Shown piece after piece: positions 1 through 64,000 of a stretch of DNA of 64,000 nucleotides (positions are counted from its first letter, which is position 1; each line of letters opens with the position of its first letter). A program made the position numbers and the translations under genes. Source of the stretch: a plasmid; the sequence record NZ_CP145666.1. One strand, 5' to 3'. The notes under the pieces were generated by a model. It was not told where the DNA came from and searched no databases. It worked only from the letters and a program-made list of their open reading frames with translations.

Positions 1-551
1 AGATCACGAATGAGATTATGAAGACGAGACTTAAACTCCTCGACCTCATCCTGATTAAAACAGTTATTTAACCAGAGGGTATCGATGATCTGGTGCAATT
101 TATCAAAGTTCTGAATAATGCGGATAACCCGCAGCGCTTGCGGCGTTCTGATGCGAACCTCATGTTCTTTTGGATGGGTATACCCGACTTCATTGAGGCT
201 GCTGCGTTCTTCTTCTTCTTTTACCGCACGGTTCAGAATAGCAATGTTATTTTCCAGTTCTTTCTCAGGCATGTCGATTACTTCGTTAACCGCCTTCAGT
301 GTACGTTCAATCGCACCACTGTATTTAGTGCCAAGCCGTTCAAGGGCTCGGCTGTTATTGGTCAGATTGAAGAGAGCCTGGGAGATAATGTTAAAATTAC
401 GGGACTGTACCCGAATACCTTCCTGGGTGTGAAGAGTAAATTTCACGACAGCTTCAGGATTGGAATATTCGACACGAGAGTTAGGGGTTCGGTTATCCTG
501 AGCCCCACTCTTTTTAGCTTGTTTTACGGTTTGTACCGGTGCTTTAGCCAT
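1..551 (-). CDS. hypothetical protein, 5' part only (C-terminus beyond window start); N-term MAKAPVQTVKQAKK
   Basis: Open minus-strand frame from ATG at 549-551 to the window edge, with GAGGT SD 7 nt upstream. The plus-strand ORFs 93-590 and 118-432 are antisense to it and low-complexity. Confidence 0.5.
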   Translation of the reverse strand, partial: MAKAPVQTVKQAKKSGAQDNRTPNSRVEYSNPEAVVKFTLHTQEGIRVQSRNFNIISQALFNLTNNSRALERLGTKYSGAIERTLKAVNEVIDMPEKELENNIAILNRAVKEEEERSSLNEVGYTHPKEHEVRIRTPQALRVIRIIQNFDKLHQIIDTLWLNNCFNQDEVEEFKSRLHNLIRD

Positions 552-988
552 AACAGAACCTCGGAGTTAATTTGTATGCCAATTGATTAGGCCAAAACTC
601 AGGATAGTTGTCATTGAAAAATGGCTGCAATATGACCATGAAAAACCGACTTGAAAAATTAAACCAATATGCTTAAATGAATAAGAACCGAGCTGACGGA
701 CATCAGCACAACTTCCTAGTTAATTTCGCGCTCAACCAGCGCCCACCGGATGACCTCCTCCCGGGTTAACTACGCCTTCTACAGGCCCGAGCATCTCTGA
801 TGTGTTTAGGTTAAACCTGACATGTCTCTTTGCTTACCCAAACGGGTATTTTGGTTCTCAATCCCAAACAAAAAAAATTGTTAATCCTTTTAACTCCAGC
901 GAATCAACAGATGTGCAGTTTTGTGTACATCCGTTTAGTTTACCTTTTAGGTAGCTAAATTTTCGCATTCTAAATTTATAGGTGATCT

Positions 989-1600
989 ATGTCTGACCCA
1001 ATCTCATTAATGGCAGGTATCGTATTTTTTGGTGCTGTGTATTACCGTGCCGAATATATCAGATTCCTTGGCCCAATCTGGCTGGCAATTTTTATAACGG
1101 AACGCGGTTTACTGTTCACTGGTCTCGGTTTTGTTACCGCGACTGTATGTGTAGTTGTTGCTTTACTCGTTATTTATAATTCATTCTTTACCAAGTCTGG
1201 GAAAAAATCTAATGAAGCAACTAATGGAAACATGGTTGAAGGTGTTTCTCGGGCTGGGTCAAATAATGACAAAGCCAAATATGCAAACCATCGTTTTGAA
1301 GGAAAGCTTGTTTACCACGGTCTCGAAAACTGGAAACACGATCCTAATAACGATAAATCGTATTTAGTCACAATACGTAGTGGTGGGAAAGACCATGAAA
1401 TTTGGGCTGTTGGGCTCAAAAATGCTGTTGAGACTTGTGGAGCACAAGTTGGTGATATTGTTTCAGTCTGGAAAGAGTCTGAAGTAAGAACCGACAAAGC
1501 ACAAGTGTTTGACGAAAGCGGTAAGGTTACAGGGTATCGTACTCTCCTTAACGAAAAACGTCGCGGCATTTGGGTTATGCAAGTACTCGCCGAAAGCTAA
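989..1600 (+). CDS. membrane-anchored hypothetical protein (203 aa, 2 N-terminal TM helices)
   Basis: ATG preceded by TAAATTTATAGGTGATCT RBS module; hydrophobic N-terminus and soluble C-terminal domain. Confidence 0.55.
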   Translation: MSDPISLMAGIVFFGAVYYRAEYIRFLGPIWLAIFITERGLLFTGLGFVTATVCVVVALLVIYNSFFTKSGKKSNEATNGNMVEGVSRAGSNNDKAKYANHRFEGKLVYHGLENWKHDPNNDKSYLVTIRSGGKDHEIWAVGLKNAVETCGAQVGDIVSVWKESEVRTDKAQVFDESGKVTGYRTLLNEKRRGIWVMQVLAES

Positions 1601-1662
1601 AATATTCTTAATTCAGGCTATAAGCCTTAACTTTTTAATCTTTTAAATATATGAGGTATATT

Positions 1663-2163
1663 ATGACAATTGTCTATGGTAGTAGCATTGAGCCGGGTGG
1701 TATGGAACTGGATGATTACACAATGATTGCAGAGTGTGAAAATTGTGGGAAAGACTGCCGACATCGGATTTATGAAGACTGTGTTGCAGGGGCAATAAAC
1801 CAGAGATTCTCTTATACGTGTAATCACTGCGGTTATCATTCCTGTAACGCTGAAGTATGTGACGTATGCGATAGCATCGAATGCGAAGAACATGCTGGTC
1901 GTTATCAGTCTAATATTTTCTTCGAAATGCATGAGCTCATTGAGCTCATGAAAATAGAGGGAGATATACTGGCAATCAGAGCAAAAATCAATGTAGGCGC
2001 TCACGACTTTGGAGATCTTTCAAAGTTAGATGATTGCCTGCATAGGCTCACCTTTCCAGGTTACTATGAACGGCGAAATACTGATCTCTATAAAGAGATA
2101 TCAGATGCTTCAACCGACATGGCAATCCAAACATGGAAGCGTCTGGAACGCTTGTTATGCTAA
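1663..2163 (+). CDS. Cys-rich putative zinc-binding protein (166 aa)
   Basis: GAGGTATAT-T-ATG module; multiple CxxC pairs (CENCGKDC, CNHCGYHSC, CDVCDSIEC). Confidence 0.5.
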   Translation: MTIVYGSSIEPGGMELDDYTMIAECENCGKDCRHRIYEDCVAGAINQRFSYTCNHCGYHSCNAEVCDVCDSIECEEHAGRYQSNIFFEMHELIELMKIEGDILAIRAKINVGAHDFGDLSKLDDCLHRLTFPGYYERRNTDLYKEISDASTDMAIQTWKRLERLLC

Positions 2164-2176
2164 ACCTCCCTATAAA

Positions 2177-2202
2177 AACCCAGCGAAAGCTGGGTTTTTT
2201 TC
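2177..2202 (+). terminator. intrinsic terminator
   Basis: AACCCAGCGAAAGCTGGGTT hairpin followed by T7. Confidence 0.6.
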
Positions 2203-2211
2203 TTTTCTGGA

Positions 2212-2240
2212 TTGACCAACCAAACGTCGTATCATAATCT
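2212..2240 (+). promoter_or_regulatory. sigma70-like promoter TTGACC-17-TAATCT at the head of repeated leader element copy 1
   Basis: Hexamers and spacing read directly; the same arrangement recurs at 6131-6159. Confidence 0.45.
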
Positions 2241-2529
2241 TATATCGCGGGCATCCCGCTTAACTTCTTTTAACACTCTTTATTTCGGCAACGCGCCATC
2301 CCTGAATGAATAAGTTCATTCGCACGGCTTCCCTACGCCCATAGAATTCGACACACGGTGCATCATGCATCGTGTTTTCTGCGCCGTCGAAAAAGGTGTT
2401 TTTCCTCTTGTTGAGGATACAGTGAGTCCAGCACTCTAACTGGATGCTTCACAAATCTTTCTAATTTTTGTGCCTATAGCACTAAATCATTTTAACTTTT
2501 TTAATTTAAAAATTTATGAGGTATAAACT

Positions 2530-3294
2530 ATGCAATCCAGAGCAAAGGGTATTGTTGCGATAGAACCTAAATATGTGCCTGCATCTAACAATGCAGATTC
2601 ATATATTTATTTCCGTTTGCGCTGTGACATGTCCATTAGCGGCAAGTCTCAGACCGAGTTCTATTCGATAAAAGCATTTGGTAAAGTCGCGGATTTTCTA
2701 CGCGATAATATTCAAATGAATACCGAACTGTATATCGAAGCATTAGCTCGATCATTCCGTTATACAAAACATGGTATTGACCAAATGAGGACTGAGTTTC
2801 ATGTTTTCATGGCTCGAATCATTCAGACTGGTCAATCAATAGATACCCGTGCAAATGAAACTGTAAAGCCACCATCTACATCAACCGTCACTTCGCTATC
2901 CCCTCAAGTAGCGCAAAAACTTAAGGACGATATGAAGTGGCAGAAAATGTCTGATGAAGAGGTAAGAACTGCTTCTGAAAAATGGAGAACAGTATATGCC
3001 GAGCAAAAGCAGCTGCACCCTGGAAAAGAGTCTGTATCACCAGACAACAATAAAAATTCAGTAGAGAAGATACCAGAAGCTTCGCCGAAGCTGGATGCTA
3101 AGAATAGAGCCGTGCAGACATCACGTCCGCAAGCCGCAACCTCTAAGCACCCTGTCAACATGCAAGCCTGGACAAATCTGCCAGCCGATAATTCGACAGC
3201 AGCCGTTATTGTAGCTCGTATGAAACTTAATGAAAAATTAAGCTCCTCCGGGCAAGTAACTTTAACTAACGCATATTCATCAGTTCGCGGTTGA
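2530..3294 (+). CDS. ssb: OB-fold single-stranded DNA-binding protein-like (254 aa, non-canonical C-terminus)
   Basis: The N-terminal 100 aa align by eye to the SSB OB fold (TEFYSIKAFGKVADFL...ELYIEALARSFRY versus TEWHRVVLFGKLAEV...QVYIEGQLRTRKW). The gene lies immediately upstream of the recT/exo pair. Confidence 0.45.
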   Translation: MQSRAKGIVAIEPKYVPASNNADSYIYFRLRCDMSISGKSQTEFYSIKAFGKVADFLRDNIQMNTELYIEALARSFRYTKHGIDQMRTEFHVFMARIIQTGQSIDTRANETVKPPSTSTVTSLSPQVAQKLKDDMKWQKMSDEEVRTASEKWRTVYAEQKQLHPGKESVSPDNNKNSVEKIPEASPKLDAKNRAVQTSRPQAATSKHPVNMQAWTNLPADNSTAAVIVARMKLNEKLSSSGQVTLTNAYSSVRG

Positions 3295-3301
3295 TATGAC
3301 T

Positions 3302-3336
3302 GGTTGCTGATTCCTCAGCAACCTTCTTCTTTTTTA
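3302..3336 (+). terminator. intrinsic terminator or attenuator
   Basis: GGTTGCTGATTCCTCAGCAACC hairpin plus T-rich tract. Confidence 0.5.
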
Positions 3337-3369
3337 ATCTTATAATTTATTTAATTTAATGAGGTATAT

Positions 3370-4926
3370 ATGTACTCAAATAAATCACGTAGTTCTGGTT
3401 CATTCTCAAACAACAATAAAGGGAACACCGATATTGTCGTTAAGATAGACAGCATTGCTCGACATATGTTGTCGCTCGAAAAGATGTTTGCATCCGCAGG
3501 TTCCAGTTCACCTCACATCTCATTCGAACGTGAATGCGTTTTTGCAAAACATATTGTCAACAATAATAACTACTTGGCTGACATAGCAGTTAATAATCCA
3601 AAGTCCTTCGAAACAGCATTCCTTCAGCTTGCAAGTAGCGGCCTTACTCTTGACCCGGCGCAGAAGCAGGCTTACCTGGTTCCACGCGATGGTCGTGTCA
3701 TTCTTGACGTGTCCTATATTGGGCTCAGCAGGATGGCCACCGATGAAGGTTTATGCGAAGACATTGTGGCTGAATTAGTTTTTGAAAAGGACTCATTTAA
3801 AACCAATGGTCGTCGTTCCAGCCCAGACCACGAATTTGACCCCTTTGCTTATAAAGGGGGACTCGTTCTCACAAACACCGATCAGGGTGCTTTAGGAGAT
3901 CGAGGCATGTTCAGGGGGGCTTATGTCGACTATTTAATGAAGGATGGACGTCATCTGGTATTTTTCATTGACCTTCAGGATTTAGCTCAATCTCGGGCGA
4001 AATCCGAATCTTGGGCAAAAGTGGAGAAACGGCAGTATTCACCGTGGACTCAGTTCCCTTGGAAGATGGTGCTCAAGTCAGCTATTAAGCAGACCATACA
4101 CTTAATTCCTGGTAACCGTACTCGCCTGAGTTCAATGATTGAATATCTGAACACTGCTGGTGGTGAAGGTTTCCGTACAGCAACAATACCCGTCGCAGCT
4201 GCTGAAGCTGAAATGGAGGTTAGACAAGAAGCCAGGACGGCTGGTAATACGGATACTACAATCCGAACTGCAAAGTCTGATGATAAAGTTATTGAAGGTG
4301 AGTTTAATAAGCTCCCTGAAGAACCTGATTCAACCGAGCAGCAGGACATCAAGAGCAATACACCAACCGATGTTTACGATACGGCTGAGGGAAATACACC
4401 TCCAGCTGACGTAAATGGTTCGGCTGATGATATTCTCCCTCCACCCGGAGAAACCAATGGGCAGTCCAATGAAGAAATGTCTGAGCATCCCGGGGTCAGA
4501 AAATGGGCTGAACGCAGAATTAAAAAGTTAGTAAGCCGGGCAGAAAAGACGCTTGGATACGAAACTATTTTAAACGATGCAAAAAGCAGTTTCGATCTGA
4601 ATGAAAGTGAGCTGGCATTCGCTCGCTTATCTTTAGAAAAATCCCGTCGGTCACTTCTCAAAAATCATTTAACTAACGCAGTAGGTAGCTTCGATTTTAC
4701 TCAAGTACTTAACTTCATCGAAAAAATGGGTAAGGGTGAGTTTAAAACCGACGCGGCCAAATGGGTCGGTGAAGTCCAAGCCGAATCAATGGAAATACAC
4801 AAGTTATATCTTGAGGCTGTTAATACATCTGATTTTGTGAGGCTCAATGCCGCTCTCAACAATGTGACATTTCCCCCTCTAAAAGAAATGGTAGAAGGTC
4901 TTATTGAAGATCTTCTGGCCGCTTAA
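3370..4926 (+). CDS. recT: RecT/Bet-family single-strand annealing protein with long C-terminal extension (518 aa)
   Basis: Core FLQLASSGLTLDPAQKQAYLVPRDGRVILDVSYIGL matches the RecT family pattern. The 250-aa C-terminal tail is acidic/Pro-rich followed by a helical domain. Confidence 0.65.
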   Translation: MYSNKSRSSGSFSNNNKGNTDIVVKIDSIARHMLSLEKMFASAGSSSPHISFERECVFAKHIVNNNNYLADIAVNNPKSFETAFLQLASSGLTLDPAQKQAYLVPRDGRVILDVSYIGLSRMATDEGLCEDIVAELVFEKDSFKTNGRRSSPDHEFDPFAYKGGLVLTNTDQGALGDRGMFRGAYVDYLMKDGRHLVFFIDLQDLAQSRAKSESWAKVEKRQYSPWTQFPWKMVLKSAIKQTIHLIPGNRTRLSSMIEYLNTAGGEGFRTATIPVAAAEAEMEVRQEARTAGNTDTTIRTAKSDDKVIEGEFNKLPEEPDSTEQQDIKSNTPTDVYDTAEGNTPPADVNGSADDILPPPGETNGQSNEEMSEHPGVRKWAERRIKKLVSRAEKTLGYETILNDAKSSFDLNESELAFARLSLEKSRRSLLKNHLTNAVGSFDFTQVLNFIEKMGKGEFKTDAAKWVGEVQAESMEIHKLYLEAVNTSDFVRLNAALNNVTFPPLKEMVEGLIEDLLAA

Positions 4927-4983
4927 CTTATCCGGCAGGAAACTGCCGGTTTAACTTTCTAAATTTATCTTAAGGTGATCATT

Positions 4984-6093
4984 ATGTCTGACATTTATGA
5001 AGTCGTTGATGTTGTGCAGGGCTCAAAGGAATGGCTCGAATGGCGTAAAACTGGTGTGACAGCAACATGCTCCCCTATTCTGTTAGAGGAGGCTGGTGCA
5101 ACTAAAACGCCCTACGAACTCTATTTGCAATACGCTGGCCTGATTAAGGCAGAAGACCTTTCTGTCATTAAACAGGTTGATGCTGGTAAAAAGCTTGAAG
5201 CACTTGCCAGAAGTTACTGCGAAAAAGAGATTGGACAAATCGCCCTGCCTTTCTGTGTAAGGAACAAAAAGTATCCTTACATGATTGCTTCGCTGGATGG
5301 GCAGTTCGACGATGGTTCAATCCTTGAGATAAAGAATCTTTGCGAGAGCAAACATCTTTCTATTCTTCAGCTTGAAACCAAATCGCCAGAATTCCGTTAT
5401 TACTACTGGCAAGTTCAGCACCAGCTGCTGACAACAGGCGCACCCCAGGCGTATCTTGTGTTTTGGTCGGCCACTGACCAGACCAAGGTCTTTAAAATTA
5501 TGCCTTCGAAGAAAGCGTTTTATCGAGTCCAGGTTGCCTGCGAATACTTCTGGAATAAGGTTCAGACAAAAACAGCTCTACCGTTTGATAAGGAAAAAGA
5601 TATTTTGCTTATCTCTGACCCTGAAATCATGTCTCAGACACAAGGCTTTAAGCTTCCAGACGACCTCGAAGCTCGTGTGGTAGACATAGCCAGACAAGTT
5701 GGAACATTGCAGCAGATGGAGAAAGAGTTGGCTTTAAAGAAAAAGCAGTTCGAAGAATACCAGAACGCGGTCAATTTATTGATCCAGGGTCTAGGTGCTT
5801 CTATTGGCTTTTCCTATAACGAGCTGGTTAGAATCGATGGCTTTGGCTTTCGTTTTCTTCAGTCTCGCGTACCGGAAAAACCGAGCTACAAACGAATCTG
5901 CGATAAATTATCTATTGACCCCAAACATCATCCAGAATGTTACGGTCAGTCATCGGTACGAAATTCGTTAAGTACCTATGAATATAAATCAACTCTGACT
6001 GATACTGTCTACATTCCTTTGGATGACACTTCCGTACTGGTATCTCCTGGTGCAGAAGAGACAGACTCAGCCCAACAATACGTTGTTTTTTAA
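4984..6093 (+). CDS. YqaJ/lambda-Exo-like PD-(D/E)xK recombination exonuclease (369 aa)
   Basis: N-terminal QGSKEWLEWRKTGVTATCSPILL is the YqaJ signature. The AAGGTGA SD sits 5 nt before ATG 4984; the track start at 4975 is a GTG inside the SD. Confidence 0.65.
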   Translation: MSDIYEVVDVVQGSKEWLEWRKTGVTATCSPILLEEAGATKTPYELYLQYAGLIKAEDLSVIKQVDAGKKLEALARSYCEKEIGQIALPFCVRNKKYPYMIASLDGQFDDGSILEIKNLCESKHLSILQLETKSPEFRYYYWQVQHQLLTTGAPQAYLVFWSATDQTKVFKIMPSKKAFYRVQVACEYFWNKVQTKTALPFDKEKDILLISDPEIMSQTQGFKLPDDLEARVVDIARQVGTLQQMEKELALKKKQFEEYQNAVNLLIQGLGASIGFSYNELVRIDGFGFRFLQSRVPEKPSYKRICDKLSIDPKHHPECYGQSSVRNSLSTYEYKSTLTDTVYIPLDDTSVLVSPGAEETDSAQQYVVF

Positions 6094-6098
6094 TTATT

Positions 6099-6129
6099 GA
6101 GCCCAGTTTAAAACTGGGCTTTTTTTTTG
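6099..6129 (+). terminator. intrinsic terminator
   Basis: GAGCCCAGTTTAAAACTGGGCT hairpin plus T9. Confidence 0.65.
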
Positions 6130-6130
6130 C

Positions 6131-6159
6131 TTGACCAATTACACATCCTTTATTATCTT
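6131..6159 (+). promoter_or_regulatory. sigma70-like promoter TTGACC-17-TATCTT at the head of repeated leader element copy 2
   Basis: Paralogous to 2212-2240, and the downstream leader shares blocks with copy 1. Confidence 0.45.
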
Positions 6160-6464
6160 TAAATAGCGGCTTAGTCCGCTTAACTTCAGGCAACTGCCTT
6201 TAAACACCTTCTAAATTCGGCGCTCAAGCCACTCCTGAATACCTCCTGGTATTCACAAGGATTTCTTTCGCCTAAACAAATTCGATAGCCTGCGGCTCTC
6301 ATAAGCGGCAGGCTTTTTTGTCCGTCGAAAAAGGTGTTTTGTTGTCACGTAGACAACAACAAGTGCCTCAGTCACTCCCAAACTGAAACTAGTACCTAAC
6401 TTCAGCCTTCATGCAAGGCCTAATTCATCTAATTCACTAATCTTTTTAAATGAGGAGTCTGATC

Positions 6465-6842
6465 ATGTTTCTTGTAAATATGACTGCATATCTTGCATCC
6501 CCAGAACAACGGGAAATGGGCGTTATTGATGTCGATCAGCAAGTATCACACGCATTACGTGAACTGTTGACCTTTAATACCTGTCCTTCAGAAGATGTTA
6601 TGACCGATAAAGCTAAAGAATTTGCTGAAATCGCTACATCACTCTGTAATAAATATAAGGCTGATGGTGTACTTGTTTATGCCAAAACCTATTTTATGCC
6701 TGTTCTGGTCTCTGCATTGAGAGCCAGAGGCATCGTTTCTTATGTAACGTATGCACCAAAGGTTACCAGTGTTGATAACAGTGGCAGTGTTAGCCGCAAT
6801 TATAAGCATGTCGATTTAGTACGTGCTGATATTGCTGCATAA
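6465..6842 (+). CDS. hypothetical protein (125 aa)
   Basis: GAGGAG SD 7 nt before ATG 6465. Confidence 0.45.
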   Translation: MFLVNMTAYLASPEQREMGVIDVDQQVSHALRELLTFNTCPSEDVMTDKAKEFAEIATSLCNKYKADGVLVYAKTYFMPVLVSALRARGIVSYVTYAPKVTSVDNSGSVSRNYKHVDLVRADIAA

Positions 6843-6901
6843 CATCATTCTTCTTAATTAATTTTTAATTTTTAAATCTATCTAATTTAATGAGGTATAT
6901 C

Positions 6902-7981
6902 ATGACTACTAATTTCGCAAACCTGTCTGTTGAAATCATGGCGCGCTCTACACCTGTCCACCCTTCTGTATTTGGTATTGTTGTTCCAGATCATCAGATG
7001 GATAAAGTTAAACCGTTCCAGGGATTTGACTCAGCCAATCCATTTAGTGCATTCGTGCCTAAACAGAATGACGACTATGTTTTTGAAGCGTATTTGCGTT
7101 CATCTGTACTGATGTGGATTAACTATCCACAAAATCAGTCTCTGTGGATCTCTGGCCCAACAGGTTGTGGCAAAACCAGTGTTGTCGAACAAGTAGCAGC
7201 AAGACTTAACTGGCCTGTCATGAAAACTACAGCTTCACAAGACCTGGATATTAACAATCTCATTGGCGGTCTCCGGCTTCAGTGTAATGAACTGACCGGT
7301 GATACCAAGACTGTTTTTGTTCATGGCCCACTGACGCTGGCGTACAAGTATGGACTGATTTTCCTACTCGATGAGTACGATCAATTAGACCCATCCTGTG
7401 CCAATGCCTTTAACGCCATCCTCGAAGGAGGGAATTTAGTTATTCCTGAAACCAACGAGGTAATTAAACAGCACCCGAACTTCAGATTTGTTGCAACGGC
7501 TAACTCAATTGGTCAGGGCGATTTTACTGGCGTTTATGGCGGTGTGAAAACATTAAATGTGGCCAACCTTGACCGCTATATGTTTATCACTGCTGACTAT
7601 ATGCCAAAAGAAACCGAGACTAAATTGATTACCAAATATATCCCCGACACCAAAGTCGCGGAGAAATTTGTTGACGTTGCGAATATGATTCGCGGTCTTT
7701 TTGTAGGCAAGAATATCACCGGTGAAATTGACACTAGTGTCAATACTAACAGTGCAAAACTCCCGGACGGTGTTCTTCCCGACACTCGTTTATCAGTAAC
7801 GTGTTCAACTCGTTCGCTGGTGGCCTGGCTTGACCGCTACTCAATGATGAAAGCTGCAAAGATGCCACGTGCATTATTAACAGCTTTCGATTATCAGATT
7901 GGTAATCGTGCATCAGCAGATGATAAAAAATCTTTGCATCTCATCGTTGAAGCTGTATTCGGTTCTGAAGCACTTAAATAA
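6902..7981 (+). CDS. MoxR/CobS-like AAA+ ATPase (359 aa)
   Basis: Walker A GPTGCGKTS, Walker B LIFLLDEYD, sensor region FRFVATAN; GAGGTATAT-C-ATG module. Confidence 0.7.
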   Translation: MTTNFANLSVEIMARSTPVHPSVFGIVVPDHQMDKVKPFQGFDSANPFSAFVPKQNDDYVFEAYLRSSVLMWINYPQNQSLWISGPTGCGKTSVVEQVAARLNWPVMKTTASQDLDINNLIGGLRLQCNELTGDTKTVFVHGPLTLAYKYGLIFLLDEYDQLDPSCANAFNAILEGGNLVIPETNEVIKQHPNFRFVATANSIGQGDFTGVYGGVKTLNVANLDRYMFITADYMPKETETKLITKYIPDTKVAEKFVDVANMIRGLFVGKNITGEIDTSVNTNSAKLPDGVLPDTRLSVTCSTRSLVAWLDRYSMMKAAKMPRALLTAFDYQIGNRASADDKKSLHLIVEAVFGSEALK

Positions 7982-8002
7982 AACCCCGCTTGGGGTTTTT
8001 TA
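7982..8002 (+). terminator. intrinsic terminator
   Basis: AACCCCGCTTGGGGTT hairpin plus T6. Confidence 0.6.
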
Positions 8003-8040
8003 ATTCTTTTTAAATCAATTTTAAATTAATGAGGTATGTC

Positions 8041-9396
8041 ATGACTATCAAATCCAATGCCACTCAGGTTCTGGAACAACTTATTCTCGTTTCTCTTTCT
8101 GATATCACCAGTATTAGTGGTCGTCGTAAGCTGAAAAGAGAAGATCTTGGTAACAGTGCTGATTTGCCACCTGATGTACTTGTTTCATTAGGTAGCAAGA
8201 AAATCATTGACCCACAACTCATCAATCCATTTACCCGCAAGAAGAATTCAGCTCACGCTTTATGTCTTGAAGCGGGTATTAAATTTATGGGAGGCTATGC
8301 AATTCCAGCCGACAAGGTTAATGATTTAATTGGTAAACTGAATGTACTTAAGGGCGAGTTTTACGATTACAAAAAGGAATTTATGAAAGCTGATTTTAAT
8401 AGCTGGATTAATTCTTTTGAAGAAAAGTATCGCTCTATACTTTTGCGTGATGCTGCGATCGATTTGTCTTATATGGATAGCCAGATACAATTTGGCTTTA
8501 CTGCGATTCATATCACACCTTATGGTAACAGTGTCATTCAGGATGGTTTAACTGGGCAAGTTAAAAGTTTAGCGGATGAAGTTTATGAGGATGTGGCTGA
8601 TGTTGTTGAAGGTTTCCTTAAAAACAGGAACCCCGATGCGTTTTCTCAGCACACACTAAATCCTTTACGCCGCTGCGGCGATAAACTCGCTTCCCTAGCT
8701 TTCATCGCACCAAGCGTCCAGTCTCTTAGCGACTATGTTAATCAGGTAATGAAAGACATTCCGCTAACCGGCAAAGTGACGGGCAAACCTTATAACGACA
8801 TTCTCTCTCTCCTCAATAACCTACGCGACCCAATTCATGCAAAACAGTTTGTAGAACTGCTGTCATCAGCCAGTACTACAGATGGTAACGATGCGATTGA
8901 CCCATCACTTTCAATGAACCTTATTGGAGATGATGATGCCATGACTTTAGCGGCCATTTCGGCAACTCAGGTTCAGGTAGAAACGCTTCCTCCTCCGCAT
9001 ACAGATGCGTTTGCATCTGCTGTGGTAGTAGAAGATCCGATCGGATTGCAAAGCGTTGATTCACTCGCTGAAGCCCCATCTGTTCTGGTAGAAATCAATG
9101 GTTCAGCTGATACGTCTTTGGCAATCGAACCGGTTAATACGTCGGCTGATACTGACGTTAACGACTTGTCCGATACCCAGGAGCATGGAATTGTTAATGA
9201 CGCTGTAATACCGGCGTTTAGTGCGGTTATGGTCGATGATGATTCATTTTTGGGCGGTGATTCGATTGTACCCCGCTCTCTGCCAGACTCAGCTCTTATT
9301 TCGGGTTTGGATTCTGAAAAAGTCATTGATGGAAAAGAGCCTGAAATTGTAATTTCGTCTTCACTCGATGATGACGAAACAATAATGGTGTTTTAA
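8041..9396 (+). CDS. hypothetical protein with highly acidic Asp/Ser-rich C-terminal tail (451 aa)
   Basis: GAGGTATGT-C-ATG module; the gene sits between the AAA ATPase and the vWA protein. Confidence 0.5.
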   Translation: MTIKSNATQVLEQLILVSLSDITSISGRRKLKREDLGNSADLPPDVLVSLGSKKIIDPQLINPFTRKKNSAHALCLEAGIKFMGGYAIPADKVNDLIGKLNVLKGEFYDYKKEFMKADFNSWINSFEEKYRSILLRDAAIDLSYMDSQIQFGFTAIHITPYGNSVIQDGLTGQVKSLADEVYEDVADVVEGFLKNRNPDAFSQHTLNPLRRCGDKLASLAFIAPSVQSLSDYVNQVMKDIPLTGKVTGKPYNDILSLLNNLRDPIHAKQFVELLSSASTTDGNDAIDPSLSMNLIGDDDAMTLAAISATQVQVETLPPPHTDAFASAVVVEDPIGLQSVDSLAEAPSVLVEINGSADTSLAIEPVNTSADTDVNDLSDTQEHGIVNDAVIPAFSAVMVDDDSFLGGDSIVPRSLPDSALISGLDSEKVIDGKEPEIVISSSLDDDETIMVF

Positions 9397-9403
9397 AAAT
9401 AAA

Positions 9404-9427
9404 AGGCCCACTCCGGGCCTTTTTTCT
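9404..9427 (+). terminator. intrinsic terminator
   Basis: AGGCCCACTCCGGGCCT hairpin plus T6. Confidence 0.6.
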
Positions 9428-9460
9428 AATTAATCTATTTAAATTTATTGTGAGGTATAT

Positions 9461-11374
9461 ATGGGTATTTATAATTCCCTTCCTATTGTCGCACGTGCAT
9501 TAAGCTCTCAGATTGGTCTTAATGTTTCTGTTGGCGGCAATGAAGCATATGCTACGGAGACTGGTGCTGGTTTTCTTATTAACCTTCCATTCTTCAAGGA
9601 CGCTGAAATGTTGGCAAATCCGTTATTAGGGTATGCCGTACATGAAGCAGCACATATCCGTTTCACTGATTTTGGTGATCTTAAGATATTCATTCAAGAG
9701 CATATGGAGTCGGATAAATACAACGTTGAGGTACTTAGACACCTGGTCAATCTTTGCGAAGATTTGCGCATTGAACGTGCGATGAGTTGTCGCTATCCAG
9801 GTACATTGAAGTATCTCAATTCACTGAATCATTTTTTGTTCAGTGAAGAAGCGGAATCCTGTGATAAAGCTTCATCGGTATTTCTGGATACCCTGCTTAC
9901 TTGTGGTTTGAACCGCTTCAACGGTTTAACTATCCCAACAAAGCAAGTGCGTGAAGACTTTGAACGCATCTTCGGGCTGGAGCTGTACGACAAAGCTATG
10001 ACGGTTATGGCTGAAGCAGTACAAGCAACCTCGATTAAAAAGGTGTTTGAAGTTGCATGTCGGTTATATGACCTCGCAGTAGATGCATTTAACGAAACTA
10101 ATGAGCAAGAAGAACCTCCGCAGGATGATAATCAGGGCGCTGATTATGGTGACAGCAAAGGCGATGACAGTTCGTCAGAGCCGGGCCAGTCATCCGACAG
10201 TTCTGACAAAAATGGGGATGGCCAGACTGTAAGTTCAGGCGGTAATGGCGGCTCGCCGTCATCGTCAGCCGGTCAGAATGGGCCTTCTTCAGATCCTGAT
10301 GGTAATACCGGTGGCGCACCAGATAAAGAACATGGGCAAAACGATAGCGATGATGAAAACGATAACTCATCGTCAACGTCAGCTAATCGTAATACTCCTG
10401 CTTCCGACTCTGGTGACAACAAAGCCGGAGCTTCCCAACCGGGCTCAAATGCTTCGGGTGAAGCTTCTGTCGTTAACATGTCCCAGGGCGGTAAAGACCC
10501 TTTCGAAGGAACCACATCGAATGACCTTGGCCGTACTGGACAGAACACTTCAGATAAGCTCAATCAGTTAATCAAAGACAAAGTACCCCCGCATCAACGT
10601 ATCGTTTCACCTACTCCATATTCAGTAGCACCTGCGAAGCGGCACGATACCGGTAATGCATCCGTAAGTTTAGGGGTGCAGATGGCTACCGGGTTACGCC
10701 AATCACTTCATGGGTTGTTACAGGGTGTAAGAGCGGTGAGAAGAACACATCGTGAAACTGGTCGTAAGCTTGATTCTCGACTGGTTACCAGTGCCATGCT
10801 GGGCAATACGCGTCTTTTTAAACATAAGTCCAAGGCAGTAGATGTCAGTTCTGCTTTTACTATCCTGCTGGACTCTAGCGGGTCAATGAGCCGGTCGGTT
10901 AAAGAGGCTGAAGCCGCTGTTGTATCAATGTTGTATGCGCTCGATGGTATTCAGGGGGTAACTACCTCGGCATACCATTTCCCACACGCCGCACATAATA
11001 GCGTAGGTCTGTTAAAAGGACGGGAGCAAACTTTACGGACAGCTATAGGAACTCATCAGTTTGGTATTGGTACGCAAGGCTGTACTCCTCTTTGCGAATC
11101 GTTATGGCCTGCACTTGCAGACCTGACGTCAGCTAAAGCGGATCGCCATGTATTGGTTATAGCAACTGATGGCCAGCCTGATGATATGGCTTCTGCGCGA
11201 GCGATGATACAAAGCGCTAAAGATGATGACATCATCGTTATTGGCATCGGTTTCGGTGATGCCAGTGACCGCATGATGAAAAGTCTTTTTGGTGATACCG
11301 GTGTTTCTGTCGGTTCTGTTTCTGCCTTACGTAGCAAACTCTTTGAAGTAACCCGTAAAGCTCTCATGTCTTAA
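9461..11374 (+). CDS. von Willebrand factor A domain protein, CobT-like (637 aa) with central low-complexity Ser/Gly/Asp linker
   Basis: C-terminal ILLDSSGSMS (MIDAS DxSxS) ... VIATDGQPDD is typical of a vWA domain; the N-terminal part is helical. Confidence 0.65.
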   Translation: MGIYNSLPIVARALSSQIGLNVSVGGNEAYATETGAGFLINLPFFKDAEMLANPLLGYAVHEAAHIRFTDFGDLKIFIQEHMESDKYNVEVLRHLVNLCEDLRIERAMSCRYPGTLKYLNSLNHFLFSEEAESCDKASSVFLDTLLTCGLNRFNGLTIPTKQVREDFERIFGLELYDKAMTVMAEAVQATSIKKVFEVACRLYDLAVDAFNETNEQEEPPQDDNQGADYGDSKGDDSSSEPGQSSDSSDKNGDGQTVSSGGNGGSPSSSAGQNGPSSDPDGNTGGAPDKEHGQNDSDDENDNSSSTSANRNTPASDSGDNKAGASQPGSNASGEASVVNMSQGGKDPFEGTTSNDLGRTGQNTSDKLNQLIKDKVPPHQRIVSPTPYSVAPAKRHDTGNASVSLGVQMATGLRQSLHGLLQGVRAVRRTHRETGRKLDSRLVTSAMLGNTRLFKHKSKAVDVSSAFTILLDSSGSMSRSVKEAEAAVVSMLYALDGIQGVTTSAYHFPHAAHNSVGLLKGREQTLRTAIGTHQFGIGTQGCTPLCESLWPALADLTSAKADRHVLVIATDGQPDDMASARAMIQSAKDDDIIVIGIGFGDASDRMMKSLFGDTGVSVGSVSALRSKLFEVTRKALMS

Positions 11375-11437
11375 TCTGTATTTTAATTTCCGTTTTAGCT
11401 TTCTAAATTAATTTAATTTATTTTAAAGGTGATCATT

Positions 11438-11938
11438 ATGTCTGCAACCGCAAAATCTAAAGTGGTTCACGAAAATCAACTCTCATTCATGAGTATTTTC
11501 GATGCCACTGAAAGTGAATATGATCTGATATCAGCCGATTCAGAACATAATTATGAACTTCGTTTTTCATCAAAGATGGCTTACGAAATAATTCGGGATA
11601 GTATATATATCATGACTGCATACCGTAGTACTGGTGAGCAGCGTGTGGATGAAATCCTCTGGATTTGTTCGGAAGAAAATCAGGAAGACTTATGTTCATT
11701 TACGAGTTGCTGCAAAATAGCGGGTCTTGATCCATTCGAAACCCGGATGGAAATCCTGCACGAGTGGTCAAGTGAATTGGCAAAACAAGCAAGACTGATT
11801 GCGTGTCATCACTTTACTGCTCCCACTAATATGGAACATGTTGCATCCCAACGTATTGGATACGAAAAATACAGAAAAGCGTTTTATCACACTTATCCTA
11901 AAGAGGCTGCGAAGCCGCTTAAGAATAAACCTCTGTAA
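11438..11938 (+). CDS. hypothetical protein (166 aa)
   Basis: AAGGTGATCATT-ATG module identical to that of the exo gene. Confidence 0.45.
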   Translation: MSATAKSKVVHENQLSFMSIFDATESEYDLISADSEHNYELRFSSKMAYEIIRDSIYIMTAYRSTGEQRVDEILWICSEENQEDLCSFTSCCKIAGLDPFETRMEILHEWSSELAKQARLIACHHFTAPTNMEHVASQRIGYEKYRKAFYHTYPKEAAKPLKNKPL

Positions 11939-11944
11939 TAATAC

Positions 11945-11973
11945 AAACGCTGACTTCGGTCAGCGTTTTTTTC
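11945..11973 (+). terminator. intrinsic terminator
   Basis: AAACGCTGACTTCGGTCAGCGTTT hairpin plus T7. Confidence 0.65.
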
Positions 11974-11993
11974 GTGCCACGCTGGAGACTAAC

Positions 11994-12302
11994 ATGAATA
12001 TTTTAAAACATGACTTCGATAGTTCCTCTGAACTGCTACAAGCGGGTTTATTGCTTAATCAATTGGAGGATCTAATAGGGTTTATTTCCACGAATGAGTT
12101 CAGGAAAACCTCAATCAATCAGTTCATTGAGGTTGAGGCATCTGAACTTATGGTTTTTAACCTATGGCATCCGATGTGTCCCGATATCACTGAGGTTCAT
12201 TTCTTCCGTGATATGGATTCAAATTGGTGGCCATACAAGATTTATGAACTCATGTCTGATATAACCACCCAAACCCAATTCATTCCTCGGGTAAATCAAT
12301 AA
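11994..12302 (+). CDS. hypothetical protein (102 aa)
   Basis: GGAGA SD before ATG 11994, located after the terminator. The longer track ORF from 11799 would read through the terminator. Confidence 0.4.
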   Translation: MNILKHDFDSSSELLQAGLLLNQLEDLIGFISTNEFRKTSINQFIEVEASELMVFNLWHPMCPDITEVHFFRDMDSNWWPYKIYELMSDITTQTQFIPRVNQ

Positions 12303-12312
12303 AGGTGACATC

Positions 12313-12540
12313 ATGATTCATTATTGGGTTAAAGTGAGACCCGGTGAAACAGATATCCTCGCACCTCTTCGTCATGGGGTTCTCGCCATAAAATATTTGG
12401 ATGGAGCGCCATTGCTTTTCCAATGGCCTCCTGAAGAAGGATGGACGTTCGAAACCCTGGATAAAGTACAGCCTTGTGGTGTTGAGTTTGGGGCCGATGC
12501 ATATATTAATGATGTATGGATTGGTACTACAGAATTTTAA
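12313..12540 (+). CDS. hypothetical small protein (75 aa)
   Basis: AAGGTGA SD 5 nt before ATG. Confidence 0.35.
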   Translation: MIHYWVKVRPGETDILAPLRHGVLAIKYLDGAPLLFQWPPEEGWTFETLDKVQPCGVEFGADAYINDVWIGTTEF

Positions 12541-12573
12541 TCTTTAAAGACTGAATGTCTGGAGTCTCATTTA

Positions 12574-12795
12574 ATGGATATCCCATGCATTTTGTTTATA
12601 TCAAATAGTCGGCATTATGTAATTACTGAAGACTCTGTTATCGCTTCATGGCCATCACGTTCTGATAAAGAAAGTGAGATCATTCAGCTTAATGACGGTC
12701 GGATTATTACTGCAAACAATGTACGACGATTTAACTTCATCGACATTTCAAAGATCGAAAGCCTGACGGCGATTGATGATGGAATTGTCTTTTAA
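12574..12795 (+). CDS. hypothetical small protein (73 aa)
   Basis: Open frame in a consistent gene array; weak SD. Confidence 0.3.
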   Translation: MDIPCILFISNSRHYVITEDSVIASWPSRSDKESEIIQLNDGRIITANNVRRFNFIDISKIESLTAIDDGIVF

Positions 12796-12822
12796 CTATA
12801 TAGATTAATAACTGGAGTCTGT

Positions 12823-13083
12823 ATGAGTGGCTGCGCGTTGATAGAGTATAACAACCGCACCGCCAGAATACGCGGTGAAGTTGCACAAGGCGATAAGCAT
12901 TATATTCAGTATGCTCTCGCTCACTGGGCTGTCATTGCAATCAGGATTCGCAATACAGACCATCATTTTACCCGATTGCCGGTTGATGAGTGGATTGAAG
13001 GAATTGCAAAACAAGTAAATCCTTCTGAGGCTCGTGAGCAGATATTTAATGCTCTATTGCGGTGTAAGCCGGGTATCTTCTAA
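12823..13083 (+). CDS. hypothetical small protein (86 aa)
   Basis: GGAG SD before ATG. Confidence 0.35.
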   Translation: MSGCALIEYNNRTARIRGEVAQGDKHYIQYALAHWAVIAIRIRNTDHHFTRLPVDEWIEGIAKQVNPSEAREQIFNALLRCKPGIF

Positions 13084-13107
13084 TTCATTTAATTTATCGA
13101 GGTATAT

Positions 13108-13497
13108 ATGTTTCATTCTGAAACCGAGGATATCTATGGTTTTGTGTCTGGCGATATGTCATTGCGACCTCATTCAATCGATAGAGATTTGCAGGACTTA
13201 AGGTTACTACTCGCCGATATGGATACCATTAATATTCTGAACGAACGAGGGATAGGAACTCAGAAAACCATCTTTCATGTAACACAAAATGAGTCGAAGG
13301 CATTAATGCTGGTTACTCGTTTAACTTACTGCCAAGGTGGTGGACGATTTACTCACCCTGAATGTGCTCTTCTTGTTGAACAGATAACTGATCTAGGACG
13401 TAAGTTGGGTAATAAACATTTCGATGCGGCGATGAATGAAGCAAAACGCTTTATAGCGAATGAGGCTGACTTCATGAAAGAACAAACTGTCTGGTAG
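13108..13497 (+). CDS. hypothetical protein (129 aa)
   Basis: GAGGTATAT-ATG module. Confidence 0.45.
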   Translation: MFHSETEDIYGFVSGDMSLRPHSIDRDLQDLRLLLADMDTINILNERGIGTQKTIFHVTQNESKALMLVTRLTYCQGGGRFTHPECALLVEQITDLGRKLGNKHFDAAMNEAKRFIANEADFMKEQTVW

Positions 13498-13518
13498 AAA
13501 ATTTCTAAGGAGTCACTC

Positions 13519-14040
13519 ATGTATACTTCAACTACTGCTAAATCAGATCATATTGATAGCTTTAATAACGCACAAAACCGTATGTTGATGAATTACGAAC
13601 GTGATGAGTTTGAACAAGCTCCCGCTGCCGTACTTTATGATGCTGTCGGTGCTGTCGTAAACGATGAATCTGATATTGATATAATTTTTCGCCTTATGGA
13701 TATGGAAGGAGAAATGTTGTTTCTCCGCGCAATGAAAAACCTCGGTTGCCAAGAGAATGTTTTTTATTACGCATCTGAATCTGGTGCGGTGCTGACTGCT
13801 AACGATGCAACGTTGCTTGAATTTGCTTATAACCTGGGCAAACATATCAGCAATGAGTTCTTTACGCGTTTCTTGCGTAATTCTCAGTTAGCCCGTGAAC
13901 TCATCGGTAACATCATTCGTATAGGCAACGATGCCCTTAAATTTCCAGATGACGGCCTGAATACAGTATTTGAATGCTGTGTGATGGAGAATTCATCCTG
14001 GAAGAACCAAGGCCATTTTAAAGATAACTTTGGTCTTTAA
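13519..14040 (+). CDS. hypothetical protein (173 aa)
   Basis: AAGGAG SD; last gene before a strong terminator. Confidence 0.45.
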   Translation: MYTSTTAKSDHIDSFNNAQNRMLMNYERDEFEQAPAAVLYDAVGAVVNDESDIDIIFRLMDMEGEMLFLRAMKNLGCQENVFYYASESGAVLTANDATLLEFAYNLGKHISNEFFTRFLRNSQLARELIGNIIRIGNDALKFPDDGLNTVFECCVMENSSWKNQGHFKDNFGL

Positions 14041-14071
14041 AGCATCTAATTCTTTTAATTAGCTAACACAG

Positions 14072-14102
14072 AAAAACCCAGTCTTCGGACTGGGTTTTTT
14101 TG
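14072..14102 (+). terminator. strong intrinsic terminator ending the 1-14 kb gene array
   Basis: AAAAACCCAGTCTTCGGACTGGGTTTTTTT. Confidence 0.75.
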
Positions 14103-14108
14103 TATTTG

Positions 14109-14137
14109 CTGATTTCAAATCATGTAAACAAAACGGA
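14109..14137 (+). promoter_or_regulatory. palindromic box CTGATTTCAAATCAT plus GTAAACAAAACGG upstream of the traF-operon
   Basis: Near-identical palindrome CTGATTTCATAATCAG lies upstream of traN (21040-21055). Confidence 0.4.
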
Positions 14138-14256
14138 TGCACATGAAAATTACTTTTGATTTTTACAGTCAAAACGTTGCCATTTTTGAACTTGTTATTT
14201 TAACCCATATGGCAAACTAATCGTAATGCCGTCCGTATTTCTGATAAGGGAGTTTT

Positions 14257-14595
14257 ATGAAGACACTTAAATGTTCTCATAACAGGGCAATGCTTATGCC
14301 AGCACACAAAATCCCTGCGGTATTAGTTAACGACGACCCTAAGAACATAGTTACTGATGAGCTGTTGCGTAAATATGGAACACGCATGACTCTCGATGAG
14401 GCTTGCTCCGAAATTGGTGTTAAGTCGGATAGTGTAGCCAAACGTATAGGACAGGTCAGATATAGGCATTATGCATTAACTCGCCAACTTGAAAGTGCAA
14501 GGGTCTTTAGTGGAAAAAATAGCTTTTTCTGGACGGAGTCTATCGCAAGAATAATTTCCGAGGGTAATTCCGATGAAATATCAATTTTTAACTAA
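14257..14595 (+). CDS. hypothetical protein (112 aa), possible DNA-binding regulator, first gene of tra operon
   Basis: GGGAG SD; stop overlaps the start of the next gene (ATGA coupling). Confidence 0.35.
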   Translation: MKTLKCSHNRAMLMPAHKIPAVLVNDDPKNIVTDELLRKYGTRMTLDEACSEIGVKSDSVAKRIGQVRYRHYALTRQLESARVFSGKNSFFWTESIARIISEGNSDEISIFN

Positions 14596-15673
14596 AATCA
14601 TTATTCCCCTGCTAGTGGGATTTGCTTTTTCTACCTCAGTTCTTGCGGATGAGGGTAACACCCCAACGTCTCAATCCCCTCAGACCACCAGTGACGACCT
14701 CGCTGGTGGTCAGGCATTTCTGAATGGAAAAGAGGAAGGTTGGTTCTGGCGTAAATCGCCACCTGAGCCAGTGAAGAAAAAGCCAGTGAAGTTACCTCCT
14801 CCGCCGACTTTACCGCCTCAAGAAACGCCTAAACAGGTTGCTCAAACACCTATGGAGTCGACTCCAGAACCTGCCGCAACTGAAAAGCCCGGCCCGGCTC
14901 CGTTCACCGTAGCCTGGTTTAATGAAAACATTCAGAAACTACGCAACCAGGCCATCGACAATCCTACCCAAGAAAACGTTAGGGCATATTTTCTGGCCCA
15001 ACGCATTATGCTGGATAAAGCCAGCCGCTTTACTGATATGGCTAGGTTGGTTACTTCTACCGACCCCCTCATAGATGAGAATAGCCGCCGCTCAACCTCA
15101 ACATTTGGGGCAATGGATCAATCGAATGAAGCTGAAAACAATTCGAGAACGGTCATAAAAGACGTAGCGACAAAAGCAGGATTGTTTTTCTTCTTCCGTG
15201 GGGAAAACTGCTCCATATGCGTAAAGCAAGCTTCTGTTATGAATACGTTTAGTTTCATGACAGACATGAAGGTCATCCCAATTTCACTTGATGGTAAACC
15301 TCTTCCAGGGAATATTTACCCGGACTGGAGGCCTGATTCTGGCCAGGCATCAAAGCTCCAAATATCAAACGCACCTGCGATAGCTCTGGCAATCCCGCCA
15401 TCTACAACACGCATTGTCTCATTTGGGCCTATCAGTGCAGACCAGTTAATTTCAAGAACAGTCCTTATTGCCCACGATGCAGGGATCATTTCTGACCAGC
15501 AATATAAGAGCACCTTGCCATATAACGATACCGGCTATATCGACTCAAACATTCTGAATGACATGCCTAAAGACCTAACTCAACAACCTGATGAGTTTAT
15601 CAAATATATACAAGCTAAAGCTGGCTACGGTTCGACACCTAACCCAAATGCTAATAACCCGGGGGAAAAATGA
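14573..15673 (+). CDS. traF: TraF/TrbB-family thioredoxin-fold conjugal transfer protein (366 aa) with signal peptide, Pro-rich linker and CxxC
   Basis: Signal peptide MKYQFLTKIIIPLLVGFAFSTSVLA; C-terminal FFFFRGENCSICVKQ thioredoxin-like CxxC; gene position before traH-traG. Confidence 0.6.
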   Translation: MKYQFLTKIIIPLLVGFAFSTSVLADEGNTPTSQSPQTTSDDLAGGQAFLNGKEEGWFWRKSPPEPVKKKPVKLPPPPTLPPQETPKQVAQTPMESTPEPAATEKPGPAPFTVAWFNENIQKLRNQAIDNPTQENVRAYFLAQRIMLDKASRFTDMARLVTSTDPLIDENSRRSTSTFGAMDQSNEAENNSRTVIKDVATKAGLFFFFRGENCSICVKQASVMNTFSFMTDMKVIPISLDGKPLPGNIYPDWRPDSGQASKLQISNAPAIALAIPPSTTRIVSFGPISADQLISRTVLIAHDAGIISDQQYKSTLPYNDTGYIDSNILNDMPKDLTQQPDEFIKYIQAKAGYGSTPNPNANNPGEK

Positions 15674-17112
15674 AGATTTCGCGCAACTATAATATAAAGA
15701 ATGTATTCCGTAGAAACATTCTTGCAATTTCTATCTGCCTCTCCGGGTTGACAGCTTTTCAATGCGAGGCCACCAGCATTAGTACTCAGCTAGACAGTAT
15801 GTTCGGCTCTATGTCGAATGTTACAGCTCCCGGTGATTATCAGAGCGTTACACGTGATGGATATACCGGTGGCGGATTTGTTCTACGTAATAAGCTCCGT
15901 ACATTGACACCTATTAGTATTAGTCTCCCTTCTGCGTCGGGAGGATGTGGAGGGATAGACCTTTTCGGCGGGTCATTCTCGTTCATCAACGCTGATCAGT
16001 TCGTCCAGATGCTACGTAATATTGCTTCTAATGCTGCCGGTCTAGCTTTCCAGTTGGCCCTGAACGCTATGGATGCCGTTCTGGATAATGCTATTTCGAA
16101 AATGCAGGCAATCATCCAGCAGATGAACGATCTGACCGCAAATTCGTGTCAGTTAGCGAAGGGGTTGTTAGTCGACACTGCCTCTGCATTTGGTGACAGT
16201 GCAAAGGCTGCTGTATCTTCTCAGCTGTCCTCTGATGGCCTCTCAGACCAATTTAAAGCCATGTGGGGCAATATGGGTGGTGGTAAAGCACCCGACGTAC
16301 AAAAACAAGAGGCAGGGAAAAGAAAGGCATGTGACGATTACGGTAACATTGTGTGGTGTTTGCTCCAGAATGGTAGCTTTAGTAATCAATTCATCGGCTC
16401 CGAAGATGAGCAAAAAGAACTTATTATGTCTATGACCGGCACCATCATCGTCGGTAGCCAGTTGGGTACAGATAAAGATGGGTCAGCTAAAAAGAGTGTG
16501 GTTAGGATTGCTCCACTCGCAACTTCAAATGTCCTGGATTCTTTTATAAATGGTGATGATAGTTTCGATTTCTGGTCTTGTTCAGGTCAGACTAGTACTT
16601 GTGAGAATCCCAAAAAACAGACCAAAATAATTAAAGGTCTCGCTGCCAATATCACACTCTTCTTTATCGATAACGGATATTTGAGCTCGGCCAGAACTGG
16701 TTCAAACCCTGGGGATGCTAAATTACGGCAAGCAAACTACTACAACGTAGCTGGTGCTACCAGTAAAGCGACTCAAATTGCACGTCATGATTTAGCCGCA
16801 TCTTATTCCTATATACGTGAACTATCTCCTGTCATAGCCTATTCAGCTGCTTATAACTACCTCAGCGAAATGCTTACGGCTGCTGCGACCGGCGCACGGC
16901 TCCAGCAGGAAAATGATAAATCGGCGTCAGTTTATTATAAGGATGCTGGAGAGCTAATCGAAAAGGCAAGGCAAAATCTGTATGTCTCCTATAACGCCAT
17001 GATATCCCGTTATGGTGGCGAGGCCCGTATACCTGAATCATTCAGCAACTATATGACAACGCTTCCGCAGGTTCATTATGAATCTGAAGGTTCTCTTGAT
17101 GGCTCGCTCTAA
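15670..17112 (+). CDS. traH: F-type conjugal transfer protein TraH (480 aa)
   Basis: SGGCGGIDLFGGSFSFINADQFVQMLRNIASNAAG matches the conserved TraH motif. Start overlaps the traF stop (ATGA). Confidence 0.8.
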   Translation: MKISRNYNIKNVFRRNILAISICLSGLTAFQCEATSISTQLDSMFGSMSNVTAPGDYQSVTRDGYTGGGFVLRNKLRTLTPISISLPSASGGCGGIDLFGGSFSFINADQFVQMLRNIASNAAGLAFQLALNAMDAVLDNAISKMQAIIQQMNDLTANSCQLAKGLLVDTASAFGDSAKAAVSSQLSSDGLSDQFKAMWGNMGGGKAPDVQKQEAGKRKACDDYGNIVWCLLQNGSFSNQFIGSEDEQKELIMSMTGTIIVGSQLGTDKDGSAKKSVVRIAPLATSNVLDSFINGDDSFDFWSCSGQTSTCENPKKQTKIIKGLAANITLFFIDNGYLSSARTGSNPGDAKLRQANYYNVAGATSKATQIARHDLAASYSYIRELSPVIAYSAAYNYLSEMLTAAATGARLQQENDKSASVYYKDAGELIEKARQNLYVSYNAMISRYGGEARIPESFSNYMTTLPQVHYESEGSLDGSL

Positions 17113-17126
17113 CAAGGTAACTTAAT

Positions 17127-20100
17127 ATGAGTGAATGGAACGTATATACTGTTGGCAACATTGAATTTATTTATAATATATTCAATTCCGTTGCCATGTT
17201 ATTGAATGATGGCACTTACGGATCCTTGTTTAGGATTTCAGCACTCATTGGTGTAATTTGTGTCGTGCTTGCTGCTGCTATATCAGCCGGGAAATCATTA
17301 TCCCTTTCTCATATGTGTGTGGCCGTCGTGATGTATTACCTGTTTTTCAGTGTATCGATGCGCACCAACATTGAAGATGTTACAACGGGTAAGTTTCGTG
17401 CTGTTGATAATGTACCAGCGGGATTAGCCGTTGCCGCATCTGTACTGTCTACTGTTGGGTATGCAACTACCGAGAAGATGGAGCAGGCATTTTCTGTCCC
17501 AAGCATGACTGAGTATGGGTCTCTGGATCCCCTTTTCACTCTGGCCACTTTATACGACACATTGAAAACGCCAATGCGCTGGACGGGTCAAACTGGTGCT
17601 TACGGTGATCTGGACGCAAGCGTTTCAAACTATGTGAAGAACTGCGTAGGCAACGATATTATTCGTGGGTCTAAAACCTTTGCTTCAATGTATCGCTCTA
17701 ATCAAGGTGTATCAGGGCTAGCCTCGAACGATTCCTTCCAGCGGGTTGTTATTTACGACAATGTACGTAGCGGCTGGTCTACCAGTACTGAAGAATCTTC
17801 AAATGGGGGCTCACTTTATACCTGTTCTGACGCGTACACGAAACTTAAAGGACTCGCTACCCAGAACGCTTCTAGCCTGGACTCAGCTTTTGCCAGCTCT
17901 TATACCGCATCCGGGCGCACTTGCGGTGGTGCGCCATGCTCAGGTTCAGGAAAAGCCCAGGAAGTACTGAATTTCTTCAACATAAGTGGCACTGATATTC
18001 GTGATTTCCAATTGATGTTGGTCATGTACCCTCATTTCAGGGAACTGCCAATGTACGGACTCGAAAGCTCATTTCGTGGTACTGCTGCTGTAACTCGCGC
18101 CCAAACCATGACTCAACAGGCATTCCAATGGTCTTCTTCTGGTTCATCATTCTTGAGCTGGATGGGTTCATTTATGCCGATTTTCCAGGGAATAATATAC
18201 GCACTCGCACCATTTATGGCCTTCCTTTTCGGTCTGGGTATTATGGGTTTGCGACTGGTGATGAAGTACTTCCTCGTTATCATCTGGACATGGACTTGGC
18301 TTCCCCTCGCAGCGGTCGTCAACATGTATGTGTTAAACAGTATCCGTGATACGTCAAGCCAAATTCTTGTCAGTTCGGGTTCTGGCGGACTTAGCTTTGC
18401 TCAGCTTTATCAGCTCCTGTTTGAGACTCAAAAAAGTATAGGTCTTGCTGGTAATTTATACGCGATGATCCCGGCCCTGGGTGGATTCATTGTCTGGGGC
18501 AGTTCTGTTGCCTTTAACTCTCTTGCAAGCTCAGCAGCAGCACCTTCAGCTGCCGATACTAAAACTCTCGCACCTGATGTCACCAACGCTCCTGCGATAA
18601 ACAGTCGTGGTTCCGATGTTGAATTTAACCCAACACAAGGAACTATCATGGGTGGGTCTTCTGGCACTCTCCCTGCCATTGACATGAAAAAGGTCGCTAC
18701 TCACAACCTGTCCAGCGCTAAGCAAGAACTAGATTCAGCATCCAGTTCCTTGACTGCCCAATCTGGAGCAATGATTAGCCAGGTGGCCAGTAACATGAAT
18801 TCTGGTGGACATTCGCAAGTTTATAGTGACGCTTCCAATGCAGCATTTGCCAGCCTGAGCAGCTCAGATCGTGCCCTTGTCAGTTCTGTGGCTAAAGAAC
18901 AAGGTATTTCTGATATGCAGGCGCTTGTCTCTATCGCCAAAGGTGATGTGAGTGTCGGTGGCGGTGCGGGAAGTTCAAGTGCTGGTGTTGGTGTTAAAGG
19001 TGGAATGTCACGTTCAGAGGCAGAAAGCAGTGGCCTGAGTAATGACAACAGTGCTAAGTACGGTTCTACAGACAGCGCCTCGTCGCACAAAATAGACAGT
19101 GCGACCCAGTCACGCATCGTCAATACCGCAGCAAGTGCGATGTACCAGTCCTTATCGCAAGAAGGTGAGAGTTCTCAATCGACTCGTTCTTTTGCTGAGG
19201 CAAATCAAAGAATGCAGTCCGCACAAAAGAACTTCCAGGAAGCAAACTCCTTCGTTTCAAGTACCTCAATGGGCCAGACAATGAATGCTGCGCAACTTGC
19301 TACAGCCATTGGTCGTAATCATGATGCACAAGCAACATTGACTCAAACCCTCGCGGCGCACCCGGAACTGTCCAGCAAAATCGCCGGTGATGCAGCGAGC
19401 CTGACCTCTTTAGGTATGACTCACGAAGACGCGCATACCTTTGCTCAATTCAAAGCAGCCAGTGAACTTGGTGTTGCCGGTGCAGTAGCTGCCAAAGCCG
19501 GGTTCATTAACGCTGATTCCAGCCCAGTACTGACGACAACTGCATCTGAGCAATACCGTGGCGTGAGTGGTGGAGCTGAAAGCGCTGGTGGCCGCGCAGT
19601 TGCTGGTGCAGCGGACGTTGGCAACTCCGTTAATGCAGTAACAGGCCGATCTTACGGAGCGCTTGGTGAAGCACATGCGTCATCGTCTGATGGTTATGGG
19701 CAAGGCCAGGTTAATACTGTCGGGGGACAGAATAGCGGTGCAGTTGAGCAAATTCACAAGGGAAATGAGGGTGAAGTCATGACGAAAGCGGGTAACACCG
19801 CCGCAAATGATTTCGAAAACAACCACTATAATCTTGGCGGTATTACTGGCGATTTTAATAAACTCGTTTCTCATGTCAGTAATGCGTTCAAAGAAAGCCC
19901 GGTATATGAACAGGTACATGATCAGGCCAGAACCATCGCTGGGGAAATTCCGCTTGGTGGAGATGCAAACCGCGAAGCGGCGCGAGATTCTATTGTGAAC
20001 TACTACGCCATGACTAAAGCTGGAGCGTCTGAGCAACAACTTTCCCAGGCCCGCAGTGACATGATGGCACGTATTCAACTCGCGACGGGTGGTGAAAATG

Positions 20101-20645
20101 ACAATGGAACGGTTATGGGCGGAAATACTGCTCTTGCCCGTGGTATTGCAGCCCGTATTGATAATGCCGGTTTAGACCGTTCAGCCAATGATGGCTCCAT
20201 TATTCAACAGGCTACTACTGCACTGAATACCGATCGCCAAACCCACGAATACAACACCGGTGGCATGGCCAACAACCTTGGAGGGATGCATCAGGCATCA
20301 AATGGAGGTTCTGCTGTGGGTGATGGCGTCCCTTACGCGATGGGAACCCACAACCAGGGATACGGCGAGGCTGAGACAATGACCGTTAATGCCCAAGGTG
20401 CTGAAGGTCATAATGGTTTAAACCAGAACTCAAACTATGGTGGGTCTGAGACAACAAACATTAATACCCAAGGCGCTGGTGGTCATAGTGATTCAAATAA
20501 CGGAGGTACAATGTTCAGTGATCCGCCACCTGCACGTGCAACCCAGTCGCATCAGGAGTATGTACCTGTGCATCCACGTAATAAAGAGAACAATGGAGGT
20601 CATAGTGGTGGAAATGACGACATGATAATTTCATCGAGTAAGTGA
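17127..20645 (+). CDS. traG: F-type mating pair stabilization/entry exclusion protein TraG (1172 aa)
   Basis: N-terminal polytopic membrane domain with VDNVPAGLA motif as in F TraG; long Ser/Gly/Ala-rich periplasmic C-terminus. Confidence 0.8.
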   Translation: MSEWNVYTVGNIEFIYNIFNSVAMLLNDGTYGSLFRISALIGVICVVLAAAISAGKSLSLSHMCVAVVMYYLFFSVSMRTNIEDVTTGKFRAVDNVPAGLAVAASVLSTVGYATTEKMEQAFSVPSMTEYGSLDPLFTLATLYDTLKTPMRWTGQTGAYGDLDASVSNYVKNCVGNDIIRGSKTFASMYRSNQGVSGLASNDSFQRVVIYDNVRSGWSTSTEESSNGGSLYTCSDAYTKLKGLATQNASSLDSAFASSYTASGRTCGGAPCSGSGKAQEVLNFFNISGTDIRDFQLMLVMYPHFRELPMYGLESSFRGTAAVTRAQTMTQQAFQWSSSGSSFLSWMGSFMPIFQGIIYALAPFMAFLFGLGIMGLRLVMKYFLVIIWTWTWLPLAAVVNMYVLNSIRDTSSQILVSSGSGGLSFAQLYQLLFETQKSIGLAGNLYAMIPALGGFIVWGSSVAFNSLASSAAAPSAADTKTLAPDVTNAPAINSRGSDVEFNPTQGTIMGGSSGTLPAIDMKKVATHNLSSAKQELDSASSSLTAQSGAMISQVASNMNSGGHSQVYSDASNAAFASLSSSDRALVSSVAKEQGISDMQALVSIAKGDVSVGGGAGSSSAGVGVKGGMSRSEAESSGLSNDNSAKYGSTDSASSHKIDSATQSRIVNTAASAMYQSLSQEGESSQSTRSFAEANQRMQSAQKNFQEANSFVSSTSMGQTMNAAQLATAIGRNHDAQATLTQTLAAHPELSSKIAGDAASLTSLGMTHEDAHTFAQFKAASELGVAGAVAAKAGFINADSSPVLTTTASEQYRGVSGGAESAGGRAVAGAADVGNSVNAVTGRSYGALGEAHASSSDGYGQGQVNTVGGQNSGAVEQIHKGNEGEVMTKAGNTAANDFENNHYNLGGITGDFNKLVSHVSNAFKESPVYEQVHDQARTIAGEIPLGGDANREAARDSIVNYYAMTKAGASEQQLSQARSDMMARIQLATGGENDNGTVMGGNTALARGIAARIDNAGLDRSANDGSIIQQATTALNTDRQTHEYNTGGMANNLGGMHQASNGGSAVGDGVPYAMGTHNQGYGEAETMTVNAQGAEGHNGLNQNSNYGGSETTNINTQGAGGHSDSNNGGTMFSDPPPARATQSHQEYVPVHPRNKENNGGHSGGNDDMIISSSK

Positions 20646-20678
20646 TTCGCAATAAAGCCCTGCAATCTTGCAGGGCTC

Positions 20679-20870
20679 TTATGTGGTCACGAACATGTAT
20701 ACGACAGGAAGGCTCAGTAAAGAATAGAGCAGAATATAAAACTCCCACATACGCTCACATTTGCTCTTGAACGTTCTGCCATTTTTTCCACGTCCCCTCT
20801 TACCATTTCCACCACCATAATCTGAATCGCTTGGCCCCGATAATGGGATAAGGCCAGTAATACCAAACAT
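20679..20870 (-). CDS. small tail-anchored membrane protein (about 63 aa), tentative
   Basis: GGAGGT SD precedes MDMFGITG; C-terminal hydrophobic helix. The gene lies between the convergent traG and the traN promoter. Confidence 0.25.
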   Translation of the reverse strand: MFGITGLIPLSGPSDSDYGGGNGKRGRGKNGRTFKSKCERMWEFYILLYSLLSLPVVYMFVTT

Positions 20871-21039
20871 GTCCATAAGTACCTCCAGTCGGTAATATTC
20901 AAGACGCTGAAAACACCCTCGTTTTGCCGTCCTTCTTTATTGTCTGAAACCAGTCTGTTTAATACGCTGCCTGCTTAATCCTTCATTTTAGTAGCTTCGC
21001 ATAGAAATGCTGGCTGACGAAATTTAGTTACCGAGATCT

Positions 21040-21055
21040 CTGATTTCATAATCAG
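21040..21055 (+). promoter_or_regulatory. palindromic box CTGATTTCATAATCAG about 30 nt upstream of traN
   Basis: Paralog of the box at 14109-14123. Confidence 0.4.
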
Positions 21056-21080
21056 TAACCACGACAAAGGTGATCATAGA

Positions 21081-23738
21081 ATGAAAAACCTTTTCCGCAA
21101 AAAATGGTTTTACAGACCACTCTGCACAATAACGATGTTATGTCACCTTGGTGTTGTATCCTACGTGCCGTATGCCTTTTCAGCAACGACCCAGGAAAAC
21201 GTTACATCTGCCACTAATTTCTATAAAACACTGCCGCAAGTTTCAGCTACGTCAAATGGTACGGTTCAGTATGGAAAAGGCCAGGCCGTTGATTTGAACT
21301 CTGCTTATCCAAATCAAGGTTCATCAACTTCACTGGATAGCCTGAAAGGAACCTACGGAGATGACAGCAACACGCTAAAACTGGGCAATACAACCAACGC
21401 CAATCTGAAAACCGAAAATTCACTGCGCGGCGAAGCTTACCGAACGCTGGTGGGCTCAACGAAAACTACAGCAAACATTAAACCTGATGATTCCATCTTT
21501 GATGGCCATAAAGACTTCCTGGAGAATCAGGATAAGTACATGCAAGATCTTGGTGATTGTTCTATGACCAAGACCATGACGAATAAGGACACCGTCAACC
21601 ATATCCCTGATTATCGCGAATGTACCCGTACCACAAGTGTCAGCGGCACATTCACCCTCTACCATCCTTACGTTGCCGGTATGCTCTCGCATTATAGTGG
21701 CGCGGCGAACATCGGTTCTTGCGGCACTAACTGCATCGAACTCTGGCTCGGGACTGTCGGTGATAACTACTGGGACGGCAACTGCACAATATTTGAACAG
21801 GCAATGGCCGTCACTGTCTACAATCCCCAGGCAGTTACCAGCGCCAAGATCATCAGGGCTAAATGGGATGATTACATGCAGATTTATGTCGGTGGTACAG
21901 ATAGGGGTAGTTTGGTTTGGGCAGGGCCAAAAGGTTTAAACGTCTTCCCGCCAGAGACATCAGGAGCCTGTGAATTAAAAACAAGCTGGGATCAGTCGAT
22001 TAATGTAGATGTAACAGCACAAATCCGAAATACCCCCCAAAATGGCGTTCTTAATTTCAAAAACCGTGTGTCAGTGACTGGCAGCGGCGAAGGTTATGCT
22101 CTCATTTATATTTACTTTGACCCAAACAAAATTATCTCGGATAACGCCTGGACTGTTGATAAACCTGAACAATTCGATACGTTGCTGAAGGCCATCAACG
22201 CCGGGTATTGCCAGAATTACACGGTAACCTGCCGCGAGACAGTCATTCCTGATGCAAATGGGTGCGCAACCATAAATGGCGCACGTATCTGCGAAAACCA
22301 GCTTGCTAAGCCGCCGATCGGAGGTCTCTCACCTTTCTGTAAGTCTGCAACGGTAGTTTCCAACTGCGGAACCGACGGTGGCGTTAACAATACTTGCAAG
22401 CAGTACGATGCAAACACTGCATGTAAATTCATTAAGTCCACTTGCATAACAGGTGCGGAGGGTGACAAAAATGGGTGCTGGCAGGCAACCGAGGTATGGG
22501 ATTGCGGAACGGATGTCGTTGTACCCAATACCTCCTCCACCGATACCTATACTTGTCCTGGCGCTGTGCAATGCCTTAATGGGTCTTGCCTACAGCCTTC
22601 TGCTGAACCAAGCGGCGATTTCAACAAAGCAGTTGCAACTCTTCAGGCCGCAACTTACGCATTGAATGAAATGAAGTGTGGCGATGATACTGACGAAACC
22701 AACCGTTCCTGCACTCTTTTTAAAGGTGAGTCTGCACAATGTAAATCGGCGATGGGGGGATGGGTGGATTGTTGTGATCAGCCCGTAGATGTCAGCTGGA
22801 TTCAGTATTTGCAGTTGTCCTACTACACTCTAAAAATTGCTGATGCTGTCTCTGTAAAAGCCGGTATGTTCGAACAGGGAAAAGGTATTTTTGACATGGG
22901 TTCCGAACTTATGACTAATGCCATCGATACAATAACTCGACCAGCTATTTCCGCTTTCAACAGTCTGGTTGGGTCGGCAGGTACTGAAGCGGCTCAGCAA
23001 GCTACAGAAGCAGGTTTGTCCGGTTTGATGAATCAGGCTATAGGAGCGCTGACGAAACAAGTTGCTCAATGGACTCTTGATACCTTCGGCCCTGCTGCGA
23101 CGAATCTGATATTTGAAAGTGCGGCCTCTGGCGGTGGCGCAGCCGTAACATCGTCTGGCCTGGCTACATCTGTTCAATTGTCGTCAACTATTGTTTCGGC
23201 AATATCCGTGGTTGGATATGCTTACATGGCGTACCAGATTGCTAATATACTGGTCAACATCATCTGGGCTTGTACTCCTGATGAATTTAAGCTTGCCGTT
23301 AAGAAAGAAACAAAATTGGCCGTGCATATATCCAGCTGGTGTGAAACAAAGTTTCTGGGTGTCTGTATCGAGAAACGGTCAAGTTATTGCACGTTTGATT
23401 CTCAGATTGGTCGCATCATTCAGGAACAAGGGAGACCAATGTTAGGTATCGGCTGGGGGGATAAAAAGAACCCGGATTGTCGACCACTGACGTTAGAAGA
23501 ATTTGGACGGATTGATTTTAACAAACTCGATTTGTCAGAGTGGATTGGTTCACTTTACGAGGCGAAACTTTTACCTAAAGCGTCGGAAATAAATCTGGAT
23601 AAGATAACCGGTAAAGGAAACGTATTGAATATAGATGGATCTCGCCAGAACTCCCTGGAGCGATTCCAGAGCGGTGTTGACAGTATCGATGTTGATGCGG
23701 CGAAATCTAGCACAGAGGCTGTTTTGAAAACTCAATAG
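21081..23738 (+). CDS. traN: F-type mating pair stabilization protein TraN (885 aa), Cys-rich
   Basis: Signal peptide; many Cys; C-terminal YCTFDSQIGRIIQEQGRPMLG...DCRPLTLEEFGRIDFNKLDLSEW matches the conserved TraN C-terminal region. Confidence 0.75.
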   Translation: MKNLFRKKWFYRPLCTITMLCHLGVVSYVPYAFSATTQENVTSATNFYKTLPQVSATSNGTVQYGKGQAVDLNSAYPNQGSSTSLDSLKGTYGDDSNTLKLGNTTNANLKTENSLRGEAYRTLVGSTKTTANIKPDDSIFDGHKDFLENQDKYMQDLGDCSMTKTMTNKDTVNHIPDYRECTRTTSVSGTFTLYHPYVAGMLSHYSGAANIGSCGTNCIELWLGTVGDNYWDGNCTIFEQAMAVTVYNPQAVTSAKIIRAKWDDYMQIYVGGTDRGSLVWAGPKGLNVFPPETSGACELKTSWDQSINVDVTAQIRNTPQNGVLNFKNRVSVTGSGEGYALIYIYFDPNKIISDNAWTVDKPEQFDTLLKAINAGYCQNYTVTCRETVIPDANGCATINGARICENQLAKPPIGGLSPFCKSATVVSNCGTDGGVNNTCKQYDANTACKFIKSTCITGAEGDKNGCWQATEVWDCGTDVVVPNTSSTDTYTCPGAVQCLNGSCLQPSAEPSGDFNKAVATLQAATYALNEMKCGDDTDETNRSCTLFKGESAQCKSAMGGWVDCCDQPVDVSWIQYLQLSYYTLKIADAVSVKAGMFEQGKGIFDMGSELMTNAIDTITRPAISAFNSLVGSAGTEAAQQATEAGLSGLMNQAIGALTKQVAQWTLDTFGPAATNLIFESAASGGGAAVTSSGLATSVQLSSTIVSAISVVGYAYMAYQIANILVNIIWACTPDEFKLAVKKETKLAVHISSWCETKFLGVCIEKRSSYCTFDSQIGRIIQEQGRPMLGIGWGDKKNPDCRPLTLEEFGRIDFNKLDLSEWIGSLYEAKLLPKASEINLDKITGKGNVLNIDGSRQNSLERFQSGVDSIDVDAAKSSTEAVLKTQ

Positions 23739-23752
23739 CTTTGCAGGATAAG

Positions 23753-23784
23753 AAGCCCCGACTTTATGTCGGGGCTTTTTTTTT
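23753..23784. terminator. bidirectional intrinsic terminator between traN and the convergent lipoprotein gene
   Basis: AAGCCCCGACTTTATGTCGGGGCTT flanked by A and T tracts. Confidence 0.7.
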
Positions 23785-24553
23785 ACTTTCTGAACAGGTA
23801 TTGCTTACCGTCACTGAATACCATTGGTTCATGTTCAGGAGAGCCTGGTAAGAACAGAGCCCGCTGAGCACCCAGTTCTTTACTCATTTCTTTAACCAGA
23901 CCTACGTTAGAGGCTCGTGTTGCATAGAGGTTGAAGCAGTCATTACCGATAATGAATGTCACCTGACCGCTGGTGCTGATAGGTGGTTTCGGCAACGTTG
24001 GAGCTATATCAGCATACGATACCCAATCACCGTTCGTCGCTTTCCGACGAACTGCATTTTCAACAGCACCGCCTTTCCCCTCACACATCCCACCAACTTT
24101 GTATCCATCCATCCGGGTTAGTGTTTTCCAGAAAATCGCATTGACCTCACGCTCATTATCTTCCTGAGATTTACCGTTCCATGACGCGACACGCACCACG
24201 CCATCAACAATAGCAGTAGGCTGTTGGGCCGTTAAAACAGACAGCACAGGGATGAAAGATGTGTGTGTCGCGAAGCCCGCAGCCACATCGGCCACTCCAT
24301 TACCTCCCAGGTTGGTTACACCTTTTTCACCAGCCTTAACCGGGGTTTTGAGAGGGACAAGCTGCCCATTGGACGCGAAACCGTTATAGATAAGGTATTG
24401 ATCGCCAGCATCGGTGATCTGACGTAAATCCATCGCTCGGGCAAATTTCAAAGCATCAGATGGATTGCTGTCAACCGGCATAGCTGGTGGTTGAGAAGCC
24501 GCGCAACCAACTAACATCAGCGATACCAAAGCAAGACCAGAGATTTTCTTCAT
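23783..24553 (-). CDS. lipoprotein (256 aa), unknown function; candidate surface/entry exclusion
   Basis: Lipobox LMLVGC-A. The gene is driven by a CTTCGTCAC(GTG) promoter module about 60 nt upstream on the minus strand (24609-24620). Confidence 0.55.
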   Translation of the reverse strand: MKKISGLALVSLMLVGCAASQPPAMPVDSNPSDALKFARAMDLRQITDAGDQYLIYNGFASNGQLVPLKTPVKAGEKGVTNLGGNGVADVAAGFATHTSFIPVLSVLTAQQPTAIVDGVVRVASWNGKSQEDNEREVNAIFWKTLTRMDGYKVGGMCEGKGGAVENAVRRKATNGDWVSYADIAPTLPKPPISTSGQVTFIIGNDCFNLYATRASNVGLVKEMSKELGAQRALFLPGSPEHEPMVFSDGKQYLFRK

Positions 24554-24633
24554 TTTATTTTCCTTGGGACACCAGTAGGTTTGTTATTCAATACTAACCC
24601 GACTCATTCACGTGACGAAGTATCCAGGCAATA

Positions 24634-24662
24634 AAAAAGCCCGTTAAAACGGGCTTTTTTAT
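24634..24662. terminator. bidirectional intrinsic terminator
   Basis: AAAAAAGCCCGTTAAAACGGGCTTTTTT. Confidence 0.7.
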
Positions 24663-24680
24663 GAAATTTAACTTAGTCAC

Positions 24681-25217
24681 TTACGAGCTTTCATTTTCAG
24701 CTTCTGTATCAGAGCAGAACGGACAAATATGTTTTTTCCGTGGACGGTCACAACTCTGCGGTGAAATAAATGAAAGATCGCAACGGTAACACCTTACCAT
24801 ACGTATTTCTTCAGCTCGAAAATCACGAGCAAGAGTCCAGGCCTCGTTGGCATCAATCATCATTTTCGAGGCTTCTTCCGGGCGGAATTTAAGGTTTAGT
24901 TCCCGGTAGATTTCGAACGCACTCACCACATCAACGATGTTGTCACTGTTGTTTGGGTCTTTCGAACGACGCAGATAGATGCTCATAAAATTGGTTGCCT
25001 CAACCTTTTTATGTGTCGTATTGAGCAGCGTCTCTGAATGTTTAAGTCGTCCGATTGATACATCACTCAGATGGAACTCTTTTCGCAAAAAATCAATAAC
25101 ACGGTCACTTGCATTAAGCGAATGCACAATGATCTTTCTACGAAATCCTAATTTTACCATTTTCTGTGTTAAAGCAAATTTATCTTCATCCCGGACAAGA
25201 GCAGCCTTCATAATCAA
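24681..25217 (-). CDS. FlhC-like transcriptional activator subunit (AcaC/SetC analogue, 178 aa)
   Basis: C-terminal zinc-site pattern CYRCDLSF...CPFCS and overall FlhC-like layout; translationally coupled to the upstream gene. Confidence 0.65.
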   Translation of the reverse strand: MIMKAALVRDEDKFALTQKMVKLGFRRKIIVHSLNASDRVIDFLRKEFHLSDVSIGRLKHSETLLNTTHKKVEATNFMSIYLRRSKDPNNSDNIVDVVSAFEIYRELNLKFRPEEASKMMIDANEAWTLARDFRAEEIRMVRCYRCDLSFISPQSCDRPRKKHICPFCSDTEAENESS

Positions 25218-25744
25218 TTACTCCAATGAGAATAGCGCGACTGTAAGTAACCTGTTAATTCTAAGGTTGGGTTGGGGGCTCCAATAACTGTACTGAAGTC
25301 ACAATCTACTAAATCGGCAAATGGACGAATAGGTTTAAAATATATTTTGCCGGTTATGATTGCATCGATTGTTTGTGCATCATCCATACGTTCGACAAGC
25401 TGTACGGTTTTTTCATTATCAAACCAGTAGAACGTTTGGGCAACAGTCCCCGTATTAATGAAAACACGAACACTGAATACCAGCAGGGCAAGCCGTAGGA
25501 TGTATGAGTCATGACGAACGAATTTTTCTACCTCAGTAGATATCTTGCGCTCGGGATCATGACAGATATTAAAGATGGGCAAGTCATACTTCTCCATCGA
25601 TAAAGCGAGCTTGGCCTGATTAGATTTCTCTATCAAAAATTCCCGGTCTCCTTCTGCTAACTCAAAAGGGCTTTTATACAACGATTGCGCACGGGTAATA
25701 ATTGAGATGGCAGTCTGTAGAAAATACAAATTTTGATTAATCAT
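25214..25744 (-). CDS. putative partner activator subunit (FlhD/AcaD/SetD position, 176 aa)
   Basis: Immediately upstream of, and overlapping, the FlhC-like gene. The start MINQ overlaps the SLT stop in AATGATTAA; the track start at 25834 would overlap SLT by 97 nt. Identity by position only. Confidence 0.4.
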   Translation of the reverse strand: MINQNLYFLQTAISIITRAQSLYKSPFELAEGDREFLIEKSNQAKLALSMEKYDLPIFNICHDPERKISTEVEKFVRHDSYILRLALLVFSVRVFINTGTVAQTFYWFDNEKTVQLVERMDDAQTIDAIITGKIYFKPIRPFADLVDCDFSTVIGAPNPTLELTGYLQSRYSHWSN

Positions 25745-26297
25745 TTTCGATAAGCCTCTTCCATACGCGTAATACGCGCTGACCATATTCACGAGCCTTG
25801 CCTTCCAACTTAGGGTTTTGAGTGTTGTATCCACCTATCGCCAGTTCTATATCGCCAGGGTTAGCTTTGATGGCTGCACACAAAGTCTTTGCCCCGATTC
25901 GGATGTTTGTATCGACATCCAGGAGTTCTTCAGGATGGTTAACATACTGTCCGTTCCAACGAAAATTAATTTGAACGATTCCAATATCTGTTACCGGAGT
26001 GGCTGAGAGATAGCGGGCTAGCGCTCTCTTTGCATCTTCATAACTTGTCGGGTAATACGACCCATAAACATAGTTGTTCAATGCCCAGGGGCTGGGAACA
26101 ACATACCCCTTGGTTCCTGCATTATTTTTACTCTCGGTGAGTGCCACCGCGTAGAGAAGGTACGGATCGAGGCCACACTCTTTCTGGGAATGCTTTTCCC
26201 AAGAAGTGCCACGAAGATCTACAAGCCTGGCGTTCGTACTCGTGCAGTAAGCAGCACATAGTAAAGCGAGCACCAAACTCTTCGTTGCTATCTGCAT
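25737..26297 (-). CDS. lytic transglycosylase, SLT domain (186 aa), signal peptide
   Basis: ALTESKNN...GIVQIN catalytic Glu-Ser motif. GGGGAGGGG sits directly before ATG 26297; the track start 26312 would put that purine stretch inside the coding sequence. Confidence 0.7.
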   Translation of the reverse strand: MQIATKSLVLALLCAAYCTSTNARLVDLRGTSWEKHSQKECGLDPYLLYAVALTESKNNAGTKGYVVPSPWALNNYVYGSYYPTSYEDAKRALARYLSATPVTDIGIVQINFRWNGQYVNHPEELLDVDTNIRIGAKTLCAAIKANPGDIELAIGGYNTQNPKLEGKAREYGQRVLRVWKRLIEND

Positions 26298-26326
26298 TTC
26301 CCCTCCCCACAAACCCTACAACGGCA

Positions 26327-26857
26327 TCAACTTATGCGAACACGCCTTGGTGTAACCTTTTCATTAACGCCGCTATCTTGATTGTCGCCTGTCTCCCCAA
26401 CGCCCGATTTATCTCCAGGATTGGGATCCGGTATTTTTCCAGCAATCTCAGGCTTACTGGTAAGGTTCGCCGTCGATAACTGGTCATCTTTAACTTCGAA
26501 CTCTTGAATATCACTGCCCACACAAAATGGCGGGCCTGTATTGACTATATCGTTGCTAACCACGTGACGAAATTTTGGTTCAGTGTCCTCATTTACTTTG
26601 GGTAAGTGGCCGTCTCTCTGACTAGTCATCAGACCAGTCTCATTTTCTGTATTCGGCCCACGGACTGATTTCTTCTGTTCTGATTTACGTTTTTTTGAAG
26701 TCTCACGGACGATACCGGGTATAAAACTGTCACCTGCTAGCAATGCTCGGTTTGCCAGCGCCAATAGTGAACTGCTGCGCTGGCCAGACTGTTTTGATTC
26801 CAGATAATTAATCAGCTCTGGAAACAGTATTGGATTAATCGTCACTCGAACTTGCAT
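26327..26857 (-). CDS. ParR-like ribbon-helix-helix adaptor with long disordered tail (176 aa), tentative
   Basis: Immediately downstream of the ParM-like gene. N-terminal MQVRVTINPILFPELINYLE has a beta-strand/helix RHH pattern; AGGGGG SD before ATG 26857. Confidence 0.4.
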   Translation of the reverse strand: MQVRVTINPILFPELINYLESKQSGQRSSSLLALANRALLAGDSFIPGIVRETSKKRKSEQKKSVRGPNTENETGLMTSQRDGHLPKVNEDTEPKFRHVVSNDIVNTGPPFCVGSDIQEFEVKDDQLSTANLTSKPEIAGKIPDPNPGDKSGVGETGDNQDSGVNEKVTPRRVRIS

Positions 26858-26871
26858 GAAACCCCCTTTGC

Positions 26872-27894
26872 TCAATCATCGCCGTAAAGCATCAAGTCAA
26901 CGCCATAGTTCCAGAAACCAATGGCATTACTGGCAACAGGCAACGGGCTCGATACGATCCTGGCTCGGGGGAATTCTTCTCGTATGGTCTGTTCGTAGAA
27001 CCTTGTCCCACCACCGGCAGCTGCAATGATATGGACTGGCCCGAGAACCCTTGTCGATTTTCGCAACTCTTTGACTACATCACTGGCGATGGAGGGAATA
27101 GCTTCTTCAAGCAGAGGACGTAGGGAAATGTGGCGGAACCCATTAAAGAAAGACTGCTCATTGTTACGGAGAGCGATTTCAATAATTTCTGGTAGATCAT
27201 CAATTCGCTCTTCCGGGTTATCGGCATTAAGGCGGTTCACAATGCTTTCGATAATTGCACTGGTTGCTTTTAATGATGAACCTGAAGAGCCTGATACCCT
27301 GCTTCCGCTCTTAAAGGCGATGTAGTCCATCGAGAAGAAGCCAGGGTCAACCACGAGAATGGTCGACTTCTCTAATTCTTCCTGACTGATAAGGCCCGGT
27401 CTGTTAACGATGTCATTGATGACACCAACGCCCTGCTGAAGAACGAGGCATTTTTTAACAGTCACTGTTTTTCCTGGCGCAATAGTAAACGTACCGGTGA
27501 GCCTCGCAGTCAGTTTCGCGCGTTCACTTTCATTAGCAAGACGGACAGGTAAACCAGTTACTACCAGGTCGATTTCATTGCCTGCTTTAGCAGTGATTTT
27601 ATCCAGTGAGGCCAGATATAGTGCCAGGTACATTTCTGTCATGTGGTAACGGTCATGCAGCTCACGCGCATCGGGGCGTTCGGTAAAAGCCCGCCATTCT
27701 TTACCTCCTGGGTACACCAACACTTCATGTTCGCAGCTACGCTTTACCAGCCGCACATCATCTACTGGCTCATTCGTAGCGTAGGCCGGATAAATACTGA
27801 CTGTGGGTTTGTCATCCGCTGAATCCCCTACAGCAATTTTTACATTGCTGTATCCAATATCAATTCCGCAGACAACCAATTTGTCATTGCTCAT
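26872..27894 (-). CDS. parM: ParM/StbA-family actin-like segregation ATPase (340 aa)
   Basis: N-terminal phosphate-1 motif VCGIDIGYSNVKIAVG; DPGFFSMDY adenosine motif; length. Confidence 0.7.
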   Translation of the reverse strand: MSNDKLVVCGIDIGYSNVKIAVGDSADDKPTVSIYPAYATNEPVDDVRLVKRSCEHEVLVYPGGKEWRAFTERPDARELHDRYHMTEMYLALYLASLDKITAKAGNEIDLVVTGLPVRLANESERAKLTARLTGTFTIAPGKTVTVKKCLVLQQGVGVINDIVNRPGLISQEELEKSTILVVDPGFFSMDYIAFKSGSRVSGSSGSSLKATSAIIESIVNRLNADNPEERIDDLPEIIEIALRNNEQSFFNGFRHISLRPLLEEAIPSIASDVVKELRKSTRVLGPVHIIAAAGGGTRFYEQTIREEFPRARIVSSPLPVASNAIGFWNYGVDLMLYGDD

Positions 27895-28539
27895 TCGTTA
27901 ACCCTGCAAGTTAAAAATGAATTACTGCCACTCCGATAACATTTGAGCGCCAAAAAGGGGTTCGCACTAACGTAAAGAAAGGTGGCCTCCCTCTGTCAAC
28001 GTCGGGAATTAACCGTTAACAAGTTGTAACATGGTATTCAAACGATCATCGATTACCATTTTTTTTATCGGCAAAACGTCCCCATTTTTGACATTAATAA
28101 TGGCTAGATACGGACGTTTAAAATGTCAGATATGTACATAAATGCTGCATGAAACTGGACGTCATATATGGCTAAATCCGGCCCTAAAAACCTTAACCCC
28201 TAACCTAAATCAGACTGAGGAAATTAGGTGGTAATGTATGAGGGCAACACATTTAGATTGGCTTTCCGCCTGGGGATTTCGCGGAGTATATATACTAAAA
28301 ACACATGCTTCGGTGAGGTGAATTAAGGTATGTTGTGGCGATTACTCAAGGGTACACTTCGTGAAAATTTTACTTAAGCACAAGTTATAATTTCACTTAA
28401 ATATGCATATCTCCCCTTCACTTCCCCCCCAAAAAAACTCTCTCAAACTAGTATATATACCTACAAAATGTGACATAAATCACTATGAAGTTACTGTGAT
28501 TTAGGATTGATCCTGAAGACGGAGGGAGGTGATGGAAGT

Positions 28540-29035
28540 TTCAGCTGCGTTTGCCATTGTATTCTCCAGAAAGGTAACAAAAAGTGGAAAAGCCAGAAAC
28601 ATAAGTTTCTGCCATATCATATAGCGACTCTACATAATCGTTTACTAAGAGGTTTGTGCAGCGGTGGGCGTCATCCCGTTAATCGCCTCTACATTAGGGG
28701 AAGTAAGTTTCCATTATATTCCCCAGAAACCTATTAAAAATCAGAAATGCCCAGAAACGTAGTTTTCTGCCATATCATATAGAGATTGGCAAACTGCTTG
28801 ATTAAAATAAAATGGCTTGATAAAAGTACCCGTACAGATAGATATTAATAGCTCAATCACCAGATTGCCATTGTATTCTCCAGAAACATGCAAAAAATGA
28901 GAACACCCAGAAAGATACTTAACTGGAGAATCAATCTTTCCTGTTTTGGAACTGAAAACTAAAAATCGAACCTGAAAAGGAGTTTTCTCTTTCTCCAGAA
29001 ACATAGAGTTCTGGCGTAATAATAGAGATTCTCTT
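28540..29035. repeat. iteron-like repeat cluster (CCAGAAAC cores; two 35-bp copies CAGAAACNTAGTTTCTGCCATATCATATAG; two copies GCCATTGTATTCTCCAGAAA)
   Basis: Repeats read directly at 28552, 28598, 28720, 28752, 28868, 28893 and 28995. AT-rich region 28100-28500 adjacent. Confidence 0.5.
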
Positions 29036-29077
29036 TTTTGGGGTTAAGTCCTAATCAAAAAACATCGAGGTGGTTTT

Positions 29078-29509
29078 ATGCAACTCGTCGGGTACATCAA
29101 TGATCTGGAAAAGGCTCGTGATGCGGTTGATTCAGCCGCAGAACTTCTGTTTAACGAGGCCAATAGTCTTCGGGAGGAATACTGGGACAAAGCTATTGCT
29201 GATGACGAGAAGGCACGGTACAGCTTTAACGTAACCAGGCAAGGAACAACTATCAGGATCCGCTGGGCCAGATTGACACCTTTGCGCAAAGCTGGTGGAG
29301 GCATTGATCGTGTCGTTCCCAAATACCTACCTCTCAACAAAGGCGAATCATATCCACCAGCGAAATTTAAGGATGCAAGCCAGCGAGAACTTGCGCTTAT
29401 CGAACTGTATGAAGGTCAGCTTATTTGGTTGCGTGATGAGTTACGAAAAAACCGTGCAATTCGGCAGGCACTTTCACTTCGAATAACTCACCTAAGAAAA
29501 CAGCTTTAG
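29078..29509 (+). CDS. hypothetical protein (143 aa)
   Basis: GAGGTGG SD; basic helical protein. Confidence 0.45.
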   Translation: MQLVGYINDLEKARDAVDSAAELLFNEANSLREEYWDKAIADDEKARYSFNVTRQGTTIRIRWARLTPLRKAGGGIDRVVPKYLPLNKGESYPPAKFKDASQRELALIELYEGQLIWLRDELRKNRAIRQALSLRITHLRKQL

Positions 29510-29580
29510 AAATACAAACCGCTCTGGAGTAAACATAACGGATATACATGAATACCAGGCGATGACCTGGTATTTTTGTT

Positions 29581-29940
29581 AGTGAGCCTTCAGGCGATCT
29601 GTTAGTGAGCCTTCAGGCGATAGCGGACTTATCGCGGCGGAAATGAATCAGGATGATCGCAATATGATCGCGAGTGTTTTCGCCCGGGTATGATCGGGTG
29701 GGAATGCAGCGGACTATTTCGCGGGCGCGAATATGGAAGGTAAACAAAGCGGAAGCGATAGCGTCGGTTTTCTCTATTTTTACATCGGGAGGTTGAGCAT
29801 GGTAATAATCAAACCGCACGATGTCGGAGGAAAGATGAATTTCCTCCGGGGGTTTTTATGGGCAACCGGAGGTTGCCCTGGTTTTAATCGCCGGGGAAAA
29901 CCAAAAGTGAATAACCAACATGGTTTTCCTCCGGGGGTTT
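29581..29940. repeat. noncoding region with direct repeat AGTGAGCCTTCAGGCGAT x2, duplicated TTCCTCCGGGGGTTTTT elements and palindrome GCAACCGGAGGTTGC
   Basis: Read directly. No convincing ORF from 29510 to 30385. Confidence 0.4.
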
Positions 29941-30385
29941 TTGTCGCGGCGAGTACCGCTTAGAAATTGTGATCGGCTATCGAAACGGACAATATGAAGT
30001 CGATACCCTCGTTCGGAATAACTTCCCTCCCGATACACGCGTAAACAAAACGAAACCATTAACAAATTATCGCTCAGATTATCAAAGTGGATCATCTCCG
30101 TCTCATACCAGCCAAATTCCCTTGTAAACCGATCTGTATTCGCAAAAGGATCCGTTATTGGGATAAAACCACGCCAGAATCGCCTCAGAACGATTCTGAG
30201 CTTATCCCCCTGGTATTTTCACGATCGGATTGATTAAAACGCGCCTGAGCGTTTTGAGCGCGTTTTGTAGATCGACATATCTGTAAATTTCCTGAGTATG
30301 GTTTGGCTATGCCCTGATTTTGTTCCGAACGGGGAAGCCGTTATGATTAGGTCTGAATGTAAAGCACTTGTAGAGGTGATGCGGT

Positions 30386-31075
30386 ATGAGTCACGAGCGC
30401 ATTGAGGTTTTTGGTGATGGAGGCAGCTGGATAGCCGAAAGGCTTAAGTCATTCAGGTTAACGATCTTGGGTCAAAGTGAGTCGTTGTCTATCGTCAGGA
30501 ACCCGACTGACAATTCTGCCTGGGTGACTCACGATGATACCGGCCTTGTTTTATGTCCCCTCCATGTTGATGGTTCGTTGGCCCCGGATATCGCTGAAGC
30601 TACTGAGACGGTGGAGAAATACATCTCCCGAGTGAGCCCTGCGGGAATATCAGCACGGATAAAGCAAGCCCGTAACCACCTGGATAGAATTGCCGCACCG
30701 GTAGACTCACGTTCTGCGGCAGCACTGTTAAGACGTGGCGGAATCCCGATTCTCTCACTGCGAACCACGGAATATCTGAAGTGGTACGAGTTGTTAGCGA
30801 GACTGGCGAAAGGTCAGGCTCTGTCACCATCCATCTGGGTGGATAACTACCTTGCCGGTGATACACCAGAAAGTGCATGGGCTAATGGACGCGGACTCTA
30901 TGAGTTAATCAACAATGGGAATATGACATCAGCCAATACGATTTTCCCGGTCTGGTATTCTGTAGCTCTCGCACTGGGAAGATTCACAACAGAAGAACTA
31001 CCTGTGATGAACGCCTGGCCGAGCTATTGTGATGGAACCCGTGTGGAGAGTTTTATCCAGTTGTATCGTGATTAA
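30386..31075 (+). CDS. hypothetical protein (229 aa)
   Basis: GAGGTGA SD before ATG. Confidence 0.5.
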   Translation: MSHERIEVFGDGGSWIAERLKSFRLTILGQSESLSIVRNPTDNSAWVTHDDTGLVLCPLHVDGSLAPDIAEATETVEKYISRVSPAGISARIKQARNHLDRIAAPVDSRSAAALLRRGGIPILSLRTTEYLKWYELLARLAKGQALSPSIWVDNYLAGDTPESAWANGRGLYELINNGNMTSANTIFPVWYSVALALGRFTTEELPVMNAWPSYCDGTRVESFIQLYRD

Positions 31076-31140
31076 TTCTTATTCATATGTCATATGATTA
31101 ACGCTAAAGAAGATCTGCGGTAAGTCTGGCCGTTACCCGG

Positions 31141-31213
31141 AACCCCGGGACAGACCGAAACTTGCTTTCGGGTTGTCTCGGGGTTGGCCGAGCGAAGCGC
31201 TGGCAAGCACCAC
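31141..31213 (+). repeat. 58-nt structured repeat, copy 1 (CAGACCGAAACTTGCTTTCGGG...GGCCGAGCGAAGCGCTGGCAAG)
   Basis: Direct repeat with copy 2 at 31471-31546. Contains a 12-bp stem hairpin. Lies in the 5' leader of a small membrane ORF. Confidence 0.6.
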
Positions 31214-31234
31214 ACCTATTTTGAGGAGAAGCCA

Positions 31235-31420
31235 ATGTTAATTTCGTATAAGAGCAAATTGAAATTAGGATCTATCGCACTATGTTCATTTGGTGTAGGT
31301 ATGGGCGTTATGCTATCAAAAACCGTTCCACTATCTTTAAGCGCTGTAGTAGTACTCGCCTTTTTCTGGTTACTCTCAATCATTTGTTTAGGGGTTGCTG
31401 CTTTCTTTTGTTCCGATTGA
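31235..31420 (+). CDS. small two-TM membrane protein (61 aa), tentative
   Basis: GAGGAGAAG SD before ATG 31235; flanked by the two 58-nt repeats. Confidence 0.35.
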   Translation: MLISYKSKLKLGSIALCSFGVGMGVMLSKTVPLSLSAVVVLAFFWLLSIICLGVAAFFCSD

Positions 31421-31470
31421 AATTGTGTAGTTCATACAGTACCCCGAATAATCCCCGCCTTTGTCAGTAG

Positions 31471-31546
31471 ATAACCGTGAGGCAGACCGAAACTTGTTTT
31501 CGGGCTGTCGAGGGGTTGGCCGAGCGAAGCGCTGGCAAGTACAGAC
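31471..31546 (+). repeat. 58-nt structured repeat, copy 2
   Basis: About 90 percent identical to copy 1. Confidence 0.6.
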
Positions 31547-31669
31547 CATATTGTTCCCCCTGCATTTCTCATCGCTAAATTCTTTCTTGAAATATCGTCA
31601 GATTCCCTGTTTGTCACCCACCAGCCTCATGTTGTTATTGACCTAACTGCCATTCAATGGGAAGCAACA

Positions 31670-32233
31670 ATGTTTAATTTAATCGCGAAGGCTAAAGAAG
31701 CAGGTTATCAATTCTGGATCAGTGCCTCCAAGGTACTGACAGTTACTACCGGAACCGAGATGGGGCTGACGATTATTAAAACTGTAACTGATATTAACCC
31801 TTGCTTGCTGGTGGCGGAGTTAATGAACCTTGGGATCACGTTATCCCCAGATAATAATTATTTCTGCTGGTTGGATAGCGAAGGTGTCCTTTGGGCCGTT
31901 GACCGCCACCATCTCTATCGAGGAAATACAGGGGAGCATGGGGTAAACTGGGATGTCGTCTATCATCACGGCATGGTAATTAATACCCCTGAGCAGGCAT
32001 CCATCCTTTTCAAAATTCCCCACATTGGGCGCTTTACTGCCACTGTAATGTATAGCGCTGGCTATACACCCGACTGGGCTCTTCCAGCCTTTGTTGATTT
32101 TTCTGGTGAACCGGATCATGAAACAATACTGTCGTGGTTATCCGAGGTAGGCATTCGTAATGCAGGAATGCATCTCGAAGATATTGAGTTTCTTTCTGTT
32201 GAAGAAAATCCCGACGCTTATATCTCTCTTTAA
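31670..32233 (+). CDS. hypothetical protein (187 aa)
   Basis: Promoter-module variant TTTGTCACC about 60 nt upstream. Confidence 0.5.
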   Translation: MFNLIAKAKEAGYQFWISASKVLTVTTGTEMGLTIIKTVTDINPCLLVAELMNLGITLSPDNNYFCWLDSEGVLWAVDRHHLYRGNTGEHGVNWDVVYHHGMVINTPEQASILFKIPHIGRFTATVMYSAGYTPDWALPAFVDFSGEPDHETILSWLSEVGIRNAGMHLEDIEFLSVEENPDAYISL

Positions 32234-32245
32234 TGAGGTCTCTGT

Positions 32246-32662
32246 ATGTCAAACGTTAAACCTTATTCCTGGGTAGTTCGCTTCGATGTTGCTCCTCAGT
32301 GGGTAGCTGACGGCTTTATCATGACAGATACCACAGCTCTCGAAATGCTATCTGATGTTATCAACTATGCAAACGATCACGAACTTGCCGCATTGGTTAT
32401 TTCAGCACCCGATGCAGAAAGAATTTCCGAGGAGCAAGGCTATTTGGCTTCTAACAATGCGGAGCTAATGCGTCAGGTGCTAATCGGCTCACCGCAGGCA
32501 TATGCTAAAGCATCTGTGGCAAATACCCTGCTAAAGGCTATAACCGCACTTGAGCAAACGCAGGATAATAAGCAGGTCGTTAAAGAACTGCATTCCAGCC
32601 TCGCTTTACTGACGGGCAATAAGCCTATTTCGGACATTATCTGGTTTCCAACCCCAGAATAA
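32246..32662 (+). CDS. hypothetical protein (138 aa)
   Basis: GAGGT SD. Confidence 0.5.
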   Translation: MSNVKPYSWVVRFDVAPQWVADGFIMTDTTALEMLSDVINYANDHELAALVISAPDAERISEEQGYLASNNAELMRQVLIGSPQAYAKASVANTLLKAITALEQTQDNKQVVKELHSSLALLTGNKPISDIIWFPTPE

Positions 32663-32713
32663 TTCTTTCATAAAGAGCTTAAATCTTTAGCTCATTTATT
32701 TATGGATTTTCTA

Positions 32714-32764
32714 TTCGTCAGCCACCCAGCGTGTGTTTAACTGAAGTTAGTAAACAAAACGAAA
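32714..32764 (+). promoter_or_regulatory. accessory promoter module (TTCGTCAGCC ... GTAAACAAAACGAAA)
   Basis: Member of the repeated promoter family. Confidence 0.45.
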
Positions 32765-32783
32765 AACATACGCGGGGTGATTT

Positions 32784-33035
32784 ATGAATACTGCAATTCA
32801 TCAAGTACGAAATAACGTTCGTCGCACTACATCTGCACGTCCTGTTTGTTATCCAGTTCGCCCGCAGACAGAGAAAGAACTTTTTTCTGTAGGCCGCAGC
32901 CTCTGGTATCGCTACACCACTTCATTTGGCCCGTGCCGTGAAGTTCACCATCATCATGTGCAGCAGCTTGCACACCTGGTGGGTAAATCTGTTGGCTATG
33001 TTGAACATGCCATTAATCATTACCTCACGCATTGA
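32784..33035 (+). CDS. hypothetical small protein (83 aa)
   Basis: GCGGGGTGA SD; His-rich. Confidence 0.4.
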   Translation: MNTAIHQVRNNVRRTTSARPVCYPVRPQTEKELFSVGRSLWYRYTTSFGPCREVHHHHVQQLAHLVGKSVGYVEHAINHYLTH

Positions 33036-33050
33036 ACGAGGCGGCTTAAT

Positions 33051-33323
33051 ATGTCTACTCAAATCTATTGTGCGGTGCTTCGCCATTTCATGATGATGGC
33101 TGCATCCTCCCAGCACTCATTGATTGTGCTGAAGCAATTATATAACGCAGAGATTTCATCGAAAGCTCACCTGGCCGGTCTCTCCGTGTCCGAAGCTGAA
33201 GCGCTCCTGGCTCTACCATCCACCAGCTGGCGCAAACGCGATGATGTAATTCATGAGCTGAACATTCGCCTTAAGCAACTCACTAGCGTAGCCACACCGC
33301 CAGCTCAACAAGTCGCAAACTGA
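33051..33323 (+). CDS. hypothetical small protein (90 aa)
   Basis: Open frame in an operon-like series. Confidence 0.4.
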   Translation: MSTQIYCAVLRHFMMMAASSQHSLIVLKQLYNAEISSKAHLAGLSVSEAEALLALPSTSWRKRDDVIHELNIRLKQLTSVATPPAQQVAN

Positions 33324-33336
33324 AGGAGTCTATAAC

Positions 33337-33720
33337 ATGCTGCCATTTCTCATTTTGCTGTTCTGCTCATCGCCTGAGACGGCGCGAATGATCCTAATCT
33401 ACGCTACCGATGAATCTGCGGCCCGCCTCCAGGCGCTTGAAGATTTCGCACGTCTGAATGATTCGGGTTTTGCTGCTTCCGCCCAAACCCCATATGAGTG
33501 GGAGAATCCTCACGGTGACCAGCTCTTTATTGAGTCGGTATACCCGGTTCCATCCGGCGATTTATCTGCTATCCGCCGTATGCTCGGGGATGACGATGCC
33601 CCATATACCGACAAGCACCTTATTGCCGGTTTACCGGAGGACAGCCGACGTATCCAGATGATTGAACCGAATGCCGGTACTCTTTCTCGTATTGCTCAGG
33701 CAGAGCAGTACCTTCAGTAG
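33337..33720 (+). CDS. hypothetical protein (127 aa)
   Basis: AAGGAG SD. Confidence 0.45.
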   Translation: MLPFLILLFCSSPETARMILIYATDESAARLQALEDFARLNDSGFAASAQTPYEWENPHGDQLFIESVYPVPSGDLSAIRRMLGDDDAPYTDKHLIAGLPEDSRRIQMIEPNAGTLSRIAQAEQYLQ

Positions 33721-33782
33721 ACTTGTGTTCCGACCGCCCACCAGCAGGTGGGCTTCGGGCTAATTTCCTGTACGAGGTATGT

Positions 33783-34487
33783 ATGCAAGGTACACCACGC
33801 TGGTGGCAGAACGGTCGTCGGGTGCAGGCCGTTCTCGCAGAGAATCAGACCGCAGATGTAAGGCTCAATATCGGCCCAGAAAATGACTTCTGGTTTACTG
33901 ATGATGGTAATAATCCTGTTGCTGTGCTTAGGGTTATCGGCCCGGTCTGTCCACTGGATCCGCTAAAATTCACCTCCAGTATCACTGATGTCCTTCCTGA
34001 AGATGTCCATAGCTATAAAAAAGCCCTTCAGGAACACCAGATGATAAACCGGCCTGTCTCGTTCTATCTTGCACTTGCCGATGCCTGGTTGCTTGTTAAC
34101 GAACAGCAGCCGGTTTACCAGTTCCGCATCCGAAACCAGTACAACGGCATGACTACTGAATGGAATTCCGTTGCCCGGGACAAAGTCATTGAAGTGATTA
34201 AGATGCAGCCGGAAACCGCTGAATTCCGGGTTCTCGTCCCATCGGCTCCTGAGCCTGCTGCGAATGCCCGGCAGTTGATCTCAGAAATTGAAGGTCTGCG
34301 TGAAGCTATTGGGAAACTCTACCCGGCAAATACTGATGTACGTCGTATTGCCAGAAACAGCGGCTGGATGCATGTATACGACGACACCAATGCCAAAATG
34401 AACTTTGCAGACAATGCCAGAAATACCCCTTATCTCGATGCCTTTGTGACTCAACTGCATCTCTTCCTCACAGATGATCGAGAGTAG
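33783..34487 (+). CDS. hypothetical protein (234 aa)
   Basis: GAGGT SD before ATG 33783 (MQGTPRWW); the track ORF starts upstream at 33723. Confidence 0.45.
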   Translation: MQGTPRWWQNGRRVQAVLAENQTADVRLNIGPENDFWFTDDGNNPVAVLRVIGPVCPLDPLKFTSSITDVLPEDVHSYKKALQEHQMINRPVSFYLALADAWLLVNEQQPVYQFRIRNQYNGMTTEWNSVARDKVIEVIKMQPETAEFRVLVPSAPEPAANARQLISEIEGLREAIGKLYPANTDVRRIARNSGWMHVYDDTNAKMNFADNARNTPYLDAFVTQLHLFLTDDRE

Positions 34488-34655
34488 ATGTAAAACCTCC
34501 CTGAATCTTTCTGCTCTAACCAGCGCTGTCATATAGCATTTTTTTGACGGCGCTGCCGGTTGCGCTTTTATCAAACATGGTAAATACATTGTTTCATGCT
34601 GTCTGGCTCCCGGGCGCGGAGTTATCGTTGATGGAACCAAGTTGAGATATTCGAA

Positions 34656-35828
34656 ATGAAAAGACCAACGGCACATAAAAATGACCGTCTGCCGGTGCGA
34701 AGATCTAACCCTACAACGCCTCAAGCAAGAGAGCGCGTTATTGCCGGGCTGGTGGCCTCAGCTACATCTGACTTCGTCTACCTCGTTCAGTGGCTGAAAT
34801 CAGGAAAGCAGAACGGTGACCCTCTACAGCTATCCAGATGGGATAGCCTGAGAAATGCAATAAGTCACCTTGAGACGCTTGATGCTGGTGTACAACCTGA
34901 CTGGCGCAAAGTCCTCACCCTGGTGTCGCGGGAAATTCATACCAGCCATAATGTCCAGGCGGTTGTTACTCCTCCGTCTAAAATCGCCGGTGGTATACTC
35001 AGCAACCTTAACGACATCAGCCAGAAGATAGCGACCGGGCTTGCTTCCCCTGACATGCTCGGCAGGCTCGATTATATGCTTCAGTTGACCGCAGGCCTGG
35101 CAGGTGGTGATGATCTGGCGCAAAGCATCCGTAAGGTTTCAGACAGTGCAGAAAAAGCCCTACGTGGTTATGACAAGCCGCAGGCAAAGGCCAAAACGCC
35201 TAAACCGGCCCCACCAGCTCCTGCATTCCGGGATGATCAGACGTTCAGGCAAGAGTGTGCGCCACTGATTGGGGTTGATGACCTCTTTGTTCTGGCTAAT
35301 TGCCTTATTGCGATGTCCGCCCGCCTGGGCCGTTCTCCTGTCAGCCTAGCGAAACGCGCAGCGGGTTTAAAAGGTGTGATTAAACCCGATATGCTGGCTG
35401 ACCTGCTGGAGCTCTTACAGCAGGACGTGGATCTGACCGCCCTGGCCCCGCCACCCAGGGTTAAAGACGATAATAGCCGCAGTGATGGAGGTAAGCTCGT
35501 CGGTTTAACCGGGGTCGTCGAAGGTGGCGCGTCAATCGGTGCTGAAGCGCAGCGTATCATCACCGCAGAACTGAAGAAGCACTCGCCGCTCACTTCGGCG
35601 CAGCGCGTATCTTTCGATACCGCCCGTGCGGGTCTGGCGCTGGAGAGCGATACATTCCGGGTTATTGAAGAGATCAGACGTATTGCAGCATCACTCAACT
35701 GGAGACCGCTGGCTGTCGCGGCCCATGCCGCGCATAAATCGCCTGGTATCCGCCCGGAGATTGCCGGGGATGTGATCACGTTGCTGGCGCAGGATGAGGC
35801 CTTAACCACCAGCAAGCCTAGCCGTTAA
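34656..35828 (+). CDS. hypothetical protein (390 aa), high-GC segment, Ala/Pro-rich
   Basis: Long ORF in a locally GC-rich segment (about 60 percent). The antisense ORF 35237-35815 is treated as a GC artefact. Confidence 0.45.
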   Translation: MKRPTAHKNDRLPVRRSNPTTPQARERVIAGLVASATSDFVYLVQWLKSGKQNGDPLQLSRWDSLRNAISHLETLDAGVQPDWRKVLTLVSREIHTSHNVQAVVTPPSKIAGGILSNLNDISQKIATGLASPDMLGRLDYMLQLTAGLAGGDDLAQSIRKVSDSAEKALRGYDKPQAKAKTPKPAPPAPAFRDDQTFRQECAPLIGVDDLFVLANCLIAMSARLGRSPVSLAKRAAGLKGVIKPDMLADLLELLQQDVDLTALAPPPRVKDDNSRSDGGKLVGLTGVVEGGASIGAEAQRIITAELKKHSPLTSAQRVSFDTARAGLALESDTFRVIEEIRRIAASLNWRPLAVAAHAAHKSPGIRPEIAGDVITLLAQDEALTTSKPSR

Positions 35829-36460
35829 GTACCTGCCGCGCTGACTACAGCTTACCTCGCGATATTGCACCAGCAGCTCAGAAATAATACCGGTATAAAC
35901 GTCCGCGTTTTGCCGGTATTTTAATTCGCCCTATTTTTAGAATTAGCGATAATAGCGTTGCTTATTACGTATTTTTACACTCAGAAACCTTCGTCACATG
36001 AATAGGGTATGGTTCACTGAATAGACAAAGACGTTAAATCTGGTCAGCTACAGAAAGGAGGATTTATGTAAATGCTCTCGTTACGTTCAAACTCTTAAAA
36101 AACTGCCGCGCCTGCCTATATAAGCCAGGCTGTAGACCTGAAGTCTACAAATTTAGCGTTACTGACAATTCACAATCCAGTGAACCGGCCCACACTAAGG
36201 AGGTTATATGCGAACGCGTAACTTTAAATCTGAGTCTATGTAATCTGATCAGCTGGCGCTGCCGAGAATGGCGGACTCCGCTACCCCGGTGATAGACCGG
36301 GGTAGCAGGAAGAAAGAGTAACGATTTACCGGTTTTAAAACCAAATTTTCGTCAAATGGGATACAAGCGCCCAAGGCCGGTTCCCGTCTGACAGACCGAA
36401 GTTGTGATGTGTGCATCGCCCCCCTGGAAGTTGTTTTATTGAATTGCTGTGTGTAGTTTT

Positions 36461-36488
36461 GCGGGGATAATACCCCGCTTTTTTTTTG
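36461..36488 (+). terminator. intrinsic terminator ending a noncoding/mini-ORF region
   Basis: GCGGGGATAATACCCCGC plus T9. Confidence 0.65.
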
Positions 36489-36614
36489 CTTATTCTTCTT
36501 CGTCACCCCACCTTCCTGTGCCATCATACGTATAGAAAATAACTTTTCACTTCTGACCCTTTTTCAGTTGAAGTCTTATGATTTGATATTCCGCTAATAC
36601 ACACACATTAAGGA

Positions 36615-36956
36615 ATGAAAATGAGCAACGATATTCATAACAAAATTGCTGATGCTTTAGCTTCTGTTGGTTTAAAACTTTCCGATGGATATACCCGGGC
36701 CGCACTCTTACTGAAGATGAAAGGTTCAGTTAGTCTCAATTTTGCTGTTGATGGCAAACCTGTCACTGTCACTCTCCATATGACTGAATCGGGTGATGTT
36801 ACTGCTACCACTGATTATGACGATTCAACCGCTACTGCCGCAGCAGCAGCCGCAGCCACTACAACGCCAACACAAGAGTCGGTGGAAAAACCAGCAGAAG
36901 AGTCGGTGGAAGAGCCAGAAAAAAGTAATACACGAAAAGGCCCAAGGCCTAAGTAA
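36615..36956 (+). CDS. hypothetical protein (113 aa) with Ala/Thr-rich linker
   Basis: CTTCGTCACC promoter module at 36498; AAGGA SD. Confidence 0.4.
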   Translation: MKMSNDIHNKIADALASVGLKLSDGYTRAALLLKMKGSVSLNFAVDGKPVTVTLHMTESGDVTATTDYDDSTATAAAAAAATTTPTQESVEKPAEESVEEPEKSNTRKGPRPK

Positions 36957-37040
36957 TAACTGCGCTGGAACTACATGTTGGCATAATTATAAATATCAAA
37001 ACTGGCGGGGTTAAATCCCCGCTTTTTTATGCCCGATTTC

Positions 37041-37087
37041 CTTCGTCACCTGAATACCCCGTGAGACTATAAGTAAACAAAACGAAC
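37041..37087 (+). promoter_or_regulatory. accessory promoter module CTTCGTCACC ... GTAAACAAAACGAAC
   Basis: Core at 37041-37050, box at 37073-37087; ATG at 37104. Confidence 0.5.
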
Positions 37088-37103
37088 AACACGGGGCAAC
37101 GCC

Positions 37104-37697
37104 ATGACCACCAGCAAAGAGAAAAATGTATTCTACGTTCACTACTATGAATCCGACTCCAGTGGTGGCGAACTGCCACTGATGCGCATTGAAGCGGAGA
37201 ACGAAGATGAAGCCAACCTGATCTGTCTTCGCAACCTCGCGGATGTTTATGACGTTGATCATGACGACATCAGTCTTGAAGACGGCTTCGAAGTGAACGG
37301 CAATAGCGTTTATCTGCAAGGTATCTACCCGGCGACCTCAGAGCAGGCACTGGTAGTTGATGCGGTATTTAATATGACTTCTGTAGAACCAGTCGCTGAG
37401 GCTGTGACCGGCACGGCGGAATCCGCCTGCGGTATCAGCCTGGTCTCTGATAAGGTCTGGCTGGAAAGCTGGTTCGACCTCGAAGACAAATTTGCTGATC
37501 AGATGGCCCACGTCGCTGAAGATGACAAGTCTGATACACGCTTCTTGCTCTACCGTGACCAGGTCATCGATGTGCGTGAATGCGAGACATCTTCTGTCCC
37601 AGGCTGGGATCTCCAGTTCGGCTTGAGCGGCGGTACGCAGATGCTATTCATTCGCCTTTCTGATGATGGCGATCACGTTGCACTGGGTCTCGAATAA
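37104..37697 (+). CDS. acidic hypothetical protein (197 aa)
   Basis: Strongly Asp/Glu-rich; preceded by the promoter module. Confidence 0.5.
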   Translation: MTTSKEKNVFYVHYYESDSSGGELPLMRIEAENEDEANLICLRNLADVYDVDHDDISLEDGFEVNGNSVYLQGIYPATSEQALVVDAVFNMTSVEPVAEAVTGTAESACGISLVSDKVWLESWFDLEDKFADQMAHVAEDDKSDTRFLLYRDQVIDVRECETSSVPGWDLQFGLSGGTQMLFIRLSDDGDHVALGLE

Positions 37698-37789
37698 CTG
37701 CTGCCTGCGCCCGGGCTTGTTTGCCCGGGTTGCTCCCCTCCCCTGAATCAAACCGAGTATCATGACATCATTCTGAGGAGTACCAGACG

Positions 37790-38056
37790 ATGAGCGAAGT
37801 AAAGCACTTCAGCATCACGAAAACCGTTGATTTTTACATCAATGAAGCATCCCCGGAAATTATTGCGGGCCGCAGGATCTATCTGGAAACCGTATTGATT
37901 CCTCGCCTTCGTACCGGCCTTGCCGTGCTCAATAAGATGGGCCTGACCGAGCGTGAAGATATGGAGCTGCGCGATGTGTACCAGCGTGGCGTGGAATTTT
38001 TTGACAAATTGTTCGATGGCCCTGTCCCGCAGGCCAATACCACCACCAGCCACTAA
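37790..38056 (+). CDS. hypothetical small protein (88 aa)
   Basis: GAGGAG SD. The antisense ORF 37760-38053 is judged less likely. Confidence 0.4.
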   Translation: MSEVKHFSITKTVDFYINEASPEIIAGRRIYLETVLIPRLRTGLAVLNKMGLTEREDMELRDVYQRGVEFFDKLFDGPVPQANTTTSH

Positions 38057-38091
38057 TCCGCAAATTTTGTCCTTTTTTTACCCGGCTCTGA

Positions 38092-38138
38092 CTTCGTCAC
38101 CCGGGTAACCAGTGATTTAATAAGTAAACAAAACGAAC
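38092..38138 (+). promoter_or_regulatory. accessory promoter module CTTCGTCACC ... GTAAACAAAACGAAC
   Basis: ATG at 38165. Confidence 0.5.
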
Positions 38139-38164
38139 ATACCAATAATCACTGGGGATGCACC

Positions 38165-38623
38165 ATGTTTAAAAGTCTGTCTGAATTGATGACCAGCGTT
38201 GGCAAGACTGATGCGCATAAAGTCTCGATAGTCCAGGTTAAAACCGGTGTCACCTCGTGGGGCCGCAAAAACCAGTCATCCCGGCCTACGGCTGAATACC
38301 AGATCTGGATGGATACTCCTGACAACGACAGTCGTATCGTCCTGAAGCTGAATTTCGTGCTGAGTTCCCGCCGTAACCAGCCTGAGAAGAATGCGCCCCT
38401 GAATATTGAAATCAGCCAGTACGCTAACTGGGATACGGTGAAACGCGCCTGGGCGGAATGCGCTCCTGAACGCTATATGCGGCTGGAGAATGAAACGACA
38501 GATGAGTTTATGTCCACCAGCGGGGTCTGGGAAGAAGCATCCGTCATCACCAATGACATGCAGCCGGATTACCGCTACTTCTATCCAGGCACGTCCTATT
38601 ACGTGGCAAACGACAGCTACTGA
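38165..38623 (+). CDS. hypothetical protein (152 aa), paralog A
   Basis: Paralogous to 38659-39135 (shared TSWG, DxPDNxSRI, NxxxW blocks). Confidence 0.5.
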   Translation: MFKSLSELMTSVGKTDAHKVSIVQVKTGVTSWGRKNQSSRPTAEYQIWMDTPDNDSRIVLKLNFVLSSRRNQPEKNAPLNIEISQYANWDTVKRAWAECAPERYMRLENETTDEFMSTSGVWEEASVITNDMQPDYRYFYPGTSYYVANDSY

Positions 38624-38658
38624 AGCCAGAAAACACACCATATAACCGAGGATCTACC

Positions 38659-39135
38659 ATGACCGACGCTATCCAGACTGCCCCTGAAAGCTTCAGCCTT
38701 TCTTCCCTGACCGACCTGTATCGCACAGTGCAGGCAACCGAGTCCCACGCTCTTTCAATGATGCGTGTCCAGAGGGGGATCACCTCCTGGGGGAGCCGTC
38801 GTATAACTGACCGCCGAACTGAGGGGTTCACCGTCTTTCTGGATGCGCCGGATAACGCCAGCCGTATTACTGTTAAAACGGAGTTCGTGCTGAATGCAGC
38901 AAAGACCGGCCCTGATACGTCTAATGATCTGGTGGTGGAAGCGCGTGAACATTCAGGCTGGGATGAGAGCCGGAATTGTTTCACTGTTACCCGCGAGATC
39001 GGCGAACTGCGGGTTAATGCTGGTGGTGAAAATCATGCTGCTACACTTCGTCAGCTGTGGAAGCTGCTTCACGCGCAGGCAAAAGCCTACCAGTCCAGAA
39101 ATACTGCCGGTAACGCCACCTGGCTTATGTTCTGA
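38659..39135 (+). CDS. hypothetical protein (158 aa), paralog B
   Basis: Tandem duplicate of the previous gene. Confidence 0.5.
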   Translation: MTDAIQTAPESFSLSSLTDLYRTVQATESHALSMMRVQRGITSWGSRRITDRRTEGFTVFLDAPDNASRITVKTEFVLNAAKTGPDTSNDLVVEAREHSGWDESRNCFTVTREIGELRVNAGGENHAATLRQLWKLLHAQAKAYQSRNTAGNATWLMF

Positions 39136-39203
39136 TAAGCCCCGGGCATGGTAATGTGCGTCACGACATTACGCCGTGGCGCACTACGTTCGTTTAGAAG
39201 GAA

Positions 39204-39485
39204 ATGAAGATGAAAATAAGCCAGCTGGAAGTCGGGATGAGTGTCTGGTCGGTTAGCCGGGTAAATATGGGCAACACCACACTTAAAACAGTTGTCGTCC
39301 ACCCGGTCGTGATTGTCGAAGTCCATGATAACCACGTCATAGCCACCTGGAATGGTAACGCCCCGCGTCGTTTCGGTGAGTCCGTCGTTAAGGGCTGGAA
39401 GAAAGAAAAGCCGTTGCTGATCCGTGAAGGTTTCGGGCAAATGCGCCTGGCTACCAGGGAAGAGAAAGCGCTGGCTGGTAAGTAA
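39204..39485 (+). CDS. hypothetical small protein (93 aa)
   Basis: GGAAATGAAG region; open frame. Confidence 0.4.
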   Translation: MKMKISQLEVGMSVWSVSRVNMGNTTLKTVVVHPVVIVEVHDNHVIATWNGNAPRRFGESVVKGWKKEKPLLIREGFGQMRLATREEKALAGK

Positions 39486-39599
39486 CCCCCTTCGTGACCT
39501 GTATGACCCGTGGTGTAATGGCTCCGACAACCTGGCAGTTTTCGCAACGCAACACTCTGCCGCAAATCACCCTCCACGGGGCCAGACAGGGAATACACG

Positions 39600-39872
39600 A
39601 TGACCGATGCCATTCTCTCTGAAGAGCTGTACTTCAAATACCTCAACACCTACGAACGCGAAAGCAGGTTTCGCATTGACTCTTTTCGCTTTGATGGCGA
39701 GCCTCAGTGGACAACCAAATTCGGTCAAGCTCGCATCCGCCCTTCTCAGGTACGTGTACTGCTCTGCCGCTGCGGGGCAAACAACTGGAAAGACGATGGC
39801 AGGTTCGCCAATGAGTACTGCTGCGACAGCTGCGGACAGTTCGTGGAGGTGCTACAGCATAACGACCGTTGA
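39600..39872 (+). CDS. small Zn-finger-like protein (90 aa), paralog of 58483-58722
   Basis: Shared CRCGAxNW...EYxCDxC pattern with the second copy. Confidence 0.45.
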   Translation: MTDAILSEELYFKYLNTYERESRFRIDSFRFDGEPQWTTKFGQARIRPSQVRVLLCRCGANNWKDDGRFANEYCCDSCGQFVEVLQHNDR

Positions 39873-39957
39873 TTCGCGTCCCGGGGCCGGAGCTGATGGC
39901 TCACTGATAAACCATTTCAGACCGACATATTCATTCTGATAATACCCGACGTATCGC

Positions 39958-39967
39958 CTTCGTCACC
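39958..39967 (+). promoter_or_regulatory. accessory promoter module core CTTCGTCACC upstream of the DinG operon
   Basis: 60 nt before ATG 40027. Confidence 0.45.
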
Positions 39968-40026
39968 TGCCGGGCCCGTGTTGTACTGGTATCAGTACAA
40001 CATAAAACGAGATCACGGGGCGCATC

Positions 40027-40332
40027 ATGCAGACACTGACCGACGTATTCAGCGATAAGGCGAATAAAGCCTTTCATTCGATTTTCGCCGATTTCCTGCC
40101 CACCAGCGCGGATGGGGTAATCACCTTTACGGTTCGCGGCTATGGCGGAAAAACTGCCTGCATGACCGTCCCCTCTGGAACCCCGGTTTTCGTCTTTGGC
40201 ACTGAAGAGCTCGCCGACTTCCATCGCTCCGCCGTGGCGGGTGAATTCTACATCGTTGATCACGGTGGTTTCCGCACCCTGAATCAACAGGTAGAACGTG
40301 GCCGCGTCCCAGTCATCTACGACATCCTCTGA
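40027..40332 (+). CDS. hypothetical protein (101 aa), first gene of DinG operon
   Basis: ACGGGG SD. The antisense 230-aa ORF 39931-40623 is rejected. Confidence 0.45.
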   Translation: MQTLTDVFSDKANKAFHSIFADFLPTSADGVITFTVRGYGGKTACMTVPSGTPVFVFGTEELADFHRSAVAGEFYIVDHGGFRTLNQQVERGRVPVIYDIL

Positions 40333-40344
40333 AGGGATCCGATT

Positions 40345-40638
40345 ATGGCAATCGACACAGTTTACCGCCTGCGGCTCGATTTCGACGTGTATAACGGCGA
40401 TGTCATCGACACCAAAGAGCAGGAAGACAAAGACCAGATCTCCATTGCGAAAATCACCCAATTTATCTTCGATGCCTCCGTTCGGCTCAAGCTTGATGCC
40501 TGCGAAACCAGCGATGGCGGGCCAGCACATGGGCCTTACTGTGTTCTTGAGCACTGCAACCGAGCTGTACTGGAACAGGCCGAAACTGAAATTAAACGCT
40601 ATGTGAGACGCTTTAAAGGCCATTCACTGGAAGACTGA
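40345..40638 (+). CDS. hypothetical protein (97 aa)
   Basis: GAAGGGA SD. Confidence 0.45.
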   Translation: MAIDTVYRLRLDFDVYNGDVIDTKEQEDKDQISIAKITQFIFDASVRLKLDACETSDGGPAHGPYCVLEHCNRAVLEQAETEIKRYVRRFKGHSLED

Positions 40639-40732
40639 TGAACCCGGTACATCCACCAGCATGAGGATGTACCTGACTTCGATAGCCGCTGCCGGGCTGT
40701 GCCTCCTGAGCAGCAGAGGACAAGGTACGGAT

Positions 40733-42805
40733 ATGCCAGACAATAAACCCCGGATGACTGCCGCTGAAATGACTGAGCGAGCCTATCACTTCTTCCTGGA
40801 CGCAAAGGGTCTGTCCCCTCGTGCCGGGCAGGTAGACATGATGGCGTTTTGCAGCGCAGTCGTTAACGCTACCCCCGCTGAGGAGCAGTATCGCGTCGGG
40901 GTTATTGAGGCCGGTACGGGGACAGGGAAAACACTCGGGTATTGTCTGCCGCTGATCCCCCTGGCGATGGAAAAGCATAAGACGCTGATCATCTCCACGG
41001 CAACCGTTGCGCTTCAGGAACAAATCATCTCCAAGGATCTGCCAGAAATACAGGCGAGAGCGGGCCTGAGCTTCTCCTATGCGATGGCGAAGGGCCGTAG
41101 CCGTTACTTCTGCCAGATGCGCTGTGACGTTCATATGGAAAGCGAGATGAATGCCTATGGCTACATCCGCGATGATGTGGAGGATATCAGCAAGGCCTTT
41201 GCTGGTGGTCACTGGACAGGAGAGCGTGATTCCTATCCTGATGAGATCAATGAGGCGGTATGGGGTCGGGTCAATGCTATTGGCAGTCAGTGCCCTAAAA
41301 AGCGTTGCCCACATTATCACCGTTGTCCGTTCTTCCTCGCCCGCGCCCTGCTGGAGTCGGTGGATGTGGTTATCGCCAACCATGACATCGTATTGTCTGA
41401 CCTGTCACTGGGAGGCGGTATTATCCTTCCCCCGCAGGAAGAGTCCATTTATGTGTTCGACGAAGGTCACCACGTTCCGCAGAAAGCAATTAACCACTTT
41501 GCGACCTCCGCCTCTCTCGATGCCAGCAGGCATTTCATGAGCGAAATCTTCGACATGGTAATGACCATGCCAGAGTCCTACGGCGGGACTATGGAAAAGC
41601 ACGTGCAGCAGCTGGTGGAGCTTGCGGGCCATGCCGGTGATGAGCTCGGTGAGCTGCGGGGGACACTTTTACGCTCCCTGAACTGGCGAAACGATCACGA
41701 AATGCCAAATGGCACGGAATCGGACATCTATCGCTTCCCGGAAGGTTTCGTTCCTGAAGATATTGCGGCCCTGTTTAAGCCTGGGTTAAAGACAGTAAAC
41801 GAGATGCAGAATATCGTTGTGAAAATGACGGCGATTGTAGATGAGGCCGGGCGGGATATCAGCGAGGAAGAACTGGCCCTTCAAAAGATGGCTGTCGGCG
41901 AGCTGGCAAATCGCCTGGCGGGTATGCATCAGGCTCTGGCCTCATACTGCGGGAATAAAACCGTCTCTGGTATGCCTATGGCCCGGTGGATTAACGTCCG
42001 TCGTACTAAACGCAGCACCGAAGTGGTGATTAATTGCAGTCCGGTCTATGCGGGCGAACACCTGAAATCCGAGCTCTGGTCGAAGGCTTATGCCACCATT
42101 GTGACCTCGGCAACAATCCGCTCCCTTAGCAAGTTTGACGCATTCCTGGAGCAGGCCGGTCTTCCAGTCGATACACCTACCCTGCTGGCCCGCAGCCCGT
42201 TTGATTACCAGAACAACGGCGTGTTGTTCATCCCCCGTATGCGCTCGGTTCCGACCAATCATGAAGAACATACGGCGGAGATCATCGAACTCCTTCCCAA
42301 ACTGGTGCTTCGGCTTCAGGGTTGCCTCGTGCTGTTCGCCTCCCGCAGGCAGATGGAAGAAGTCAGCAAGGCGATGCCTCAACACATTTCACCGCTTCTG
42401 CTGATACAGGGGGCACTTCCAAAACGGGAAATACTGCTGCGCCATAAGCTCAGAATCGACCGTGGTGAGCCGAGCATTATCTTTGGTATGGCTTCTTTCA
42501 GTGAAGGGGTGGATCTGCCTGGCGTGTACTGCAACAACGTCATCATTGCCAAGCTGCCTTTTAGCGTTCCGACCGACCCGGTGGGCCAGACCCTGACGGA
42601 GTGGCTGGAGAAAAACGGGCGTGATGCTTTCCGGGAAATCTCGATACCGGAGGCCTGCCTCAAACTGACCCAGTCCGTTGGTCGGCTTATCCGCACAGAG
42701 AGCGATACCGGCGCGGTGACTATCCTGGATAAACGCCTGAAGACAAAAGCCTACGGGAAAGACATCCTCGCATCCCTGCCCCCTTTCAGGCGCGAAATTC
42801 GTTAA
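40733..42805 (+). CDS. DinG/Rad3-family ATP-dependent Fe-S helicase (about 690 aa)
   Basis: Motif I EAGTGTGKTLGY; DEGHH (DEAH-like motif II); four-Cys cluster CQMRC...C...C in the insertion. AAGGT SD before ATG 40733; the track start at 40661 is probably an upstream extension. Confidence 0.7.
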   Translation: MPDNKPRMTAAEMTERAYHFFLDAKGLSPRAGQVDMMAFCSAVVNATPAEEQYRVGVIEAGTGTGKTLGYCLPLIPLAMEKHKTLIISTATVALQEQIISKDLPEIQARAGLSFSYAMAKGRSRYFCQMRCDVHMESEMNAYGYIRDDVEDISKAFAGGHWTGERDSYPDEINEAVWGRVNAIGSQCPKKRCPHYHRCPFFLARALLESVDVVIANHDIVLSDLSLGGGIILPPQEESIYVFDEGHHVPQKAINHFATSASLDASRHFMSEIFDMVMTMPESYGGTMEKHVQQLVELAGHAGDELGELRGTLLRSLNWRNDHEMPNGTESDIYRFPEGFVPEDIAALFKPGLKTVNEMQNIVVKMTAIVDEAGRDISEEELALQKMAVGELANRLAGMHQALASYCGNKTVSGMPMARWINVRRTKRSTEVVINCSPVYAGEHLKSELWSKAYATIVTSATIRSLSKFDAFLEQAGLPVDTPTLLARSPFDYQNNGVLFIPRMRSVPTNHEEHTAEIIELLPKLVLRLQGCLVLFASRRQMEEVSKAMPQHISPLLLIQGALPKREILLRHKLRIDRGEPSIIFGMASFSEGVDLPGVYCNNVIIAKLPFSVPTDPVGQTLTEWLEKNGRDAFREISIPEACLKLTQSVGRLIRTESDTGAVTILDKRLKTKAYGKDILASLPPFRREIR

Positions 42806-42825
42806 TCAACAGTCGAGAGGTTGCT

Positions 42826-43146
42826 ATGCATAAAATTGAATGCCCACGCTGTCTGGGTGGTAAGGGTGAGATCCGAGCGTTCCGGCACGTTCAAGGCGGT
42901 GTGTGTTTTCGCTGCAAGGGCCGGGGGTATGTCGAGGTGAAAACCATCCCGAAGCCTTCTATCCGGTTTGTTGCTATGCAGAAATGGGCAAATCCAGAGG
43001 ACGTTAACTACAACAATGGGGATTTTATCAGGACGTTCTATTTCAAGGCCCGAAGTCAGGCTGAAGCAACAAAGAAGCTTCAGAAAAAACTCGGCGCGTC
43101 AGGTCGTGAGTTTTATGCCACTCCTGCGGATGATGTCCAGCAATAA
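42826..43146 (+). CDS. zinc-ribbon protein (106 aa)
   Basis: CPRCLGG...CFRCKGRG; GAGAGG SD. Confidence 0.5.
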   Translation: MHKIECPRCLGGKGEIRAFRHVQGGVCFRCKGRGYVEVKTIPKPSIRFVAMQKWANPEDVNYNNGDFIRTFYFKARSQAEATKKLQKKLGASGREFYATPADDVQQ

Positions 43147-43233
43147 ATGGGGGCGTTTTGTAGTGGTTTATTCACTCTGAAATCTATCACTCTGGTTATG
43201 ATTGGTTTCGAAACAAATGACAGGTGGTAACAC

Positions 43234-43656
43234 ATGAAAAACCAGGCTAAAACACAACATTCTGTTTTTAAGTTCATTCGAGCTGCGATTCCGGTAACAG
43301 TTCTATCGGCTATACAGTACGCTGTCATTTCTACATTGCTGGTGGTTGGAAAAATTGACCTTCAATGGTCGGAACTCGCTACATCACTTCCGTTATGTAT
43401 TATTGCAATATTCTCAACAGCATTTGTATTTTACGACCCAAATGAATATGAGTACTTTCTTTCAGTGCTGGGAATGCTTACCGTTTGGGTTTTAGTGTTT
43501 ATTGCATCAATACTCCTACTTGTAATCGCGCGAGGTTTTTCCTTCATCACAAGCAATTATGTAACATATGCTGAATTGGCTTCCTATTCCATACAGATAG
43601 GAATGATGATTGTATTTTACTTCAAGAGGGATAGTCTTAATCAACAGACCCTATAG
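43234..43656 (+). CDS. polytopic membrane protein (140 aa), AT-rich island
   Basis: Four hydrophobic helices; local GC well below the neighbouring sequence. Confidence 0.45.
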   Translation: MKNQAKTQHSVFKFIRAAIPVTVLSAIQYAVISTLLVVGKIDLQWSELATSLPLCIIAIFSTAFVFYDPNEYEYFLSVLGMLTVWVLVFIASILLLVIARGFSFITSNYVTYAELASYSIQIGMMIVFYFKRDSLNQQTL

Positions 43657-43737
43657 ATACAGTATTTCGCGATTAATATTATCATTGAACATTAACGCAC
43701 AAAATTTACCCCCACGTCATACAAGGTTACCGATGCA

Positions 43738-43902
43738 ATGAAAAATAAAATTATCGATGCAAAACTTGCATTTTTTAAAGTAGAGGGAACTCCAAGTACT
43801 GGTCACGTTGTGGTTATCGGGAAACCATCATCTGGGAAAAGTTTCTGCCTTACTGATGAAATAACGCGTTTGTTAAAAGCAGGTAAAAACCACGAAAATT
43901 AA
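43738..43902 (+). pseudogene. P-loop NTPase N-terminal fragment (54 aa, VVIGKPSSGKS Walker A), probable gene remnant
   Basis: Walker A motif but the frame ends after 54 codons; AT-rich. Confidence 0.3.
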
Positions 43903-43928
43903 TTTGAATATTGCAAGCGGGGTTTGCT

Positions 43929-44324
43929 ATGACATCAATTATTACCACTTTATATGAAAAACTTTCATTTCGTGTGCTCGCAGTTCCGCTGATTATTTTC
44001 AGCATTGAATTTTTGATATGGGCAGTGCTTATTCGAGAAAATGTTATATCCGGGGACTGGCCTTTGTATAGAACTTGTTTGTTCGCTTGTTTTTCCTCGC
44101 TGATTATAACTGGATTCACATTCCAGAATCCTGAAGGCAGTGATTTCCTAAAGGCAGCAGCAGGTCTCCTTGGATGTCTGGCCTTGGGGGGATTGATAAT
44201 TATTATTTATTATATTGGCACTCTCGAATTTCCGATTATCACTGCCAAGATGGTTTGGATTTTCATGATGGCAAGCTTTACGTCTCAGCTTTTCACTTGC
44301 CTGATGAAATCGATGACTGATTAA
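43929..44324 (+). CDS. polytopic membrane protein (about 131 aa), AT-rich island
   Basis: Hydrophobic helices. Start chosen at MTSIITTL after the GCGGGG purine-rich site; the track start is 43911. Confidence 0.4.
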   Translation: MTSIITTLYEKLSFRVLAVPLIIFSIEFLIWAVLIRENVISGDWPLYRTCLFACFSSLIITGFTFQNPEGSDFLKAAAGLLGCLALGGLIIIIYYIGTLEFPIITAKMVWIFMMASFTSQLFTCLMKSMTD

Positions 44325-44505
44325 TTTGAAGTTCAGCAAAAACAATTGCAGAGCAAAGTTATTTATTCACTCATTTTGCGATCTAAGTATGCTTACGCTG
44401 AAGTAACCGAAAAGTACCTTTCTTGAAAAGTTTTTTCGGGATTTTAGGAGAAATGGATAATGGCATTCTCACTTACTTTCCATCAATACATTCTGGAGTA
44501 ATAAC

Positions 44506-44697
44506 ATGTTTACTTTAGTTCTCGTGATTGGGCTTTATTCAAGTGGTCTTAATCCAAGTGGTGTCACCTCTCAGAAAATACCTGACTACAAAACCTATGA
44601 TGAATGCCAGAGTGCCGCGCCTAAAGCAAAGCGTGGGGAAACTATCACCATCTTAAGTTATTGCATTCCCCAGCCTGCGGATAAGACAAAGGCGTAA
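44506..44697 (+). CDS. small secreted protein (63 aa), tentative
   Basis: N-terminal hydrophobic signal-like segment. Confidence 0.3.
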   Translation: MFTLVLVIGLYSSGLNPSGVTSQKIPDYKTYDECQSAAPKAKRGETITILSYCIPQPADKTKA

Positions 44698-44827
44698 AGG
44701 CTTCGCTATATGTGAATTATCGAAGGGGTGTCCATTTCATACCCGATTACTTCGTCAATTGTCGACCGGTGGGATAATAGGATTAAAACAGTTTTTAGCT
44801 TCACGATATTATGGAGAAACCGCCGTC

Positions 44828-45523
44828 ATGCACCCATTCGATTCGGTCAGAGTAAAACTGAGTTTTGCCGGAAAGCCACCAGCGGCTTTACTGCAAAGCG
44901 CCCTATTTCTTGAAAATCAGCGTCCCGAATCCTCCAGTTGGAGCGACCCGGGCACGGCGGGTAATACACTGCTTCGCGACATCCTCCGGTCACAACCGGT
45001 TGAACTGAGCACTCTACAAGGCGTGGTTAATCTGACTACTGGCAACCTCGGTAAAGCCGAATGTAGTGAGTTGCTTGCACTGATGGGCCTTCGTAGCTTC
45101 GGTGAAGAAGCTGCTGAGTTAATGGTTCGCAATGCGTCAATGGTTTTTGCGAGTGGACAGGCTAATGCAAAGAACCTGATTCGCATGGAAGTCACTAAAT
45201 CACACCTTACTTCTGATAAGCAGGTCATTGTCAGTACTGAAACCCTTGAGCGGCGTATGTACGTCATGAACAGCAACGGTATCTGCTTCGTCGTTGAGCC
45301 TGAGATCTGCCTTGATGCCGAGAAACTGCCGGGCGCGGATTTCTTTATCACTGAAGACGAAATGGATGCTGCGGGCGTGAGCCGCTGGGGTGAAAACGGC
45401 AGTCAGCACTGGCGATGCATGGTTACCTGGTTCAATGGCAGTAGCACCATCATGAACGAAATGGGACACATGTACGAGCTCGGTGATGAACCTGAAATTC
45501 GGCTCAATAGCTTCGGTGGATAA
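44828..45523 (+). CDS. hypothetical protein (231 aa)
   Basis: Promoter-module variant CTTCGTCAATTG at 44748-44758 lies 70 nt upstream of ATG 44828. The track start 44759 is a TTG inside the promoter module. Confidence 0.4.
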   Translation: MHPFDSVRVKLSFAGKPPAALLQSALFLENQRPESSSWSDPGTAGNTLLRDILRSQPVELSTLQGVVNLTTGNLGKAECSELLALMGLRSFGEEAAELMVRNASMVFASGQANAKNLIRMEVTKSHLTSDKQVIVSTETLERRMYVMNSNGICFVVEPEICLDAEKLPGADFFITEDEMDAAGVSRWGENGSQHWRCMVTWFNGSSTIMNEMGHMYELGDEPEIRLNSFGG

Positions 45524-45545
45524 AGCCCACCAGCGAGGAAATACG

Positions 45546-45743
45546 ATGAGACACGATAACGTCAAGCCCTGCCCTTTCTGCGGTTGTTCATCTATCCGGG
45601 TTCGGGAGATTTCGAATAATTTTCGCGCCTGCTGCAATTCCTGTGAGGCCACGGTGGCGTTTCAGGACTCCGAACAAGCCGCTGTGACGCGCTGGAATAC
45701 CCGCGCTGAAGAGAAACAATCTGGCGGACTCCAGTCAGCATAA
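45546..45743 (+). CDS. lar: Lar-family restriction alleviation protein-like (65 aa)
   Basis: KPCPFCG ... CNSC ... AVTRWNTR matches the Lar family pattern; GAGGAAA SD. Confidence 0.55.
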   Translation: MRHDNVKPCPFCGCSSIRVREISNNFRACCNSCEATVAFQDSEQAAVTRWNTRAEEKQSGGLQSA

Positions 45744-45795
45744 ATTAAGCCCCGGGCTGCTCTGGGCCTGAATACCGATAAGAGGAAACACCGAC

Positions 45796-46254
45796 ATGAA
45801 ATTTTACATCAGCGACGTTTTATGGAAATCCGGGCAGGCATTCATTTTCTCGTTTGTCACTGCTCCGGCAGTTGCGTTACTGCTCATTCTGTTCTGCACA
45901 GTTCTTACCAGTTCACCATCCAAGGTCTTCCTCGATCAGGCCCGTAGTCTGGTTGGAAATGCCACCAGCACCTCGGTCATGGTTTGCCCTGAAGAGAAAG
46001 CAGTGTTTGCCGCGTTCCGCTCCTCAGAATGCCAGCGACACGTGGTGAATGCCGATGATGCCATTAAACAATGGGACTCGCTGTTGCTCAAAGGCTACCT
46101 GATAGTGGCGGGTATCGCTCTTATCTGCTGGATGGTAAGCGAGGCAGTTAACTACCGCAGAAAGCCGTGGCGCTATGGGATCCGTCCCTCTGATATGACA
46201 TTTAGCTATACAAAACTCGTGCCGAAAGAATCCGATGATGACGCGGATAAATAA
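45796..46254 (+). CDS. two-TM membrane protein (152 aa), paralog of 47187-47597
   Basis: TM, Cys-containing periplasmic loop, TM; GAGGAAA SD. Confidence 0.45.
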   Translation: MKFYISDVLWKSGQAFIFSFVTAPAVALLLILFCTVLTSSPSKVFLDQARSLVGNATSTSVMVCPEEKAVFAAFRSSECQRHVVNADDAIKQWDSLLLKGYLIVAGIALICWMVSEAVNYRRKPWRYGIRPSDMTFSYTKLVPKESDDDADK

Positions 46255-46308
46255 CCACTCATTTAGCACGGCAGACAGCCGGTCAATGCCAGCAGCACAG
46301 GGGGCAGT

Positions 46309-46542
46309 ATGGGTAGACCTACAGGCAATATCGTCAGACTCACAAAATCAACAGGCCGCAGCAGCGACTTTTTCGGGCCATGTGAGTTGTGTGGAAAACA
46401 TATGTCAGAAGCATTCCGTACCCGAAAAGCGCGTGAGTGGCAGCGTGAAAATGGCGAACTCTATTACGGCCATGATTCCGCCGTCATGTATGCACATGAA
46501 AAATGCATTCTGAATCTGGAAAGCAAATTTACCTCAAATTAA
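46309..46542 (+). CDS. small Cys/His protein (77 aa)
   Basis: AGGGGG SD. Confidence 0.4.
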   Translation: MGRPTGNIVRLTKSTGRSSDFFGPCELCGKHMSEAFRTRKAREWQRENGELYYGHDSAVMYAHEKCILNLESKFTSN

Positions 46543-46557
46543 CGACTGGTGAGATTT

Positions 46558-47190
46558 ATGAAAATACCTCTGGGTAAGACGTTCCCAATTTTTTTTATCT
46601 TATTGGTGGTGGTGCTGGGGGGCGCTATCGCCGAGAAACTGCTATGGGAGGGACACCTCTATCCCGATTTTCTTATCAGTGATGCCTATGTGGCGAAAGA
46701 TACTCAATTGCAGGCCAGTAACGACACAACACTGTTGAAGCAGTGCTACGCTCAGCACTTAACTGGATGTGAAAAGTATTATAGAAGCTTCAGCCAACTG
46801 GAGGTCAGGGGTAACGATCTCAAGTCGCTGTGTAAAGTCCTGACAAATAACACTGATCTGGACGTCTTTCAGAGTGATGCTCAATTGCTGGTTCGTTGCT
46901 CACGATGGAATGTTTTCCGTGTAATTCCATTTAAACCTACAGATAACGCAACTGATAAATTTAAGCCAATGGTCGATATGGTTGGGAGCTGGATGGCCTA
47001 CAACCGGCTCTCAAAAGAGCTACTTCATGAAGATCCGGTCGATATCTTTTTTGTTGGACTGGATGAGGGAAAAAAGCAACTATCCCTGAAATATTGCTTT
47101 ACCGGGGTTGATCAAATTCCTCCTCAAGTAGCTTTCCAGCGATGTGACACCGAGTCGGATACGACTAAAACCCAGAGTGACAAATCATGA
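46558..47190 (+). CDS. membrane-anchored periplasmic protein (210 aa)
   Basis: GGTGAG SD before ATG 46558; N-terminal TM/signal; several Cys. Confidence 0.45.
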   Translation: MKIPLGKTFPIFFILLVVVLGGAIAEKLLWEGHLYPDFLISDAYVAKDTQLQASNDTTLLKQCYAQHLTGCEKYYRSFSQLEVRGNDLKSLCKVLTNNTDLDVFQSDAQLLVRCSRWNVFRVIPFKPTDNATDKFKPMVDMVGSWMAYNRLSKELLHEDPVDIFFVGLDEGKKQLSLKYCFTGVDQIPPQVAFQRCDTESDTTKTQSDKS

Positions 47191-47597
47191 TGACATTTCT
47201 CGCTAATTTGCATCGCCATACTACGGCCTGCCGCAGCTTCGCATTCTTCACTCTGGTCTCCGGCCCGGCGATTGCTTTATTTATCACGTTCATCTGCATG
47301 AACTATTCAGGTTCACCTTCAGCGCATCTGGTTAGTGCAGCCAGGGCTGTCATTGATGGTGCTCCGGTCGGCAAACTAATGGTATGTACCGAAGAGCCAC
47401 AATCCACGACTCCCCCGACACTTATCGAATCTCCCTGCGTTCGCGAGGCGGTCGATGAATCAATAGTAACCGCGAAGTGGGATTCAAACTTCCGAATGGT
47501 TTACGCAATGCTTGCTCTGCTTTCTTCTGTTATCTGGTGTCTAGTGAGCGCCACACGAGCGAACATATTCAAGGACGCTAAACCCCCTACTCGATAA
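47187..47597 (+). CDS. two-TM membrane protein (136 aa), paralog of 45796-46254
   Basis: ATGA overlap with the previous gene; same topology and MVCxEE motif as the paralog. Confidence 0.45.
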   Translation: MMTFLANLHRHTTACRSFAFFTLVSGPAIALFITFICMNYSGSPSAHLVSAARAVIDGAPVGKLMVCTEEPQSTTPPTLIESPCVREAVDESIVTAKWDSNFRMVYAMLALLSSVIWCLVSATRANIFKDAKPPTR

Positions 47598-47647
47598 GCC
47601 TGTCAATTCTCAAATAAAATGATGAAAAGTTGTGAAATTAAGGAGTG

Positions 47648-48322
47648 ATGATGAACATAAATTACAGTATTAATAACAGTGTGCTCATGATGATGAGTGA
47701 GTTTATGATTACAGCTTTTGTAATCGTAATACTTTTTGTGATTGTATTAGTATATAACAAAGCGTTTAAGTCTGAATTAAGCATAAAAATATTTTGTTTT
47801 AGTCAGTTAACAGCCATTTTCATTTCCGTATTAGAAATAACAACAAAAAGAACAAATGCTGGAAGTATCAGTATTACATGGAGTGACGGCATCCATCAGT
47901 TTTATACTCACGTTTTTCTGGGGTTTGCTTTTTCTTTCTTACTTTTTTTGCTTGGTCTTTATGACTACAAAATGAAAGGCAACAAAGATGGTTTAAAGGA
48001 TTGCAAAAAACATGTTTTACCGTGTTTCATAGGGAGTTGGTTCGTATTAATAATATTCTTTTTCTCCGCTTCGCCTTTGCGCTATGAGGAGAATTTGATT
48101 ACGGATGCTCGCGTCGTAGCTTCGGATCCCAATCGAACCACAATTATCTATGCTGATGGGTTCTACTGGCTATTTGATATGGATAGAAATGAATTTGATA
48201 AGTCTATATCCAGAGAGATAGTCAGAGGCAACTACAAGATGTTATGTACTTCAGATACACCAGCTACCTGCTGGGCGGGCAGAAAATTCCCCAAAAACAC
48301 ATCACTGGATAAAGTTTTATGA
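47648..48322 (+). CDS. polytopic membrane protein (224 aa), AT-rich island
   Basis: AGGAG SD; GC well below the flanking sequence. Confidence 0.45.
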   Translation: MMNINYSINNSVLMMMSEFMITAFVIVILFVIVLVYNKAFKSELSIKIFCFSQLTAIFISVLEITTKRTNAGSISITWSDGIHQFYTHVFLGFAFSFLLFLLGLYDYKMKGNKDGLKDCKKHVLPCFIGSWFVLIIFFFSASPLRYEENLITDARVVASDPNRTTIIYADGFYWLFDMDRNEFDKSISREIVRGNYKMLCTSDTPATCWAGRKFPKNTSLDKVL

Positions 48323-48783
48323 AAGATTGTAACGCTGAGAAATATAGCTATTCATGTCTTTTCGCAGCGGTATTTAGACCAGGTGAAATGCCTGTCATTT
48401 CCGCGTTCCGGGCGCGGTATTGGGCTCTAATCATTCGATGGGCATTGCGTTTCGGTTACACCGTTTGCCTGATTGGCAGCACTGGAACCGGAAAAAGTTA
48501 CCTCATCGAAAGAACGCTACCAGGACGGATCATTGATGCCCGACTGTTACTGGTAAAGAATGATTGGCATGGCCCTGTGCCATTCAGTTTGCGCGGTGCA
48601 AAGCCCGGCCCAGTTGGCATTGATGAGTCGTCCAGCTTTTCAGAGGAAACGCTGCGTCAGAACGCGGAGAACCTGAAAGAAAGAGGGGTAGTGTATACAG
48701 CACAAAGCATTGATAAAGCAGCTAAAGTTGCAGCCAACCTGCCAAACAGGCGTGTGTTGCTTATCATGATTGGAAAAACGTAG
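48319..48783 (+). CDS. small P-loop NTPase (154 aa)
   Basis: Walker A GSTGTGKS; ATGA overlap with the upstream gene. Confidence 0.45.
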   Translation: MKDCNAEKYSYSCLFAAVFRPGEMPVISAFRARYWALIIRWALRFGYTVCLIGSTGTGKSYLIERTLPGRIIDARLLLVKNDWHGPVPFSLRGAKPGPVGIDESSSFSEETLRQNAENLKERGVVYTAQSIDKAAKVAANLPNRRVLLIMIGKT

Positions 48784-48921
48784 CCTCTGCGGTCTAGGCC
48801 ATCTGACCTGCTGAACTGACGCAGTAGACTCTCTCGGAGGCAAACAAATTTGCTGGTGGGATAAAATGGGCGCATACTTAAAGCACGTGTAATCGACACG
48901 TGCTTTTTTATTGGAGGACAC

Positions 48922-49161
48922 ATGCAGGCTACAGCTGCTCGCCAGAAAAAAACCGTCAGTGTCACCCTTGAGCCAATGCTCGTACAGCAGGCAAAAGACG
49001 CTGGGATTAACTTGTCCGCCACGCTGGCAGAAGCGCTTCAGAGCAAACTGAAGGCCAGTGCAGCGGAAGAATGGAAACGACAGAATCGTGCTGGTATTCA
49101 GGAGTTGAACCGCATCACTGAAGAGCATGGGTTACTGTCTGACGAATACAGGACGTTCTGA
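48922..49161 (+). CDS. ccdA: CcdA-family antitoxin (79 aa)
   Basis: C-terminal WKRQNRAGIQELNRITEEHGLLSDEYRTF parallels the CcdA C-terminus; GGAGG SD; followed by ccdB. Confidence 0.75.
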   Translation: MQATAARQKKTVSVTLEPMLVQQAKDAGINLSATLAEALQSKLKASAAEEWKRQNRAGIQELNRITEEHGLLSDEYRTF

Positions 49162-49163
49162 TA

Positions 49164-49472
49164 ATGCAATATACCGTTTACCGCAATCCCGGCAACAGCC
49201 AGGCATACCCTTACCTGCTGGATATACAGAGCGACATCATTGGCGAGTTAAATACCCGCCTGGTGATCCCCCTTCATCGGCTTAAAAAAGGAGCCTCGGC
49301 CCCGGTTGCGCGATTAACTCCGGTCATACAGGTGGAAGGGAATGACGTTATCCTGATGACGCATGAAATGGCTTCAGTCCGCGTGAAGCAGCTCGGTCAG
49401 GCGGTCATGGACGCATCTCCGTTCCGGCACACTATCAAAAGTGCGGTGGACTTCCTGCTGGATGGTTTCTGA
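49164..49472 (+). CDS. ccdB: CcdB-family gyrase toxin (102 aa)
   Basis: MQYTVYRNP...YLLDIQSDII...VIPL...PVIQVEGNDVILMTHEMASV closely parallels F CcdB. Confidence 0.8.
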   Translation: MQYTVYRNPGNSQAYPYLLDIQSDIIGELNTRLVIPLHRLKKGASAPVARLTPVIQVEGNDVILMTHEMASVRVKQLGQAVMDASPFRHTIKSAVDFLLDGF

Positions 49473-49482
49473 CAGAGATAAT

Positions 49483-49653
49483 GAGCGAGAAAATGATGAA
49501 GCAAAATGAACTGCTGGAAGTGGCAAAAGCCATGCGCGATTATATTGATGCCCTCCCTACCGATGTCGTTGCAGCATTACCGGTGATGCCGGGATTTGAT
49601 CGAGACTGGGCCGACGAAGTCATTTACGAAGCCGAATCCGCCAGCAAATAACC
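49483..49653 (+). CDS. small acidic protein (56 aa), tentative
   Basis: Open frame after the ccdB stop; not in the ORF track (under 60 aa). Confidence 0.25.
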
Positions 49654-49805
49654 CCCCGTCTGCGCCCGTTTCATCTGAATTCGGGCCGTCACAATCTTTC
49701 TGATTTTATTGAGAAAACAGCCTCTTTTTGTCCCCTTTTTTCCTTCGTCAGCAGACTCAGTCGTTCGATAATAAAAACAGACCAACACAACCACTGAGGT
49801 GTTTC

Positions 49806-50360
49806 ATGTTAGCGATTATCCCGGCAGCAGGCACTGACAAGGTTTTTAAAACCTCCCTCAAACACGTGCTCGATGAGGACTTCCTGTTTGCAATGGCTTC
49901 AAAAGCAAGCGCGACGTACATTTCATCCCATATCAGCGATGACGGTGAGGGCACAGTGTTTTTCAGTCTGAGCGACTGGGATAACCTCAAGCCTTCCTTA
50001 TCGGCTGATGGCTGGGATGGCGATACGATGCCCGGCTTCATTGATTTGCTGGATGCAATCGCAGCGCAGGGCTATAACACCGTCGAATTCCACATTTCTC
50101 ACCCACTGGTGGTTGGCGCGGTCTGGTTCACCGATGAGTATTACTTCACGGTTACCCCGCTGGCGTATGACCTTGCCACGCTGGATGGTCAGTTTGTTCT
50201 GCCGGATGGCTCTTCCTACCGGCTGGATGACCTTGATGAAGTCAGCTATGACGAAATGACCGACTACTTTGACGGCATTATCGAAGTCGATGGCGATACC
50301 ATGCTGGGTGTAAAGCGTAACGACGATGACACCGTAAACGTCAGCAAAATCGAAAGCTAA
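49806..50360 (+). CDS. highly acidic protein (184 aa), candidate DNA-mimic
   Basis: CTTCGTCAGC promoter module at 49743; Asp/Glu-rich throughout. Confidence 0.45.
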   Translation: MLAIIPAAGTDKVFKTSLKHVLDEDFLFAMASKASATYISSHISDDGEGTVFFSLSDWDNLKPSLSADGWDGDTMPGFIDLLDAIAAQGYNTVEFHISHPLVVGAVWFTDEYYFTVTPLAYDLATLDGQFVLPDGSSYRLDDLDEVSYDEMTDYFDGIIEVDGDTMLGVKRNDDDTVNVSKIES

Positions 50361-50429
50361 CCCCTCCTCCCCGGTGTCGGTATCCGCCGCGCCGGGCTAT
50401 TTTCCTGCCATCATCCTCTGGAGTGTTTC

Positions 50430-51047
50430 ATGAAAGACCGTTTTTATCTGGTCAGCTTGCGTGACACCGTTGGTAGCAATACCGCTTTTCATAGCCATCA
50501 CGGCAGAGGTTACAGCACCGATCAGCGTAATGCCCGGGTTTACACCCGCGAGGAAGCACAACGCGCATGGAATACGGGACGGGAGTTTGACCTGCCGGTT
50601 GATGCCGATGCAGTCGACCGCCATCTCGTGTTTCATGTTGATCATCAGTTTGTACCGGGAAAAACCATTCTCTCCGAAAGCGCCACCAAATATGTCGGCT
50701 TCGTTAATGGCCAATGGGACGGAAACGATCTGTTCTGGCTGGCTGATGCGGGTACTACCACGGATTTTTCCCTTGCCAGAGTTTTTGACTCACCACAGGC
50801 AGATAGACCTGATGTCGTCTGGTTACCCCATCACATCCCTGACGCTGCAAAGCGCCCTACCTTCAGTGTTGAGCGGATAGACCGCCGTAAAATGACGCAG
50901 GGGGCCGGTCTGCTGATGCCTGCCTGGCTGAAACGCCAAAATCGCCGACAGTCAAAGGGGCTGACTCGCTGGAATTGCCCCGGGTGTGGCCGTATTTCAT
51001 GGCAACAGAATCCGTATGATTTTGATGGTTGCCGGTTCTGCATATAG
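50430..51047 (+). CDS. hypothetical protein (205 aa) with C-terminal CxxC...C cluster
   Basis: GGAG SD. Confidence 0.45.
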   Translation: MKDRFYLVSLRDTVGSNTAFHSHHGRGYSTDQRNARVYTREEAQRAWNTGREFDLPVDADAVDRHLVFHVDHQFVPGKTILSESATKYVGFVNGQWDGNDLFWLADAGTTTDFSLARVFDSPQADRPDVVWLPHHIPDAAKRPTFSVERIDRRKMTQGAGLLMPAWLKRQNRRQSKGLTRWNCPGCGRISWQQNPYDFDGCRFCI

Positions 51048-51069
51048 TCAACTACCGCGAGAGGCCTCT

Positions 51070-51600
51070 ATGTTCCGATTATTACAGAAGTGGTTAGTCA
51101 GGTTTACCTGTCAGGACGATATAGATTGTATGTCGACCCGGCGCTCTGCGGGCGAGTTCTGGCTGGAAATAGATGCCCGTCGTCACTGGATTTTCCTGGA
51201 CATCGACGGTGTACTCCACCGGGCGGAAAACGGGTCACTGGAGTTTATGCCTGTGCTGGATCACGTGCTGACGCAATGCCCGCAGACGGGAATTATCCTT
51301 TCCACAAACTGGCGTACCGGCGTACCCCGGGAGATGGTGCTGAGTCATTTCCCTGCGGGTATACGCGATCGGATTGCTGGACTCAATCCCGATCTGGATG
51401 GGCTGGTGAATAACCACGTGCGTTATCACGAATGCATGGCGGTCGTTAAACGGTTCGGCCTACAGCATTACACCTTCGTGGACGATACCGCTCGACTCTT
51501 TCCAACTGACTGCCCTGCCCTGTTCCTGACTCACCGGCACGAGGGGCTGAATGCAACGCAGGGTAGCGCTTTGATAGACCGGATTCGGTTAATGAAATGA
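51070..51600 (+). CDS. HAD-superfamily hydrolase-like (176 aa)
   Basis: Motif I FLDIDGVL; GAGAGG SD before ATG 51070. Confidence 0.5.
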   Translation: MFRLLQKWLVRFTCQDDIDCMSTRRSAGEFWLEIDARRHWIFLDIDGVLHRAENGSLEFMPVLDHVLTQCPQTGIILSTNWRTGVPREMVLSHFPAGIRDRIAGLNPDLDGLVNNHVRYHECMAVVKRFGLQHYTFVDDTARLFPTDCPALFLTHRHEGLNATQGSALIDRIRLMK

Positions 51601-51868
51601 CCGGTTTAAGGCTGAATACAAATTATTAATGAGGATGCGTTATGAATGAAATCCCACAATACGTCTATGACCTGATCGGTATTTGCCTCTTTGTTGGAAT
51701 GTGGGTCGGAGGCGTTCTGCTTATTTGGTTTATTTTCTCTAATGGAGAGAGCGACGAATAGCCAGGCAACTGGCGCAACTGATGTTGCAGGATGGCCCCA
51801 ACAATATCTTACCTGCTTACGCTCTGATTACCCGCGCAACGCTTCGTCAGAAGCGGAAAGCTGGGATA

Positions 51869-52189
51869 ATGAATATATCCCGTATACACCAGGCTATCCC
51901 AATGAAAATTACTGTGTTTACTGCCCCTGATTGTCCGAAATGTCGCATGACGCTTACCCGCTTTTCTCTGGCTGGGGTGGACGTGAATGAGATCCCGCTG
52001 GTGGACAACGCAGATCTCGTTCGCCTGACACAAAATACCGGTGCGCCGCTGGTGGTGGTGGTCAACGATTCGGGCCGTGTGACGGGTTGGGGTGGGTTCC
52101 GGCCAGATCTTATTGCGACAACTGCCAATGGCTGGAGTGTCGGGTCACTCGATATCCCCCCGTCGCTGGTTAATCACGTCCTTCACTGA
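51869..52189 (+). CDS. NrdH/glutaredoxin-like redoxin (start 51869 or 51903)
   Basis: KITVFTAPDCPKCR thioredoxin-fold CxxC. Confidence 0.5.
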   Translation: MNISRIHQAIPMKITVFTAPDCPKCRMTLTRFSLAGVDVNEIPLVDNADLVRLTQNTGAPLVVVVNDSGRVTGWGGFRPDLIATTANGWSVGSLDIPPSLVNHVLH

Positions 52190-52199
52190 GGTAAACGCC

Positions 52200-52598
52200 A
52201 TGCACAATATCTCTGTCGAAATCCCTGCGGCCCTCGGCGTACATCCTCCTTCAGGAGCGGATGTCGTGCTTATAGACGATCTGAATAACGCCCTCGCCGG
52301 TGCTGGCTTACCGCAACTGAAGATAGAGCCGATAACGTGGACACCGCCATCAGGCCGACCGGTGATCTACCGGTCTGAGGTTCCCGATATCCTGCGCATT
52401 GCAGGTATAAACCCTGACACCTCTGACATGGTGAAAACCTTCTGTTCCGGGCCACTGCCGATTGACGATAACGAGCTGGATGCCCTTCTGGAGATGCGCG
52501 AACGGGACGGTCATAGCGAAAGCTTCAGGATCGCGCTCTGTGGGGCGCTGGACGCGATTCTCATTCGACTCTACTCAGCAGAGCGTCAGCTTCGTTGA
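52200..52598 (+). CDS. hypothetical protein (132 aa)
   Basis: GAGGTAA SD. Confidence 0.4.
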   Translation: MHNISVEIPAALGVHPPSGADVVLIDDLNNALAGAGLPQLKIEPITWTPPSGRPVIYRSEVPDILRIAGINPDTSDMVKTFCSGPLPIDDNELDALLEMRERDGHSESFRIALCGALDAILIRLYSAERQLR

Positions 52599-52680
52599 AA
52601 CGCCAGTAAAGACGCTGGTGGCCTCATATGAGGTATCAATCGGCTCGGTTCCGTCTCAATAATTTAAAGAGAGCACGGTA

Positions 52681-53008
52681 TATGAGTCCTGAAGAAGAAA
52701 AAGTGCTGCATCAGCGGCTGATACAGCTTGGCGATATGATGGGGGATGGCCTGCACTATGAGCGCGACGGTCAATGGATCACCCGGGAGTACAAAGCCAC
52801 GTTGCGGGCGCTGGGGCTTTTGAAGGCTCCCAAGCGTAAGCATAACCCGACCAAAACACTCGCTGTGGATGAGCGAATGGCACAACGTGTGAAGGACGTA
52901 GCCTGTACCCAGTGCGCCGGGAAACTGAAACAGGTGCGCTCCGGGTCTCTGAAAGCGCAATGCACCCGGTGCAAAACCAAGTTCACCCTCCTGAAAACCA
53001 TTAAGTAA
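52681..53008 (+). CDS. hypothetical basic protein (108 aa) with CxxC...CxxC
   Basis: Open frame; AGAGAG SD. Confidence 0.4.
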
Positions 53009-53181
53009 CTATACCCGCAGCTGGTGGTCACCCCACCAGCATAAAATATACCCGAAACTGTGACACCTGCGCTTGCCTGCCTCAATGTCGTGATAGCTGA
53101 CAACCCCCACGAAGAAAACAAACCTCACACCTGCGATCGTCGTGATGCAACGATTTTGTCGAGCCAATTATATGAAGAGAC

Positions 53182-53271
53182 TGTTATGAAAGACTTCCAT
53201 TTCCTGTATGTCGAACTCCTGGTCGAATTGCTTCGACTGGTCAATTTTCTTCTGCCGTTGTGGTTTGGTAG
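53182..53271 (+). CDS. 29-aa hydrophobic peptide MKDFHFLYVELLVELLRLVNFLLPLWFGS, tentative type I toxin-like
   Basis: GAAGAGA SD 5 nt before ATG; amphipathic helix. Confidence 0.2.
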   Translation, partial: CYERLPFPVCRTPGRIASTGQFSSAVVVW

Positions 53272-53321
53272 TTGAAAATAGCAGGTAATACCCGGGCAAG
53301 ACCTTCCCGTTTTTTTAAAAT

Positions 53322-53345
53322 AAAAGGGCGCACATAGCGCCCTGT
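53322..53345. terminator. bidirectional hairpin terminator
   Basis: AGGGCGCACATAGCGCCCT flanked by A/T runs. Confidence 0.5.
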
Positions 53346-53370
53346 CAGAAAGGTATTTTGAAGCAGCAGA

Positions 53371-53709
53371 CTACTTACGAAACTCCCATTGTTTAATCAG
53401 CTTTTTGACAAACGTCTCGCCATAGATCTCATGTGACTCCATGTATGCACAAAGCTGTATCAGGGTCATCATGCCATCGCGAAGGGTATCGCATGACTCG
53501 TTACGGCAATAGGCCGTGAGTTTGTACATATTCGCCCCGCAAACGTCCGGGTTGTAGAGATTAACAATCAGGCTTGCCGCGAATTTCTTTCTCTCTGCGA
53601 TAGCGCCCAGATAAGCCAGCTCCCTTTTCAGGTCTTCCGGGATAGGTGTGACAGCACACGCTCGCGGGTTCAGGTTTATCTGGATATGGTCAAAGTCGAG
53701 TTCCTGCAT
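53371..53709 (-). CDS. hypothetical protein (112 aa), minus strand
   Basis: Isolated minus-strand ORF with GGAACCAGGA SD-like region. Confidence 0.4.
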   Translation of the reverse strand: MQELDFDHIQINLNPRACAVTPIPEDLKRELAYLGAIAERKKFAASLIVNLYNPDVCGANMYKLTAYCRNESCDTLRDGMMTLIQLCAYMESHEIYGETFVKKLIKQWEFRK

Positions 53710-53946
53710 TGTCCTGGTTCCTTCTGCTGATATTCGGTATCCGTCTGCCGGGCCACACGATTCTGCATGTAATGCCCTTCATATCACCATTGTACCGGAT
53801 ACCTGCAATTTGCCCCGTAACTACCGGTGCTGATGATAAAAAATATCTTTATTTTGCGAACGATATACACCAGTCCGTCCTGATTTCGTCAGCTGAATTG
53901 TGCCGGGTAAGCTGGTTGCCATGTGAGTGACCTAATGGAGAACACC

Positions 53947-54390
53947 ATGCAGCACACTGCAACCACACACCCGCAACCGGCTAACACCGTGAGTATCGTC
54001 AGTACGACCTACGGTCAGACGCTGGTGGTACTGAACGGGAAATGTCTCTACTGCGCACCACCAGAGCGAGGAGACGAAGCCCGGCAGCTGGCATCAACCA
54101 CTGCCGGGGCACTCAACGTGCCGGTCGATGTCGTCCACCTCGATACATTTGCTACCGATACAACCGAAAGCCAGCTGATGGCCCGCTTTGAAAACCAGAA
54201 TGCCGGGCCGTGGTATAGCCATGCGTTTACCATCGCGTTCAGTGTTGAATACCCGGCGAAGAGTAGCGATGACATTCCACCAGCGGAATTACACCGTGCA
54301 TTGATGAAGCGGGCCAGAGAGTTTACCGGTGATCTGGATGCGCTGGTGGAAGCCTGCGGGGCATCTTATGACAGTTATCAGATGGGGTAA
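53947..54390 (+). CDS. hypothetical protein (147 aa)
   Basis: GGAG SD 6 nt before ATG 53947; promoter-module variant TTTCGTCAGC 65 nt upstream. Confidence 0.4.
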   Translation: MQHTATTHPQPANTVSIVSTTYGQTLVVLNGKCLYCAPPERGDEARQLASTTAGALNVPVDVVHLDTFATDTTESQLMARFENQNAGPWYSHAFTIAFSVEYPAKSSDDIPPAELHRALMKRAREFTGDLDALVEACGASYDSYQMG

Positions 54391-54508
54391 CTCCTGCTGG
54401 AAATGACCGCATTCTGCTGGCGTTTTCAATGAGATATCGCCAGCCGCTTTGGTAGAGTTTTCCAGATAGCAAGCGAACATCATAGCCAGTGGCAAGAGGT
54501 AAACCTAT

Positions 54509-54850
54509 ATGAATTCTGTCTGTCTTGATTACGAGAAAGTGGATTTTCTGGCGAATCTCCTGATCCCCACCCTCGCCAGACACCCCATCAGTAACAGTTT
54601 CCCGGAGCGCGGCCTCGCACTTAAGGAAAAGCACCCTGAGCTGGTGGGCTGGCCCGAGCGCAAACTGGGTGAAGTGGAAAATTACCAGAATGCACTGTCC
54701 AGACAGCTACCGAGCCTGAACAGCATGTCCTTGCCGGAGTTTATCGACTTCATTCTCACCCCGCATGTCGCGGAGTATGTTCTTGAGCAGGTTGGCACTC
54801 CGCTTGCTGAAGAAACCATGCAGCTGTTTATGGCGAAAGTGAAGGCATAA
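54509..54850 (+). CDS. hypothetical protein (113 aa)
   Basis: GAGGTAA SD. Confidence 0.4.
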   Translation: MNSVCLDYEKVDFLANLLIPTLARHPISNSFPERGLALKEKHPELVGWPERKLGEVENYQNALSRQLPSLNSMSLPEFIDFILTPHVAEYVLEQVGTPLAEETMQLFMAKVKA

Positions 54851-54931
54851 CGCGGTTTTCAGCCCCATATACTCCAGATCATAACCGGCCTTAATGGTCG
54901 GTTTTTTTTGTGAATTTTCTGCCCCGAAAGC

Positions 54932-54982
54932 CTTCGTCACCTGCGGGGAGCGTGGTTAACTGGTTATGTAAACAAAACGAAC
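54932..54982 (+). promoter_or_regulatory. accessory promoter module CTTCGTCACC ... GTAAACAAAACGAAC
   Basis: ATG at 55009. Confidence 0.5.
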
Positions 54983-55008
54983 AACACACATAACTACAGG
55001 GGTCTACC

Positions 55009-55563
55009 ATGTTAAATCCAGCTATCTGCGCCATGTTCATGTTTCAGGGCTTCCAGCATGAAGTCTCCCGTCTGACCGCATTATCAGTGGCTAATCCTAT
55101 CCCCCTCACCTTCAACTGTGACAGCATACAGACAATGATCTGTGAAACGCTGGCTGGTGGCGAAATTGAATGTGCTCACTGGATGTTGGATGCCGCAGAG
55201 CAGATCTGTAAAGCCTGCGAACCTGCGTATCAGGCATCTGAAGAACCGGGAGTCTGGTACTACGACATTGCTGAACGTCTGGGCGCTGAAGTGGCCTGCC
55301 GTTGCGTAAAAGGTGATATCAGCACTGACCAATTGGTCGCTGTTGCAGTTAACCTCACTGAGTCATGGAACACGCTGAGCGAAGACAGCAATCAGGAGCC
55401 TGATTGCGGATCATATGAAAATACCGTCAGGACGTTGGTAGAACGTGCTGATACAGCAGAAGCGGCTTGCGTAGAAGCAGTCAGAATCCTTGATGGTGGT
55501 GAGCGGCAGGCGTTATCAAAGGCGATAGCAATTCTTCGCCCTGTGGCCGCAACGTTGCAGTAG
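55009..55563 (+). CDS. hypothetical Cys-rich protein (184 aa)
   Basis: CAGGGG SD. Confidence 0.45.
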   Translation: MLNPAICAMFMFQGFQHEVSRLTALSVANPIPLTFNCDSIQTMICETLAGGEIECAHWMLDAAEQICKACEPAYQASEEPGVWYYDIAERLGAEVACRCVKGDISTDQLVAVAVNLTESWNTLSEDSNQEPDCGSYENTVRTLVERADTAEAACVEAVRILDGGERQALSKAIAILRPVAATLQ

Positions 55564-55612
55564 ATAGTGGCAGAACACCAATACACACAACACTCACTAC
55601 AGGAAAATGACC

Positions 55613-55879
55613 ATGAAACTCACCGTATCGACTCGCCCGGTAAGAATTGAAGGGAATTATGTCTCTGTCGTCTTTAATCGTTCCCATAACTCCATGCCGG
55701 AAACAGCAGAGGTTAAAAATGCCGATCAGGCGCGGGCATTCATCAACGATTACATCGCCCGTAATATCAACGAAACGCCGATGCATCTGGTGCTGACAAA
55801 AGAGGGCCGGGCATTTGGCGGGTTCGACGCGCTGAATAGTAGCCTTCCGCCCGCGATTGAATCATCAACCCGTTTGTAA
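55613..55879 (+). CDS. hypothetical small protein (88 aa)
   Basis: Leader resembles the 3' part of the 54.9-kb promoter leader. Confidence 0.4.
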   Translation: MKLTVSTRPVRIEGNYVSVVFNRSHNSMPETAEVKNADQARAFINDYIARNINETPMHLVLTKEGRAFGGFDALNSSLPPAIESSTRL

Positions 55880-55946
55880 TGACTGACTGGTGGCGCTCAG
55901 TGAGGAGCGTCACCCGGCATCACGGAGGGAGTTGCAAGAGTTCTGA

Positions 55947-56186
55947 TTAGCCTTTCCTGACCCACGCCCAAAGCATCGCACCCGCCAACACCGTCAGCAT
56001 CAGAGCAAACACGGAACCAACCAGACTCGCATCGCCATTCTTGCCGGAGTAACCGCAGGTTTGAGATGCGTCACCAACTGCCTGACAAATTGAATCGGGA
56101 TCAAGTCCCCAGTAGACAAAGGCGAACAAGGCAATTACAGAGATAAACGCTTTAGCGACTTTCGCTTTCTGAATCATCAGAGACAC
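55947..56186 (-). CDS. small two-TM membrane protein (79 aa), downstream of the RES toxin gene
   Basis: Hydrophobic helices; same strand as, and 35 nt after, the RES gene. Confidence 0.35.
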   Translation of the reverse strand: MSLMIQKAKVAKAFISVIALFAFVYWGLDPDSICQAVGDASQTCGYSGKNGDASLVGSVFALMLTVLAGAMLWAWVRKG

Positions 56187-56220
56187 CTCAGTTCGTCAAT
56201 GCCGGGGAGTTGCCTGTGTG

Positions 56221-56679
56221 TTATTTCAGGCGGGAATCAAACCGGAACGGAATTTTCTTAACCGTAGCCATCAGGTCAAAGAGTTCAGGGTGTGCCGGAT
56301 TCAGCAAGTAGTTAAATTCAACCGGAGACAACGCACTTGGAATACGCAGCGCGATAGAAGAACCGCTTTCAGCCCAGTTATCACCGTAGAGCGCCAGCTC
56401 AGCAGGAGCATCCTCACTCGCCCAGTTATCAGGGAGACGGCTCATGTCGAAGGTCTGGATCTGATCATCCGGTACATCAAGACTCAGCAGTGTAAAGTCG
56501 TCCAGTAACTGCGGCGCGTGAATGTGTACCAGCGTTTCAAGCATGGTAAGGCTGGCCGTTTCAGACAGGTAGACCATTGCAGTGCCTACGCTGTTCCAGC
56601 GGCCCCCCGCTTCTTTCGCACCCAGACCAGACCACGCAGTCATCAGATAACGGGTCTTGGTCAGTCGGTAAAGGATCAC
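56221..56679 (-). CDS. RES-domain toxin (152 aa)
   Basis: RLTKTRY...GRWN...VYLSETASLTMLETLVH matches the RES domain signature (Arg, Tyr, His). Confidence 0.65.
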   Translation of the reverse strand: MILYRLTKTRYLMTAWSGLGAKEAGGRWNSVGTAMVYLSETASLTMLETLVHIHAPQLLDDFTLLSLDVPDDQIQTFDMSRLPDNWASEDAPAELALYGDNWAESGSSIALRIPSALSPVEFNYLLNPAHPELFDLMATVKKIPFRFDSRLK

Positions 56680-57122
56680 GAGTATACCCCGTGCTCAATA
56701 CGCGTAATCAGGCGCATCACTTCAAGCGCACCTGTCTCAGAAGAAACAAGCTCTGCCGGTGATTTCCAGCTCAGACCACGGTTCGCTTCGTTCAGCCATT
56801 TGTGCGCCGCTTCTTTGTCACCTTCAAACAGCTCTACAGCGCGTTCAATTACGCGGATAATGCGCACCAGACGTTCGCTCTGATCGGCAGTGAAACGGTC
56901 TTTGATGCTACGATTAAACGTCGTATTAGGTATACCCGACATTTTGCGCAGCTCAGACGGCGTGATGTTAGCCCATTCAGAAATGTGCTTAGCTACTGTG
57001 CCATCGAGACCGTGATTGATTTTATCCATCAGCGCGATACCGTCATTATCCAGCCCAGCAACCTGCCATAAGCAGTGCTGATTCGTTTTGGTAACGTCTG
57101 GAGAAAAAACTTTCATCGTCAT
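56676..57122 (-). CDS. Xre/MbcA-like antitoxin partner of RES toxin (148 aa)
   Basis: Overlaps the RES start (ATGA). C-terminal SPAELVSSETGALEVMRLITRIEHGVY is a DUF2384-like pattern. GGGAGGG SD before ATG 57122. Confidence 0.6.
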   Translation of the reverse strand: MTMKVFSPDVTKTNQHCLWQVAGLDNDGIALMDKINHGLDGTVAKHISEWANITPSELRKMSGIPNTTFNRSIKDRFTADQSERLVRIIRVIERAVELFEGDKEAAHKWLNEANRGLSWKSPAELVSSETGALEVMRLITRIEHGVYS

Positions 57123-57205
57123 AACTAGCCCTCCCATTTGGTAATTCAATTATACCATATGGAACACTAACGGCAATCTTTTAACCATCAGACAACCTCA
57201 GCGCC

Positions 57206-57215
57206 CTTCGTCACC
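57206..57215 (+). promoter_or_regulatory. accessory promoter module core CTTCGTCACC
   Basis: 56 nt before ATG 57271. Confidence 0.45.
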
Positions 57216-57270
57216 AGCCCCACCTGCCAGATAATAGGTCAATAACGACAAAACTATGACAGGGGGCATC

Positions 57271-57588
57271 ATGCCGAATCTCTTACGTTATGACCAACTG
57301 GACTCCTCACGTCAGCCAGCAGCGCGGGCATCAGCCGCTAGTGGCGAATTATGGTGTGCCCGCAACAACGTAAAAAAGCAGGCGGCAGCGTCAAAGGCCG
57401 CAATTCACCAGGCAATCAATGATCAGCACCGCATTACCCGGCTGCGAAACACCTTTTCGCTCGCGAAGGATATGCGTGAAAAGCCGGTCGTCTGGATTGA
57501 AAAGCGCATCCTCGAAAATCTGTGCATGTTCAATGAGCAGGGCGATATGTACCTGTTCACGCAGCAGAACTTTGTCAGCAAACTCTGA
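57271..57588 (+). CDS. hypothetical protein (105 aa)
   Basis: AGGGGG SD 4 nt before ATG 57271. Confidence 0.4.
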   Translation: MPNLLRYDQLDSSRQPAARASAASGELWCARNNVKKQAAASKAAIHQAINDQHRITRLRNTFSLAKDMREKPVVWIEKRILENLCMFNEQGDMYLFTQQNFVSKL

Positions 57589-57629
57589 ACCTCCGGCCCG
57601 GCTCGTCGGGCCATTAAAAGGAAACCGAT

Positions 57630-58472
57630 ATGACAGACTTCATTGATAAACTGGCAGCGAATGGTGTGGCCTTTACCCTTCAGGACGGACGAATCATCGT
57701 TGAAGGCGATCTTCGTGTCGGGTTTACGCTTGAGCCAGAAGATCCGGCAATTCCCTGCGACTATATTCCCGCGAATCTGACCGTGACGAACACCCTGACC
57801 ATTCTGTCGGGCATTCATAGCATCCCTGCCGGGCTGGTGGCCCGCAATCTGTTTATCAGCTACTCTGAGCTGGAATCTCTCCCTGACAACCTGACCATTA
57901 CCGGTACGCTCATGGCGAATTCTTCACGTCTTAAGTATCTGCCGGAAAATCTGACGGTGGGCCGCGTTCTGGACATCATGTGTACTGATATCGCCTATCT
58001 GCCGGATACGCTGAAAGTAGCTGGCAGTATGATGCTGTCAAACACCCGTATTACCACTTTGCCGGATAACCTGCATCTTGAAGAAAATCTGGCCCTCGAA
58101 GCCATGCCGTTGCAAGCGTTGCCAAAAAACCTGAAAGTGGGCCACAGCCTGTATCTGGATGCTGTGGCTCTGAAGCGGATCCCTGAGTGTATATCGTGCC
58201 CCGTGATTAACCTGGTTAACCCTGGTAATTTTGAAAATGTCGCGTCAGTCACCGGTATCGGCGGAAAGCCTAACCGCCATGTCTATGCGCTACGTACAGC
58301 GCTTGGCGTTCGCGTATGCATGTACGATTTGTCTGTAGACCCGGAAATATTTGGTCTGCTGGTACGTGGCATCTATGATGAACCCACGGCTGAACTACTT
58401 GATAAGGCCGCACAACAATGTATTCAGCGTCTGGAGGATATGTATGCTTCTGAAAACGCAGTTCGGCACTGA
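57630..58472 (+). CDS. leucine-rich-repeat-like protein with five 20-aa LPxNLxVxGxLxL repeats (280 aa)
   Basis: Repeats LPDNLTITGTLMANSSRLKY, LPENLTVGRVLDIMCTDIAY, LPDTLKVAGSMMLSNTRITT, LPDNLHLEENLALEAMPLQA and LPKNLKVGHSLYLDAVALKR read directly. Confidence 0.5.
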   Translation: MTDFIDKLAANGVAFTLQDGRIIVEGDLRVGFTLEPEDPAIPCDYIPANLTVTNTLTILSGIHSIPAGLVARNLFISYSELESLPDNLTITGTLMANSSRLKYLPENLTVGRVLDIMCTDIAYLPDTLKVAGSMMLSNTRITTLPDNLHLEENLALEAMPLQALPKNLKVGHSLYLDAVALKRIPECISCPVINLVNPGNFENVASVTGIGGKPNRHVYALRTALGVRVCMYDLSVDPEIFGLLVRGIYDEPTAELLDKAAQQCIQRLEDMYASENAVRH

Positions 58473-58482
58473 CTCGGGTATG

Positions 58483-58722
58483 ATTTATACCCGGAAGGTG
58501 TATCTGCATTACACCGACACTGACGGGCATTCACGCAGCAAGCTGATAAAAGGTTACTACTACCCGGGCGAAGTCCCGGTTGAGTCGTTTTCAGAGCGGG
58601 CACTTGCTCCTGGTATGCGCCAGCTGTTGAGTTGCCGCTGCGGCGCAATAAACTGGGTCGCAACTGGTGGTATCAACGAATACCAATGTGACTGCTGCGC
58701 AAAGGAAATAACCGTTTACTGA
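58483..58722 (+). CDS. small Zn-finger-like protein (79 aa), paralog of 39600-39872
   Basis: Shared CRCGAINW...EYQCDCC pattern; start 11 nt after the stop of the upstream gene. Confidence 0.4.
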   Translation: MYTRKVYLHYTDTDGHSRSKLIKGYYYPGEVPVESFSERALAPGMRQLLSCRCGAINWVATGGINEYQCDCCAKEITVY

Positions 58723-58781
58723 CGGTCTGCACGGGGATACCGTTCGACCGGCATACCCATGACAATAAGAGCAGGTGCTAA

Positions 58782-59225
58782 ATGACAAAAGAAGAATCAC
58801 AATTTTATGCTGGTGCAATCTGGGCCGCATCGACCATTTACCGGATGCATTCTGACTCGGTGGTAGCGAAAGATTTTCTCCGTGAAATTAACGATCTGGA
58901 TGTGGCAGCAAAATGTGGTGCTGAGTACGACGTTCTCCCATTACGCCTGTTTGTTTTGCGCGATTTACCATTGGGCCACGATGCGGATTATGAAGCCATC
59001 AGCTTCGGGCCGGTAGACCGTCACGGCAATATCATCTGCGATCACTCTCAGACTTCGGTCACCGATATCTCCGGCCAGCGAGCGTATGGGGTTTATGCCC
59101 GCCGTGCGGGTGAGTCGAATCTGACGCTCATCGACAATCTTGATGATGAAGAAGAAGCCGAACCACTGGCGAAGGTGCTGGCTGAACAGCTCCAGCAAAT
59201 CAAAGAAGGTCGCTACGATATTTAA
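58782..59225 (+). CDS. hypothetical acidic protein (147 aa)
   Basis: Open frame; Asp/Glu-rich. Confidence 0.45.
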   Translation: MTKEESQFYAGAIWAASTIYRMHSDSVVAKDFLREINDLDVAAKCGAEYDVLPLRLFVLRDLPLGHDADYEAISFGPVDRHGNIICDHSQTSVTDISGQRAYGVYARRAGESNLTLIDNLDDEEEAEPLAKVLAEQLQQIKEGRYDI

Positions 59226-59258
59226 GCGTTAGACCACGTACTGCTGGTGGCAATACAC

Positions 59259-59283
59259 TGGCGATTAAGGGGGTTAAGTGACT
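59259..59283 (-). repeat. isolated inverted copy of the 56-bp repeat core (CTGGCGATTAAGGGGGTTAAGTGAC)
   Basis: Reverse complement of GTCACTTAACCCCCTTAATCGCCAG from the 63.2-kb array. Confidence 0.6.
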
Positions 59284-59437
59284 TAAATGATCCACTGACC
59301 TGTCTGTGTAAAGCCTGTTTATCCCAAAGCCGTCTGGTTCACCAGGCGGTTTTTTTATGCCCGGAATAGCAAGCACAACACAAAACGAAACCGATATTAT
59401 CTTTCTGAAAATACAGGGCTTTTTATGCCCTGGTTTT

Positions 59438-59447
59438 CTTCGTCACC
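59438..59447 (+). promoter_or_regulatory. accessory promoter module core CTTCGTCACC
   Basis: 64 nt before ATG 59511. Confidence 0.45.
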
Positions 59448-59510
59448 TGAGTCACTCACCAGATACTGGATACAGAAGCCACAACATGTAACCCGTTATC
59501 AGGAGCGACC

Positions 59511-59676
59511 CATGAAAGCACAAGCTGTTCGTAATCACTCTTTTGGCTCACTGAAGCTCAGCGCAAGCAATGCGGCAGCAGCCGCGCTGGCGCACCCGGT
59601 AACCCATTTCTTCATGCTGTTCGCCATCGTGATGTACCTGGTCTATGGCGGTGTAGTACTCGGCATTAAGCCGTAG
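59511..59676 (+). CDS. small membrane protein (54 aa), tentative
   Basis: GGAG SD; C-terminal TM helix. Confidence 0.3.
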
Positions 59677-59740
59677 CATTCCCTGTGGCCGGTCGCCCAA
59701 CCGGCTTTGCCTCCAACCCTTCTGGAGGTAGTTGTTAACT

Positions 59741-59766
59741 TCCCCGGTAAACCGGGGATTTTTTTA
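59741..59766 (+). terminator. intrinsic terminator
   Basis: TCCCCGGTAAACCGGGGA plus T7. Confidence 0.65.
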
Positions 59767-59861
59767 CCCGTAGTTCCAGCGTTCGCCACTGGAGCTAAAA
59801 CCCACCAGAGCGAATTCCGTAACATAAGCGCTTCTTCTACGTCCGATCAGTACCTTACCCT

Positions 59862-60287
59862 ATGAGCAACCCGTCACACTCTGCTAGCCTTCCTCCCGGA
59901 ATGAACGACACTCTGATGTCCCTATATATCGAACCGGATATGCCTGGTATCGATGATCTCGTTATAACAATTATTCGGCTTCGGCGTGAGGGCTGGACAG
60001 CATCTGAACTGACTTTCCGTATACTTTCGTCAGTTGCATATCAGGTGATTCCTCCAGAGGCGTTTACCGACCCTAAGCATCACCTCCTGAAAGAGTATGT
60101 CAGTTTGTCCCGTGAGTTCGGCCTAGTAAGCGGGGCAAGACATAATGCTCACCTCCGTGGTGTCATTCGCAGAGGGATAATGTCGGGAATAGATAGAGCA
60201 GAGGTAATACGCCGCGTTCTTTTCTCCCCGCACTATTCAGAACATGAGGAAGATAACCAATCTGATTCGTTCCCTCGTTCGTCGTAA
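59862..60287 (+). CDS. hypothetical protein (141 aa), overlaps the next ORF in another frame
   Basis: No clear SD; 44-nt overlap with the HNH ORF frame. Confidence 0.3.
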   Translation: MSNPSHSASLPPGMNDTLMSLYIEPDMPGIDDLVITIIRLRREGWTASELTFRILSSVAYQVIPPEAFTDPKHHLLKEYVSLSREFGLVSGARHNAHLRGVIRRGIMSGIDRAEVIRRVLFSPHYSEHEEDNQSDSFPRSS

Positions 60288-60318
60288 CAACCGGGTGGCA
60301 TTAACGCTTTTTCCCCGA

Positions 60319-61086
60319 ATGTTCCGGTACAAAGCCTTTGGCGTGGTTGAAACAGGATCTGGTTATCCGCGACGGCCTGAACATCAGGAATCCAAAGTTT
60401 GTCTACTGGCAGGATATCTCAGAGTCCAGGAAGAAATTCGTGCTTCTCAGGCCCGTCTGGCTTTACTAAATACTGAAATCGAAAAGGAGAATGCTCAGGA
60501 GTACGCACGTAACAAAATTCCGGCATCACGGTTGGCTCACTTCAGGCTCTGGTTCACTCGCCGATTTGGTAATGACACATCCCGTTTGATTGAGTCCGTG
60601 GACACCTACTGCGAGGAGCAGAATCCAGTAATGGATGAGCAACCGGCTGTATTGCCATTACCACGCGGTCACCTCCCCCATGCAGATATCCGTATGCGCT
60701 CCCCGAGCTTCCGCCGAGAGGTTAGCGTTCGCGATGTGCATGTCCAGTCTCAGTTCCGTGAGTTGGTGGATAAGAATTTCGGAAGCCTGTGCGCGGTATC
60801 GGGCAAACACCTCAACGGTGTGCTGGAGGCAGCACATATTGAACCAACATCCGTAGCAGGCTGCTATAACGCCAGTAACGGCATTTTGCTATCACCAACA
60901 TTCCACAGGCTGTTTGACACAAACATGATGGGTATTGATCCTGATACACTACAGATTCACTTCGCCAGCGGTATAGAGTTCCCTGAGTATGAAGGGGTCT
61001 GTATAAAACCGTTGTTCTACAATCTGGATAAAAACAGGCTCGGGGCAAGATGGCTTGAATTTAAAGTGAAATCACCTGCGGAGTAA
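60319..61086 (+). CDS. HNH endonuclease-domain protein (start uncertain, 60244 or 60319)
   Basis: C-terminal CAVSGKHLNGVLEAAHIEP...NGILLSPTFHRLFD matches the HNH_2-type pattern. Confidence 0.55.
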   Translation: MFRYKAFGVVETGSGYPRRPEHQESKVCLLAGYLRVQEEIRASQARLALLNTEIEKENAQEYARNKIPASRLAHFRLWFTRRFGNDTSRLIESVDTYCEEQNPVMDEQPAVLPLPRGHLPHADIRMRSPSFRREVSVRDVHVQSQFRELVDKNFGSLCAVSGKHLNGVLEAAHIEPTSVAGCYNASNGILLSPTFHRLFDTNMMGIDPDTLQIHFASGIEFPEYEGVCIKPLFYNLDKNRLGARWLEFKVKSPAE

Positions 61087-61492
61087 GCCCTCTCCCCTCT
61101 TCCATCTCCCTGCCCTATCCAATCTATTTATTGGAAAGGCATAGCAGCATGGAGATAAGTAGCACACAAGTAACTCACCGATAATTCACATAAAAACCAT
61201 ATCAAAACAAATCAATCAGTTTATCGCATTTCCTAGCGCACTTTTAATTCACATTTTATGGACTTTTAATCCAATCCTCTCCTGTTCACTTTGAATTTAA
61301 GTGATATCAGTGAATGATAAGGTACGAATAATTCACTAAATAACAACTATGTAAATTCAACAGCATAAAAACCAGAGCGCTATCTTCGGACTGGTTCCAG
61401 TAATTGATGGTTTGAGTCCGGCCCGCATGTCATACTGATTTATATCTTTCGTGTAGCCCTGCGGTAGGCACGATTTCATCCCAATACATCCA

Positions 61493-61759
61493 GTGGCATG
61501 TGACTATATGATCGACCAAGCAGAGTTAATGAAGAGTGTTTTAGCGGTTCTGCAAGCCAGAAACGTGTCATTATCAGAGAGCCCTACGCGAATTCTGATG
61601 ATGCTTCCAACACGGTTACGCGTGAATGTCACTGTAATCGATGCTCAAAATGAACCGTTAACCGCGACACTGATGCTGGATCAGGAAGGTCAAGTGACCT
61701 GTAAGCTGGCAACAGACCCCGCTGATACCGTCGTTGATATCAGTCGATATAGAGTATGA
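61493..61759 (+). CDS. hypothetical small protein (88 aa)
   Basis: Open frame only. Confidence 0.3.
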   Translation: MACDYMIDQAELMKSVLAVLQARNVSLSESPTRILMMLPTRLRVNVTVIDAQNEPLTATLMLDQEGQVTCKLATDPADTVVDISRYRV

Positions 61760-62153
61760 TTTAAATCTTCGCGTTCCAGCCAGCCGTTCCCAGCTTCGTT
61801 GTAGAATATTGCAATAAGCCAATCCCCAGCCAGCCCTGTAATGTAACCGAAGAAAATCGTGCGCAATGCGCACGTAAAAATGTCTGCCCGCCACGCGGGC
61901 AATCGCCGTCCAAAAGCTTCGCTCTCAAGCGAAGCAGGCACGACATGTAAATTCGAATAGAGCCCTCACGGGGCGATTAGGCGAATTCGCGGCCCGCTAG
62001 GGCAAAGTCTCAAAGCGTATGGGGGTTAACACCCCCAAAACGCTGTGGAGACTGTTGTGGCTTTTCGGAACTACGATCCCGAAGTACTGACTAAGGGTTG
62101 CGGCTGCCACCAGCCCGGCTATCAGGCGACCCAACAATTATTTCTCCGTATCA
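61760..62153 (+). other. 400-bp hairpin-dense noncoding segment
   Basis: Serial GC-rich stem-loops (GTGCGCAATGCGCAC, GCCCGCCACGCGGGC, GCTTCGCTCTCAAGCGAAGC, GGGGGTTAACACCCCC); no credible ORF. Confidence 0.35.
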
Positions 62154-62163
62154 CTTCGTCACC
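62154..62163 (+). promoter_or_regulatory. accessory promoter module core CTTCGTCACC
   Basis: 52 nt before ATG 62215. Confidence 0.45.
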
Positions 62164-62214
62164 TGCTCAAGGTGATTGAAAATAGAATCACAATTAGAAA
62201 GCGGGGAACACACA

Positions 62215-62736
62215 ATGAACACTCAGACAAGAATCAAATTGAAAGGCCTCAAAATCTATACTGGCATGAGCCAGGAAACAGTCTGCTTTAACGCTACTGT
62301 CCTCTTCGACGGGCTGAGCATAGGTACAGCTGATAATGATGGGCATGGTGGCGAAACTCGCGTACTGTTCGAACCAGGAAAAAAAGAGCTGTTCCGCCAG
62401 GCCGAATCATATGCGAAGGGTCTTCTGCCAATCTGCCTTGGCGAACACAATGGCAAGCCATTTCTCATAGACTCAAACCTGATTGAAGTAATCGACCAGC
62501 TTGTCAGTGACGAGGAGCGTAACCGGAAAACTAAATCAAGTTTCAAGAAGGTTTACCGCAAGAAAATCTGCGTCTTACGCGAAGGTAGACTTTGGACAGT
62601 GGGCTACAAAAGCCAGGCTCAATACGCTTCATACATCGCACAAATCAAAAAAGAACATGGCCCTGATATCGTTATCCTGGACGATTTGGAACATGATGAA
62701 GCTTTCGAGCTGTACAGTAAGCACTTATACGCCTGA
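62215..62736 (+). CDS. hypothetical protein (173 aa)
   Basis: GCGGGG SD; the track start is 62176. Confidence 0.45.
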   Translation: MNTQTRIKLKGLKIYTGMSQETVCFNATVLFDGLSIGTADNDGHGGETRVLFEPGKKELFRQAESYAKGLLPICLGEHNGKPFLIDSNLIEVIDQLVSDEERNRKTKSSFKKVYRKKICVLREGRLWTVGYKSQAQYASYIAQIKKEHGPDIVILDDLEHDEAFELYSKHLYA

Positions 62737-62782
62737 CCATCAAGCGTGGTAGAATTGGATAATTCTAGCGCAGAGGATCACT

Positions 62783-63052
62783 ATGAAAGTTAAAGAGCTT
62801 ATCGCCCAGCTTCAGCTACACGACCCTGATGCTGTTGTCGTAATTGCCGGATTTGAAACCCAGAGTACTGGACTGGTTGCCGAGGCCGATACTATTAAAG
62901 AATGCGTGACAGTTCCTGTCCAAGCGGACAGCATGACGGGTGACCGTTCGTTGGCAAAGGAGGGTTCACCTTCTGTCTGGTTGGGATGGGGGAATGATTA
63001 CCGCACGGAGTTCTTCGTTAGTGCCATCAACGACCCGGACGAATTAGCCTAA
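62783..63052 (+). CDS. hypothetical small protein (89 aa)
   Basis: GAGGA SD. Confidence 0.4.
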   Translation: MKVKELIAQLQLHDPDAVVVIAGFETQSTGLVAEADTIKECVTVPVQADSMTGDRSLAKEGSPSVWLGWGNDYRTEFFVSAINDPDELA

Positions 63053-63069
63053 CTATATCGAATACCCAA

Positions 63070-63096
63070 GAGCCTCTACTTCAGAGGCTTTTTTAT
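63070..63096 (+). terminator. intrinsic terminator
   Basis: AGCCTCTACTTCAGAGGCT plus T6. Confidence 0.65.
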
Positions 63097-63163
63097 TTGA
63101 TGGGTCTTACGGGAAACCTTGTCATTCATTTACCAATAGTTGCAGGGCGTATCCTCCAGCGCT

Positions 63164-63526
63164 AAGTCACTTAACCCCCTTAATCGCCAGCCAGCATCTC
63201 CGGGTTCTGCCCGACCCGTGGATTACTTAACACCCTTAATCGCCAGTCAGCCTCTCCGGGTTCTGCCCGTACCGTGGGTCACTTAACCCCCTTAATCGCC
63301 AGCCAGCCTCTCCGGTTTCTGCCCGTACAGTGGGTCACTTAACCCCCTTAATCGCCAGCCAGCCTCTCCGGTTTCTGCCCGTACAGTGGGTCACTTAACC
63401 CCCTTAATCGCCAGCCAGCATCTCCGGGTTCTGCCCGACCCGTGGGTTACTTAACCCCCTTAATCGCCAGTCAGTCTCTCCGGGTTCTGCCCGCCCCGTG
63501 GATTACTTAACCCCCTTAATCGCCAG
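63164..63526 (+). repeat. 6.5 tandem copies of a 56-bp repeat (TTAATCGCCAGYCAGCMTCTCCGGKTTCTGCCCGNMCNGTGGRTYACTTAACMCCC)
   Basis: Period 56 measured between successive TTAATCGCCAG starts at 63180, 63236, 63292, 63348, 63404, 63460 and 63516. Confidence 0.85.
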
Positions 63527-63706
63527 AAGAGAAAGATGATGTGTCATTGAACTGCATTTCGAGATCGCAAAATGAAGAAAAAACAAAATAGAATGTTAGC
63601 GTCTCAATCTGATTGCCGTTACAATTATACGCATAGAGCGTCATTTTACGCATTATACGTAAAGTATACGCATATGCGTTTAAATTCATAATTCAGGTTT
63701 GAGGGT

Positions 63707-64000
63707 ATGACGAGAATGAATCTAATAGATAAAATTGCCCTTGTCGGGCAACGCATGAAGTCCGAACAAATTTCATTGAAAGAATCGTTACTGGCTTCTT
63801 CCCGGGTATCTGTATCAGATGACAGTGTGGAGGGGGTAGATCGCCTTATCTATAACCACTGCCTGAATAAAAAAAATCTCTCCGACTTCTTTGGAAAATC
63901 TCGAGTTACCTTCAATAAAATTCTCGCTGATCTCGAAGAAAAAAGGCTGGTGGGTCAACCTATTTATCAGAACAAAAACCACCTTTATACCCGCTGGGAT
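63707..64000 (+). CDS. HTH protein, 5' part only (candidate replication initiator or transcriptional regulator)
   Basis: GAGGGT SD before ATG 63707. Residues about 56-83 (NLSDFFGKSRVTFNKILADLEEKRLV) fit a CRP/winged-helix-type HTH pattern. The gene follows the repeats and an AT-rich region with TACGCAT palindromes. It runs off the window end. Confidence 0.4.
   Translation, partial: MTRMNLIDKIALVGQRMKSEQISLKESLLASSRVSVSDDSVEGVDRLIYNHCLNKKNLSDFFGKSRVTFNKILADLEEKRLVGQPIYQNKNHLYTRWD

Follow-up and report, generated by a model that had tools for sequence, protein, structure and literature searches.

The window analysed here is a stretch of 64,000 nt from plasmid NZ_CP145666.1. Downstream of mobI it carries a DinG-containing operon, Lar-linked genes and many genes without assigned function, and on its minus strand a lipoprotein gene adjoins traN. 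The decamer CTTCGTCACC recurs upstream of these genes. It occurred eight times in exact form, always on the plus strand, against 0.04 expected from shuffled sequence; with at most one mismatch there were 17 matches against 3.07 expected, a count that no shuffle reached. In total, the window holds 17 decamer sites when close variants are included, a larger set than had been claimed. Together with the 15-nt leader box GTAAACAAAACGAAC, described below, the predicted promoters are as follows; each line gives the element, the spacer and the -10 hexamer, with TG where it precedes the hexamer.

31609-31638, plus strand: predicted promoter of gene 31670; variant GTTTGTCACC, 16 nt, TG and TGTTAT; fully conserved in a relative of about 90% (L003)
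32713-32742, plus strand: predicted promoter of gene 32784; ATTCGTCAGC, 16 nt, TG and TTAACT; followed by the leader box at 32750
35989-36018, plus strand: predicted promoter of a region of about 470 nt with mini-ORFs and no annotated gene; CTTCGTCACA (L003 carries CTTCGTCACC here), 16 nt, TTCACT
36498-36527, plus strand: predicted promoter of gene 36615/36621; CTTCGTCACC, 16 nt, TG and CATCAT; a terminator-like hairpin ends 19 nt upstream
37041-37070, plus strand: predicted promoter of gene 37104; CTTCGTCACC, 16 nt, TG and GACTAT; terminator-like hairpin upstream, leader box at 37073
38092-38121, plus strand: predicted promoter of gene 38165; CTTCGTCACC, 16 nt, TG and TTTAAT; leader box at 38124
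39490-39519, plus strand: predicted promoter of gene 39600; CTTCGTGACC, 16 nt, TG and TGTAAT
39958-39987, plus strand: predicted promoter of the DinG-containing operon (first gene 40027); CTTCGTCACC, 16 nt, TG and TGTACT; a 22-bp palindrome (39980-40001) overlaps the -10 hexamer and the predicted start site
44750-44778, plus strand: predicted promoter of gene 44828, upstream of the Lar gene; CTTCGTCAAT, 15 nt, TG and GATAAT
49743-49772, plus strand: predicted promoter of gene 49806; CTTCGTCAGC, 16 nt, GATAAT
51842-51870, plus strand: predicted promoter of gene 51902; CTTCGTCAGA, 15 nt, TG and GATAAT
53884-53913, plus strand: predicted promoter of gene 53947; TTTCGTCAGC, 16 nt, TAAGCT
54932-54961, plus strand: predicted promoter of gene 55009; CTTCGTCACC, 16 nt, TG and TTAACT; terminator-like hairpin upstream, leader box at 54968
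57206-57235, plus strand: predicted promoter of gene 57271; CTTCGTCACC, 16 nt, GATAAT
59438-59467, plus strand: predicted promoter of gene 59512; CTTCGTCACC, 16 nt, GATACT
62154-62183, plus strand: predicted promoter of gene 62215; CTTCGTCACC, 16 nt, GAAAAT
24591-24620, minus strand: predicted promoter of the lipoprotein gene adjoining traN (start 24553); CTTCGTCACG, 16 nt, TAGTAT; terminator-like hairpin upstream
30041-30055, plus strand: leader-type box GTAAACAAAACGAAA in the gap between mobI and gene 30386; no canonical decamer upstream
32750-32764, plus strand: leader box GTAAACAAAACGAAA, one mismatch, 8 nt past the -10 hexamer
37073-37087, plus strand: leader box GTAAACAAAACGAAC, exact, 2 nt past the -10 hexamer
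38124-38138, plus strand: leader box GTAAACAAAACGAAC, exact, 2 nt past the -10 hexamer
54968-54982, plus strand: leader box GTAAACAAAACGAAC, exact, 6 nt past the -10 hexamer

All 17 sites are intergenic, and each is oriented like its downstream gene. The element or a close variant was present upstream of each of the 13 start codons first proposed, its first base opening every plus-strand promoter line above other than those at 35989, 39490 and 51842. The copies proposed on the minus strand (24620-24611) and at 35989 were also recovered, and the RNA downstream of the latter folds with a z of -3.8. Two sites, 39490 and 51842, had been missed. Among the 16 sites to which a gene could be assigned, 15 have 60-78 nt between the first base of the element and the start codon, and the other, 39490, has 110 nt; for 36498 the distance is 117 nt to the ATG at 36615 originally chosen and 123 nt to the annotated start at 36621. 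The statement that a terminator typically lies upstream was too strong, since a hairpin plus T-run within 75 nt was found at only 4 of 17 sites (36498, 37041, 54932 and 24620), with a T-run alone at three more.

We then pooled 50 sites from two plasmid lineages and examined their geometry. TTCGTCA was nearly invariant. The second element, which had been placed about 18 nt downstream of TCGTCA, is real, and its best register is a hexamer ending in T that begins 16 nt after TCGTCA (15 nt in two window sites). Across the 50 sites, the spacer was 16 nt in 39, 15 nt in 8 and 14 nt in 3, and the hexamer ended in T in 49. TG stood at -15/-14 in 26 sites, and by our own count of the hexamers A at -11 was found in 11 of these 26 compared with 22 of the 24 lacking TG, which is the compensation expected for sigma-70. 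The T at -7, the spacer and the optional TGn agree with a canonical sigma-70 -10 region (spacer 16-18 nt). TCGTCA matches TTGACA at four of six positions, and its non-consensus bases are invariant. A generic sigma-70 scan demanding at least 9 of 12 consensus matches and A at hexamer position 2 did not call the decamer sites, which fits a need for a helper. The predicted architecture is thus sigma-70 extended -10 logic combined with a non-canonical -35.

These features also bear on the earlier suggestion of a distinct sigma factor. Either plasmid-borne and too divergent to annotate or encoded by the host, such a factor would read the decamer together with the -10 region. The two-part asymmetric motif with strict spacing, the G or GG that often follows the last -10 base, and the many plasmid proteins without a recognisable domain would suit such a factor. 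However, the -10 region follows sigma-70 rules, in that TG offsets the lack of A at -11, and the annotation of the 304-kb plasmid contains no sigma-family gene. In our own comparison, the motif also matched none of the alternative-sigma consensus sequences of E. coli. Nor would a sigma factor of the host explain why a third plasmid group, found in the same host genus, has a different code. We regard this reading as highly unlikely.

The complete plasmid, a large resistance plasmid of Citrobacter and Klebsiella, measures 304 kb and carries about 36 such sites. Beyond the region downstream of mobI, they serve ssb, dnaN, a ParB-like gene, a PAPS-reductase gene, a PerC-family operon and the lipoprotein gene. 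No decamer site was found in the resistance and IS modules. Because the class is plasmid-wide and includes such genes, the original label of an establishment or anti-defence island is too narrow. A Pfam search with 20 regulon proteins gave no family above the cut-off, and a PHROGs search with 10 proteins gave one family, with no function assigned, and no candidate reader. The PerC-family protein is the only annotated clade-restricted regulator and is at best a weak candidate for the reader; Pch, its EHEC homologue, binds many AT-rich sites, and PMC4764244 gives no sequence motif for it.

Next, we compared the decamer with the promoters of the transfer genes. A different box, CAAAACGTnnCCATTTTTGA, is common to the traF operon, mobH and the region upstream of mobI, and on the complete plasmid no tra operon has a sense-oriented decamer upstream, whereas an AcaCD-type regulon would have one box upstream of its transfer operons. 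A weight-matrix scan built from published sites found no intergenic match to the IncC AcaCD box upstream of tra or island genes in the window. Because the transfer promoters bear CAAAACGTnnCCATTTTTGA instead, the FlhDC-like pair proposed earlier is an unlikely reader of the decamer. The corresponding explanation, in which the decamer is the box of an FlhDC-like, AcaCD-type master activator that co-induces the island with transfer, draws on an IncA/C-like layout (AcaB, FlhC-like gene, mobI, traFHG, traN) and on the class 2 activator profile of IncA/C AcaCD, which also drives many non-transfer genes (PMC4207636). Against the distribution of the two boxes, we consider it very unlikely indeed.

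The original prediction had also raised an ssDNA-type promoter. Frpo-like sites firing on the entering strand before it is copied might be expected here: the region lies downstream of mobI, which the oriT of IncA/C adjoins (its nick site could not be mapped; PMC5587640), the window genes, small ones among them, are almost all co-oriented, and their anti-defence-like content resembles that of a leading region (PMC11541004). However, the decamer has no reverse-complement partner near any site, 301-nt DNA folds around two of the promoters were unremarkable (z -1.3 and -1.5), and we found no Frpo-like hairpin, that is, no long imperfect hairpin that would rebuild -35 and -10 in single-stranded DNA as in Frpo/ssi. 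Members of the class are also present on the other strand of the plasmid, at a distance of over 100 kb. This explanation is hardly credible.

To assess conservation, we turned to related plasmids. Providencia plasmid p18001477_NDM, which encodes an FlhC-like protein with 66% identity, retains both the element and the -10 region. At the orthologous lipoprotein gene promoter the element reads CTTCGTCAGC; there and at the ParB-like gene the spacers are only 6-7/14 identical by our own count, yet the element is retained, and the PAPS-reductase promoter likewise keeps the element with a different spacer. In both lineages, ssb and dnaN have the element, or a close variant of it, in their promoters, and in Providencia the rdgC promoter has the element. 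K. pneumoniae plasmid p33Kpn22-2 (FlhC-like protein 50% identical) lacks the decamer and has TTCGGCC at the same position and spacing. TTCGGCC ranked first in an unbiased k-mer count of its upstream regions (7 of 34), and most of its roughly 10 sites, all on this one plasmid, lie 16 nt from a hexamer ending in T. Applied to IncA pRA1, the k-mer approach recovered GCCCAAA. The decamer class was absent from pRA1 and from one IncHI2 plasmid. Since the code of the third group differs although the hosts overlap (Klebsiella), the reader is more likely to be plasmid-encoded than host-encoded.

Conservation also speaks to whether a dedicated factor is needed at all. The modules could descend from a single ancestral intergenic cassette whose copies recombination or gene conversion has preserved, with sigma-70 as their only reader. 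Some of them share an upstream T-run followed by ATGCCCGR, the leader box, a GGGG ribosome-binding site and the start-codon context CAYCATG, which suggests common descent of these modules. The spacers between decamer and -10 are unrelated among copies, however, and yet the non-consensus bases of the decamer are invariant; the Providencia promoters keep the element and not the spacer, and the third group has another invariant code at the same position. We find this account decidedly unlikely.

The leader box GTAAACAAAACGAAC gave 6 matches in the window against 0.21 expected. Four copies had been reported, of which those at 37073, 38124 and 54968 are exact and that at 32750 has one mismatch; the related copy at 14124 has two, and a further box at 30041, with one mismatch, had not been listed. 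The box is a conserved element of the predicted leader 5' end. Rfam covariance models run against the whole window gave no family at gathering score.

The strict geometry, the constant orientation, the conservation in diverged plasmids and the lineage variant at the same position all argue for a dedicated promoter class with a specific site overlapping -35. The original interpretation is therefore partly supported: the promoter class is supported, the FlhDC-like reader and the ssDNA-type promoter are not, and a distinct sigma is less likely. We infer that the sites are promoters and that a plasmid-encoded factor, activator or repressor, acts on them. In our preferred reading, to which we give a probability of about 0.5, they form a family-specific sigma-70 promoter class that depends on a putative plasmid-encoded factor at -35.

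If TCGTCA is a true -35 hexamer, an activator site and a repressor operator would be equally compatible with the fixed spacing. TCGTCA is close to TTGACA and several copies combine TG with GATAAT, so that sigma-70 by itself might suffice at some of the promoters. A possible but doubtful alternative is that a global repressor encoded by the plasmid has the decamer as its operator, which overlaps a working non-canonical sigma-70 -35; the genes would then be silent in established cells and expressed in a burst on entry into a repressor-free recipient. The overlap with -35 suits this, as do the many copies with a good -10 hexamer or TG plus GATAAT that could be active unaided, and a gene set resembling establishment genes (Lar, ssb and toxin-antitoxin pairs, with psiA in the third-group plasmid). 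KorA/KorB of IncP-1 are a precedent for global repression by plasmids. To our knowledge, the known global plasmid repressors bind palindromes or repeats, whereas the element is a single asymmetric 10-12-mer without a second half-site. Moreover, most copies would be weak by consensus rules, given their non-canonical -35 and GC-rich 16-nt spacers, and the class would also drive the ParB-like gene and the lipoprotein gene, for example, whose expression is expected in established cells.

A second precedent for repression has a similar layout. According to PMC6289460, which cites Delver and Belogurov 1997, ArdK of IncN acts as a repressor by binding to a 13-nt consensus in CUP elements, repeated conserved elements in promoters of leading-region and maintenance genes under one plasmid regulator. 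In the present plasmid, just a 10-12-nt asymmetric element exactly at -35 and the -10 region are conserved, and no ArdK gene is annotated. The AcaCD (IncA/C) and SetCD (SXT/R391) regulons belong to a related MOBH backbone (PMC4207636, PMC4344509). In IncA/C, the activator has a class 2 profile, with its box immediately ahead of the core promoter, and controls many operons, including genes without known function; the box spans 28 nt, the examples listed have TGCCCAAAnnGGGCA in common, and it serves tra promoters (PMC4207636). In the present plasmid, the tra promoters bear CAAAACGTnnCCATTTTTGA and lack the decamer.

The predicted class also resembles promoters of another mobile element. Phage T4 middle promoters combine a MotA box at about -30 with a sigma-70 -10, often with TGn, so that a factor of the phage reads a short asymmetric element that stands, at fixed spacing, in place of -35. 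The resemblance is in architecture alone, since the sequences differ (TGCTTtA in T4, TTCGTCA here).

In the preferred reading, host sigma-70 RNA polymerase would read the -10 hexamer, often an extended -10 (TGn), and the -35 position (about -36 to -25) would be taken by the invariant asymmetric element (C/A/T)TTCGTCA(C/G)C, usually followed by tG. The plasmid-encoded factor reading it would probably be a -35-proximal (class II-type) activator or a substitute for the sigma region 4 contact. Each promoter would yield an mRNA with a short leader (predicted 5' UTR of about 25-45 nt) and a GGGG-type ribosome-binding site, and a subset of these mRNAs would begin with the A/C-rich leader box. These findings suggest that about three dozen non-transfer genes share a private type of promoter, with a fixed 10-base element standing in for the usual -35 box. 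Such an arrangement would place some 36 non-transfer backbone units under one common control, separate from the FlhDC-like transfer regulon.

The decamer CTTCGTCACC, a 10-base motif at the -35 position of candidate promoters, occurred in eight exact copies in the window, all on the + strand, against 0.04 expected, and 17 matches with at most one mismatch were found against 3.07 expected. We compiled the site list by inspecting every intergenic region and by a two-block search, which gave a total of 17 decamer sites in the window, 16 on the + strand (31609 to 62154) and one on the - strand (24620). All 17 were intergenic and co-oriented with the next gene. They included every site listed in the original prediction and two extra ones at 39490 and 51842. 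The distance of 55-75 nt upstream of the gene given in that prediction was also right, as the element began 60-78 nt ahead of the start codon at 15 of the 16 sites for which a gene was assigned. The upstream terminator described as typical was overstated: a hairpin with a T-run lay within 75 nt in 4 of the 17 sites, and a T-run alone in 3 more.

The promoter anatomy was derived from a multiple alignment and a 50-site profile. The results showed that TTCGTCA was near-invariant, usually with C before it and (C/G)C then tG after it, while the sequence of the spacer between the element and the -10 hexamer was unconserved and often GC-rich. The hexamer followed TCGTCA at 16 nt in 39 of the 50 sites, at 15 nt in 8 and at 14 nt in 3, and its last base was T in 49, typical forms being GATAAT, GATACT, TTAACT, TGTACT and GAAAAT. 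A TG at -15/-14 was present in 26 of the 50 sites. By our own count over the 50-site hexamer list, A at -11 was found in 22 of the 24 sites without TG versus 11 of the 26 with it, a trade-off that is the compensation expected if sigma-70 regions 2.4 and 3.0 read the -10 region. A separate sigma factor reading these promoters is unlikely, given that the -10 logic is that of sigma-70 and that no sigma gene is annotated on the plasmid. TCGTCA itself lay at about -34 to -29 and matched TTGACA at four of six positions, with the non-consensus bases invariant, and a generic sigma-70 consensus scan called none of the decamer sites. The consensus sequences of CRP, PhoB, sigma-32, sigma-28 and sigma-S, taken from general knowledge, did not fit in their conserved bases or spacing. 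A serious rival is a repressor operator placed over a usable -35. In its favour, several copies, carrying TG and GATAAT, could function without a helper, and the genes resemble establishment genes in their content; against it, each site is one asymmetric 10-12-mer, and by consensus rules most copies appear weak.

Predicted leaders were 25-45 nt long, with a GGGG ribosome-binding site and the start context CAYCATG in common. In a subset of decamer promoters a 15-nt leader box, GTAAACAAAACGAAC, began, in its window copies, 2-8 nt downstream of the hexamer, which would place it at or near the predicted 5' end of the mRNA. This box, which had been proposed together with the decamer, was real (6 matches with at most two mismatches against 0.21 expected); it was asymmetric, A/C-rich and predicted to be unstructured, and a related GTAAACAAAACGGATG was found upstream of the traF operon and traK. 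It may act as a DNA operator at +1 or as an RNA element for translation or stability, and an Rfam scan of the whole window, leader boxes included, matched no family. Two individual promoters had further features. At the promoter of the DinG-containing operon, a perfect 22-bp palindrome, GTTGTACTGGTATCAGTACAAC (39980-40001), overlapped the predicted start and the -10 hexamer, and may serve as an additional operator of this operon alone or form a 5' RNA stem-loop. The region 36022-36490, transcribed from the predicted promoter at 35989, had no annotated gene. Within it, strong ribosome-binding sites preceded both an ATG-TAA start-stop pair and an 11-codon mini-ORF. The region folded far better than its shuffles (z -3.8) and ended at a terminator-like hairpin, and it may be a regulatory RNA or leader.

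The window was identical to large MOBH plasmids (~200-450 kb) of Citrobacter, Klebsiella, Enterobacter and relatives, and its annotation gave a backbone layout resembling that of IncA/C plasmids, with the following features.

Backbone genes of the window
Among the backbone genes: AcaB-family regulator, ssb/recT/exo, traFHG and traN
24681-25211: FlhC-family gene (Pfam FlhC, E 4e-14), with a partner gene without recognisable domain
SLT-domain gene, ParM-family gene and mobI (29078-29509), then a long series of small + strand genes, mostly without recognisable function

Other repeated elements were seen in this backbone. Gaps before genes within 1601-11437 carried near-identical translation-start cassettes, e.g. 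TTAATTTAATGAGGTATATCATG, which precede most genes of the ssb/recT/exo/MoxR/VWA block and are unlike the GGGG-type sites of the decamer class. Two homologous upstream regions, 2164-2529 before ssb and 6094-6464 before the gene at 6465, each had a strong consensus-like promoter (TTGACC, 17 nt, TATCAT or TATTAT) and a common CCGTCGAAAAAGGTGTTTT segment. Upstream of parA/parB, a 56-bp unit was repeated in tandem 6.4 times (63166-63526; 92% matches), probably forming the partition site.

We then compared the promoters with those of related plasmids. In a relative about 90% identical, the decamer cores were kept and two substitutions brought the sequence closer to the consensus, ACA becoming ACC at 35989 and ACG becoming ACC at 24620. 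Plasmids of Providencia, Proteus and Moellerella had an FlhC-like protein 66% identical and the same gene order. One of them, the Providencia plasmid p18001477_NDM, carried at least 14 sites of the form CTTCGTCA(G/C)C, 16 nt and a hexamer before co-oriented genes, and its orthologous promoters kept the element and the -10 region. The spacers of the lipoprotein and ParB-like promoters were identical to their Providencia orthologues at only 6-7 of 14 positions by our own count, and the PAPS-reductase promoter in Providencia likewise kept the element with a different spacer. In both lineages the ssb and dnaN promoters had the element itself or a near match to it, the rdgC promoter had the element in Providencia, and the promoter before dinG in p18001477_NDM had the variant CTTTGTCAGC. 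The leader box was conserved in p18001477_NDM as GTAAACAAAACRAAYAACA, 6-25 nt after the hexamer. Among species-representative genomes, element and box were found in Morganella psychrotolerans, a Citrobacter MAG and a probably mis-binned MAG, and about eight further single hits in that scan were close to a rough chance estimate. The decamer class was absent from the IncA plasmid pRA1, where the top upstream k-mer was the AcaCD box GCCCAAA, and the motif was absent from an IncHI2 plasmid with a homologue of the gene at 39210, including upstream of that homologue. Enrichment, fixed geometry, co-orientation and conservation together support the dedicated promoter class that had been predicted.

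The complete plasmid NZ_CP041248.1 (303,830 bp) was assembled and examined. About 36 decamer-type sites were found; the series began shortly past mobI, crossed the partition and replication region and extended into a second backbone block on the opposite strand (about 43-64 kb of NZ_CP041248.1).

Genes served by the decamer class
Second ssb; dnaN; a gene annotated only as DUF4942-domain protein
Operon with a PerC-family regulator; ParB/RepB-like gene; PAPS-reductase-family gene
Lipoprotein gene adjoining traN

No decamer in sense orientation preceded any tra operon of NZ_CP041248.1, and no decamer site was found in its resistance or IS modules. This distribution indicates that the decamer class is the general promoter type of the non-transfer backbone. 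The restriction to one anti-defence island suggested earlier is not supported for a class of about 36 plasmid-wide sites. The class also reaches far past any leading region and onto the other strand. That the sites are single-strand promoters, as had also been suggested, is unlikely: no inverted decamer partner lay near any site, and 301-nt DNA folds around two of the promoters were ordinary. Just downstream of mobI, 31141-31210 and 31473-31542 were two 70-nt elements, 87% identical, that formed strong ssDNA hairpins (z -4.3 and -2.6), with a compensatory A:T to G:C change in the stem and a similar sequence in the third-group plasmid described below; a role as priming (ssi) signal or as RNA element is possible. 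The oriT of IncA/C plasmids is situated directly upstream of mobI, and attempts to map the nick site failed (PMC5587640). The lipoprotein gene by traN (23783-24553) had tblastn hits in about 196 plasmids of Providencia, Citrobacter, Proteus, Klebsiella and relatives. It occupies the position of the surface-exclusion gene sfx in some IncA/C-like plasmids (PMC11493245), and with no IncC-type record among the tblastn matches listed it is a positional analogue only.

The transfer promoters carried a different sequence. The published IncC AcaCD box (PMC4207636) was absent from the window, and a weight matrix of the published sites returned nothing relevant. We found CAAAACGTnnCCATTTTTGA at 14170-14189, ahead of the traF operon, and at 28072-28091, upstream of mobI, and a close variant just before mobH (NZ_CP041248.1, about 190112; 40112-40131 of the excerpt L008). 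The core CCATTTTT was also seen ahead of traN and between the divergently oriented UvrD-like and DUF1294 genes, and the DsbC gene was preceded by a weaker variant, GCCCTTTTCCC. CAAAACGTnnCCATTTTTGA differs from the IncC AcaCD box and is likely the box of the candidate transfer activator, the FlhDC-like pair (24681-25744). It is unrelated to the decamer, so the sequence gives no support to the proposal that this pair fires the decamer genes.

The third plasmid group, beside the window type (Citrobacter/Klebsiella) and the Providencia type, is represented by K. pneumoniae p33Kpn22-2, which had an FlhC-like protein 50% identical and the same gene order. Its psiA gene lies downstream of mobI, which fits a leading region. 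The decamer was absent from its intergenic regions. An unbiased count gave TTCGGCC as the top 7-mer of its upstream regions (7 of 34), with 14 occurrences versus 5.65 expected. About ten sites read (gcta)TTCGGCC, most with a hexamer ending in T 16 nt on and most 58-86 nt ahead of a start codon.

Examples of (gcta)TTCGGCC in the p33Kpn22-2 excerpt L031 (NZ_CP069048.1 132000-174178)
9228
15676
21981
31769

That other bases occupy the same position at the same spacing, in a plasmid sharing the host genus, speaks for a plasmid-encoded reader that would have co-evolved with its sites. A more far-reaching reading, to which we give a probability of roughly 0.3, is a private programme of the MOBH-megaplasmid clade, in which a protein encoded by the plasmid, so far unrecognised, would replace or redirect the reading of the -35 region by sigma-70 through a short DNA code diverged between plasmid lineages (TCGTCA versus TCGGCC). 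About three dozen establishment and maintenance operons would thereby be insulated from host promoter rules and from sister plasmids. Phage T4 MotA/AsiA substitutes for or redirects -35 recognition by sigma-70 in this way.

A protein search gave no DNA-binding candidate for the decamer: Pfam on 30 proteins returned family-level hits only for FlhC, PerC and ParB-type HTH, and PHROGs on 10 proteins one family of unknown function. Local tblastn for proteins common to the three plasmid groups, over small sampled regions, indicated no regulator. The PerC-family protein was confined to the three groups (147 records; 100%, ~39-47% and 38.5% identity), and its gene is located by sequence in a decamer-driven operon. 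Its EHEC homologue Pch binds AT-rich regions, with no motif given (PMC4764244), which makes it a weak lead only.

Among known systems, T4 middle promoters are nearest in promoter architecture on general knowledge, the AcaCD and SetCD regulons are nearest in ancestry, and the CUP/ArdK regulon of IncN plasmids (PMC6289460) is the nearest analogue in function. The decamer class falls outside all of these, since it lacks their defining sequences as tested here. No description of the decamer motif or regulon was found in the literature searched, a literal search for the decamer returned unrelated primer sequences only, and a search on this plasmid family gave nothing relevant.

We rate the decamer class as a plasmid-wide regulon marked by a promoter-embedded motif, separate from the FlhDC-like transfer regulon and using an unusual -35 code that is lineage-specific. 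No function can be recognised for most genes of this region, and one common promoter element provides a single experimental handle on about 36 transcription units, usable as pull-down or one-hybrid bait, reporter and mutational target. Plasmids of 200-450 kb of this family occur commonly in Citrobacter, Klebsiella and Enterobacter from hospitals, wastewater and the environment, and the related p18001477_NDM is by name an NDM carrier. These findings suggest a regulator so far unnamed by anyone. Should it act positively and be lineage-specific, it would represent a novel mode of backbone control in a conjugative plasmid, and establishment might be blocked by targeting it.
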